The notes under the pieces are model-generated. The model ran no database searches. It saw only the letters and a program-made list of their open reading frames with translations, and was not told the DNA's origin. Shown in pieces: positions 1 to 53,295 of a DNA stretch of 53,295 bases. The DNA is from Octopus bimaculoides (Eukaryota). The position numbers and the translations under genes were made by a program. The DNA is taken from NCBI RefSeq assembly GCF_001194135.2, contig NC_068990.1, forward strand, positions 79,296,240-79,349,534, in the 5' to 3' direction. Every line of letters starts with the position of its first letter. Position 1 is the first letter of the stretch.

Positions 1-19
1 TATATACATACATATATAG

Positions 20-213
20 AGTGAATCCAAACAAAGAAGAACAAACAAGAAAAAACAATAACGCGAGGACGTGGTACAAGCACTGTATTATCAGTCGCTC
101 AGGAAAGAAGGAAAGAGTATTTAGCGTTTCGAGCCTTGCTCTTCTTCAGAAATAGAGGAAAGTCCAAAGGAAGGGAAGACAGAGGAAGAAAATCACCAAC
201 GATACACACGCGG
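20..213 (-). mobile_element. Penelope-like (pLTR-type) repeat with a degenerate minimal hammerhead motif
   Basis: Minus strand at 116-154 reads TATTT-CTGAAGA-A-GAGC-AAG-GCTC-GAAAC-GCT-AAATA. Follows a (TA)n tract. Similar to 53010-53290. The Penelope assignment rests on the known PLE-hammerhead association. Confidence 0.55.
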
Positions 214-245
214 TTAATGTCGGTGTAGGTGTTATTGACGGTGAC

Positions 246-285
<40 letters not shown>

Positions 286-286
<1 letters not shown>

Positions 287-575
287 ACTCTCCCGTCGTT
301 AGACGACGTATGAGGATTCGTCAATTTCTTACGGATCAACCACACAGGTGATTTGTTTATCGTGATCAAATGTTTGTGCAGACATAAGCTCACTCCCTCC
401 ATCAGATCAACATTACCTGTACAGGTGCAATGGGTGTCACATCTCAGATATTGAAATGGTTGCAGAGCTACGTGAAATGAAGTACTTTGCTCAAGAACAC
501 AACACAACGCCAGGTCTGGGAATCGAACCCACGATCTCACAATCGTGAGTGCAACACCTTAACCACTAAGCCATA
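286..575 (-). mobile_element. tRNA-derived SINE (family D)
   Basis: Minus-strand head TGGCTTAGTGG (A box) ... GGTTCGATTCC (B box). Body and tail related to 13040-13360 and 47160-47425. Confidence 0.7.
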
Positions 576-734
576 TATATTAAGGTTATATGTATAGGCT
601 TTTGAGGGATTGCTTCTGCATTGGTATGGGTATGTTTTTTTACAGAAAAATCCAACGGGTAGAGTTCCTTTCGCCGCAGTTTCTTCTTCCTCTGTGGAGA
701 GTCACTCAGACCCTCTTGAAAAGGAACGGAGTAC

Positions 735-1089
735 ACCAGAGTAAGCACATAAATGGGAAAGAAAGTGGGAGAAAATAGTACTCGAATGCCAGAGGTAGAG
801 TAATAGGCTTTATCATTAATAAAGCTGTAAAAACATCACAAAAATATCATTAAAAACTGCTACTCAGAGTTTTGAGTTCCCATTCGTCGGACAGTTGTGA
901 TTAAGAATCCTTAATTCTTGTCCTATTCTTAATCCCAACTGTCCGACGAACGTGAAACTCTGAGTAGCAGTTTTTTGTGATATTCTTTGTGATGTTTGTG
1001 CAGCTTTATTAATAAACCCTATTACTCTACCTTCGGTATTCGAGTACTATTTTTTCCATCTTGTTTCACATTTATGTGCTTACTCTGGT
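735..1089. repeat. Long imperfect inverted repeat (arms ~735-908 and ~925-1089, 16-nt loop)
   Basis: ACCAGAGTAAGCACATAAATG...ATTAAGAAT pairs with ATTCTTAAT...CATTTATGTGCTTACTCTGGT. Each arm carries a hammerhead-like remnant. Confidence 0.9.
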
Positions 1090-1098
1090 AAATATATA

Positions 1099-1330
1099 TC
1101 TACAATATAAATTGGACATGGGCGACCGTTGTATTCTTTCTTGTCTCGAGGTTCACGGCCAAACGGCTGGGTGGATTCGTGTGAAAAATGGCGCGCATGT
1201 GGAGACGGGTGCATAGATTGNNNNNNNNNNTGGCGCGCATGTGGAGACGGGTGCATAGATTGGAACGCACTTTATATTTTTTCCTAGCCCCCATAGTTAC
1301 CGAGAAAATCGATTAAAACAACCTGCGTGC
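1099..1330 (+). mobile_element. Possible non-autonomous Helitron-like element 5' end
   Basis: A|TC start TCTACAATATAAA followed by CACGGCCAAACGGCTGGGTGGATT, a motif typical of such elements. No 3' CTRR end seen. Confidence 0.35.
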
Positions 1331-1779
1331 GTGTGCGTGAATGTGTGTCACTGAGGCCATTCATACATACATACATACATACATTCATACATACATAAAT
1401 ACATACATACATACATAATCATTCTCTCTCTCGGTTTTTCTCTGTCAATCACTCACTACAAAAACTGAAAGTAGCTTCCAGGAAGTAGCTTATCCTTGGA
1501 ACTTTCCAGGAAGTAGTTTATCCTCGGAGCTTTCCAGGATCTTAACATTTCAAGCAACTGCGTCCTCCTTCGCAGACAAAAGCAGGGATACATTTATCTG
1601 CTTTACTGATACACTTTCTCTCTCTCTCTCTCTCTCAAAACTTAAACCTTTCTGGAAATGTCAAAATGCTACAAAAGAAACAAAATGGAAGGAATCGAGT
1701 CACGTTTTTATTCCTTTTTCCTAAAACAGCGAAACACTGACAGCTCCTCATTTCTCTTCTCGCTGCAGTGATTGTATTT

Positions 1780-2190
1780 GGAATGGATCCCAACACAACG
1801 AAGAAGGATGAGCCCAATAAATCATGGAATGGATCCCAACACAACGAAGAAAAATGAGCCCAATAAATCATGGAATGGATCCCAATACAACGAAGGATGA
1901 GCCCAATAGATCATGGAATGGACCCCAACACAACGAAGAAGGATGAGCCCAATAAATCATGGAATGGATCCCAACACAACGAAGAAGGATGAGCCCAATA
2001 AATCATGGAATGGATCCCAATACAACGAAGAAGGATGAACCCAATAAATCATGGAATTGATCCCAACACAACGAAGAAGGATGAGCCCAATAAATCATGG
2101 AATGGATCCCAACACAACGAAGAAGGATGAGCCCAATAAATCATGGAATGGATCCCAACACAACGAAGAAGGATGAGCCCAATAAATCAT
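1780..2190 (+). repeat. 46-bp minisatellite, 9 copies
   Basis: Unit GGAATGGATCCCAACACAACGAAGAAGGATGAGCCCAATAAATCAT. Eight 46-bp units plus one 43-bp unit = 411 bp, few substitutions, no spacers. Confidence 0.95.
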
Positions 2191-2496
2191 GTCTTCTAAC
2201 CTGACGGATGAATTCTTTATAACCAGATTCGGTTTCTGCGCAGAACTAAGGCTGTCATAAGGTATGGGTAGATTGGTCAGTTTCCCTGGAAGGGAGTCTT
2301 CACGAGTCTAGGGATCTAATTCTGATCTATATATGTTGTGGCTTCCTGTCGGAATATAAATACTAAAGGGGTCCAAATCAGGCGCGTGGCTTCGTGGTCA
2401 GGAAATTCGCATCACGATCGTAAGGTCGTGAGATCGGTTTCCAGTAGCGCGTGGGGACTGGCGGTGGTGGGGGGAGTTTGAAAGGGTCCTTTCTTG

Positions 2497-2705
2497 TTTT
2501 GGCACAAGGCCTGCAATTTTGAGGTGTGAGGAAGTGGACTACATCGATATCCAATGCTCAACTGGTACTTATTTTATCGAACCCGACAGGATGAAAGGCA
2601 AAGTCGACCCCAGTGGGAGAATTTGAACTCAGAACGTAAAGGCAAACGACACACCGCTTTGCATTTTGTCCGGTGGACAAGAGATTCTGTCAAGTCGCAG
2701 CCTTG
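2497..2705 (-). mobile_element. tRNA-derived SINE (family B, Nin/Deu-like core)
   Basis: Reverse complement of the TTCATCC..GGGTCGATAAAATAAGTACCAG core shared with 9923, 14040, 18047, 27188 and 51301. Confidence 0.65.
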
Positions 2706-4179
2706 GAAGAGTTCGTAATGGTGCTAATAGCAAAGTTTGGTAAATAGCGTTAGAAATTGTGTAACAAATATTTGATGGCAAAGTTGTATAAATACTGGTG
2801 AGACAGCGGGAAAATTTGATGTTTTGAGGCAAGAATTTAGAAAGCAAAATCCATGGCAGTAAATTTTTGAGGTTTAAGGAATGAATCGAAAAAAATTTTT
2901 ATTGCAAATCAAATGTGTCCGTTAAAATACAAGGGAAGTAACTTGGTTATTTTGTAAAGACAATGTAAGGGAGATAACCGAGGTATGTCAAATGGTCATA
3001 GGAGCCTTAAGAGGTAGATAAGAGCTGTTTGGATTAAAACTGCATATTTTCAATAATGATGACAGCTTTTTGTCGTCTAAATAGGTCAGACATTGTTTCT
3101 TTAACTTACACAGTCCAGACATTATGGGAGAAACTTGGTTTTAATTTCCACTTGAAACATTTTTCTCTTCGTCAATGTTTAGTTTTGTGAATGTCTTTAC
3201 CGTTTTTATGAGAGTGGCTTGATTTCTTTGTTACTTTAAACTCTGATATTTGCTACAATAACTGTGGAAACAAACTACTTCGGAATTGAGTTTTCTTAGA
3301 AATAATTCATTCTTGTGAAGAGCTGTTGGATATAAAACTCAAAACAGGATTGTATCAAGATTAATGTCACAACTGTTGACTGACTTCATAGAAGAACATT
3401 CTGACTCTGTAACAATTAGCTCTATATATAAGCACTTACAATGGTAGACGGGTCCTGGAAAATCCTGTTTTATCCTACGTCCAACAAGCAACAACGATGA
3501 GATTTTTAGACAGTTGAAGCCAGTGGTTGAGTTGAGGTTTTAGGTTGAGTTTTATTCTCTCTTGACCAAGCAAAAGGTAGAAGACAGGTGGAATACTGCC
3601 AGGTACTCTGGTCGTTTACTCTCTTAAATTTACATGATGTCAGAGATTATCTGTTAGAGAGATTTGGAGGAATATTTAGTAATTCCTAGCTATCTTAGCT
3701 GGCCATTGCTTGTATCAATGTCCAGTTAAATTGAAACCAGCCTTATAAATATGGATATAATAGGAATCACAGAACTATTTTTTGTGGTTTATTTTAATGC
3801 CTTACCTTTTGCTGTCTCCAGTGTTATGTCAAAGTTCTGCAAATACATCAGATTCTAAATATAAAAGATTTATTAGAGCAACTTAAAGTAATCCAACCAT
3901 TCCAGATAAAAGCCAGCTAAATTCCCAGTTAGGAATTAACAGCTGAGCTGAGCTGAAGGAAATCACCTTCTCATTCAAAAATGTGTCTTATTTTATATTT
4001 AATCGTATTCACTTTTTGTTTCAAAAGTAATTTCTTTCTATTTTCATAAATTGTGTATACATTAATTTCTTTGTTTGTGTTTAATGGAATTTTAATTACA
4101 ATATTTACATTCAGTGATTTTTGTGTCAGCTTAAAAGTTTTAGTCTTCTTTCAATTTACAAGTTCAAACTTTTCCAGCA

Positions 4180-4490
4180 CTTTGAGTAGGTGTCTTCTAC
4201 TATAGCTTTGGACTGACCAAAGCCTTGTGAGTGGAACTGGTAGATGGAAACCAAAAGAAGCCCATCATAGATATGTGTATATCTACGTGCATGTGTGTTT
4301 GTCCCCCACCACAACCACCACCACCACTTGACAAACCAGTATTGGTGTGTTTACATCCTCGTAACTTAGCGGTTCAGCAAAAGTATCTGATAGAATAAAT
4401 GCCAGGCTTTAAAAAAAAAGTTAAGTCCCTTCAAGGCAGTGCTCCAGCATGGCCACAGTCAAATGACTGAAGGAAATAAAAGAAAAAAAC
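4180..4490 (+). mobile_element. SINE family A (CORE-like), 5'-truncated
   Basis: Shares GTGTCTTCTACTATAGC...CCAAAGCCTTGTGAGTGG...GCTCCAGCATGGCCACAGTC with copies at 8730, 31540, 40215 and 41812. Confidence 0.65.
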
Positions 4491-4883
4491 ATTTTATGGA
4501 ATAATTTTAATATTCTGTTCCTGGGGCTAAATAACAGTAACATTCTTGCCTTTCATGGGACTTCCACATTAAATTGGCAATAAGCCATCACTTTATCATG
4601 CTGTTTACTGCATAACTCTCCCTCAGAGATTCAGAAATATAATATTTCTATTTTTGTCGATCAGTGAATGTTTTTCACTTGGATTTCAGTTTTAATATTG
4701 TTTTAGTTTATGAAGTTAATGACTAATGAAGCTGGTAGCATCATATGTACAAATCATCAAAATGTATTTAGCTACAGCCCATTAGATTAGTTCAAAGGTC
4801 AACTTTGACCTTCGACCTTTCTGCAGGTGATCTAAACAACTATATTCCTCTTAAACAAGTTCCTGTTTTGAGTCTAAATTAGA

Positions 4884-4914
<31 letters not shown>

Positions 4915-6558
4915 CAAGGTCACCAATTTCGGGGGGGGGGNNNNNNNNNNNNNNNNNNNNNNNNNNNNNNNNNNNNNNNNNNNNNNNNNNNNNNNNNNNN
5001 NNNNNNNNNNNNNNNNNNNNNNNNNNNNNNNNNNNNNNNNNNNNNNNNNNNNNNNNNNNNNNNNNNNNNNNNNNNNNNNNNNNNNNNNNNNNNNNNNNNN
5101 NNNNNNNNNNNNNNNNNNNNNNNNNNNNNNNNNNNNNNNNNNNNNNNNNNNNNNNNNNNNNNNNNNNNNNNNNNNNNNNNNNNNNNNNNNNNNNNNNNNN
5201 NNNNNNNNNNNNNNNNNNNNNNNNNNNNNNNNNNNNNNNNNNNNNNNNNNNNNNNNNNNNNNNNNNNNNNNNNNNNNNNNNNNNNNNNNNNNNNGACTAG
5301 TGGTGGATTGGTCCAGTGTAGTTTTTGAAGCTGGGTTCTAGAAATATTTGTCATGGGAATGTGAAGAGAAAAAAAAAAAAAGAATAAGAGGAAAGGGAAA
5401 AATCTAGATACAAAAGAAAGGCTGTCAAGATTCTCAAAGAATTTTTAGCAGATTTGGAATTAAGTAAGATTTATGTTTTATGAAATTGAATAAGTCTAAA
5501 ACAGCTCTGCCGAGCGAGGGATGCACCAACAGAGGTTCCACCTCCTGCAAACAGAACAGGATTGCAGGAGGAACAAAGAAAATGTGAACTACACAAGTCT
5601 AAAACCAACTTCTTGTCTTCAATGCCAACTGACCACCAATGGCCCAACTCTGCAGCAGAGCCTCCTGAGCACACATCAGATTGGTTGACCACAACTGGAC
5701 ACATTGTGCTCTGTCCTCCCATGGGATGTCTTTGTTCACCATTGACAATGATGGACAAGCTAATAAATAATAATTTGCTTGAATACAATTAACTTGTTCT
5801 GTGGATGATAATTTAGTTTAGTTCTGCTTCTTGGAGATACTGAAGAATTTAGGGCCAAGTTTTGAAGTTTTGTTCATTTGGATGTTGCTAAAAATAAGAA
5901 GTTTTGAGTTGTATCATGTCTTAATAAGGAATTTGGGTATTATCAGATGAAAAACCGACTGTGATAATCCTCAAAGTCTGTTGATGGTTTAAAAGCTTCT
6001 CCTTTTCTGCCTCTCTTCATCATTTACCAATGTACATAATCCAGAACTCTCACCCAAATTGTTTTCAATGCCACCAGATTTTAATCAATGGAGATTTGTA
6101 TAACTTTCTAACTGGATTTCCGTTGTGATACAGTCGTCGTCATCGGTGGCATCGTTATTGTTATTACTATTATTATTCAGGTCACTGCCTGGAATCAAAC
6201 TCGGAATCTTGGGGTTAGTAGCTCGCGTTCTTAACCACTACGCCATATATCTGTCAAATGTAAATAATGTAAATAATGAAAGAAGCTCATCATATGTGTG
6301 TGCATGTGTGTGGGGGGGGGGGGGTGTTAGTGTTTCCCTGCAGTGACATCTCATTATAGTCGTAAAGGAGCATCACTGTCATATAAGTGGTGATGTTTCA
6401 TTTCCAATAATTCCATGGAAACATGACCACCCCTGGGGAAATATTCCGTTGCTAGGAAACTGATGAGGGTTGGTGACAGGAAAGACATCCAGCTGTAGAA
6501 AATCTGCCACAGTAAGATTTGCATCCAACCCATGCAAGCATGGAAAAGTGGATGTTAA

Positions 6559-6778
6559 TCCTTTAGCATTCAGATTTCTCTGTTGAATGTAATGCTCATT
6601 TATTCCCATTGAGATGAATTAGTCATGTATGACCTTATAGCTTTGAGATTTTAATGACGTGATTGCTTATTCTTAGAACAACATTGTAAGGTAGGTGTAA
6701 GTGGCCAGATCTGGCCAGTTTGAAGATAACACAGGAAGAATATTTTGGCCAAATACGGCCAGTTTAAATGCTAAAAAG
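6559..6778. mobile_element. piggyBac-like MITE (220 bp) with TTAA target duplication, nested in a SINE tail
   Basis: TTAA|TCCTTTAGCATT...AATGCTAAAAAG|TTAA. It separates a SINE 3' end from its (GAT)n tail. Sister copy at 24103-24322. Confidence 0.7.
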
Positions 6779-7009
6779 TTAAGGCAATGAATGATGATGA
6801 TGATGATGATGATGATGTGGGTGTCTTCATAATGTATTTTGTAAGTACTTCATTCATTAAAAACACAATAATGTACTGACTTCATACAAAATTCAACTTC
6901 ATTTCTTTAAGATTCATTAACAAACTCGCACACAAATAGACAAAATATTACAAAGGTTAGATACCATGAAGGTGGCCATACTTATAGTCCAATAAACGAT
7001 GGGGGTTAA

Positions 7010-7857
7010 TCATATCAGATCATAGACGTTTGGTTGCAAAGATGGACACGGACTGAGGGACGGTAAACAACCCTCAATGTGTTCGCGCATCAATAAGAAA
7101 GTACTTTCTTCCCAGTCAGCAGAACTGTGGCTGTCTGTGACAAAGCTAGAGTCCAATGGATACAACAAGTCTGCAGACAACTGCTGTTGTTGGCTGCTGC
7201 TGCTGCTGTTGTTGTTGTTGTTGTTGTTGTAGTTATATAGGCATTTCTTTAGAAACGGCAGCTCATCCAAGTTGAATTGGGCAGCACTGAGTGCAGTGTT
7301 GTTATTGTTGCTAGTTGTACTGTAGTTGCAAATAGTCCTTGGATCGTTATTAGTGGCAGTGGCAGCAGCAGCAGCGGCAGCGGCGGCTGCAGTGGCTATG
7401 TTACCATTAAATAACAATGTATTAAGAGGCTCCGTCAGTGCTGGAACATCAGGTAAGGGTGGTGTCGGTGACATGCTGCTCTCTAGGGTCATTGGTGGAA
7501 CAAGATTATAAGAGGAGGCGGAGGAAGATGAAGAGGTTGAGCAGGTGGATGAGGCAGATGACCCTGTATAACAGGTGGACGATGACAAGGGTGACAGGGA
7601 TGATGTAGATGAAGATAATGAAGAAGGAAAAGAAAGTGTTGTCGGGGTGGCTGTGTCGATGGACAAAGAGGCTAGCGATCCACTGTTGTTGACACAAGAT
7701 GATAATGAACTGGACGAAGAACCAGAGACCGGGCTGTCACTTCCATCATCAGAGGCAAATAATAAGCTGACTCCATTCTGGGATTCTTCCGGAAGCTTCT
7801 CTGGGTCGTGCATTATCGAAGTTTTAATACTAATCTGCCTGAAGGCCTTCAAGAAAC
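7010..7857 (-). CDS. MLXIPL-like: Mondo-like gene, terminal coding exon (DCD end plus long low-complexity tail)
   Basis: Acceptor ttcccattgcAG|GT completes G|GT = Gly. FLKAFRQISIKTSIMHDPEKLPEE matches Mondo LNSLRQLGTSTSILTDP..IPE. Open for 281 codons to a stop at 7010-7012. The upstream part of ORF 7010..8017 is intronic (TA)n. Confidence 0.88.
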
Positions 7858-7965
7858 CTGCAATGGGAACAAAAAACAGAAAGTGAATAGACAGAGACAA
7901 GCATAGATAGATAAATAGACAGACAGATAAATAAACACACATATATATATCATAAATATCATATA

Positions 7966-8010
<45 letters not shown>

Positions 8011-8241
8011 ATATCATACATTTATATAACAGATATACCCAAGTTAAAGAGAATAATGAAATTTAAAAACACTGTCTAAATTACATGGGTCTCAACTCTT
8101 AGTAGCTGAGATACCAACTTTCTACATTAATAATTCTCCAACCCATGCCAGCATCGAACATAGACGTTAAGTGAAATGTTAAAAGAAAGTTTTCAGTCAT
8201 ATATGTATAGAAAGTTAATACACATAATTCAAAAACGTGTG

Positions 8242-8278
<37 letters not shown>

Positions 8279-8518
8279 NNNNNNNNNNNNNNNNNNNNNN
8301 NNNNNNNNNNNNNNNNNNNNNNNNNNNNNNNNNNNNNNNNNNNNNNNNNNNNNNNNNNNNNNNNNNNNNNNNNNNNNNNNNNNNNNNNNNNNNNNNNNNN
8401 NNNNNNNNNNNNNNNNNNNNNNNNNNNNNNNNNNNNNNNNNNNNNNNNNNNNNNNNNNNNNNNNNNNNNNNNNNNNNNNNNNNNNNNNNNNNNNNNNNNN
8501 NNNNNNNNNNNNNNNNNN

Positions 8519-8549
<31 letters not shown>

Positions 8550-9255
8550 TGTATATATATATATTCATATATATGTGTACATAATGAAAAGTTTTTGATG
8601 TTTTAAGCCTACACTCTTTGACAGAATGGGTTGAGAGGTAAAAAAATGGAGAAAGAAAGAAAACAATGTACTGGATTAATGTTTTAACATGATGATGGAG
8701 ATATAACTACACACACACACACAAAATATAGCTGTGTGGTTAAGATGTTTGCTTCCCCAACAAACGGTCTTGGATTCTGTCCTACTGTTTGTCACTTTGG
8801 GCAAGTGTCTTCCACTATAAGCCTCAGACCAACCAAAGCCTTCTGAGTGGGAAGCCTGACAGGTATACATACGGGTGTTGTGTGTGTGTGTGTGTGTGTG
8901 TGTGTTTGTATTGATGGATGGATGCATGCATGCATGGATACGTATGTGGGTGGATGTCTTTGTTTTGCCATCATGTTCTAGTTGTAAATGAGTGTCACTG
9001 TGATATAAGCAGTGCCATTCATTTCCAAAATTCTGCAAAAACATTTCTAGTCAAGTGGGGGGGGAGATATTACGTTTCTTGGAAACAGGTGAGGGTTGGG
9101 GACAGGAAGAGCACCATCCGACCCATGCTAGCATGGAAAAGTGTACATTAAATGTTGATGAAATGATCACACACAGACACACATTGACAGGTTTTAAACC
9201 TTGTTAAACTTGTGCACATCGTGCACCCTGATGCACCAAGATGCACCCTACTCAC

Positions 9256-9385
9256 CCTGCCTCAAATTGGTCAATGAAAGAAATTCTTCTTGCCAACAAT
9301 GTAAGCTTTCTAAAAAACTCTGCGTTGTTTTGGTCACCACTGTCTTGTTGAAGGAGTTGAACAATGGCTTGATAAAAAAACTGAA
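9256..9385 (-). CDS. MLXIPL-like: Mondo-like gene, DCD (dimerization and cytoplasmic localization domain) exon; absent from the ORF track
   Basis: Acceptor aatattcAG|TTC and donor CAGG|GTgagt. 130 nt, FSFFIKPLFNSFNKTVVTKTTQSFLESLHCWQEEFLSLTNLRQ plus 1 nt. Aligns by eye to the Mondo DCD FSILIRPLFESFN...WLDQYCSLPALRP. Confidence 0.9.
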
Positions 9386-9438
9386 CTGAATATTGGTGAA
9401 GGAAACCAACAGGAAGTAATTATAAAAATAATTAGTAT

Positions 9439-9719
9439 TAGAAATAATACATTTCTAAATCTCTCAGAGAGATTTATGCAGTAGTGATACGATGAAGTAG
9501 TTGAATGCTGTCAACTTAATGTGACAGTCCCTTGAAGGGAATAATATTACTGTTGGTTAGACCTGGGTGGAGGTGCTTGTCTCCCCCTTGTAAACATAAG
9601 GACACAGGAAATGTGTCAAGGCCAACAGGAAGCAGTGCAGCTTCCTAGGTCTAACCAACAGTAGTATTATTCCCTTCAGGGGACTGTCACATTAAGTTGA
9701 CAGCATACAACTACTTCAT
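9439..9719. mobile_element. Hairpin-type non-autonomous DNA element with 76-bp inverted arms and a one-sided 53-bp extension
   Basis: Arms at 9492-9567 and 9644-9719 are reverse complements. An internally deleted inverted sister copy lies at 34142-34290. Confidence 0.75.
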
Positions 9720-9922
9720 AATTAGTATTAATTAGAATATTTTGTTTGAGTTAGAGAAGGAAGGGCAACAATCATGGTGTTTCCCGAGACCTTAAAGACT
9801 CGTGAGAGAAAAGGAGAATGTTATTTTCAGATGGGCAACCAATTCACTATTTGCAACAATTTAGATTCAAGAAGCACACAGTGGTCATGTCAAACAGAGA
9901 AATGGATTAGGTCTGCCACACA

Positions 9923-10128
9923 GGCGGCGAGCTGGCAGAAACGTTAGCACGCCGGGCGAAATGCTGAGCGGTATTTCGTCTGCCGCTACGTTCTGAGTTC
10001 AAATTCCTTTCGGGGTCGATTAAATAAGTACCAGTTACGCACTGGGGTCGATATAATCAACTTAATCCGTTTGTCTGTCCTTGTTTGTCCCCTCTGTGTG
10101 TAGCCCCTTGTGGGTAGTAAAGAAATAA
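9923..10128 (+). mobile_element. SINE family B, CpG-rich (likely young) copy
   Basis: Head GGCGGCGAGCTGGCAGAAACG...GAGTTCAAATTCC (A/B boxes) and core TTTCGGGGTCGATTAAATAAGTACCAG. Confidence 0.75.
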
Positions 10129-10846
10129 CACAGAGCCATATCAACAAGAAAACTGCTGCCAATTCATAAAGAAACAACTAAAATTCTTAGATGAATATAC
10201 AACCCCCACCATCACAAACTGTTTCCATTCTTCTCTCATCATTGAGTTTAAAGATCTTTTATCCGTTACTTAAAGATTAAACATGCTTTATATTTCCTCT
10301 TCTTAACATTTATCTCTTTTTCTTCTCCTTCATGACATTCAACCTGTATTCCTTCTGGACTCGTATCATCATGTCACATTGAATTACAAGAAAACACCAG
10401 ATTGCTGGGACACCAATGGAAACTGTCTTCCTATAATGTAACTCCTGCCAGGTTTGCAGACCAAACCCTCTCCAAGTTTAATTAACAGAGAAATAACCTG
10501 AATATGTCTAATCGTTCAATATGATGTGTGATTTGATAAAGAAGTTTCTATGAAACAAGCTGGCCCAAGATCTCAAGACTTACTTTATCCCAAAATATCA
10601 CAGAGTTCAGAAGAAAATAGCTGGATGCTTTTATCCCCGTTCAAACTATTAGAGACGGTTTTATCAGTAAATGACAGGAAAGGATTACAGTCATTAACCA
10701 AGGTCACTGTGGAACACAAGCTTCAAACTTACAATTCTTTAAGTCAAGTGTTCCAACCATTTTGCTTCACAGCCATTGAATACCTGCTGGAAAAAAAGAC
10801 AAATACAAACACAGACACACACACACACACATAGAGATATAAACAT

Positions 10847-10898
<52 letters not shown>

Positions 10899-11746
10899 NN
10901 NNNNNNNNNNNNNNNNNNNNNNNNNNNNNNNNNNNNNNNNNNNNNNNNNNNNNNNNNNNNNNNNNNNNNNNNNNNNNNNNNNNNNNNNNNNNNNNNNNNN
11001 NNNNNNNNNNNNNNNNNNNNNNNNNNNNNNNNNNNNNNNNNNNNNNNNNNNNNNNNNNNNNNNNNNNNNNNNNNNNNNNNNNNNNNNNNNNNNNNNNNNN
11101 NNNNNNNNNNNNNNNNNNNNNNNNNNNNNNNNNNNNNNNNNNNNNNNNNNNNNNNNNNNNNNNNNNNNNNNNNNNNNNNNNNNNNNNNNNNNNNNNNNNN
11201 NNNNNNNNNNNNNNNNNNNNNNNNNNNNNNNNNNNNNNNNNNNNNNNNNNNNNNNNNNNNNNNNNNNNNNNNNNNNNNNNNNNNNNNNNNNNNNNNNNNN
11301 NNNNNNNNNNNNNNNNNNNNNNNNNNNNNNNNNNNNNNNNNNNNNNNNNNNNNNNNNNNNNNNNNNNNNNNNNNNNNNNNNNNNNNNNNNNNNNNNNNNN
11401 NNNNNNNNNNNNNNNNNNNNNNNNNNNNNNNNNNNNNNNNNNNNNNNNNNNNNNNNNNNNNNNNNNNNNNNNNNNNNNNNNNNNNNNNNNNNNNNNNNNN
11501 NNNNNNNNNNNNNNNNNNNNNNNNNNNNNNNNNNNNNNNNNNNNNNNNNNNNNNNNNNNNNNNNNNNNNNNNNNNNNNNNNNNNNNNNNNNNNNNNNNNN
11601 NNNNNNNNNNNNNNNNNNNNNNNNNNNNNNNNNNNNNNNNNNNNNNNNNNNNNNNNNNNNNNNNNNNNNNNNNNNNNNNNNNNNNNNNNNNNNNNNNNNN
11701 NNNNNNNNNNNNNNNNNNNNNNNNNNNNNNNNNNNNNNNNNNNNNN

Positions 11747-11817
<71 letters not shown>

Positions 11818-13039
11818 TTCCAATTTTCCACAGAAAAATGTAGCTTGTTTGGAGACGGGTGAGAGTTAGTGACAGGGAAGGCATCCAACTATAGAAAATC
11901 TACCTCGTCTAATCCATCCAACCCATGCAAGCATGGAAAAGTGGAAGTGAAAATGATGATGATGATGATGAAGACGACGACGACGATGGCAATGAAGATG
12001 GTGATCCAGCATATGCATGTGAGTTTGTGTATGTGAATGTAGAGAGATTTGATGGGGGGGGGAGTATGTATCAGTGTAAAAGTCTGCTTGTAAGACCAAG
12101 AATCATGAGTTCCTTCTACTGTGCAAGCTGTCCCTACAGCTGCCCTTTTATACTGACAGGGGTTGTAAGGTCAGACACCTGGATGACCTGGAAAAATCCA
12201 TTGTCATCAGCTACCCTACCATTCATGGCCTCCAACTTCTGCCAACAAGAAAATATTTATATGGTAGCTCAACTTGCTAGAAACAGCAGCGAAATGTCAC
12301 TCAAATCACACTCTAACATCTGAGAAACACAGAAACACGGGTTAAGGAGTGGGGGGGAGAGGAGGGAGATAGAAAAGTAAGGAGAATTCTCTGAGATATA
12401 CAGAGAGAGGGAGAGAGAAGAGTATGGGGGTGGAGAAAGATACAAAGATGTATCATTATCATCATCATCATCATCATCCTTTCATTCTCATCACCTGTTC
12501 TGGCCTGGGTTGAATAGCTTGAGAGGATCTGACAGACCCAAGGACTGCATTGTGCTCCAGTATGGGGAGGGGGTGGATACAGGAAGATAAAAAGCTAGGC
12601 AAAAACCTTCTAAAAGATAAAGAGAATCATACAACAGAGAGAGAAGGAAGAAGAGAAGGAAAGAGGGGAGAGAAGGAGGGGAGAGGGGGAGAAAGAAATT
12701 TAGGGAGAGAAAAGGTAAAGAAGGAAAAAATTTAGCAAATTCAGAAAGAATGTTGCAGAGAGAAATTAGGGAAAGAATCTGAAGAAAAGTCTGTAGGAAT
12801 TTTTAAAATGTTCTTTAAGAAGGTGGAGAGAAATTGAATGAGATATAGCTGCTATTTCTAGGAAACCAAAGGACCACATAAAGTTTTCCTCTAACAATCA
12901 AAGGATTATTTTTAAATTTGCAAAGCTGAGTCACAAATTCTTGTACTGAGCACCTTGGACTAAAGGTAAAACTCATGATTTTTGTGGAGTTTGTATAGGA
13001 TAGAATCCATGACATATCTATGTTTGTAATGGTGAAGGT

Positions 13040-13360
13040 GTGTGGCTTAGTGGTTAGGGCATTCGAGTCATGATCGTAAGGTCTTGAGTTCCAGTTCCAG
13101 CAATGTATTGTGTCCTTGAGCAAGACACTTTATTTCACATTGCTCCAATCCAGTCAACACGCAAAAATGATTCGTATCTGAATTTCAAAGAGGTCAGCTT
13201 TGTCACACTTTGTGTCATGCTGAATCCCCCTGAGAACTACATTACGGGTACACGTGTCTGTGGAGTGCTCAGCCACTTGCATGTTAATTTCACGAGTAAG
13301 CTGTTCCGTTGATCAGATCAGCTGGGACCCTCGTTGTCGTAACCAATGGAGTGCCACATA
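13040..13360 (+). mobile_element. SINE family D
   Basis: GTGGCTTAGTGGTTAGGG head and GTGTCCTTGAGCAAGACAC core. Near-colinear with 47160-47425. Confidence 0.7.
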
Positions 13361-16300
13361 TTTGTAGTATGAGATACAGCATGTCTATGTGTGTGGTATA
13401 GGGGTGTGGGTAGTGATTTTCTTCACTACTTCAGGGAGTGACGACCCTGTCTGACACAAGTCCCAGGCTCAGCTGGCTCCGGCTGACAGTACCCAGTATG
13501 GGCCCCTATCCAGGGTTATGGAAAGGAGACAACCTTCAAAGAAATCTGAAGTGAAGCCCCATAGGCAGTTTAGTGTTTGACTCAACACTCTTCCGGCAGC
13601 TCCTGCAACCAAGCTGGTGCCAAACGTAATGCTCTGCACTCCTTTGGACTACGTCAGCAAGGTCAAGAGAGGAATCCTGACGATTGAGCTACCCAGGATT
13701 TTCTTACATCTAGCCCAGGCCTGCGCAAAACTGGAGAGGAAACTGGAGAGGACATGAAATGTAAAAACCAGACTGGATTAGTTTATGCGCAACTCCATTG
13801 TCTCCCGAGACAAAAGGATGCCAACAACAACAACAGGATATAGTACATGTGGTATAAGATATAGTGTGGTGTTGTGAATTTAGTCTGTTGCTGCACTAAT
13901 TCACAGCCTGGTCAACATGACCAGCCACCATCCTATCTTTTTGCTACCATTACAAGAGGAGTGGAAATCTTGGGAGGTATAAGCACCAGTTCTACTGTTA
14001 TACTGGTTAGTTAACTTTGTAACTAGTTAAATATTGGTTTCAGATCTTGGCACAAGGCCAGAAATTTGGGGTTAGTTGATTACATTGACCCCAGAGTTCA
14101 ACTGGTACTTATATTATCAACCCTGAAAGGATGAAAGCTAAAGTCGATCTTGGCAGCATTTGAACCCAGAACATAAAGTCAGAAGTAACGCCACTCAGCA
14201 TCTTTTCTGGTGCATTGATGATGCTGCCATGTGACAGCCTTATAAATAACTAATTAAATATTTAATTAAATACAACTGACAGCCTTATAATTAATTAAAT
14301 ATTAATTTGCAAATAGAGTATCAGAAATCTGACCTGCAAGGCTTCATCGAACTCAGAGCAAATTCTGAAGATGATCCACAGTCCAGTCTATGGTCAAGAA
14401 CTAGTAATGTCAATGCCCAGTACTGCTGCCATCTGCCACACAGTAAAGGAATCGATTGCAGAGAATCTAAAAGTGGGTGGGGAGGAGGACTAGTCAATGT
14501 GCAAAATTATACAAGTTTCCCATCTCTAACTTAACCACATCATCTCCTGACTCGATTCCTCCTCAAATTTCATGCAAAATCCTTGCATTTATTCTTGCAC
14601 TACACAGGTGCATCTGCAAAATTCAACCAAAGTTGGTATCAACCACTGAAGGAGGTCTTCAATGACCCTCACCACTGTCCATACTCCTTTCACTAATAAA
14701 CAGTTGAAACAGCACAGAAGTATCATTTTAGTGTCTTTCATTCCCATATTTCGGTTAAAATACACTCTCTTTGTCTCAGTGAATTTTGAAAATAATGAAG
14801 AATTTAGTCAAAAATAACTTTGTTGTTATGAAGCTGGTGTTTGGAACATAAATTAACGTGAATTTTGAAAGAAGGTTTTAATTTAAAACAAGAAAATGGT
14901 ATTACAGAGGCAGAGGTGGTCACATGTGGGTTGATACCAAAATGGTTAAGAACACAATTTTCATTATTTCTTAATGAAACAGTCTAATGATGAAGGATAA
15001 AATATTTTATTACATTTCTGAAAACCAGTTAGTGACATAATTCTACTGCATTCATCATTAAAATTAAATTTTAAAAACAGTTGAACACTAAAGATTAATT
15101 AGTTACTTCTAACGAGCTTCTATGAACTCAGGTCAACAACAGACATGAGATAAACGATCATCTAAAACGGTAGATTTTGATGTGTATGTGTGTGTGTGTG
15201 TGTGTATGTGTGGTGAGGTAGAGTGAGGGAATCTGGAAGAAAGGTGAATTAGTAGAATGTTTGATAACCTGTTGGGAAGAAACCAGAAAAATGAACAGTT
15301 AGAGATGATGAGGTTAACATCAGCTGAAGAGAAACAAACTAGCACTGAGGTATTAAAAGACTTTCATGAGTCGTGTCACAAGAATTGGCAGATGACAACA
15401 GTTGTCACATATTTCAAAGCGTACTCATTGTGTTGTAGCAGTCATTTCCATTTGCCACATGGCTTGGCCAAATAAAATAAATCTATTTTACTAAACAGTG
15501 ACCTACATAAGCCACATTGCGACTGGACTGAGCTGCAGAGGTATTTCAATTATTTTGTATTCTATCACAGGAAGCTGTATTGTAATGTAGACGTGACACA
15601 GAACCCCATTGGCCCCAGCGACAGTAGCAGAGGTAATTAGATGCTAATGGCTTAATGATTGATTCATTGAACTAGAGACACCTATAACACTGTGATAGCT
15701 ATGATTTCTGATACTGGGTGGGTGTCTTGGCTCAGAAACTGAATTCCTGTTTACCTGGTAAGAAAATTACCAGTTTAACAGGTAAAATTGAAGAACACCT
15801 CACTAATGATTCGCTGAGTTAATTAGAAAGAGTTAGGAGGGACACAACACTGAAGCCAAATCCAGAATTGATCATTGCCAAAATAATGGTTTTTTTGAGA
15901 CTCTGTGGAATTGGTTGTACAAGAGTTGTGCTTTCTGACTAAACCTTAACATCTACCGTCAAATATATTCCTGATAACAAACAATTGCATTGAATTACTT
16001 GATTATTTGCCAATGAAATTAAAGAGGTCACATGACAATATTTACTTTCTGTTTTTTTATGATTCCAATGATTTATATAAAAAATGACATTTTTTATATT
16101 CAATGAGAAAAGTTGGCCACAACATAAACAGCAATTTTTCTCAGAACTAACGAGATATTCTTGTATGATGAGAGAAAAACATCTAACATTAATTATGTTT
16201 CTGTGAATAGAGTTAACTAATAACTCATTAGTAGTAATAACATTAATTAGTTTTGATCATAATTAGTCTCCATCAGTGTCACTAAATAAAGTACACATTT

Positions 16301-17827
16301 GGTGAAAGAATTAGTCAAATGAAGAACACACCAAGAAGAGGGACCCCTACCTGTTGGTGCCATAAAAACTCCTATGGTTTATCCAATTGTCTAAATCTTG
16401 CTTAATCCCACTAAATCATGTTATTAATCTCATCTACATTAATACCATCATTAGTAATAATCTGGGAATTACATCTTTAAATAAGGATCTAAAATTCAGA
16501 TTTGCTGAAAACATGTTTTCTACTACAGGCGTACAACTTTGTAATTCCTGTTTGTCAATGAAACATGTGCAATGGTGAATAAATAAAATCAAAAAATGAA
16601 AATTCTTCTGTTTTGAAATCATTTCTTTACAGAAAATATTTTCCAGTATTATGAACTCTTCTTAAGTGTGTGTCACACAAACATAATGTCTACAGATTTG
16701 GAATATACTGGAATTAGGAGATGTGCTTCAAGAGGACACAGTTTGGATTTGAACCCTATACACATATGTAAGGATCCCCAATTCACATTGTCAGGATGAA
16801 AGCTTCAATAATGATGAATTAAACACTGATTGTGCTCCAATAAATATAAACTGTATTCCATGTATTTTCTGCTGTTCGTAACTGCATGTGTATACAGATG
16901 TATGTGTGGGTGTATATATACACTGACACACATGCACATTAACACATTCACATAGTTTCCCCCCTAACTTTAAATCTTTATAGTCATCCCTAATAATCCT
17001 GAGTAGACAGACTCTGATATTCTCTCGACTCTAAACTTCTTTTTCAGATACAAAAAGACTCAGAACAAATAAGAGTCACCAGAACACTCAGACTTTCTTT
17101 TAACATCCTAAATGAAGACAGTATATTCTAGATGAAAGAATCAAAACGAGGAATTTGTCACTAGGGCTGAATAATAAACCATTATTTAGTTCCTGACTTT
17201 AAACAAAAAAAAAAAAGCTTAAAATTTGATCTTTGGAACTTTGGTTTTTCACAGACAATTGTGAGTCTGTTTTTTTTTTTGTTATACTTTCTTCAACCCA
17301 AACCTCTGCATTGTTATCAATGCCCTCTTCAAATTACCAAATTACAATTGTTTCAGTTTTTAATAGTTTGAACCCAGACTACAATTGTCAACAAAACATT
17401 TTCTAATCAATGCTCCACAAACCATTTTTTACAGAACAAATTGATTCTTAGTTTTGTTTCATGTTGGTTTTTTGGGGGTTTTTTTGATAACTGGAAGACA
17501 CCAAACTACTTCCTCCTATGACAAACTAAAACAAAACCAGTTTTAGTCCCAAATGAAATATACTGTAAATGTGTTTCACTTTCTGTTTAAAATATTCAAG
17601 AAATTGAAAGAATTTAGTGAAATAATTTCCCAGTCATTAAATTGATGTTTGGAACTTAACAAACGGTCCCTGCAAAGAACTGTAATAAAAGGGATCAACT
17701 TAAATGTACCCATTGTATCATAGAACCAAAAGCAGTCTCAGTCAGCTTCAGCATGAACAGTTTTTGTTTTTTTAACTGATGGAAAATTAAGTCTATTATC
17801 ATTATTATTATTATTATTATTATTATT

Positions 17828-18012
17828 GCCTTTGCATAGCTTCTAACGCTGGAGATGTACTACGGTGTCAGCTGTTCACTACCAGTGAACTAAGGTAACA
17901 CCTATTTTTCGAGCACCTTCCGGAGTATTCGAGCACCTTCCGGAGTATTCGAGCAGGTTCCAAGCAGAGCTGTTTTCTGCAAGTGCTCCACCCTTATTGC
18001 AGCCCCTATTTG
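17828..18012 (-). mobile_element. 3' end of an R4/Dong-like RLE non-LTR retrotransposon embedded in (TAA)n
   Basis: Minus strand encodes ...EHLQKTALLGT..ARILRKVLEK*. Flanked on both sides by (ATT)n. Internal 20-bp tandem duplication. Confidence 0.65.
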
Positions 18013-18045
<33 letters not shown>

Positions 18046-18046
18046 T

Positions 18047-18435
18047 AAGGTGGAGAACTGGCAGAATTGTTAACACACCAGACGAAATATTTAGCAACAT
18101 TTCTTCTGGCTCTCTTCATTCTGAGAGAAAATTCCACCAGGGTCAACTTTACCTTTCATCCTTTCAGGGTCGATAAATTAAGTACCAGTGAAACATTGGG
18201 GTCAATGTAATCGACTAGTCCCTTCCCCCTGGGAGAATCATTACTATGTCAGATAAAATGCCTAGTAGCATTTCATTTATCTTTATGTTCCAAGTTCAAA
18301 TTCTGCCAAGGCCAATTTTGCCTTTCATCCATTCAGGGTCGATAAAATAAGTACCAGTTAAGCACTACGGTCCCTGGGCTCGATCATCCTCCTCCCCCAA
18401 TAATTTCAGGTTTGGTGCCAAGAGTCAAAAGGAAT
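18047..18435 (+). mobile_element. Two tandem SINE family B copies
   Basis: Core TTTCATCC.TTCAGGGTCGATAAA.TAAGTACCAG occurs twice (~18150-18190 and ~18320-18360). Confidence 0.65.
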
Positions 18436-18859
18436 ATTATTTCCCCCCTTTTTTCTTTTTTCTATCCTTTGTTATTATATGGGTTTCAGTCACTGAACTA
18501 CAGTCACGCTGGGGCCAAAAGTTATACAACATTAGTATTACCGAAATATGTAAGACTGGACTTCCATAAATGTACCAATGGCTATGAGAATCAACATTAT
18601 CAATTCTATATGAATTGCATTGCCATTATTCATAGTCACTGCCCCTCATTCTGGGGCAAATTTATACTATCGTTAAATTTTGGGGGTCATTTCATGTGGA
18701 ACATTCAAGGAGAGATTTTCATCAATCTTTCCAAGAATTTATTTCCATTCCTCAGTTCTTATTAAACAAATTCATGATAACAAAGCACAAGTTTCAAGAA
18801 TATGGAATACAAAACAGGTGTGAAAATATGAAGAACTGTTATATAAATGATGAAAATAT

Positions 18860-19002
18860 ACATATATATATATAGTTACATGGTTACATACATATATATA
18901 TGTGTATATATTTGTGAGGGAATACGTGCGTATATATACATATGTATATATAAACATACATAATTATTTATAATTGTGTGTATATATATATATAATTGTG
19001 TG

Positions 19003-19043
<41 letters not shown>

Positions 19044-19387
19044 GTATGTGTGTGTGTATATATATATATATATATACATACATATGTATACTTACATATA
19101 TATATATACATATACATATATATATACATACACACACACACACATACACATATATACATATAAAATTATGTATAGTTATATATATATATATAAATACGGG
19201 CATCTATATATNNNNNNNNNNNNNNNNNNNNNNNNNNNNNNNNNNNNNNNNNNNNNNNNNNNNNNNNNNNNNNNNNNNNNNNNNNNNNNNNNNNNNNNNN
19301 NNNNNNNNNNNNNNNNNNNNNNNNNNNNNNNNNNNNNNNNNNNNNNNNNNNNNNNNNNNNNNNNNNNNNNNNNNNNNNNNNNNNNNN

Positions 19388-19423
<36 letters not shown>

Positions 19424-19445
19424 CACATATTTATATATACATAAA
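18860..19445. repeat. Compound (TA)n/(TG)n microsatellite around an N-gap; representative of many in the window
   Basis: Direct reading. This tract produces the IYIY ORFs. Confidence 0.95.
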
Positions 19446-19552
19446 ATTACTATCTAGCCAAAAAGAAAAAGAGATGCAAATAAAAAGAAAGAAAAAATAG
19501 AAAATGTGGGCTTGGTGTTTCACCGGGCCCAAGAGGATTAATGTACACTTAC

Positions 19553-19652
19553 TGAATCTCGTCAGTCAAGGCACCTAACTGTTGCCGCAGGGCACATGCC
19601 TCATCTCTCTGGGCCTTAGATTCGGCCTGAAGTTGTCGACAGTGTTCCGACG
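19553..19652 (-). CDS. MLXIPL-like: Mondo-like gene, helix 2 end and leucine zipper exon
   Basis: Acceptor ccctattgtAG|CG completes G|CG = Ala from the previous exon. Donor ATTCA|GTaagt. 100 nt, (A)SEHCRQLQAESKAQRDEACALRQQLGALTDEI, with an L-Q-L-L heptad pattern. Confidence 0.9.
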
Positions 19653-21389
19653 CTACAATAGGGAGACGAGTCAGAATTTTGGGTAAGGGCTGTCCCCTGA
19701 GTACAGGGGACCCATCGTGTACCATACGCAAGGTGCCCATTGACGATAATTGCCTTTATTGAATATTAAACAATTAACTATTGCTACTATTACAATTATT
19801 ATTACTACTACTACTACCACTACTACTACTACTACCACTACTACTGCTACTAATTGACTAATTAAAGTCTATTATTGTTAATACACCTCCTCATGTGACC
19901 ATCAAATAGTATAATGAGGTGATTAGAATAATATATTCATATTTATGCAGTTTTTCAGTAAACAATTCCTGAAATTAAAAAGGTTTTTTTTTTATTCTGA
20001 ACATCTCTGCCCTCACCATGACTTTCATAGAATTTTTCTCTTTAATGTTGAGCTTTGAAATCTCAAAAACATAAAAGCTTCTTTTTCTTTTTTACTTCAA
20101 GAATTCCACACTGCTATCTAATGAAATTCCCTGTTGAAAGTTTCAATAATTTTCACATTATGATCTTAAAAAATTGCATTTGAAGAACATAAGAAATTCC
20201 ATGTCAACTTTGNNNNNNNNNNNNNNNNNNNNNNNNNNNNNNNNNNNNNNNNNNNNNNNNNNNNNNNNNNNNNNNNNNNNNNNNNNNNNNNNNNNNNNNN
20301 NNNNNNNNNNNNNNNNNNNNNNNNNNNNNNNNNNNNNNNNNNNNNNNNNNNNNNNNNNNNNNNNNNNNNNNNNNNNNNNNNNNNNNNNNNNNNNNNNNNN
20401 NNNNNNNNNNNNNNNNNNNNNNNNNNNNNNNNNNNNNNNNNNNNNNNNNNNNNNNNNNNNNNNNNNNNNNNNNNNNNNNNNNNNNNNNNNNNNNNNNNNN
20501 NNNNNNNNNNNNNNNNNNNNNNNNNNNNNNNNNNNNNNNNNNNNNNNNNNNNNNNNNNNNNNNNNNNNNNNNNNNNNNNNNNNNNNNNNNNNNNNNNNNN
20601 NNNNNNNNNNNNNNNNNNNNNNNNNNNNNNNNNNNNNNNNNNNNNNNNNNNNNNNNNNNNNNNNNNNNNNNNNNNNNNNNNNNNNNNNNNNNNNNNNNNN
20701 NNNNNNNNNNNNNNNNNNNNNNNNNNNNNNNNNNNNNNNNNNNNNNNNNNNNNNNNNNNNNNNNNNNNNNNNNNNNNNNNNNNNNNNNNNNNNNNNNNNN
20801 NNNNNNNNNNNNNNNNNNNNNNNNNNNNNNNNNNNNNNNNNNNNNNNNNNNNNNNNNNNNNNNNNNNNNNNNNNNNNNNNNNNNNNNNNNNNNNNNNNNN
20901 NNNNNNNNNNNNNNNNNNNNNNNNNNNNNNNNNNNNNNNNNNNNNNNNNNNNNNNNNNNNNNNNNNNNNNNNNNNNNNNNNNNNNNNNNNNNNNNNNNNN
21001 NNNNNNNNNNNNNNNNNNNNNNNNNNNNNNNNNNNNNNNNNNNNNNNNNNNNNNNNNNNNNNNNNNNNNNNNNNNNNNNNNNNNNNNNNNNNNNNNNNNN
21101 NNNNNNNNNNNNNNNNNNNNNNNNNNNNNNNNNNNNNNNNNNNNNNNNNNNNNNNNNNNNNNNNNNNNNNNNNATATTTATATATATATATTTATATATA
21201 GGCGAAACAGTTGTGTGCTGAGGGTGTCTCTGAATGCTGGAGTTGATGTCTCATCAGGCTGTAAAACAGCTCTGCAGGTGTTTCAGCCTCTTCCACTGTG
21301 CCACTTCCACTGCCCAGTGTCACCCAGTGATGTACAACAGCACAAGCTTTGTTGAGTGAAACATTGTGACTCTGGGCCTGAGCATGTTT

Positions 21390-22480
21390 CTACCATCCTC
21401 ATTCCGGTGGCACTTACTCCTCTCTCTTCAGCCAAATGTAATAGTTTGCTTTCTCAGTGGCTTCTGACAATTTTCTGCCAAAATCTTTTCTTTCTTTTGC
21501 AATTAGTCCAAGACACTTGAGCCCCAGGTGAACCCTGGTTCCAACAACTCCACTAATACCTTATCTCTACAGGAAGGTATTGTGTCTCCCATCCATTGTT
21601 TTTACAGAATTCACCCAACTAATTATATTTACTGTCTTTCCAGAAGAAAGCATTTTCAATCTTTGCTTCCCAGAGAATCTTTACCAGCTTCTGTTAATTG
21701 CACCAAAAGACAATGTTGGGCTCTTTTATGGTGAGAAGTGATATTTCCCATCAAGGTTCACAGAGACTACCCAAGTTCCCTTCCAAACCATTTTGAGTTA
21801 TATTCTTTCCCTTACAATGGCTGGCTTCCAGGGTTCACTATCCCTACAAACCTCTGTCTTCCCATGCTCCACCATTGGGTTGTGCTGTTGTGTATCTGTG
21901 TTCCAGATGTAGATGAGACACATAGAGAGTATGTGTCTCAATTCAATCTTCCCATATTTGCACAAACCGTTTGCTTCTTTCTTCCAAGACTTTAGCTTTA
22001 CAGAACCAGAAAGCATGTCACAGAGAACGCAAATCAGAAAACTGATGCAGGCTGGCTCCGATGACCAAACTTCTTTCCATCCTTACCTTTCACCTTACTC
22101 CCAAATAGTACCCTGTCCTTGTTGGCCATATCATACTAATTACATATAATGGCGTTTTGGCCCCTTCTTTCTTCACCTGGGTGCTTACTGCACTTCTCTT
22201 CTCCTTGTTCATGCTACGTCATGGTTTAAACTCATTGTTTCCAAGTCCTTCCCAAGCGCATGCATCTGGCCCAGTATATCCCTACATTCTAAGGACACCA
22301 CAAACTTCTCTGTTCCTTAGATGCTATCCACTTTCTTGCAGTCCTTATTTCTCAAGGGGGTGAATGGATGATGCAGTTGGTTGAATGGTGCTGCATCATT
22401 AACATTCATGCCTTACCACATTTGTACAGCTCAACTTTTGAGGGGATTCGTATCTCCAGTGGACCTTCATTCCTGTACAA
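21390..22480 (-). pseudogene. Decayed HERO-like (RLE) non-LTR retrotransposon 3' region
   Basis: Broken frames give WKEVWSSEPACISFLICVLCDMLS, LRHILSMC (CCHC knuckle remnant), EPNIVFW...KDSKY..LGEFCKNNGWETQYLPVEI (RLE remnant) and SEATEKANYYIWLKRE. Many stops and frameshifts. Confidence 0.65.
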
Positions 22481-22483
22481 AGC

Positions 22484-22528
<45 letters not shown>

Positions 22529-22799
22529 ATGTGTGTGTGTGTCTTCCCCATGATTTGACAATAGTACACTAATTGTACTCAAGGTGTCCCTATCTACCAA
22601 TGTGATATCCAGCATATTCTCCTATAAACCTTCAGTGTGTGGGTCAACCAGTGAACTTGCTTGGCATTGCAAGTCCCGACACCCAGATGATCATTATTTC
22701 ATCATCACTGACCCATATATATATATATATATATATAAATATCTGTTAGGAGACACAGATGATGATGATGATGATATATATATATATATATATATATAG

Positions 22800-23880
22800 G
22801 CAATAACAGAGGAATTCAAGATGGGCTGCCTCTGGGAGCTCCTCTATGCTGATGACCTTGTTCTAATAGCTGAGTCACTGCCAGAACTAGAGACGAAGTT
22901 TAGGGTGTGGAAGCAAGGTCTAGAATCGAAGGGCCTTAGGATTAACCTAGCAAAAAACAAAGTCCTAATAAGTAGGAAGGCTATCAAATCACAAATCCCT
23001 TCAGATAGATGGCCCTTTTCGATCTGTTAAATAGGAGTAGGTAGAAACTCTATCGGATATACCCAGTGTAAGCTATGGACACATAAAAGGTGCAGCAATA
23101 TCAAAGGAAGGCTAACCGGGAAGATAGTTTTGTGTGTGGCAGATGCATAAGGGCAATAAACATTGAAGATGTACAGAAAATAGATTTNNNNNNNNNNNNN
23201 NNNNNNNNNNNNNNNNNNNNNTTAATAGCTTCCACTACCTAGGCATCCATGTTTGTAGTGGGGGTGGTTGCTCTGAGAGTGTAGCAGCTAGAATAAGAAT
23301 AGCCTGGGCAAAGTTCAGGGAGCTCCTACCTCTGCTAGCAACTAGAGGCCTCACGCTCAGGGTGAAAGGTAGACTAATGATGCATGTGTGTGAACTGCCA
23401 TGCTACATGGCAGTGAAACAGAGGCCATGACTGCTGAGGACATGCATAGGCTTGAAAGAAATTAAGCTAGTATGATCTGCTGGATGTGTAATTTTAGTGT
23501 GCATACACGACAAAGTTTAAGTGCCTTGAGAGAAAAGTTGGACAAAAGAAGCATCAAATGTGGTGTGCAAGAGAGACGACTGCGTTGGTATGGTCATGTG
23601 TTACATATGGATGAGGACAGCCGTATGAGGAAGTGCCACACCTTAACTGTAGAAGAAACGTATGGAAGAGGTAGACCCAGGAAGAGATGGGATGAGGTGG
23701 TGAAGCATGACCTTCAAACATTGGGCCTCACAGAGGCAATGACAGGAAACCAAGACTATTGGAGATATGCTGTGATTGAGAAGACCCGGCAACTAAAGTG
23801 AGATCACAGCCATGCATGTCCGGCCCGGTTAAGAGTACCCCTGATGCATCGGGCGATATGATATGCTTGAGAAGACCTGT
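22800..23880 (+). pseudogene. 5'-truncated RTE-clade LINE: RT C-terminal part with a PHD-like insert
   Basis: LLYADDLVLIAES (RT catalytic YADD), SFHYLG, ARIRIAWAKFRELLPLL and ERRLRWYGHVLHMDE...GRGRPRKRW. Stops, frameshifts and an N-gap. Confidence 0.85.
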
Positions 23881-24102
23881 TGAAGACCTGTTGAGTTTGT
23901 GTTTTGTCATGGAGAAAATTTCTCACTGTAGACAGAGAGGTGTAAATAGACTGAGTCAGCTTGCAGTGTCATCTAACCAGACTGTGTCCATGTAACCCAA
24001 GTGGAACAGCTTTCTTACAGACTCAAATATTTGAACTGGTAACAAGTTTGTATTTAATCTTTATCTTTTCCAAATAAATTATTTTGCTTTTCCTTTATTC
24101 AT

Positions 24103-24322
24103 CCCTTTAGCATTTAAACCATCCATATCTGGCCTAAACACTCTACCTGTTTCATGTCCAAAATGGTCAGATCTGACCTGTCACACCAACCTTACAGTGT
24201 CATTGTGAAAATAAACAATCACATCATTGAAATCTTAATGTCATAAGATAAACCATGATTAATTCAAAACAATGTGAATATTCAAGAATTACATTTGACA
24301 GAGTAATCTGAACACTGCAGGG
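24103..24322. mobile_element. piggyBac-like MITE, inverted sister of 6559-6778
   Basis: CCCTTTAGCATT...GCAGGG|TTAA. Same 220-bp length, internal reverse-complement similarity. Confidence 0.55.
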
Positions 24323-25165
24323 TTAAAACATTTAGTCATTGTGTGGCCATCAGCAAAGAGAAACCTGCTTAAAGTGAACCAGGCCAAAACTAGGGTAGTA
24401 ATCATAAAAGAATGGTATAAGAGTTCAAACTGTATCAGAGATTAGTTTATTCTATAAACAACAAAAGAAACATATATGGAACGACAATACTGCAACCAGT
24501 GCAAAGTTCCAATGCACCACAAAGTGTGAAACTGCACTGGAGTCTCAGTGGAGTGACAAGGAATTAGTCTCTGAGGTGAAACAAATAATAAGAGAGACAA
24601 GAAAGGACCATGGTGTAACATTTATGATCCTTCTCCAATGACTTTGCCAGAAAAAGAATAGAAGATAAGTGAATATCTGTATAATAGAGTCAGAAACTGG
24701 GAGTCGAGGTACCATTGTAGCAGGGTGTGGAGAAAGATGATGTTTGAAAAACTGCGAGTCATTACTGACAGCAAAAGATTCTTAGAAAAAAAAAAGTAAT
24801 TTCAAGAAGTTCATGTAAAAAATTAGGTTCTATATGGTATTAAGGCAGTAAATACAGAGAATTTGGTTGGAATGAAAAGAAATATGGAAGTTGCAGTGCT
24901 TTTGGAGTTATTGACTTACAGGAAAAGTTAATCCCAAGTAGATTGAGAATTTTACAGATTAGAAAGATTAATCTAATAAACTACAGATAACTGCACTGGA
25001 AGATGCATTTTAACACAATGTATGACATATTCTAGAAGAAGATTAGTACCACTGATGAGAAGAAATTGATGGTGTATGACATATACATCCGACACATGTA
25101 ACTATGGATTACAAGGCATTGAAACAATAACCTTAACTATGTGTGTGTGTGTGTGTGTGTATACA

Positions 25166-25486
25166 CAGTAGAACCTTGGTTTATGAATTTAATTTGTCCC
25201 TGGAGGCCATTCGCTACCCAAAATTTTCCTAAACTGCAACTATTTTTCCCATAGCAAATTCAAGAGAAAGCACAGCAAATTCAAGCAGGAATGTGCACTG
25301 AGTGAAAGCAAGACAGCAACTGATGCTCTCCCTGTCATATTCCCAGCTCGTCCCCAACCATATTTGCCGGATTGCATGTTCGTTGCTCAAGACACCATTT
25401 GTCAACCAAAATGTTTTATGCTAAAAAAATTGTTCATAAATCAATTTTTTCATGATGAGAGGCATTCATAAACTGAGGTTCCACTG
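25166..25486. mobile_element. pogo/Tigger-like MITE
   Basis: TIRs CAGTAGAACCTTGGTTTATGAAT and ATTCATAAACTGAGGTTCCACTG|TA. Confidence 0.7.
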
Positions 25487-27999
25487 TATATAAACACACA
25501 CACAGATATATATGTAGATATGTGTGTATTTATGTATTTATGTATGTAATTGATACAAGACAGAAAGTGTAGGGACATCAATGCTTAATACTTGATGTGA
25601 AAACCAAGTTCACATGCTGCCTTTCAGTATTGTCTGGTCATCACAGAGGACACCAAACAGGAACAATAAATCACAGAACAGCTTAAAACAAACAAATTTT
25701 TTATCCTGAGATGACACGAAGAGTTTTATAAAAAAAATCTATGAGGATCAAATCCTCAATTGACATGATCCCTAGTTTAAGTGGAAGAATATTTCTGCAT
25801 TTAAAAAAAGAGAAATGAGAAACAAATTTAAGGAGACTATTCTTCTATCCCAGAGCTGTGTTTACCATTTTATTAACCAGAAAAAAATTGTCAACAACGA
25901 AATTGTGTGATTATTTTATCGTTCAACAAATTTTCCATAAAAGGAAACAACATGTGAGACACCTCCTATTATTCTAAGAGCAAGACTGAAGCTTGTTTCT
26001 GATTTTCTTTCTCTTGTGGCACAACCATAAATCAATGCCTGTTTGTGCTGGTCTTTGTTCCAATTTGGAAGACATTTGTTTTTATAATCAGTCCTGCTTG
26101 TTTACTCCCCTCCCCTACCCAAATCAAGAGAATCCTAAATAAATTCCACAACCCTAAACTTATTACCGTTCAAGGAGCACCCTGTTAATAGAACACACAC
26201 CTAACTAGACCACTCTACTGGAACTACAGTGATCTTTCTGTGGAGGGATAAACTAGAATGATGTAAAGGATCGGAAAGAAAAACTTCAAAGAGAAACACT
26301 CGAGTTTAGCAAAACAAAAAAACTACTACTAATAATAATAATAAATTATATTTTAAAAAGTTTGAAGAGTAATAGAAGAAAAAGAGAAAATTTCAAATTA
26401 GACAAATAAACAACATTACAAATATAAAAGGATAATAAAAAAACAAACATTATTAATTATTTTTTTTTTAAATCAAACAAAAAACACATTTTCCAAAATA
26501 ACAAGCAAGAGCATTTCTCTTTGAAGAATTAAACGTCTTTAAGAATAACCATTTTAAGTATGAAATATGTGTATGCTCAGAGTTCCTAACTTTGGGTAGT
26601 TTAGAGATAGTGGAGAAGGAAGAAAAAACTAGATTTGACCGTTTTAACGAAGCCTGGTTGAAGTCTAAACTTTTCTGAAGAAGAAACGAAAACTTTTATT
26701 TTAACCAAGTTTAATAAAAGATCATACCAAATTACCTCCCCTTACATACTTCTACGTCTTAAAACTAATTTAATCTTATTTCTTACCCAAACAAGTTTGT
26801 TTTACAAACTAACGCTGCTAGATACAGGAAATATTACCATTTTCCATTGAAAAATATTTTCACAACAAAAAAATTCCTAATCTCCATCATTTTACTGATG
26901 GGAAGAATTATTCTCATTTTAAAAGACATTAATTGTAAAAGCTGTTTTTCCAACAAATTGTTCGGATTTACAACCCCCCCCCCCAATAAAAATGAAGTTA
27001 TTTTTCACAAAAACTATCAATTCTTCAAATACTTAGAAAATTAGAAAACTGCATCATTAGGAAAATTTAATTTTATTCTTAATTCATTAACAATCCACAT
27101 CTCAAATCTAGAATACAGGAATCTTTGTTAGATGGATATATTTAGTGATCTGGTTTGGGACCCAACACTTGTTTCCAATTCATATTGAAGGGGGCAACAA
27201 GCTGGCAGAATTGTTAACCCACTGGGCAAATGCTCAACAGCATTTCATCAGCCTTTACGTTCTGAGTTCAAATTCTGCCAAGGTTGATTTTGCCTTTCCT
27301 CCTTTCAGGGTCAATAAAATACCAGTTGAATTCTGGGGTCAATGTAATCAACTTAACCCTTATGCTAAAAATTTAAATAAATTTTAGGAACTAACTGAAT
27401 GAAGCATACACAATACAAATTACTTTTTTCCAAGTTAAAGGAATAAAAATAATAATTGTCAGTTATAAATGATATTTGTTTCATAAATTAAATCGGGGAA
27501 TTTCATGTTTTTCATTTGTTTACTGTTACTGATAATTTAAAAATCAAGATAAACGTGGGTGGAGGCACCAGAAAGATCACTGTAAACAGGGAACATACAA
27601 AATGTTTTTTTTTGTTTTCTCATTTTTTTTTTCATAAAATAAATAATTCTTACAAACAAATCAACTAAAAGTAAGAAAAAAGTTATGTTTAATATTGTTT
27701 TTATGTATGTATAAAAATGTTACAATTCAGAGACAATATATATACATACATACATATCAACTTACATTATACATTTTACAGTTTAATGTAAGCAATGATA
27801 ATAACAACAAATCAAAAAAAAAACTATTCTTAGAAAAATATTGTTTCTTTTTTTTTTTCAATTTATGAATTTTATTTGCTATTTCTGTATATTTGTTTTG
27901 ATTTATTTACATTTTTAAAATTATTCTTTTAACTATCTTTGTGGAGAAGGGCAATGGAGGTAAATAGATAAAAAAAAAAATAAAAAGATGGTAACGTAC

Positions 28000-28087
28000 C
28001 TTTAAAAAGCATTGAGGCCTTACTGTCTTTGGTTGAAGGGTTCTCTTGGAGGGCAGGCACAAGTTGGCGCAGAGTTTCAAAGCCTCT
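28000..28087 (-). CDS. MLXIPL-like: Mondo-like gene, helix1-loop-helix2 exon
   Basis: Acceptor tgtttcAG|AGA and donor AAAG|GTacgt. 88 nt, RGFETLRQLVPALQENPSTKDSKASMLFK plus 1 nt. Resembles Mondo GFDTL..LV..L......KVSKATTLQK. Confidence 0.92.
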
Positions 28088-28544
28088 CTGAAACATCAGC
28101 ATAACCAGATAGAGACAGGGTGGATCGACAAACAGTGCAATGACCCAGAACAACAACAACAACAACAACAACAACAATAACATCATCATCATCATCATCA
28201 TCATCACAAATCAAAAAAAAATCTTTGGAAAATGAACTAGCAATGGAATTGGTCATGCAGGCATTACATAATGATGGTCATGTTAGGAGGAGAGAGATGT
28301 CTTTATTTGCAACAAAGAACAATGCTTCTATATACAGTAATTACTCGCCATATCATGGTTCACCTATCGTGCCCTCAGTACATTGCGGATTTTTCTGGCT
28401 AATTAAGTAAATTTATATTGCAGATTCCTCAGTACATTGCAGGTTTCTGTGGTTGATAAGTATTTATATTTTTTTAGATTTTAATTATTTCTGTGGTAAA
28501 ATAAGCATTTTCACACCTAAAAATTAATTAATGAATAGAAATAC

Positions 28545-29420
28545 AGTGCTAGTGCCACATAAAAAGTACCATTCGATCGTGGCTGATGCCAGTGCTGCTT
28601 GACTGGCTTCCATGCTGGTGGCACGTATAAAAGCACCCACTACAGGGTACTGGGACAAAAAGTGTTCATTTAAGGGAAGTTATATTGCCAAACATGAGAG
28701 ATTGGGGTCCATGATTCTACAGGAAATGGATTTGCAAGAAATTCAGGGTTTCAATGATTTATGACGATGTTCCAGAAAAGGATGAAATCTTTGTATTGGA
28801 CTAAAAACAATAAACAAATAAATAAACTTTTGATAAAGAAAAACATGGGTTTCGTTTTTACAATTTTTCCCTTTTACACGAGGACATGAGACCTTTTTGT
28901 CTTTCTTGGATTTTTTCTGCAAAAATATAAGACATCCCCCGAAAATAAGCCCTTTTTTGGATGCAGAATTAATATAAGACCAGATCTTATTTTCGAGGAA
29001 ATATGGTAGATCAGCAATCTCTGGCTCCCGTGCCGGTGGCATGTAAAAAAGCACCATTCGAGCATGATCGTTGCCAGCGTCACTTTATTGGCACATGTGC
29101 CTGTGGCACGTGAAAAACAATATTCGAGTGAGGTCATTGCCAGTGCCACCGAACTGGCTCCTGTGCAGGTAGCACATAAAAAACACCATTTAAGTGTGGT
29201 CGATGCCAGTACCACCTGACTGGCCCTCATACAGGTGGCACATTAAAGCACCCACTACACTCTCGGAGTGGTTGGCGTAAGGAAAGGCATCCGGCTATAG
29301 AAACTCTGCCAGATCAGATTGGAGCCTGGTGCAGCCTTCTGGCTCACCAGTCCTTAGTCAAACCATTCAACCCATACCAAGCATGGAAAGCGGATGTTAA
29401 ACAATGATGATGATGATGAT
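28545..29420 (+). mobile_element. SINE family C with ~60-bp internal tandem units, interrupted by DNA-transposon fragments
   Basis: Repeated GCCAGTG....ACTGGC...GTGGCAC.TAAAAAGCACC units; TA|CAGGGT insertion start near 28643; tail CAAGCATGGAAAGCGGATGTTAAA(GAT)n. Confidence 0.5.
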
Positions 29421-31539
29421 GATTTTGAACAAAAAGTAATGTAAAAGAAATAAAATGACTGAGAAACAATATTTATAGAAAAAAATAAAAAAGAAAAAGC
29501 AACAAGTCCTGATTTTGTTGGAGAAGAAGACATTTGTTGAGTAACAACTGTAAGAAGCGGATTCCTTTTGATCCTGGAAAGGAAAATGGCAAATGCAAAG
29601 GAGCTGGCGGGGGGGAATGTATTGAAAGANNNNNNNNNNNNNNNNNNNNNNNNNNNNNNNNNNNNNNNNNNNNNNNNNNNNNNNNNNNNNNNNNNNNNNN
29701 NNNNNNNNNNNNNNNNNNNNNNNNNNNNNNNNNNNNNNNNNNNNNNNNNNNNNNNNNNNNNNNNNNNNNNNNNNNNNNNNNNNNNNNNNNNNNNNNNNNN
29801 NNNNNNNNNNNNNNNNNNNNNNNNNNNNNNNNNNNNNNNNNNNNNNNNNNNNNNNNNNNNNNNNNNNNNNNNNNNNNNNNNNNNNNNNNNNNNNNNNNNN
29901 NNNNNNNNNNNNNNNNNNNNNNNNNNNNNNNNNNNNNNNNNNNNNNNNNNNNNNNNNNNNNNNNNNNNNNNNNNNNNNNNNNNNNNNNNNNNNNNNNNNN
30001 NNNNNNNNNNNNNNNNNNNNNNNNNNNNNNNNNNNNNNNNNNNNNNNNNNNNNNNNNNNNNNNNNNNNNNNNNNNNNNNNNNNNNNNNNNNNNNNNNNNN
30101 NNNNNNNNNNNNNNNNNNNNNNNNNNNNNNNNNNNNNNNNNNNNNNNNNNNNNNNNNNNNNNNNNNNNNNNNNNNNNNNNNNNNNNNNNNNNNNNNNNNN
30201 NNNNNNNNNNNNNNNNNNNNNNNNNNNNNNNNNNNNNNNNNNNNNNNNNNNNNNNNNNNNNNNNNNNNNNNNNNNNNNNNNNNNNNNNNNNNNNNNNNNN
30301 NNNNNNNNNNNNNNNNNNNNNNNNNNNNNNNNNNNNNNNNNNNNNNNNNNNNNNNNNNNNNNNNNNNNNNNNNGGGAGAGAGAGAGAGAGACCTAATTCA
30401 AGCAGGTTTATGATCAAGGACACTCCATCCATGACTTCCTCACCTTTTTCTGTTTCACACAAGTTTTTGTGTCCTTTCTTTATTAAGACAAAAGAATGAA
30501 AATGAGGGGGATCTGGCTGCTCTTTCAAGCAAACTGAGTCTCTCCTACATTAGCTCCTAAAGTGAAGTGTCTGAATGTGGTGTGTAATATATGAGTAATG
30601 TGTGTGTGTGTATGTGTGTGTGTGTGATGTACAAGTAGTATATGTGTGTGTATGCATGTTTGTGTGTGTGAGTGTGTATGTGTTTGTGTGTATGTGATAG
30701 TGAATAGTGAGTTGTGTTTGTGATACGTGTTTGTGTATACACACACACACACACACACACGTGTAATACAAGTGTGTGGTGGGTTGGAGTGGGGGTCAGG
30801 GAGTATATAGAGGGTTGTTTTTTGTGCTACAGAGGATATCTTGATTAAGTCCCTATGTTGTGCGTATATGTATACATACACAGCCAGGTCCCCTTTTATA
30901 CATCCCATGTCATTAAATGTAGGGAAAAAGTTATTTCCACTTTAACCCACCCCCACCCCCACACAGACATTTCCCAGTTGTTCTCCTTTAATTCTATTCA
31001 TATCCAATCTTGAAAGTCTGAAATCCCAGGACTTTTTCGAAAAGATGACAGGAAAAGGAGGGAATCTTTATCAAGGAAGTAAAGGGAGATGAAGGGGGAC
31101 GAGGGAGGGGGTGGGGTAGCGAAAGACTGCATTATTTAAAATGTGTCTGGTTGGTTTGGTTTTAGGTGTATATAGACAGTGAAGTTGGTGGTGGTTGTCG
31201 TGGCAGCTCATTGTCAAGTGACTGCTGGAGTAGAGGTCAGAGTGAATGTGGGACACAGATTGTGTCAGCCACAAGAATGTCTTTCCCCATTTGCAAAAGT
31301 GTATGTGGGGGGGAGGGGGAAGGACTATCTGCCAATGACAGTCTCTCCTAAGGATTGTCTCTCTACAAACAGTATCTCAAAATAACTTCAATCTATTCCA
31401 GGTGTTGGCAGGGAATCTGCTAAACTACAGCAACACACACCTTCTCCACTCACCATCACCACTATAACTACTGATACTTCATTCATCCCTCAACGTCATC
31501 ATCATCATCATCATCATCACCATTTTCATCTTTTTCACT

Positions 31540-31925
31540 TATTTCAGTTGTTAGGCTACGGCCATGCTGGGGCACCGTCTTGAAGAACTTTTAGTTAAAT
31601 GAATCAACCCCAGCATGTTTTTTTTTTCAAGCCTAGTACTTTTTCTATCGATCTCTCTTGCCAAACTACCAAGTTATGAGAACATAAACACACCAGCACC
31701 AGTTGCCAAGTAGTGGGGGGGGGGTATCAAAGACAGACACAAAGACACACACATACATACATATACATACATACATACAACAGGCTTCTTTTAGTTTCCA
31801 TTGACCAAATCCGCTCACAAAGCTTTGGTCATCTCAGTGCCCAAGGTGCCATACAGTGGGACTGAAACCAGAACTGTGTGGCTGGGAAGCAAACTTCTTG
31901 CTACACAGCCACACCTGCACCACAC
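31540..31925 (-). mobile_element. SINE family A, near full length
   Basis: Reverse complement of the GTGTGG..AGAAGTTTGCTTCCCA head, GGCACCTTGGGC core and CCAGCATGGCC tail. Confidence 0.65.
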
Positions 31926-33585
31926 TCTTATACTCCAGACATCTCCCACCACCACCACCACCACCGCCACCCATTTATGCTACCCTCAGAGACCAAGTTC
32001 TCATCCTGATACAAAACCAGTGAATATTTTTCAGTCCTGAAACCAAGGAAAATGTTGAGATTCCATTTGAAGAGAAAATCAATCTGAGAATTTAGGAAAG
32101 ACTTTGGTAGGTTGAACCCTTCCATGACCTCTGACCCTATTTTATTGAGCCCCGTAGGGTTGATCAATAATGTTGACTACCAACAGAAACTAAATCCTAT
32201 TTAAAAGGTATTTAGCTGGGATCCTTTCTGGTTCCGTACCAACAGGGAAACCTCTACAGCTGTCATGGATAATCCTTTGGCTCATGGGACTTTCTGAATG
32301 ACAAAATGCATGAAACATAATCTTGAATTCTTTTCGTCATGTGGTCCACCTGATGATGAGCCACGTCTCATGTGGCCAACTTCTAGAAAGTTCTTTGACC
32401 TGTTAGAGATAGCAACCAAATCTTCTTCAAACCACATGCCTTCAGTCTTCAAAAGGAATATGGCGTACAATGAGGTCTTGAGTTACCTGCATATAATGGT
32501 CAGAGAATCTTTCATCATCGGTCTACTTGACTGGAGCTAATCTAAAACAAAACTAACAATTCAAACCTCAAAAAAAAAGGGAACAAAACCACACAAACCA
32601 CCCCTAAAAAGGGCAACAAACATCAACAATAAATAAACTACAAACATAAACACAAACATATCAGAAACATTAATAGCGTCATTAGACCATAAATTAGTGT
32701 CTCGTTAATTAAGTAGAGTAATTAGTCTCTCATGAATAACTTCATTAGACCAAGATACTGTAATGGTGGGGGGAGACGCACCATTAATGGAACAACTGTT
32801 CTAAAAAATAATAATTAGCAAGAGAGGCAGTATTAAAACCAAAGATGCCCTGGCTGAATATACTGCAGTAGTTATCAGGAGAGGATCCCTCTAACTGGCT
32901 TTTGGTGCAGAATGCATGCTTGTTTGTTTATATTACAAGCAGGGAGATAACTCCTCACCAACTCCAGTGTTGAGGCCACCAGATCACATGATTTCTATCT
33001 TCCTTGATCTCATCGGTGATGGACGCTCAACTATGAGGGATAGCAGCAACTCACCTTCATGCTAGGGATATACAGAAAACCCATGCCTGAACAGGCATTG
33101 GTGATGCGATTAGTGACAGAAGCAGTATTAATATTGAGAAGGGATATTTATCTCTACATAAATGTGGAACAGACTAGCTTAATCATAACTAAGTTATTTT
33201 ACTAAATTCTTTGTTATATTTAAAGCAATTGAAAGAAACACAGAGCATCTCAACAGAAATATGGTAACGAAAGGGTTAAAAGAAATAATGTGTGTGTATG
33301 TGTGTATATATATGTATGTATGAATGTACATCTGTCTGTATGTATGAATGTATGCATGAGAAAGTAAATAAAAAAAGCGTATTATTTAAAACAGATGGAA
33401 AAAAATAAATAAATAAATCAAGAAAAGATTACAGGAATCCATAATTTGAAGACAAGCATAAGTTTAACGACAACAACAACAACAACAACGACAACTGTCA
33501 CCACAGCGCCGCCATTATGTAGAATGGTGAGGGATAAAGGAAAAGGCTAAACACATTTCAGTGCTTCCTGTGTTAGAAAACAAAC

Positions 33586-33738
33586 CTGGATTTTATTCCT
33601 CCTCCTGTGTTCAGCATTGATATGAGAGACTCTTTTATGGCGAGGAAGTGGGTTCGTTTGTCGTCCAGGTTTCTTACCATTCTTAGGTTCTGGTGACGGT
33701 GTGGGGGAAGATAAAGAGTCAGTGTTAGACAGAATCAT
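33586..33738 (-). CDS. MLXIPL-like: Mondo/ChREBP-like bHLH-ZIP gene, first visible coding exon (basic region and start of helix 1)
   Basis: Acceptor tatttttcAG|ATG and donor ATCCAG|GTttgt. 153 nt = 51 codons, MILSNTDSLSSPTPSPEPKNGKKPGRQTNPLPRHKRVSHINAEHRRRNKIQ. Keeps the group-B bHLH H5/E9/R13 residues. Ends in phase 0, matching the next exon. Confidence 0.9.
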
Positions 33739-34141
33739 CTGAAAAATACACACAAAATGATTATTATTCACCTGTGATGCTAAAAAATCCACATGCAAAT
33801 GTGAATATTGGCAGATCTCTTATCATTATTAGTTATAGAACAATTTTGGTTGCTACAACATGATGGGAATGGACTTGACAACAACCTTGGCCACCACCTT
33901 TTTGGAATTTCATGTCTAACACTTGTGGACATGCTTACAAAATCAAAAAACAAAACACAGCACCCATGACTTTCAGAAACATTTTTCAGACTCAAAATTG
34001 CTGAAGCATGGAATAAATTACCCACATCAGCTCTCAGGACACTACATCCTTCAAAACTTACATACTTCCTGAAATTTGCCAACAAATACACCTGATGCCC
34101 CTGTTTTTTTTTCTTTTTTTTTTTTTAAACAATTCTTTCAC

Positions 34142-34290
34142 TGAAGTAGTTGTATGCTGTCAACTTAATGTGACAGTCCCCTGAAGGGAATAATACTACT
34201 GTCTACACATTAAGTAGACAGCATACAACTAGTTCATCGTATCACTACTGCATAAATCTCTCTGAGAGATTTAGAAATGTATTATTTCTA
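34142..34290. mobile_element. Internally deleted copy of the 9439-9719 element
   Basis: Its reverse complement matches 9439-~9523 joined to ~9659-9719. Confidence 0.7.
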
Positions 34291-35966
34291 AATTCATTCA
34301 CTGTTCCCTTCCTGTGCATTACTCTATGTCTTCAGCATTACACGTTTCGCTACCTTTTCTGATGTGTTGTATTGCACCTGAGCACTGCAAACAATAACTT
34401 CATAATTACTACATGTATTGAGTTAACATTGTATTATCTCTTCTAATCTATCTGTAGAAAGCAAGAAAGTTTTATTATAAACAAGTACTGTCTACAATTA
34501 GTAAACTAACAACTTGTTGCCTAGTTTTCAGCCAGAGATTTTCATGTTAAGGTCTTAATGAGTTGATCCCTTATTTTATGACCATATCAAACCTGTCAAG
34601 TTAGGTCATCCTAAGATGTTTCACTGAGTATATTAATTACAATAATCCAGCTTTGATCAAACTTGACCAAGAATCCTAATTTTTTTACAATCTTTTTTCT
34701 TTTTAAATTGGAAATTATAATCCAACCCTAACCCTGCAACTTTGCCATTTTAAACATTTTTCTCCCTCGAAATTGTGTTGAGAATTGTATTTAAAGTTTG
34801 GAGATGTCGACTATNNNNNNNNNNNNNNNNNNNNNNNNNNNNNNNNNNNNNNNNNNNNNNNNNNNNNNNNNNNNNNNNNNNNNNNNNNNNNNNNNNNNNN
34901 NNNNNNNNNNNNNNNNNNNNNNNNNNNNNNNNNNNNNNNNNNNNNNNNNNNNNNNNNNNNNNNNNNNNNNNNNNNNNNNNNNNNNNNNNNNNNNNNNNNN
35001 NNNNNNNNNNNNNNNNNNNNNNNNNNNNNNNNNNNNNNNNNNNNNNNNNNNNNNNNNNNNNNNNNNNNNNNNNNNNNNNNNNNNNNNNNNNNNNNNNNNN
35101 NNNNNNNNNNNNNNNNNNNNNNNNNNNNNNNNNNNNNNNNNNNNNNNNNNNNNNNNNNNNNNNNNNNNNNNNNNNNNNNNNNNNNNNNNNNNNNNNNNNN
35201 NNNNNNNNNNNNNNNNNNNNNNNNNNNNNNNNNNNNNNNNNNNNNNNNNNNNNNNNNNNNNNNNNNNNNNNNNNNNNNNNNNNNNNNNNNNNNNNNNNNN
35301 NNNNNNNNNNNNNNNNNNNNNNNNNNNNNNNNNNNNNNNNNNNNNNNNNNNNNNNNNNNNNNNNNNNNNNNNNNNNNNNNNNNNNNNNNNNNNNNNNNNN
35401 NNNNNNNNNNNNNNNNNNNNNNNNNNNNNNNNNNNNNNNNNNNNNNNNNNNNNNNNNNNNNNNNNNNNNNNNNNNNNNNNNNNNNNNNNNNNNNNNNNNN
35501 NNNNNNNNNNNNNNNNNNNNNNNNNNNNNNNNNNNNNNNNNNNNNNNNNNNNNNNNNNNNNNNNNNNNNNNNNNNNNNNNNNNNNNNNNNNNNNNNNNNN
35601 NNNNNNNNNNNNNNNNNNNNNNNNNNNNNNNNNNNNNNNNNNNNNNNNNNNNNNNNNNNNNNNNNNNNNNNNNNNNNNNNNNNNNNNNNNNNNNNNNNNN
35701 NNNNNNNNNNNNNNNNNNNNNNNNNNNNNNNNNNNNNNNNNNNNNNNNNNNNNNNNNNNNNNNNNNNNNNNNNNNNNNNNNNNNNNNNNNNNNNNNNCTA
35801 TTCTCTGATTCACAATTATTTCACTCAAGTTCAAGGTGAATGAACCAGTTACTGACGCTACCACAACTGTTCACTACTACTCACACTACCACAATTTAAT
35901 ACTATTACTACCACCACCTTGTGGTGAGTGTGTGTGTATAATACCCGACATTGAAATAACTAACGC

Positions 35967-36076
35967 CTTCTGATTGGCTCAACAGCGATGACGTCACACG
36001 CTCAGTATATAAGTAATTTCTCCGCTGTTCCAAGTTCTTGCCAGTTGCGGATTCGCAGAGAGAAGACTTCCGGAAG
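35967..36076 (+). promoter_or_regulatory. Core promoter cluster: CCAAT box, CRE, TATA box, ETS-like site
   Basis: ATTGG at 35973-35977, perfect TGACGTCA at 35989-35996, TATATAAG at 36006-36013 (+ orientation), palindromic CTTCCGGAAG at 36067-36076. Locally CpG-rich. Confidence 0.6.
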
Positions 36077-38048
36077 AATTGATGGCGCGCACTGGACTTG
36101 TGCCAGTTTAGGAAAAAGTACTTTAAAAGGAAAAACTACTGGTACAGAGAGAACAGCGCATATTTTTGAAGCTATACGCAAATGATACTCCGTTTAAGAA
36201 GATAAGTAAAAACAAAGGATTACAGAAAAATTATTAACCTTAAGTAATAAAAAAAGAAAATAATTATTGATTGCCACATGGACGAATCTGTTAATTTTAT
36301 TTTGTTTTTATAATTAATTAAATTTTCATCTCATATCAAACTACTTTTAATTGTCTGTTACGATGTTTTATAACGATTAGTAATCATTTCAACTTGTAAT
36401 TAACTTCTTTACAAACTTTTTCGCTTGAGACATAAACGTGGACATTACTAGGTTGTTTTTTTTTTTTTTTTTCAATATTATGTTGATATAACATTTGCCT
36501 CGAGTTATATATATTTGCAGAAATTCCAAAGCAACACACCATCAGCATTATTATTAATCATGAATGCTGAAATTTTTAAAACGAATATAAATTGATTTTT
36601 ATGGAACATCTGGCTCTCCTGAAAATAAAGCGATTTCTGAAGTGAAACAGTTCCCCACGCAGAATTAATGTAGGTCGTGCACTGAGAACATGATTCAACA
36701 GGATTTCTTACCAAATGTTTTAAANNNNNNNNNNNNNNNNNNNNNNNNNNNNNNNNNNNNNNNNNNNNNNNNNNNNNNNNNNNNNNNNNNNNNNNNNNNN
36801 NNNNNNNNNNNNNNNNNNNNNNNNNNNNNNNNNNNNNNNNNNNNNNNNNNNNNNNNNNNNNNNNNNNNNNNNNNNNNNNNNNNNNNNNNNNNNNNNNNNN
36901 NNNNNNNNNNNNNNNNNNNNNNNNNNNNNNNNNNNNNNNNNNNNNNNNNNNNNNNNNNNNNNNNNNNNNNNNNNNNNNNNNNNNNNNNNNNNNNNNNNNN
37001 NNNNNNNNNNNNNNNNNNNNNNNNNNNNNNNNNNNNNNNNNNNNNNNNNNNNNNNNNNNNNNNNNNNNNNNNNNNNNNNNNNNNNNNNNNNNNNNNNNNN
37101 NNNNNNNNNNNNNNNNNNNNNNNNNNNNNNNNNNNNNNNGAAACACAAAAATTCTCAGTGAAGGAGGGTTAGGGTGGCGGAGAAGACGACGAGCGCGACC
37201 CGACACATCCCAGCATGCTTCACTCATATCACCCCTGCCCTCACTCTCTACCTCTCTTCTTTAGTCTTTAACTTCTCTCATTCTCTTTTAATTATCTTTA
37301 TTTCCTGGGATTTTCCAGATTTGTTCCCTCTCATAATCTTGTTTCTGTATTTCAGTTCTTTCCTTTCCTTTCCAGCGGAATTTCCTCAGATTACCGGGGA
37401 TTTTTCTCCAAAACCCCTTCTATCACGTTGTTCCCCCCCCACCACCTTTTATCCCCTCTCTGGAACCTTTATGTCCCATGTCTCACACCAAATTTTTATT
37501 TACCTGATCTTTTTACCTTGTTCTCTCTGTTCAGCTTCATTAAAGATCTTTCTCACCTCTCATTCTATTCTTTCCCCCATGTTTTCCCCTCTCTTCTACA
37601 CTTCTTGTTTTCATTCTTCGATTTCGTATAAAGTGAGCAAGTTTGTGAGTTATGTCAGAGAGAATTAAAAAGTGATGAAGCTAATGTATTATGTGATGTG
37701 TACATTGTTTTATGACTCGGTAAGGGAAGAGTAGCCCTCCGTGACTTTTTTGCAGAGTTTTCTACACTGAAGTGAGTGGAAGAGGGTGCGTGTATGTAGA
37801 GAAATGGTATTATGTAAGGTAGTTAGGTGCTCCCCTCCCATGCTTTGTGTCCTCGTAACTTTCTGGAAATTTCATACTTTTATATGAAATTTTGCAGAGA
37901 CCTTTTCTAGTGTGTAGGGGATAATTATGTTGATGAAATTAAAAATTATTTTGTTTAAAACATTAACATTACGTAATCTACACTCTCGAAAATGTATATT
38001 TGCAAAATATCTTTTAAAAGAATGTATTTTGTTGAGGTTAAGGAAATT

Positions 38049-38576
38049 GGGGCTAATGCAGAATCGCACCTCTCCTGGATAAATGCATTTAAAAAAAAGA
38101 AATTCGGATTCCTACATTTTAGATGTCGGAGATCACCAATATGCAAAAAATAAATTTGTTCTCCGCCTCACTTCCATTTAAAATTCTGTATGCCTTCCTG
38201 GGGCTAAAAACAACAGTAACACCGTCCTCTATAGGACCGCCACATTTAGTTGACATATATATATTATGAATAAACGGATAGGGATAAATTGATAGACAAA
38301 TAAATAGATGGATGAAAAAATTAAAAATTGGGGGACGGGTGAAATTTGGGCCCCTTATTAAACTTTATAACATTAATTATTAAACATTGTTTCTCATAAA
38401 ATCGTGTATATTAAGTATACATTAAATTATTATTTAAAGCAAACAAGTAAAACGCAAATTCCTTTCACCTTAATGTTTTTATCTGTATTTAATTTCGATT
38501 TGTTGATGTTCGTCAATTCTCTACAATATCTTTAAAGTAAACAAAATCAAAATTTTAAATTGGGGGGAGGGGTGGG

Positions 38577-38613
<37 letters not shown>

Positions 38614-38741
38614 TATATTCGTAATCTCCAACATCTAAAACGTAGGAATCCGAAAAAAAATTTGGCATTCTTTCGATACAAGAACTAGATATGCCAAAGA
38701 AATTCATTTGTCAAGGGCAGGTGCGATTCTGCATTAGCCCC
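38049..38741. mobile_element. MITE-like element with ~100-bp imperfect TIRs
   Basis: GGGGCTAATGCAGAATCGCACCT ... AGGTGCGATTCTGCATTAGCCCC, plus inner inverted TCGGATTCCTAC.TTTTAGATGT blocks. No clear TSD. Confidence 0.65.
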
Positions 38742-40214
38742 GAAAATATACCTGCAATATTTCATGTATGAAATATACATTTTTTTTTTTCTTCAAAAAG
38801 TTTATACCACACACGTAGAGAGAGACCTACGTATACACACACTTTTAAATCGACAAAAAAGTTATGAAAACGATTCTCACGGGTCAAGAGTTTTGTGCAT
38901 CTCAACCCTTCATTTCAGGAACCCTCTGCCGATTAAAATGCATGTGTGTGTATATATATATATATAAATATGTGTGTGTTTATATGTATATATTGTGTAC
39001 GTTTTCCAGTGCAGAGTGGAGATGGGGGTGGGGGGGAGCAGTTTGCATTTTCTTAGTTCCTCATTGACACGTTGCGATGAATGTTTATTAATGTCCACCT
39101 TTGAATTTCTTTATATGATTCATGTAGGGAAATCCAGAAGAGTTTCAGAATGTTGTGTTTATAGGGCTAGAAGTTAGGGCGACTATGTGTTATAAGGGTC
39201 TTCAGGGATAAAACCATAATGGGACACGAGTGTTGTTGTTTAACCCTAGGTCAGTTGTGATGAAGCATGTAACTGATCAGAGGCATTCCATCTATAAACA
39301 TTTCGCTTGTTTAAATTATTTAGGGTACAATATCCGACCTGTCCTTTTTTCTAAGACTGTAGGATGTGAGTCAAGGGATTTGGCTGCTATTTCTCACAGG
39401 TTGTCTAGCAATAAAGAACTCCCACGTTGTCTGATGTTTGTGTTACTGCTATCGTGTTACATCTTACTTATGCCAACATGGGAAACCATTCATAATATAA
39501 AATCATGTGTTCCCTACAAGAACTAAATCATTATTCACAACTGTTTTTTAAATAAGGATTGCATTTTCCATACTTAGTTTCGGTTGACTAAATATAGAAT
39601 CAAGCGTTCCAGTCGTGAGCATCCCATTTATTTATTTTTTTGTTATTTTATTCAAAGTATAATAGAATTACATTATCTAATGTCTTCTTTATTAAAAATG
39701 GTATATAATTTGAAATAAGCGAATTACTAAGTTGTGGTTATTACTGGAAAATGAAGTCGAACGTAAAAGCTTACACGAGAATCGCAGTTACTTTAAAAAA
39801 AAAGGCCCACATAACCCTCAATTCCTAACTAGACAAATTATTACCCTGACTAGCATACTAAACACATTTATAAAGCCATGTGCCTGTTATGAATATAGTA
39901 TATTTAAATACAAGTATGTATATATAATAAATTTGGATATATACCTATGGTATGTGTGCCCTATAAATTATATGTATTCGTCCCTTTTTCTAGCACACAT
40001 GGCTTTCCATGTTTATGTATGTCTTTTCATGCTTGTTATTTTTATGTCCCTGCTTTGGGTATCTTTCGTCGATTTTGCACTGAGACCCCATGTTTTGTGG
40101 CTAAACCCAGAAATTTGCAAACTGAGGCATTAATGTTAATGTATTGCTTAAGTTTTATAATTTACGTCAATACTAATGGCTGCCATCAAGCTTTAACTCG
40201 TGTCCACATGTGTG

Positions 40215-40550
40215 TGTTGTGTAAGTTTACTTCCCAACCTCAAGGTTCCGGGTTCAATCTCACTGCTCGACACTCTGGGCAAGTGTCTTGCATTTTATAG
40301 CGTCGGGCCGACCAACGCCTTGTGAATAGATTTGGTAGACGGAAACTGAAAGAACACTGTAATGGCTATATATGTATATGTGTGTGTGTTTGTACCCCCA
40401 CCCCCATCGCTTGACCACTGATGTTGGTGTGTTTATGTCCACGAAAATTATCGGTAGAATACCAGGGTTATAAAAAAAGAACTGGAGTCGATTCATTCCA
40501 CTAATAATTCTTCAAGGTGGTTCCCCACCACCCTCGCAGACTGAAACAAA
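40215..40550 (+). mobile_element. SINE family A
   Basis: GGTTCCGGGTTCAATCTCAC B-box-like motif, CTGGGCAAGTGTCTT core and family tail. Confidence 0.65.
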
Positions 40551-40631
40551 TTATACATATATATATATATGTATATATATANNNNNNNNNNNNNNNNNNN
40601 NNNNNNNNNNNNNNNNNNNNNNNNNNNNNNN

Positions 40632-40663
<32 letters not shown>

Positions 40664-41670
40664 GACTATTGAAAAAGCTGCAAGTTGCAACGAAAATTTT
40701 AAAAAGAAATTTATAACTGAATATACACGCCACACAAAGAAAGAGAGGTGTGTGTGTTGTTTAAGTGTCCATTAATGTGATTTCACTGCTATTTTACTTA
40801 AGACCAGCACAAGTAACTTTGTCACCAGCTATGATTTATTGTAGGTAAGGTATGTAAAAAATATTGACAAAAGAATCGATTACGTGTGTTCTGTGATTTA
40901 CGACACGTGGCGAGAGTGACAGATTCAAATAAAACAAACAGACCATCGTTTTGGCGAGGCGACCTTCGAATCAGAGCACAGGTGAAAAAGATTGATAGAG
41001 AGAAGCAAATGATAATTATAACCCAGATATCTAAATTCCAACGTCTCGGTCCATGTCCCAAATATGAAGCGATGTGCTGTAAAAATAGATCAATGTTACA
41101 TTATCGCATGTTTTCGGGGCTTTTTTCTATGCTATAATAATTATAAAAATGCTACCAGCCGGCTTTTGACTTCGTTTATCACCACAATTCTTGAGAATGT
41201 CTACGTTATTAGTCAACAAACTAGAAATAGCAGCCAAATCTCTCACCTCACGTTTTTATCTTGAAATGAGGGAACTACATATTAAATAACGTACTCTGAC
41301 CAGACAAGATGATCGCGGCTAGAATGATTACTTTTGATAATGGATTTTAAAGCTAATCAACATTTGTAGGGTAGACTCGATACAGAATGACGTGGCGGCC
41401 ACCCTGCCATCAACTATTCGTCTATGTAGATTTTATCTCAATTTAGAACAGCTGCTTTTTTTTATTATACAGATACGTTGGTGGAAATGCATGAACTTCA
41501 CATTTCAGATCTTGTTTCTTTAATCTTTCAGATGTTAGGCCAATCTAAGAAATCTTATTCATGCTGTTGTTAATTAACGTGGACTTTGTATACACATGTG
41601 GAGGACAAACACACCTTTGGTCTCCATTGTCGAAAATGTCGCAGATGTACGGGGTTTGCAGCTCTCTCTC

Positions 41671-41712
<42 letters not shown>

Positions 41713-41811
41713 TTTCTCTTTCTCTCCATCCATCTTTATCTATCTATCTATTTCACGCGCTGTTGTACGGAAAATAATGAAATTAATCACAGTAAAAGAT
41801 TTATTTAGGCG

Positions 41812-41990
41812 GAGGAGTGGCTGTGTGGTAAGTAGCTTGCTTACGAACCACATGGTTCCGTGTTCTCATCCCACTGCGTGGCACCTTGGGCAAGTGTCTT
41901 CTACTATTAGCCTCGGGCCGATTAAAGCCTTGTGAGTGAATTTAGTAGACGGAGATTGAAAGAAGCCTGTCATATATATGTGTGTGCTTG
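41812..41990 (+). mobile_element. SINE family A 5' part, ends at an N-gap
   Basis: GGAGTGGCTGTGTGGTAAGTAGCTTGCTTACGAACC...GGCACCTTGGGCAAGTGTCTTC. Confidence 0.7.
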
Positions 41991-44232
41991 TNNNNNNNNN
42001 NNNNNNNNNNNNNNNNNNNNNNNNNNNNNNNNNNNNNNNNNNNNNNNNNNNNNNNNNNNNNNNNNNNNNNNNNNNNNNNNNNNNNNNNNNNNNNNNNNNN
42101 NNNNNNNNNNNNNNNNNNNNNNNNNNNNNNNNNNNNNNNNNNNNNNNNNNNNNNNNNNNNNNNNNNNNNNNNNNNNNNNNNNNNNNNNNNNNNNNNNNNN
42201 NNNNNNNNNNNNNNNNNNNNNNNNNNNNNNNNNNNNNNNNNNNNNNNNNNNNNNNNNNNNNNNNNNNNNNNNNNNNNNNNNNNNNNNNNNNNNNNNNNNN
42301 NNNNNNNNNNNNNNNNNNNNNNNNNNNNNNNNNNNNNNNNNNNNNNNNNNNNNNNNNNNNNNNNNNNNNNNNNNNNTCAACCAATGACTGACGTCCATTC
42401 AGCCGTAAAAATTAAGTGCTGACTACGTAAACAAACAATTCGCGGCGGTGATAAAATTATTATTCCCTTGTCAAAAAATGGCTGAAGCATATTGGCAGTA
42501 GCTAATAAACCTTTCTATTATAGGCACAAGACATGGTTTTTGAGGGAAGGAACCAGTCAATTAGGGTTAGGGAAAACGAACACACGTGTGTTGCCTCTGC
42601 AAAATGTCAGAAGTAATGGAGATTAAATTCGCTTTACACCGCTTAGGAGTAACTGTAAACAGCTGAATACTTGTCAGTGATTGGTTGAAATTATCGAAAT
42701 AAGACAATTTTTTTACATGAAATAAATCCGAATACAAAAATTTTTTTTCTGTTCTATAACACAAAATAGATAGGTATATGAAGTTTGAAAGTCTTTCGGT
42801 ACCAAAAACACTACATAAAACATTAATGAAAACTGGTGCCCCCGTTTTGAACAAGATCCTTATTCTGGGAACGAAATAATTGTGTCCAGCACAATTTTGT
42901 AATAAACTGTATCTCCAGGACCGAGTTTGGGGGATCTACAGTGTACTTTCAAGGGAAAATTGGCTATTATTTCGACGAAATCGAGATAACTTATAGAGCC
43001 TCCCACATTAGCTCATACATAAAACTATGAAATGGTGTTAGGGTGATTTGGTTACTATTTCCTGTAAGTCGAGCTACCATGTAAAGGTCTACTTTGGCTC
43101 ATAAATATGTATTTAGTATTGCGTGGTTTGAAGATTTGGCTATTAACTCTATCGTGTCTAGCAGCCACGTAGTACACTCCTCGTTAGCTCATGCGACAGT
43201 AGGGTGTAGTCTGAATGATTTAGCTCCTTTTCTATCAGGTCAAATTACTATGTAGAGGCTCCCTTGTGGATTAAAAACAGTAGGGTGTAGTTTCTAATAC
43301 CATGCAGAAGTCTTCGTTTATCAGATTGATTACAGGAGAGGGAACACAAAAGGAAGTTACTGGCAGAAGATATACTTACATTTTTCGACGCCATTACGAA
43401 AATTTAAAAATTTAATTCGAACACATTACAGAAGTATATATCGAATTAAATATATAGACCTTCAGTGTAATGTGTCAAATATAAATATTTATAGTCTTGT
43501 GGGCATCGTTTTGTAGTTTTTGAATGAAATGCATCCAGAAAACTCCTGTTGGATTATGTGTGTGTGTATCGTTTTCACATATTGATCCAAGACAAAGGTT
43601 ATGACCCCTGTCATTGATATAGAAGCGACCCTCAAGGAAATCTCTCGTATATATGTGTGTGTGCCAGGTCGCTCTTGCGCTACTGGTAACATGTAACCCA
43701 GTACAACTTGTTGCACGGTCGGATCGTCGGCGCTAAAACCGGCAACCCCATCCAGCTTGCTAGATGAGGAGGGTGATTTTTGGACACGATGTAAGATGAA
43801 AAGCAAACCCGTCATAGGGTGGAGGAACTCAGTAAAGTCAACAGCCACCCAGTATAATTGAGGGGTAGATGGTGCTCACCAGTTGTAATGAAGACAACCC
43901 ATCTGGGAGAAGGAAATCTTTGAAATAAAAGCCATTCAGTGAGGACTTGCAACCAAGGGCTACTATTTTGCACAGAAAAGATTATGATATGGTTTCGTCT
44001 ACAGATGACTGAAATGCATATATATATATATATATATATANNNNNNNNNNNNNNNNNNNNNNNNNNNNNNNNNNNNNNNNNNNNNNNNNNNNNNNNNNNN
44101 NNNNNNNNNNNNNNNNNAAATTGAATATTAATTTCAATTTAAAACCAGTGGTTAAGCATATAAAAAATCTGATAATTCAGAAAATATCGGATGTCTACTT
44201 ATACGCATATATATATATAGAGAGAGAGAGAG

Positions 44233-44360
44233 ATGAAATTTACAAAAGACGAAGACAAGTGTATAAACAACAAGCAGGTGTATTAGTTTGACGTTCTGGA
44301 AGGTGAGAAAGTCTTTTACGTTTTGAGCCTATGCTCTCCAGCAGAAAGGAATGCGAAAAA
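44233..44360 (-). mobile_element. Penelope-like repeat with a decayed hammerhead motif
   Basis: Minus strand reads CCTTT-CTGCTGG-A-GAGC-ATAG-GCTC-AAAAC-GTA-AAAGA. Colinear with 52790-52950. Confidence 0.5.
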
Positions 44361-46241
44361 ATGTCAATGTATCCGAAAAAGAAGCCCACTCTACAGCACA
44401 GAGCAGCAATGTATTTAAAAGTAGTTAAGTCTATGTCCTCCGGTCACAGAGTGACCAATGGTTTCGCATCCGCAAAGGGCTTAGGCCTGCGAACGTCTAG
44501 TTAGACTCTAAAGCCAGATTCCTGCCTCCCAAAAGTAAAGAGTTATATTTGTCTTCGGCTTTAGAGTTTGACGAGCCGTCCATTGACTGGACATAGACTT
44601 AACTGTTTATAAATATACACACACGCGATGTGTTTCTTTCTGTTTTCGTCTACCAAATCCACTCACAAGGCCTTGGTTGGTCAGTGGCTGACTGAACCCG
44701 GAACCATGTGGTTGGGAGGCAAGCTTCTTATCACAACTACACAGCCACGCCACAGAAAGAGATAGATATATTAGTTTTCGTTCATTGACCCTAAACTGAA
44801 AGTTCTACGAGAAGGACCAAGTTGTTCAAGTGATTCTAATTAACTCCAATAAATTTGTTTCAAATAATTCTCTGAGTAAAACTACAGAAAAAGTAAGACA
44901 CGAAGACTTGGCGTTTGGATTTCAAAATGCCACATTCATGGCAATTCCTCTCAAACTATCCTTTGACCATCGTCAGGTTTCAGTGTTGGCTGAAAGCAGA
45001 AACTTTCTTTTCATCTGTCAGAATATAAAGACCTTTCTTCGAGTGGGCGGTGTCGGCTGCTTCAACCAATTACTATTTGATTTATTTATTTATTTGTTTG
45101 TTTGTTTTTTGCCTTGTTAAAATGTCGAGTAAGCAACTAGTGAATTTGAAACTCACTCTAGCCCTTCCTTTATTTTCTCCACAATAACATCTTTTATTTC
45201 ATTTAGCTATTGTGGTTTCTTAAGGACTGACAAGTTTCTCTCTCGAATTTCATTTAACATTATTATCATTGCAATGTTGGAGCAAATAGCAGAGGAAGAA
45301 CTGCTATTTCAGAAAACGACACCTGATAGCAGAACAATGAGCCAGCCTACGGCTTTGGTAGGCTGGCTCACATTTCAGGTGTTGCTATACATAACCACAC
45401 AAGTGAATGCATTCTCTGCAATGCGAGATATCATCCCATCAGCAATAGTTAGTGTAGATGTTCTTTGTGTGTGTGTGCGTGCGCGCGCGTGATTTTATCT
45501 TTGTATATGTGTATCTGTGTTTTACGTCGCATAAATGAGATAAGAAAAAGATGTGTACATAAATACATGTGTAATTAATACAGTGTGTTGTGGAAAGAAT
45601 ATAAACGAAGGTATCATGAAAACACATCCTTTCGAATAAGGAATCTTGGAAGAGTCTTTTATGGTAAGAGTTTTATCCTGAGTAAGTTAAGGCTTAAGAA
45701 ACTTCGCAATTTGTACAAAAACACAACACACCAATCTATTATTTATTTTGATATAAAGAAAAGCTGCTTCGACAAAGCAGCGTCCTGATCAAAGGGAAAT
45801 GCCGTAATCTTAGTTATACGTCATGGAAACCGAGTGAATCCCAGGAGTTTTGAGTCCGCGGGTCTATAGCTTCCAAATACGCCACCTTCGAAATCACGAG
45901 CAAAAACACTTTATTGTACCAGTTTGATATTTAGAGGTTCTCAACTGTTGCCTGCCTAAAGAAATCAGAAATATAAAAGGAACTTCTCCTGAAGCATTAA
46001 AAAAACAGAAAGCATTGGATAAACTTGTAACGACGAAACCGGACCAGACAAGCATTCAAGGATCCACTCAGGGAAGACCAGCTGCTGCAAACTCAATTAT
46101 GCACCAACTACTAGCCTGGTGAAAGAAAAAAAGAACCCGATAGAAAATAATTAAAGCAGTGCTCCAGCATGGCCACAGTCCTACAACTGAAACTTTCAAA
46201 AGAATAAAAGAATTCGTAAATATGAAGAAATTTAAGGAATA

Positions 46242-46768
46242 CGAATGTGAGTCAAAAAGTAATGCCATTTTGTTTAGGACAGATATAATTACCAACACAG
46301 GAACATGTATCATACATCAAAATGAAGCTGGTCCTCTGTGGATCACATCCCTACTTCTCAACATAGTCACCGTTTCTCTCAATAGCAATGTTCCACCTTT
46401 GAATGAGAGCATGTATCCCTGCCCTGTAAAATTCTGTTGACTGTTCTTCGAGCCACTTCTTCACTACAGTTTTCACTTCCTCGTCACTGGACTATCATCT
46501 CTTCGGCCCCATGAAAGAGGGTTTGATGAGGAAGTGAAAACTGTAGTGAAGAAGTGGTTCAAAGAACAGTCAACAGAATTTTACGGGGCAGGGATACATG
46601 CTCTCATTCGAAGGTGGAACATTGCTATTGAGAGAAACGGTGACTATGTTGAGAAGTAGGGATGTGATCCACAGAGGACCAGCTTCATTTTGATGTATGA
46701 TACATGTTCCTGTGTTGGTGATTATATCTGTCCTAAACAAAATGGCATTACTTTTTGACTCACATTCG
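46242..46768. mobile_element. mariner-derived foldback MITE (245-bp arms, 37-bp spacer, TA TSD)
   Basis: TA|CGAATGTGAGTC...GACTCACATTCG|TA. The spacer encodes DYHLFGPMKEG and the right arm DEEVKTVVKKWFKEQSTEFYGAGIHALIRRWNIAIERNGDYVEK*, a mariner transposase C-terminus. Confidence 0.9.
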
Positions 46769-47159
46769 TATTTCGAGTTTATAAAGGATTCGACGTAGAT
46801 AAGTATTTTATGATGGGTTATCGCTGGCAGTGTGGTTCGCTGTAAAAAAAAGATTACATGTTAAGTACTGATCGAGTTTATTCTTTGACGATCAAAGATG
46901 TTCCAGCCTGGACCATCTCATCAGATAAGTTTCTACCCACCCACCTTTTTCGGATGGGGACGATTTCTTAAGGTGTTGCTGTCGTTGGATTAGTGAAAAA
47001 TCTATAATGGTTTTGGATTGGAATAAAAGTTAAGGTAATATATTCCATGTTTCTGGTTTCGATCATTGGACTGCGTCCATGCTGAACGCCACCGTCATAA
47101 ATTCTGAGTCTGGATGTCCAGAGGACGTAGGTTCGGCAGCGTTTGTTAATCTGGCGGTG

Positions 47160-47425
47160 AAGGTGCATGGATTAGTGATTAGGGTATATGGTTCATGATC
47201 ATAAGGTCAGGAGTTTGGTTCCTGGCAGTCCATTCAGCTAGCAAAAAATGAGTTGTACATGTAATTCAAAGGGCCGGCCTTGTCACATTTCTGTGTCACC
47301 CTGAGAACTTTGTTAAGGGTACACGTGTTTGTGAAGTGCCCATCCACTTGTCAATTTCACGAGCAGACTGTTCTACTGGTCTGATCAACTGGAATACTCG
47401 TTGTCGTAACCGATGGAGTGTTAAT
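47160..47425 (+). mobile_element. SINE family D
   Basis: Colinear with 13040-13360 (GGGTACACGTGT...AATTTCACGAG...GTTGTCGTAACC). Confidence 0.65.
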
Positions 47426-48616
47426 CCGATTTTCGCTAGTTATTGATGAGGCGAAAAGAGAGAAAAAAAAACTAACTTCTCGACTGAATTTTGCTACAAA
47501 ATACTTCCTTGTTTTATGTTGAAAACATTTGCAATATTTTAGCGAATTCTTTAACTAGGTATGGATATACCAATTATTAGAGTTTGTGGAGGCGAAGGTT
47601 GTCAGTCACTGGGTGGGGCAGCACTTTTGAGTTTGCTTTATAAGCTCGGAAAAAATGGTGGTGGTCACAAACTCTGGGTCTGTTTTGGAGTGGCACACAC
47701 CCTATCTACGCCACTAACACCATTATATGTCGTTCTATGGTTTCTAGATTTTTCTGTCCTTGTCTCGTTATATGAGAGTAGCTCTGTCTTCTGCTGGGAT
47801 TCTTCTTACATTCCTTTTTCTTCTCAGGAATGTCGAGCCTTATTGACATTTCTTGTGTGGTTCCAGGTATTTCATCTGTTACGTGTGGGCGTGGAGATGT
47901 TTACGAACAAACAAAAGAGGTTCGTGATGAATGCAAACAGACGCATTGGGTATAGGTTAGTTTGTATGTACAATTTATGCAACCATATGCAGACTACTGT
48001 AAATATGTGTGCACACGTATATATAAAAATATAAGTGCCTGTGTGTGTATGTATGTTTGTATGTGTAAATATATATGGTGGGGTGGCTATAAGAACGTAT
48101 ATGCCTGTATATCTGTGTGTCTGCATGTATATGTATGGAAATCTGTAAATCGATTCGTATAAAAAATGTATTAGTCTGTATGTGTATACACAATTGCGCG
48201 CGCGCTTGTGTGTGTGTGTTATACAACAGTTTGATAAAGAACCACGTAACATCTGCATACAGTTGTGCGGTTATTTTTAGTCTTCAGACATGAACCGACA
48301 GTTCAGACACCAAATTACTGTCAGTAAATTATATAATAAAACACATGCACGCGTGCACACACACACACACACACTCACACATTTATGAACGAAAAGATGA
48401 TCAGCGAACATTGCAAAGGCGAAGTCCCTATGTCGTCCGATGCATTTAATATTGAATAAAATATCCAAAAAAAAAAATCAATCAAAGCTCTCTGCAATCT
48501 AAAGTAACCTTCTTTCAGTGATTCAAAGCTCAAAAAAGGCCTCTCGGGAAGACGCCACGACAATGGGAAGACGATAAATAGATTTTTAGCGTGTGAGTAT
48601 ATACATATATATATAT

Positions 48617-48646
48617 ACTAGCAAATGCACCCGTCCTTTAGACGGT
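48617..48646 (-). mobile_element. Helitron-like 3' terminus
   Basis: Minus strand: CCGTC-TAAAG-GACGG hairpin, ~9 nt, then CTAG|T. Confidence 0.5.
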
Positions 48647-49907
48647 TTAAATTGTTTTGGTGGTGTTTTTTTCACCAAATAATTGAACTACCGAGAAGAG
48701 TAGCGCAGCAATCTATGTGTCCGATTAACATAGGAACAGAAAATCAAATTGAAGGCTGGTTATTGTGGAGATCGTCGCACTTTAATGATCATAGAACATA
48801 TAAGTTTGCAAGCGATGCAAAGTAGAGCTACGGAAGTATTTTGGGAGTGGATTATAGATAATGACTACAAAATATAGTTGTTTTACATGAAAGCGAAATT
48901 TCTTGTCAGAAACAGCCACATAAATGGTGTAAGGAAATTGAAGAAAGACGTTGAAACTTCCCCTCTGCGAGTTTATTTTATTCAACAGCAAAGGGAGCTA
49001 TTTTGGGGGAAAGTAGTATGACTGGTACTTCAAAAATGCCGATATAATACCTACTTGAAAAAATAGAGTTAAAGGAATGTATTTTCAGCATGCTTACAGT
49101 GTACGACCACTTTGAAATTGACTTCAGGTAACGAAAAATGAAGACATGAAGAGTTTAACTTCAGTTCACGAATCCCGCTTTGAATCTTTAGCCGTTCGCA
49201 GTGAAAAGATATCTCTTAGAAACCCACCACAGTATGATGACACGAAAGAAAGCAAGGGGAGCCAACCAGCACCGCGATGAAACAACCCATCAACCCACCA
49301 CAAACTGACAACCCAAAAGAAAAAAAGTCGGCCAACACTACGATAAAGCAGCCTACATCAAAGGTGTCACAGAGGGAAGCGAGGGACGCCCCAAAGGAAC
49401 TACTACCAACCTTGTTCGAAGAACGACGATGGATGGACAATGGTCAAAAAGAGACAAAAAAAGACCACCAAAGACAACCAAAAGCCCGCATCCACAACAT
49501 ACACACACAAAACACAAACATCCTACTCGTTTTTTCCCAAACAAAGCCACATATATTCCATTCACACAAGAAATATCACCGCCAGCAACACCGGGGCAGA
49601 ATAAACCACCCAAGGTAAACATACATACAGAAATTCACATGTTACCCCTTGATTAGCCCCTCCACACCCGAACACCATCGAACTCAAAAGACAGTGCAAT
49701 GTTCTTTTTCATCAATTGTTACTTGTTTTTTAATCATATGTTGGTTCAACCTATTTTTGTCTGGCCTGTATTGTGAATGTAGAGTGTATAGCTTACCCCC
49801 CCCCCCNNNNNNNNNNTCTCTCTCTCTCTGTTATATATACATGGATGCGGACGTAGTGGATAACAGCTAGCCTTCGGCCGCACTTTTGGACCCTCTTGTA
49901 TTCACCA

Positions 49908-50050
49908 CTCTGATTGGTTATTATTGGCGCATTTTGTCTCTTGTTCTATTGCGAGTCAAGATGTAACCCAACCAATCGCGGCCTTCTGATAAGGTCACGT
50001 GGGACACTCTTTCTGTACCCCAGTTTAAGCCGACAGAATATTATAAATAG
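49908..50050 (+). promoter_or_regulatory. Promoter-like cluster: three CCAAT boxes, E-box, TATA
   Basis: ATTGG at 49913 and 49923, CCAAT at 49972, GTCACGTGG with CACGTG at 49996-50001, TATAAA at 50042-50047. Confidence 0.5.
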
Positions 50051-50144
50051 CTTACTTTTCACCGTCACAGTTTTGTCAGTCTTCTCGGCTTCAGACCTTC
50101 TGAGGTCTAGCCGCTGACCACAGAGCACACAGCCAGTTCCAGCG

Positions 50145-50462
50145 ATGACAACAGCAGCTTCATGGAAATTCAACACTCGACCACCAGCTTACTGCAAACT
50201 CGATCTTCATCGCCACCATCATCTTCTTAACGGCACCAACTTCTCTACGTACACACCACCAATAACATTCGCACAGGTTCTCTCAACACTGTTTGTGAAT
50301 AACTTCACCATGGTTAACAGCGAATACAACCTGCAAGACCTCCTGTACCAAGTAACCGGCAGCAGCATTGAAGCCTCAACTTCTCACGACATGTGTCTCT
50401 TCCCGGCTCTGCATTGCCGCCACAAATTCTTGTTACAGCACCTCAACTACTGTGTACCTTGA
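50145..50462 (+). other. Unassigned 105-aa ORF downstream of the promoter cluster (orphan gene or retroelement remnant)
   Basis: ATG in context gcgATG about 100 nt after the TATA box; AATAAA at 50656-50661. No family recognised. Confidence 0.25.
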
Positions 50463-51212
50463 CTATGAACTGGTATTTACCATCCTTGTGTCTGGACTTT
50501 CTTCTAATGTCCTGATAGACTCTTTTCTATGCTCTGTACTACTCGCACACACATGCATCCATGTTTGTATACACATACACTTTGTTTACATGACGGCCTG
50601 TCTATTATTATATGTCGCACTCACATACACACACAGACACACAAGTTGACATATCAATAAAACCTTCTCTTAAACCTTCTACCGGTTGTGTCTCTCTTTT
50701 CCTTCTGGCACTCATACTCATTTATCCTCTTTTCGTATTTTTATTTTGTATCGACCGTGCGATGTGCTAAAGGAACCATTCTTCGTCACCTCCCCTGGTC
50801 GCACGGTCGTTACAAGTGTATGCCTTGCTACATGTGTAAGTGAGATGATTGAATGTGAGTATCAGTGGTCCTTAAAGAAGATCAAAAGACAATGCGACAT
50901 TCCTTTTTCATCAATTGTTGCATGATGTTATCTAATCATATGTTGCTTCAACCTAATTTGTCCTGGTTTGCGAATGGAGAGTGTAATGCCTTGTTACATA
51001 TGGGAAATGACTTGAACGTAAGTACCAGTGATTAGTGATGATGCGTGGTTTGCGCGGCCCCCGTGTCCATCACTCCATTTTCATCATGTCCACTCTTTCA
51101 TTATCCGTACGCTATTTTGAACCCCACGTTTTGTCTGTCCTGTATTGTCCCTTAAAAAAATTAAAACAATAAAACTAAAAATAAAAAATTCATTGAGCAT
51201 CAATTTTACGAA

Positions 51213-51248
<36 letters not shown>

Positions 51249-51300
51249 TGTATGTATGCATACATGTATGTATATATATGTGTGTGTGTGTGTGTGTATA

Positions 51301-51520
51301 AAGGTGAGCGAGCAGAATCGTTAGCACGACGGACAAGATGCTTAGAGGCATTTCGTCCGTCTTTATGTTCTGAGTTCAAATTCCGCCAAAGTTGACTTTG
51401 CCTTTTATTCTTTCAGGGTCGATAGAATAAGTGCCAGTTGAGCACTGGGGGTCGGTGTAATCGACTTACCCCCAGGTCCCTAAATTGCTGGCCTTGTACC
51501 AAAATTTAAAACCAATATCA
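51301..51520 (+). mobile_element. SINE family B
   Basis: GCAGAATCGTTAGCACG...GAGTTCAAATTCCGCC...TTCAGGGTCGATAGAATAAGTGCCAG. Confidence 0.7.
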
Positions 51521-51864
51521 TGAATAAACATATATATAGTAGAGTCTTTCGTAGATCTAGACGCATGAGGATCCAACAGGCTAACTATTAAACTAGTCAC
51601 AAACATGATTTGTTTCTAGTGGTGAAGGTTTCTGTAGAACCAGCCACAGGTTTTATGCATATATATATTTCATGTAATTAAATGACAGTCAACTCTTCTG
51701 GGTTCCTCCGTCCTTTGACGGGTCTTTTTTTTTTTTCAAACGAGATCTGAAATCCCCCCCCCCTACTCCTTACCAAGAAGGTTTCATGGTGCTGACGGTT
51801 TAGTCACCGATGGTCGGACCTTGCAACAAGTTGTACCGAGTTACACGTTACCAGTTGCATACAT

Positions 51865-52220
51865 GTATGTGATAGATAGATAGACAGACAGACATACAGA
51901 CAGACATACAGACAGATAGACAGATAGATAGATAGACAGGCAGGCAGGAAGGCAGACAGGCAGATAGACCAACAGACTGACTGACAGACAGACAAACGGA
52001 TAGACAAACATAGATAGATAGACAGACAGATAGATAGCTAGCTAGATAGATAGATATAGTTATAGATATATATAGACATAGACACGTAGCAATATCAAGG
52101 TGTGTGTGTGTGTGGAGAGAGAGGGAGCGTGAAAGAAAGAAAGAAAGAAAGAAAGAAGGAAAGAAAGAAAGAAAGAAGGAAAGAAAGAAAGAAAGAAGGA
52201 AAGAAAGAAAGAAAGAAACC
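51865..52220. repeat. Compound (GATA/GACA)n and (GAAA)n microsatellites
   Basis: Direct reading. Confidence 0.95.
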
Positions 52221-52789
52221 GAAAGTGTTGGAATGTCATTCGGCNNNNNNNNNNNNNNNNNNNNNNNNNNNNNNNNNNNNNNNNNNNNNNNNNNNNNNNN
52301 NNNNNNNNNNNNNNNNNNNNNNNNNNNNNNNNNNNNNNNNNNNNNNNNNNNNNNNNNNNNNNNNNNNNNNNNNNNNNNNNNNNNNNNNNNNNNNNNNNNN
52401 NNNNNNNNNNNNNNNNNNNNNNNNNNNNNNNNNNNNNNNNNNNNNNNNNNNNNNNNNNNNNNNNNNNNNNNNNNNNNNNNNNNNNNNNNNNNNNNNNNNN
52501 NNNNNNNNTGGACTTTAGTCTTTTCGTAACTGAAACTTTGAGATTCTGTGTCATTGAGATCACGTGCCTGTATATATTTCATCTGATTTTATCCTCTTCC
52601 TTTCTGACTTCCTTTAGTTCAAATCCCGCAAAGATCAGATTTTCATTTAAAATCTTTCTGGAAAAATATAATCTAGTGAAGAAGACAAAAACACCTGGGG
52701 TAAATTTTGGATTAACATGCAGTTTAAGGCTTTAAAACACTTAAAGTAAATAAAACACCAACAGTAAATATATAGGGGGAGAATTCACA

Positions 52790-52950
52790 AAAAACAAAAA
52801 CAAAAGACGAAGACAGGTAGTGTAGAAAACAAACAGATGTATTAGTATAACGCTCGGGAATTGAAAAAGTCTTTAACGTTTCGAGCCTATGCTCTTCCAC
52901 AGAAAGAAACAAGGAGAGAAAATTAAGAATGTGTAGTGGCTAGCGATCTA
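52790..52950 (-). mobile_element. Penelope-like repeat with a minimal hammerhead motif
   Basis: Minus strand at 52869-52907 reads TCTTT-CTGTGGA-A-GAGC-ATAG-GCTC-GAAAC-GTT-AAAGA. Confidence 0.6.
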
Positions 52951-53009
52951 TCATGGCGAATGATAGATCTCACTCTGTCAAATATATATGTATATATATA
53001 TATATATAT

Positions 53010-53290
53010 AGTTCAAAAAAACAATAACAAAAAAACAACAAAGTGAGGACGTGATATGGACGCTCAGGAAAGGAAAGAGAGAGTGTATGACGTTTCGGGC
53101 GTAGCCCTTCGTTGGAAAGATGGAAAGTTCGGAGAATGGAAGAACGGAGAAAGAGGAAAATACCGATGCCCACGAGGTTACATTATGAAAAGACCGGAAG
53201 AGGAGGTGGTGGGGGAAAAGTTCTTTCTAAGACAGGAGAGTGAAAAAGGGAGATGAATATCTGTGCGTGTGCGAAAGTCTGCGAGTGTGT
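53010..53290 (-). mobile_element. Penelope-like repeat with a variant hammerhead motif
   Basis: Minus strand at 53085-53120 reads TCTTT-CCAACGA-A-GGGC-TAC-GCCC-GAAAC-GTC. Follows (TA)n. Related to 20-213. Confidence 0.5.
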
Positions 53291-53295
53291 GTGTG

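What the first reader, a model, noticed from the sequence alone, without database searches (positions are those of the whole stretch)
7010..33738. Rewired Mondo/ChREBP paralog: bHLH-ZIP-DCD with no visible glucose-sensing N-terminus and a new long C-terminal tail
Seen: five phase-compatible exons encode a bHLH-ZIP plus a Mondo-type DCD (FS..I.PLF.SFN; TSI..DP..LPE). Only ~33 aa precede the basic region, the ATG sits at the first base of the exon, and I found no MCR-like exon upstream. Known: MondoA/ChREBP have several hundred N-terminal residues carrying the MCR glucose-sensing and activation module, and they end soon after the DCD; Mlx is short and lacks the TSI..DP tail. Inference: this could be a sugar-independent Mondo-type Mlx partner, either a constitutive activator using a C-terminal activation domain or a dominant-negative competitor. 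The basic region (HINAEHRRRNKIQ) differs from Mondo (HISAEQKRRFNIK) but keeps H5/E9/R13 for CACGTG binding.
Basis: partly seen in the sequence, partly recalled or inferred. Interest (0 to 1): 0.72.

Follow-up and report, generated by a model that had tools for sequence, protein, structure and literature searches.

The report
Sensor-less second Mondo gene of octopus
This is a real octopus gene, a second copy of the sugar-sensing transcription factor Mondo/ChREBP that keeps the DNA-binding and partner-binding parts but lacks the sugar-sensing part. The same copy exists in molluscs, annelids, brachiopods and ribbon worms, so it is an old, little-studied gene family and not an octopus novelty.

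Summary
The exons, motifs and coordinates are real, on the minus strand. ATG is at 33738 and the stop at 7010-7012.

The five-exon model is incomplete. A sixth coding exon of 41 codons (…LQLPDSG…NWKFWI) lies in assembly gap 10899-11746, as the gap-free O. vulgaris locus shows.

The gene is neither the ordinary Mondo nor Mlx. The same genome has a full Mondo with MCR I-V on another contig (C25) and Mlx on C9.

The window gene belongs to a 100/100-supported clade inside the Mondo side of the tree. The clade is marked by 'NPxPRHKR' before the basic region and by a non-Gln residue after the basic-region Glu. It occurs in cephalopods, bivalves, gastropods, annelids, a brachiopod and nemerteans.

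None of 38 clade members matches an MCR profile, against 73 of 117 other Mondo representatives. Spliced transcripts of the nearest relative have stops in all frames upstream of the ATG.

The long tail is under purifying selection within Octopus (dN/dS 0.21) but cannot be aligned outside it.

bHLH catalogues already count two Mondo-type genes in lophotrochozoans. This is therefore a new, mis-annotated member of a catalogued, functionally unstudied family. Sugar-independent action through Mlx is plausible but untested.

The parts
33586..33738 (-). Coding exon A (153 nt, ends in phase 0). It runs from ATG 33738-33736 through MILSNTDSLSSPTPSPEPKNGKKPGRQTNPLPRHKRVSHINAEHRRRNKIQ. It carries the clade signature 'NPLPRHKR', the basic region and the start of helix 1.
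   Evidence: Sequence and borders cag|ATG … CAG|gtttgt. tblastn with P0003 gives E=3e-20. Pfam HLH covers residues 35-89 at E=1e-12.
28000..28087 (-). Coding exon B (88 nt, ends in phase 1): RGFETLRQLVPALQENPSTKDSKASMLFK. It covers the end of helix 1, the loop and the start of helix 2.
   Evidence: Borders tttcag|AGA … AAAG|gtacgt. tblastn with P0003 gives E=2e-8. The intron position is the same as in the canonical Mondo on C25.
19553..19652 (-). Coding exon C (100 nt, ends in phase 2): (A)SEHCRQLQAESKAQRDEACALRQQLGALTDEI(Q). It covers helix 2 and the leucine zipper, with Leu at four of five heptad 'd' positions.
   Evidence: Borders ttgtag|CG … TTCA|gtaagt. tblastn gives E=2e-8. The heptad was read directly from the sequence.
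10899..11746 (-). Assembly gap that should hold the missing coding exon M. In O. vulgaris this exon is 124 nt and encodes (Q)KLQLQLPDSGVDRVSYPKTDLRNLFQEYVENRTKQNWKFWI. It carries the Mondo-invariant Leu-Pro and the Mlx-contact Lys-Phe of the DCD.
   Evidence: The O. vulgaris locus L026 has the exon at about 7386-7509. L026 3044-6010 aligns to window 14772-11747, and L026 7546-7627 aligns to window 10898-10817. L026 6011-7545 therefore corresponds to the gap. The exon is not elsewhere in G000.
9256..9385 (-). Coding exon D (130 nt, phase 0 in, phase 1 out): FSFFIKPLFNSFNKTVVTKTTQSFLESLHCWQEEFLSLTNLRQ(G). This is the DCD core with the LFxSF and Trp positions.
   Evidence: Borders attcag|TTC … CAGG|gtgagt. 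tblastn with P0003 gives E=3e-10. Site table.
7784..7857 (-). First part of coding exon E: (G)FLKAFRQISIKTSIMHDPEKLPEE. This is the last DCD helix of the Mondo type, which Mlx lacks.
   Evidence: Border ttgcag|GT. tblastn with P0004 gives E=5e-4. Octopus Mlx ends without this helix. The Pro832 equivalent is kept.
7010..7783 (-). C-terminal tail of 257 codons plus the stop codon (7012-7010). It is rich in Ser, Thr, Asn, Gln and Ala (63% S+T+N+Q+P+G+A), with poly-Ala, poly-Asn and poly-Gln runs. It ends with acidic/aromatic patches: QFNLDELPFL, DLLYPLDSSFVTD and DWEESTFLLM.
   Evidence: The frame stays open to the same stop in O. bimaculoides and O. vulgaris, with only in-frame indels. dN=0.044, dS=0.21 and dN/dS=0.21. 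Composition. No significant match to the tails of other classes.

Best explanation
Shown. The window holds the octopus orthologue of a lophotrochozoan-wide paralogue of Mondo/ChREBP.
- It arose by DNA-level duplication of Mondo, because all bHLHZ-DCD intron positions are shared with the canonical gene.
- It kept the class-B basic region, the leucine zipper and a Mondo-type DCD.
- It has no MCR I-V (LID/GRACE) module.
- It evolved fast and acquired clade-specific features: 'NPxPRHKR' just before the basic region, and His, Tyr, Leu, Val or Ile in place of the otherwise invariant Gln after the basic-region Glu.
- The same genome keeps a full canonical Mondo (C25, about 92 kb) and Mlx (C9).

Inferred. 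The zipper and the DCD residues known to mediate Mondo-Mlx pairing are kept (Lys-Phe of NWKF, Ser and Phe of LFxSF, Trp801, Arg812). The protein therefore most likely dimerises with Mlx and binds CACGTG-type/ChoRE sites. Without LID/GRACE, its activity cannot be gated by glucose metabolites in the way Mondo's is.

Its transcriptional output would come from lineage-specific disordered regions, which in Octopus is the 257-aa tail with acidic/aromatic patches. Failing that, it would act by competing with Mondo for Mlx and for sites.

I put identity and architecture at 0.9 or more. I put Mlx-dependent, sugar-independent action at about 0.5.
For: Canonical Mondo is elsewhere in the genome. MCR III-V, the central region and the bHLHZ-DCD exons lie at C25:31463680-31485153, and MCR I/II at C25:31393050-31393679. 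Mlx lies at C9:34805540-34812400.

The exon borders fall at the same residues in both genes.

Careful IQ-TREE of 82 sequences over 206 columns:
- The paralogue clade has support 100/100.
- The Mlx split has support 100/100.
- Window plus P0003 has support 100/96.
- The clade lies inside a 99/97 group with the protostome canonical Mondos.

Clade members are named. They are Haliotis, Patella, Gigantopelta, Littorina, Lymnaea, Biomphalaria, Pomacea, Solemya, Saccostrea, Pinctada, Pecten, Potamilus, Mactra, Dreissena, Mya, Tegillarca, Lingula, Capitella, Owenia, Lamellibrachia, Lineus and Tubulanus.

The MCR profile hits 0 of 38 clade proteins (best 4.2 bits) against 73 of 117 other representatives (up to 412 bits).

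Transcripts of P0003 from 9 RNA-seq runs are intronless over the six exons. They have a stop 16 codons upstream of the ATG and stops in all frames.

Site table:
- Basic-region H, E and R are kept in 31 of 31 clade members.
- Pro736 is kept in 31 of 31 (Lys in Mlx), Trp801 in 31 of 31, Arg812 in 30 of 31 and Pro832 in 29 of 31 (absent in Mlx).
- The residue after the basic-region Glu is never Gln in the clade, but is Gln in 43 of 44 Mondo and 6 of 6 Mlx.

Tail dN/dS is 0.21.

The pairing roles of the DCD residues are taken from PMC3323566.
Against: - No octopus RNA was available, so the 5' end at 33738 and the use of the tail in mRNA are inferred.
- Exon M is unsequenced in this genome, so DCD integrity rests on O. 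vulgaris.
- 21% of the 100 kb upstream of the window is N.
- Three 'Mondo-invariant' DCD positions are changed in octopus: P813Q, L819F and L822I. This could weaken or redirect pairing.
- The tail is not conserved outside Octopus, and several orthologues have no tail at all. A C-terminal activation domain therefore cannot be the family's general mechanism.
- No binding, dimerisation or reporter data exist for any family member in the literature I could search.
Confidence: 0.6

Rival explanations
1. The same gene family, but the protein works as a competitor or repressor. It lacks both GRACE and the central activation region of Mondo. It would titrate Mlx or occupy ChoRE/E-box sites without activating, and so damp the sugar response.
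For: The whole N-terminal two-thirds of Mondo is absent, including the only mapped activation regions. Orthologues in Haliotis, Patella, Lingula, annelids and nemerteans end 8-23 aa after the DCD. The pairing residues are kept.
Against: Tail-bearing members repeatedly show acidic/aromatic clusters near the C-terminus. The Octopus tail is under purifying selection. The tail-less members have N-terminal extensions of 92-335 aa and unknown function, which could activate.
Confidence: 0.3
2. The protein no longer uses Mlx. It homodimerises or pairs with another bHLHZ protein (canonical Mondo or a Max-network member) and binds a shifted site set.
For: The clade has a long stem (0.9 substitutions per site) and long branches. 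The Gln next to the basic-region Glu is replaced in every member. There is a new conserved PRHKR flank, with a GRP core in most molluscs. Positions 813, 819 and 822 of the DCD are relaxed.
Against: The Mondo-specific and shared DCD determinants are largely kept across five phyla. That is hard to explain without the ancestral partner. Mlx is present in the genome.
Confidence: 0.1
3. The exons are simply the 3' part of an ordinary Mondo gene. Its MCR exons would lie in assembly gaps or far upstream.
For: The ATG directly follows a good splice acceptor. Introns of 70 kb occur in the canonical gene. Gaps make up 21% of the upstream 100 kb.
Against: Whole-genome searches with MCR I-V find only C25, which has its own bHLHZ-DCD exons. 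The tree separates the two genes with full support. The relative's transcripts and the gene models of more than 20 species lack MCR. The octopus 'MI…LSNTD' start aligns with the relative's 'MI…LSNSD' start.
Confidence: 0.03
4. The octopus copy is a decaying pseudogene that has lost exon M.
For: Exon M is absent from the assembly. The genome's own annotation holds only a 267-aa piece, P0002.
Against: All other exons are intact with canonical splice sites. dN/dS is 0.21, with only in-frame indels against O. vulgaris. O. vulgaris has exon M intact, exactly where the window has its gap.
Confidence: 0.03

Closest known systems
Canonical Mondo / ChREBP / MondoA (MLXIP, MLXIPL; Drosophila Mondo)
   Same: It has the class-B basic region (H-E-R), a leucine zipper and a five-helix Mondo-type DCD, including Leu-Pro after the zipper and the terminal 'TSI..DP..LPE' helix. 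The intron positions are identical to those of the octopus canonical gene. It falls on the Mondo side of the tree.
   Different: It has no MCR I-V, no central region, and only 31 aa before the PRHKR flank. A non-Gln residue follows the basic-region Glu. There is a conserved PRHKR flank. Three 'invariant' DCD sites are changed. A 257-aa tail follows the DCD, whereas canonical Mondo ends about 20 aa after it.
Second lophotrochozoan member of the bHLH family called 'Mlx' in the Ledent/Simionato nomenclature ('Mlx2' of Bao, Xu and Shimeld 2017, PMC5381572)
   Same: That paper's Table 1 lists two genes of this family in Patella, Lottia, Biomphalaria, Crassostrea, Capitella and Helobdella, three in Lingula, and two in human (MLXIP and MLXIPL). 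It also reports a gastropod-only 'GmlxlHLH' linked to 'Mlx2'. The clade found here occurs in the same taxa. Its gastropod-only 'PRHKRPSHKRAE' subclade has neighbouring accession numbers or shares a scaffold with the main copy in Pomacea, Littorina, Gigantopelta and Haliotis.
   Different: The paper classifies bHLH domains only, includes no cephalopod, and does not discuss loss of the glucose-sensing module. The equation Mlx2 = this clade is my inference from counts and linkage, because its sequences and supplement were not available.
ChREBP-beta (N-terminally shortened isoform from an alternative promoter; from my own knowledge)
   Same: It is a Mondo-type factor freed from the inhibitory LID, and therefore not glucose-gated.
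   Different: ChREBP-beta is an isoform of the same gene and keeps GRACE and the central region. The octopus gene is a separate locus that lacks both.
Mlx (TCFL4; Drosophila Bigmax)
   Same: It is a short bHLHZ-DCD protein without MCR. It shares the DCD core (WKF, LFxSF, Trp).
   Different: Mlx separates at 100/100 in the tree. Mlx has Lys where Mondo and this clade have Pro736, and it lacks the last DCD helix. Octopus Mlx is a different gene on C9.

Membership tests
Mondo/ChREBP (MLXIP/MLXIPL) | Class-B bHLH basic region (His, Glu, Arg contacts for CACGTG) followed by a leucine zipper | tested here: met
   H, E and R are present in the window protein and in 31 of 31 clade members. Pfam HLH matches at E=1e-12. 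Leu heptads in exon C were read directly.
Mondo/ChREBP (MLXIP/MLXIPL) | Mondo-type DCD/WMC with the eight Mondo-invariant sites (L735, P736, W801, R812, P813, L819, L822, P832; PMC3323566) | tested here: inconclusive
   Five of eight sites are identical, with L735 and P736 read from O. vulgaris exon M. Three are changed: P813Q, L819F and L822I. P736 and P832 tell Mondo from Mlx and are kept in 31 and 29 of 31 clade members.
Mondo/ChREBP (MLXIP/MLXIPL) | N-terminal Mondo conserved regions MCR I-V (LID + GRACE glucose-sensing module) | tested here: not met
   There is no MCR match in the window or in 100 kb upstream. In the genome MCR is found only on C25. The MCR profile hits 0 of 38 clade proteins against 73 of 117 others.
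Mondo/ChREBP (MLXIP/MLXIPL) | Phylogenetic placement with Mondo and not with Mlx | tested here: met
   The Mlx/Mondo split is 100/100, and the window gene is on the Mondo side.
Mondo/ChREBP (MLXIP/MLXIPL) | Obligate heterodimer with Mlx; glucose-dependent nuclear activity | not testable with these tools
   This needs co-IP and reporter assays. Here only the conservation of the pairing residues could be shown.
Lophotrochozoan MCR-less Mondo paralogue ('PRHKR' clade; probably 'Mlx2' of PMC5381572) | Signature NP[ILV]PRHKRxSH[IK]xAE followed by a non-Gln residue | tested here: met
   The window has NPLPRHKRVSHINAEH. The signature is listed for the clade. The residue after Glu is H, Y, L, V or I in 31 of 31.
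Lophotrochozoan MCR-less Mondo paralogue ('PRHKR' clade; probably 'Mlx2' of PMC5381572) | Monophyly with the other members | tested here: met
   The clade of 31 has support 100/100 and appears in 100% of bootstrap trees.
Lophotrochozoan MCR-less Mondo paralogue ('PRHKR' clade; probably 'Mlx2' of PMC5381572) | Coexists with a canonical Mondo and Mlx in the same genome | tested here: met
   In octopus: C25 Mondo, C9 Mlx and the C10 window gene. In Babylonia both a canonical protein (P0023) and a clade member (P0104) are present.
Lophotrochozoan MCR-less Mondo paralogue ('PRHKR' clade; probably 'Mlx2' of PMC5381572) | Identity with the gene named Mlx2 by Bao et al. | tested here: inconclusive
   Copy numbers and the linkage of the gastropod-only duplicate agree.
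Mlx | Mlx-type DCD (Lys at the Pro736 position, four helices, no terminal helix) and grouping with Mlx in trees | tested here: not met
ChREBP-beta-type short isoform | Same locus as full-length Mondo, alternative first exon, GRACE retained | tested here: not met
   The gene is on a different contig from the canonical gene. No GRACE/MCR V match was found.

The most novel reading that the evidence does not exclude
Spiralian animals run a second, sugar-blind arm of the Mlx network. In this reading the PRHKR-type Mondo paralogue pairs with Mlx. Its altered basic region (non-Gln after Glu, and a PRHKR flank with an AT-hook-like GRP core in molluscs) and its lineage-specific acidic tails or N-extensions would regulate a distinct or overlapping ChoRE gene set constitutively. 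It would then compete with glucose-gated Mondo for Mlx. This would overturn the statement in the Mondo literature that invertebrates have a single Mondo (PMC3323566).
Probability: 0.3. Interest if true: 0.65.

Novelty: new member of a known kind. Interest (0 to 1): 0.5.

Why it matters
The Mondo/ChREBP field treats invertebrates as having one Mondo, whose N-terminal module senses glucose metabolites (PMC3323566).

Here a second Mondo-derived gene has been retained for more than half a billion years in at least four phyla (Mollusca, Annelida, Brachiopoda, Nemertea). It keeps the DNA-binding and Mlx-pairing parts but has no sensor.

That offers a natural experiment on what a bHLHZ-DCD does without LID/GRACE. 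It also marks a likely unrecognised regulator of metabolism in molluscs of economic and neurobiological interest.

In practical terms, the gene is broken up in octopus annotations. O. vulgaris has two models, of 138 and 316 aa. In the window's own genome, the only predicted protein my searches returned for this locus is a 267-aa tail piece. One exon sits in an assembly gap, so the locus needs re-annotation.

Tried and rejected
- The weak DCD-like hit at C23:19068475 was first taken as a possible Mlx. tblastn with MLX found nothing there. The real Mlx is on C9.
- The first bHLH exon of octopus Mlx was not found in the 20 kb fetched, so Mlx entered the tree without its basic region.
- The PDB sequence search found only Myc, Max, USF and similar proteins. 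There is no solved Mondo or Mlx DCD, so no structure-based test was attempted.
- Pfam finds nothing beyond HLH in any member or in canonical Mondo.
- The first protein search was swamped by low-complexity words from the tail. It was repeated with the core region only and with an index-free profile search.
- BLAST between the tails of different classes found nothing significant.
- No upstream exon resembling the extra 23 N-terminal residues of P0003 was found.
- The supplement of PMC5381572 is not held.
- Literature searches for a described MCR-less spiralian Mondo found nothing.
- The species of P0003 (runs SRR27666059-86 and SRR24189490) could not be determined. I call it cephalopod-like only because it is sister to octopus.
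- Structure prediction was not run. The allowed alignment would have been shallow, and no solved DCD exists to compare with.

Full report
**What is in the sequence.**
The window is G000:C10:79296240-79349534 of a 2.34-Gb assembly. Its closest protein matches are from Octopus vulgaris.

On the minus strand, five exons with canonical AG/GT borders join into a 437-codon frame. They are A 33738-33586, B 28087-28000, C 19652-19553, D 9380-9256 and E 7857-7010. The frame encodes:
- a basic region (HINAEHRRRNKIQ);
- a helix-loop-helix (Pfam HLH, E=1e-12);
- a leucine zipper;
- the DCD motifs FSFFIKPLFNSFN and TSIMHDPEKLPEE;
- a 257-residue low-complexity tail.

Each exon is hit by relatives at E = 3e-20 to 2e-3. 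The exon E frame is the longest open frame in the window by a factor of two.

**The gaps, tested first.**
Exon C ends in phase 2. Exon D with its conserved 'FS' start (9385) begins in phase 0. The five exons are in frame only through a second AG at 9381/9380.

Relatives have about 41 more residues between C and D. The gap-free O. vulgaris locus L026 has them as a 124-nt exon. That exon encodes (Q)KLQLQLPDSGVDRVSYPKTDLRNLFQEYVENRTKQNWKFWI.

Collinear alignment places L026 6011-7545, which contains this exon, exactly in window gap 10899-11746. The exon is nowhere else in the assembly. The gene therefore has at least six coding exons and a predicted 480-aa product.

The other five gaps are intronic. 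The A|B, B|C and D|E junctions align to relatives with no residue missing.

**Not the ordinary Mondo and not Mlx.**
Whole-genome searches with MCR sequences hit only contig C25. There a complete canonical Mondo spans about 92 kb, from C25:31393050 to 31485153. It has MCR I-V, a central region and its own bHLHZ-DCD, and it ends about 20 aa after the DCD. Its exon borders in the bHLHZ-DCD fall at the same residues as in the window gene. The copies therefore arose by DNA-level duplication.

Mlx is at C9:34805540-34812400 and lacks the last DCD helix. No MCR-like exon is found in the window or in 100 kb upstream of it, of which 21% is N.

**The family.**
An index-free profile search of 1.84 billion representatives and two word-indexed searches recover a set of proteins with a shared signature. 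The signature is NP[ILV]PRHKRxSH[IK]xAE followed by H, Y, L, V or I in place of Gln.

Named members come from these groups:
- gastropods;
- bivalves;
- annelids (Capitella, Owenia, Lamellibrachia);
- a brachiopod (Lingula);
- nemerteans (Lineus, Tubulanus).

Cephalopods are represented by the window gene, O. vulgaris and an unidentified relative, P0003.

A careful IQ-TREE (82 sequences, 206 columns, LG+C20+F+G4) gives these results:
- Mlx versus the rest: 100/100.
- The PRHKR clade of 31 sequences: 100/100, with a stem of 0.9 substitutions per site.
- Window plus P0003: 100/96.
- The octopus C25 gene with Argonauta Mondo: 100/100, elsewhere in the tree.
- The PRHKR clade lies within a 99/97 group that also holds the protostome canonical Mondos.

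The order within that group is unresolved. The date of the duplication (lophotrochozoan stem) therefore rests on the taxon distribution.

**No sensor anywhere in the family.**
An HMM of the MCR region built from 32 canonical Mondos scores 0 of 38 clade proteins above noise (best 4.2 bits). It scores 73 of 117 other representatives at E<1e-5, up to 412 bits. Most of the misses are short fragments.

P0003 comes from nine RNA-seq assemblies. These contigs are continuous across all six exon junctions. They have a stop 16 codons upstream of the ATG and stops in all three frames. The short N-terminus is therefore real in the nearest relative.

The octopus start 'MI-LSNTD' aligns with P0003 'MI-(23 aa)-LSNSD'. 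This favours 33738 as the true start, although no octopus RNA could be consulted.

**What is kept and what is changed.**
The source for the DCD sites is PMC3323566. It lists eight Mondo-invariant DCD sites and names K/F of WKF and S/F of LFxSF as heterodimerisation determinants.

| Site | PRHKR clade | Other groups or octopus |
|---|---|---|
| Basic-region H, E, R | 31 of 31 | — |
| Pro736 | 31 of 31 | Lys in Mlx |
| Trp801 | 31 of 31 | — |
| Arg812 | 30 of 31 | — |
| Pro832 | 29 of 31 | absent in Mlx |
| K/F of WKF and S/F of LFxSF | largely kept | — |
| Positions 813, 819, 822 | relaxed | Q, F, I in octopus |
| Residue after the basic-region Glu | never Gln | Gln in 43 of 44 Mondo and 6 of 6 Mlx |

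**The tail.**
Between O. bimaculoides and O. vulgaris the tail keeps the same stop and has only in-frame indels. dN is 0.044, dS is 0.21 and dN/dS is 0.21, so it is translated and constrained.

Across classes the tails are not alignable. Two architectures exist in the clade:
- A short N-terminus (31-75 aa) with a long tail (125-750 aa), in cephalopods, bivalves and some gastropods.
- A longer N-terminus (92-335 aa) with no tail, in Haliotis, Patella, Lingula, annelids and nemerteans.

**Mechanism.**
The architecture and the orthology are shown. The rest is inferred.

The retained zipper and DCD determinants imply pairing with Mlx and binding to CACGTG/ChoRE-type sites. The absence of LID/GRACE implies no Mondo-type glucose gating.

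Whether the protein activates or competes is open. Activation could come from the acidic/aromatic patches in the tail. Competition would work by titrating Mlx and sites. I weight activation or other independent regulation slightly above pure competition.

**Relation to what is known.**
The Mondo literature states that invertebrates have a single Mondo (PMC3323566).

The bHLH catalogue of Bao, Xu and Shimeld 2017 (PMC5381572) lists two genes of the family it calls 'Mlx' in most lophotrochozoans. That family has two members in human, which I take to be MLXIP and MLXIPL. The paper also reports a gastropod-only 'GmlxlHLH' linked to 'Mlx2'.

This fits the clade found here. It also fits the gastropod-only PRHKRPSHKRAE subclade, whose members have neighbouring accession numbers or share a scaffold with the main copy.

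RefSeq labels members 'ChREBP-like', 'MLXIP-like' or 'uncharacterized'. I found no paper that notes the missing sensor or studies the function.

**Verdict.**
It is a new, mis-annotated cephalopod member of a catalogued but uncharacterised family, not a new kind of gene.

Noticed in passing
window 22800-23798 (+), in the intron between exons B and C: Three broken open frames of a non-LTR-type reverse transcriptase with a YADDLVL motif. Pfam RVT_1 matches at E=2.7e-5, below the gathering score. This is a decayed retroelement on the strand opposite to the gene.
   Followed up: partly
window 33637-33663 (-) and orthologues: Most mollusc members carry K(R/K)KCGRP(A/R)NP(I/V)PRHKR directly before the basic region. 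This is a GRP core with basic flanks that looks like an AT-hook (resemblance from memory). Octopus has a degenerate PGRQ, and annelid, nemertean and brachiopod members lack GRP.
   Followed up: no
window 7013-7330 (-) and the tails of orthologues: Tail-bearing members often end with acidic/aromatic 'DFDL'-like clusters. Examples are Babylonia YDFDLSDIPLLDL, Littorina VDFDLPQGDFEIPDSF, P0003 TFDLSSFDLTKF, heterodont bivalves EDDSLMxLLKVDxLD, and octopus QFNLDELPFL and DWEESTFLLM. These are reminiscent of acidic activation motifs. They were seen by eye only and not tested statistically.
   Followed up: no
G000:C25:31393050-31485153 (+): The canonical octopus Mondo spans about 92 kb. A 70-kb intron separates the MCR I/II exon from the MCR III exon. 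21% of the 50 kb fetched (31445000-31494999) is N.
   Followed up: partly
L026 (O. vulgaris OX597823.1:1887866-1910111) and the window's own annotation: The gene is fragmented in annotations. O. vulgaris has a 138-aa HLH model that ends at a TGA in the wrong frame inside exon M, plus a separate 316-aa model that starts inside exon D. For the window's genome, my searches returned only a 267-aa piece that starts at the Met of 'MHDPEKLPEE'.
   Followed up: yes
G000:C25:31483434-31483472 versus L026:7465-7503: A 39-nt stretch is 95% identical between exon M of the paralogue (O. vulgaris) and the corresponding exon of the canonical Mondo. It encodes …NQNWKFWI. This is strikingly high nucleotide conservation for such an old duplication.
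   Followed up: no
window, flanks of gaps 8279-8518, 10899-11746 and 19212-19387: These gaps are bordered by dinucleotide and AT-rich microsatellites, (CA/TG)n, (GA/TC)n and (TA)n-like runs, which probably caused the assembly breaks.
   Followed up: no
Gastropod loci (Pomacea PVD28017/PVD28018; Littorina KAK7107136/7; Gigantopelta XP_041354674/5): Gastropods carry extra copies of the paralogue. The 'PRHKRPSHKRAE' subclade has accession numbers adjacent to the main copy, which suggests tandem duplication. Octopus shows only one copy.
   Followed up: partly
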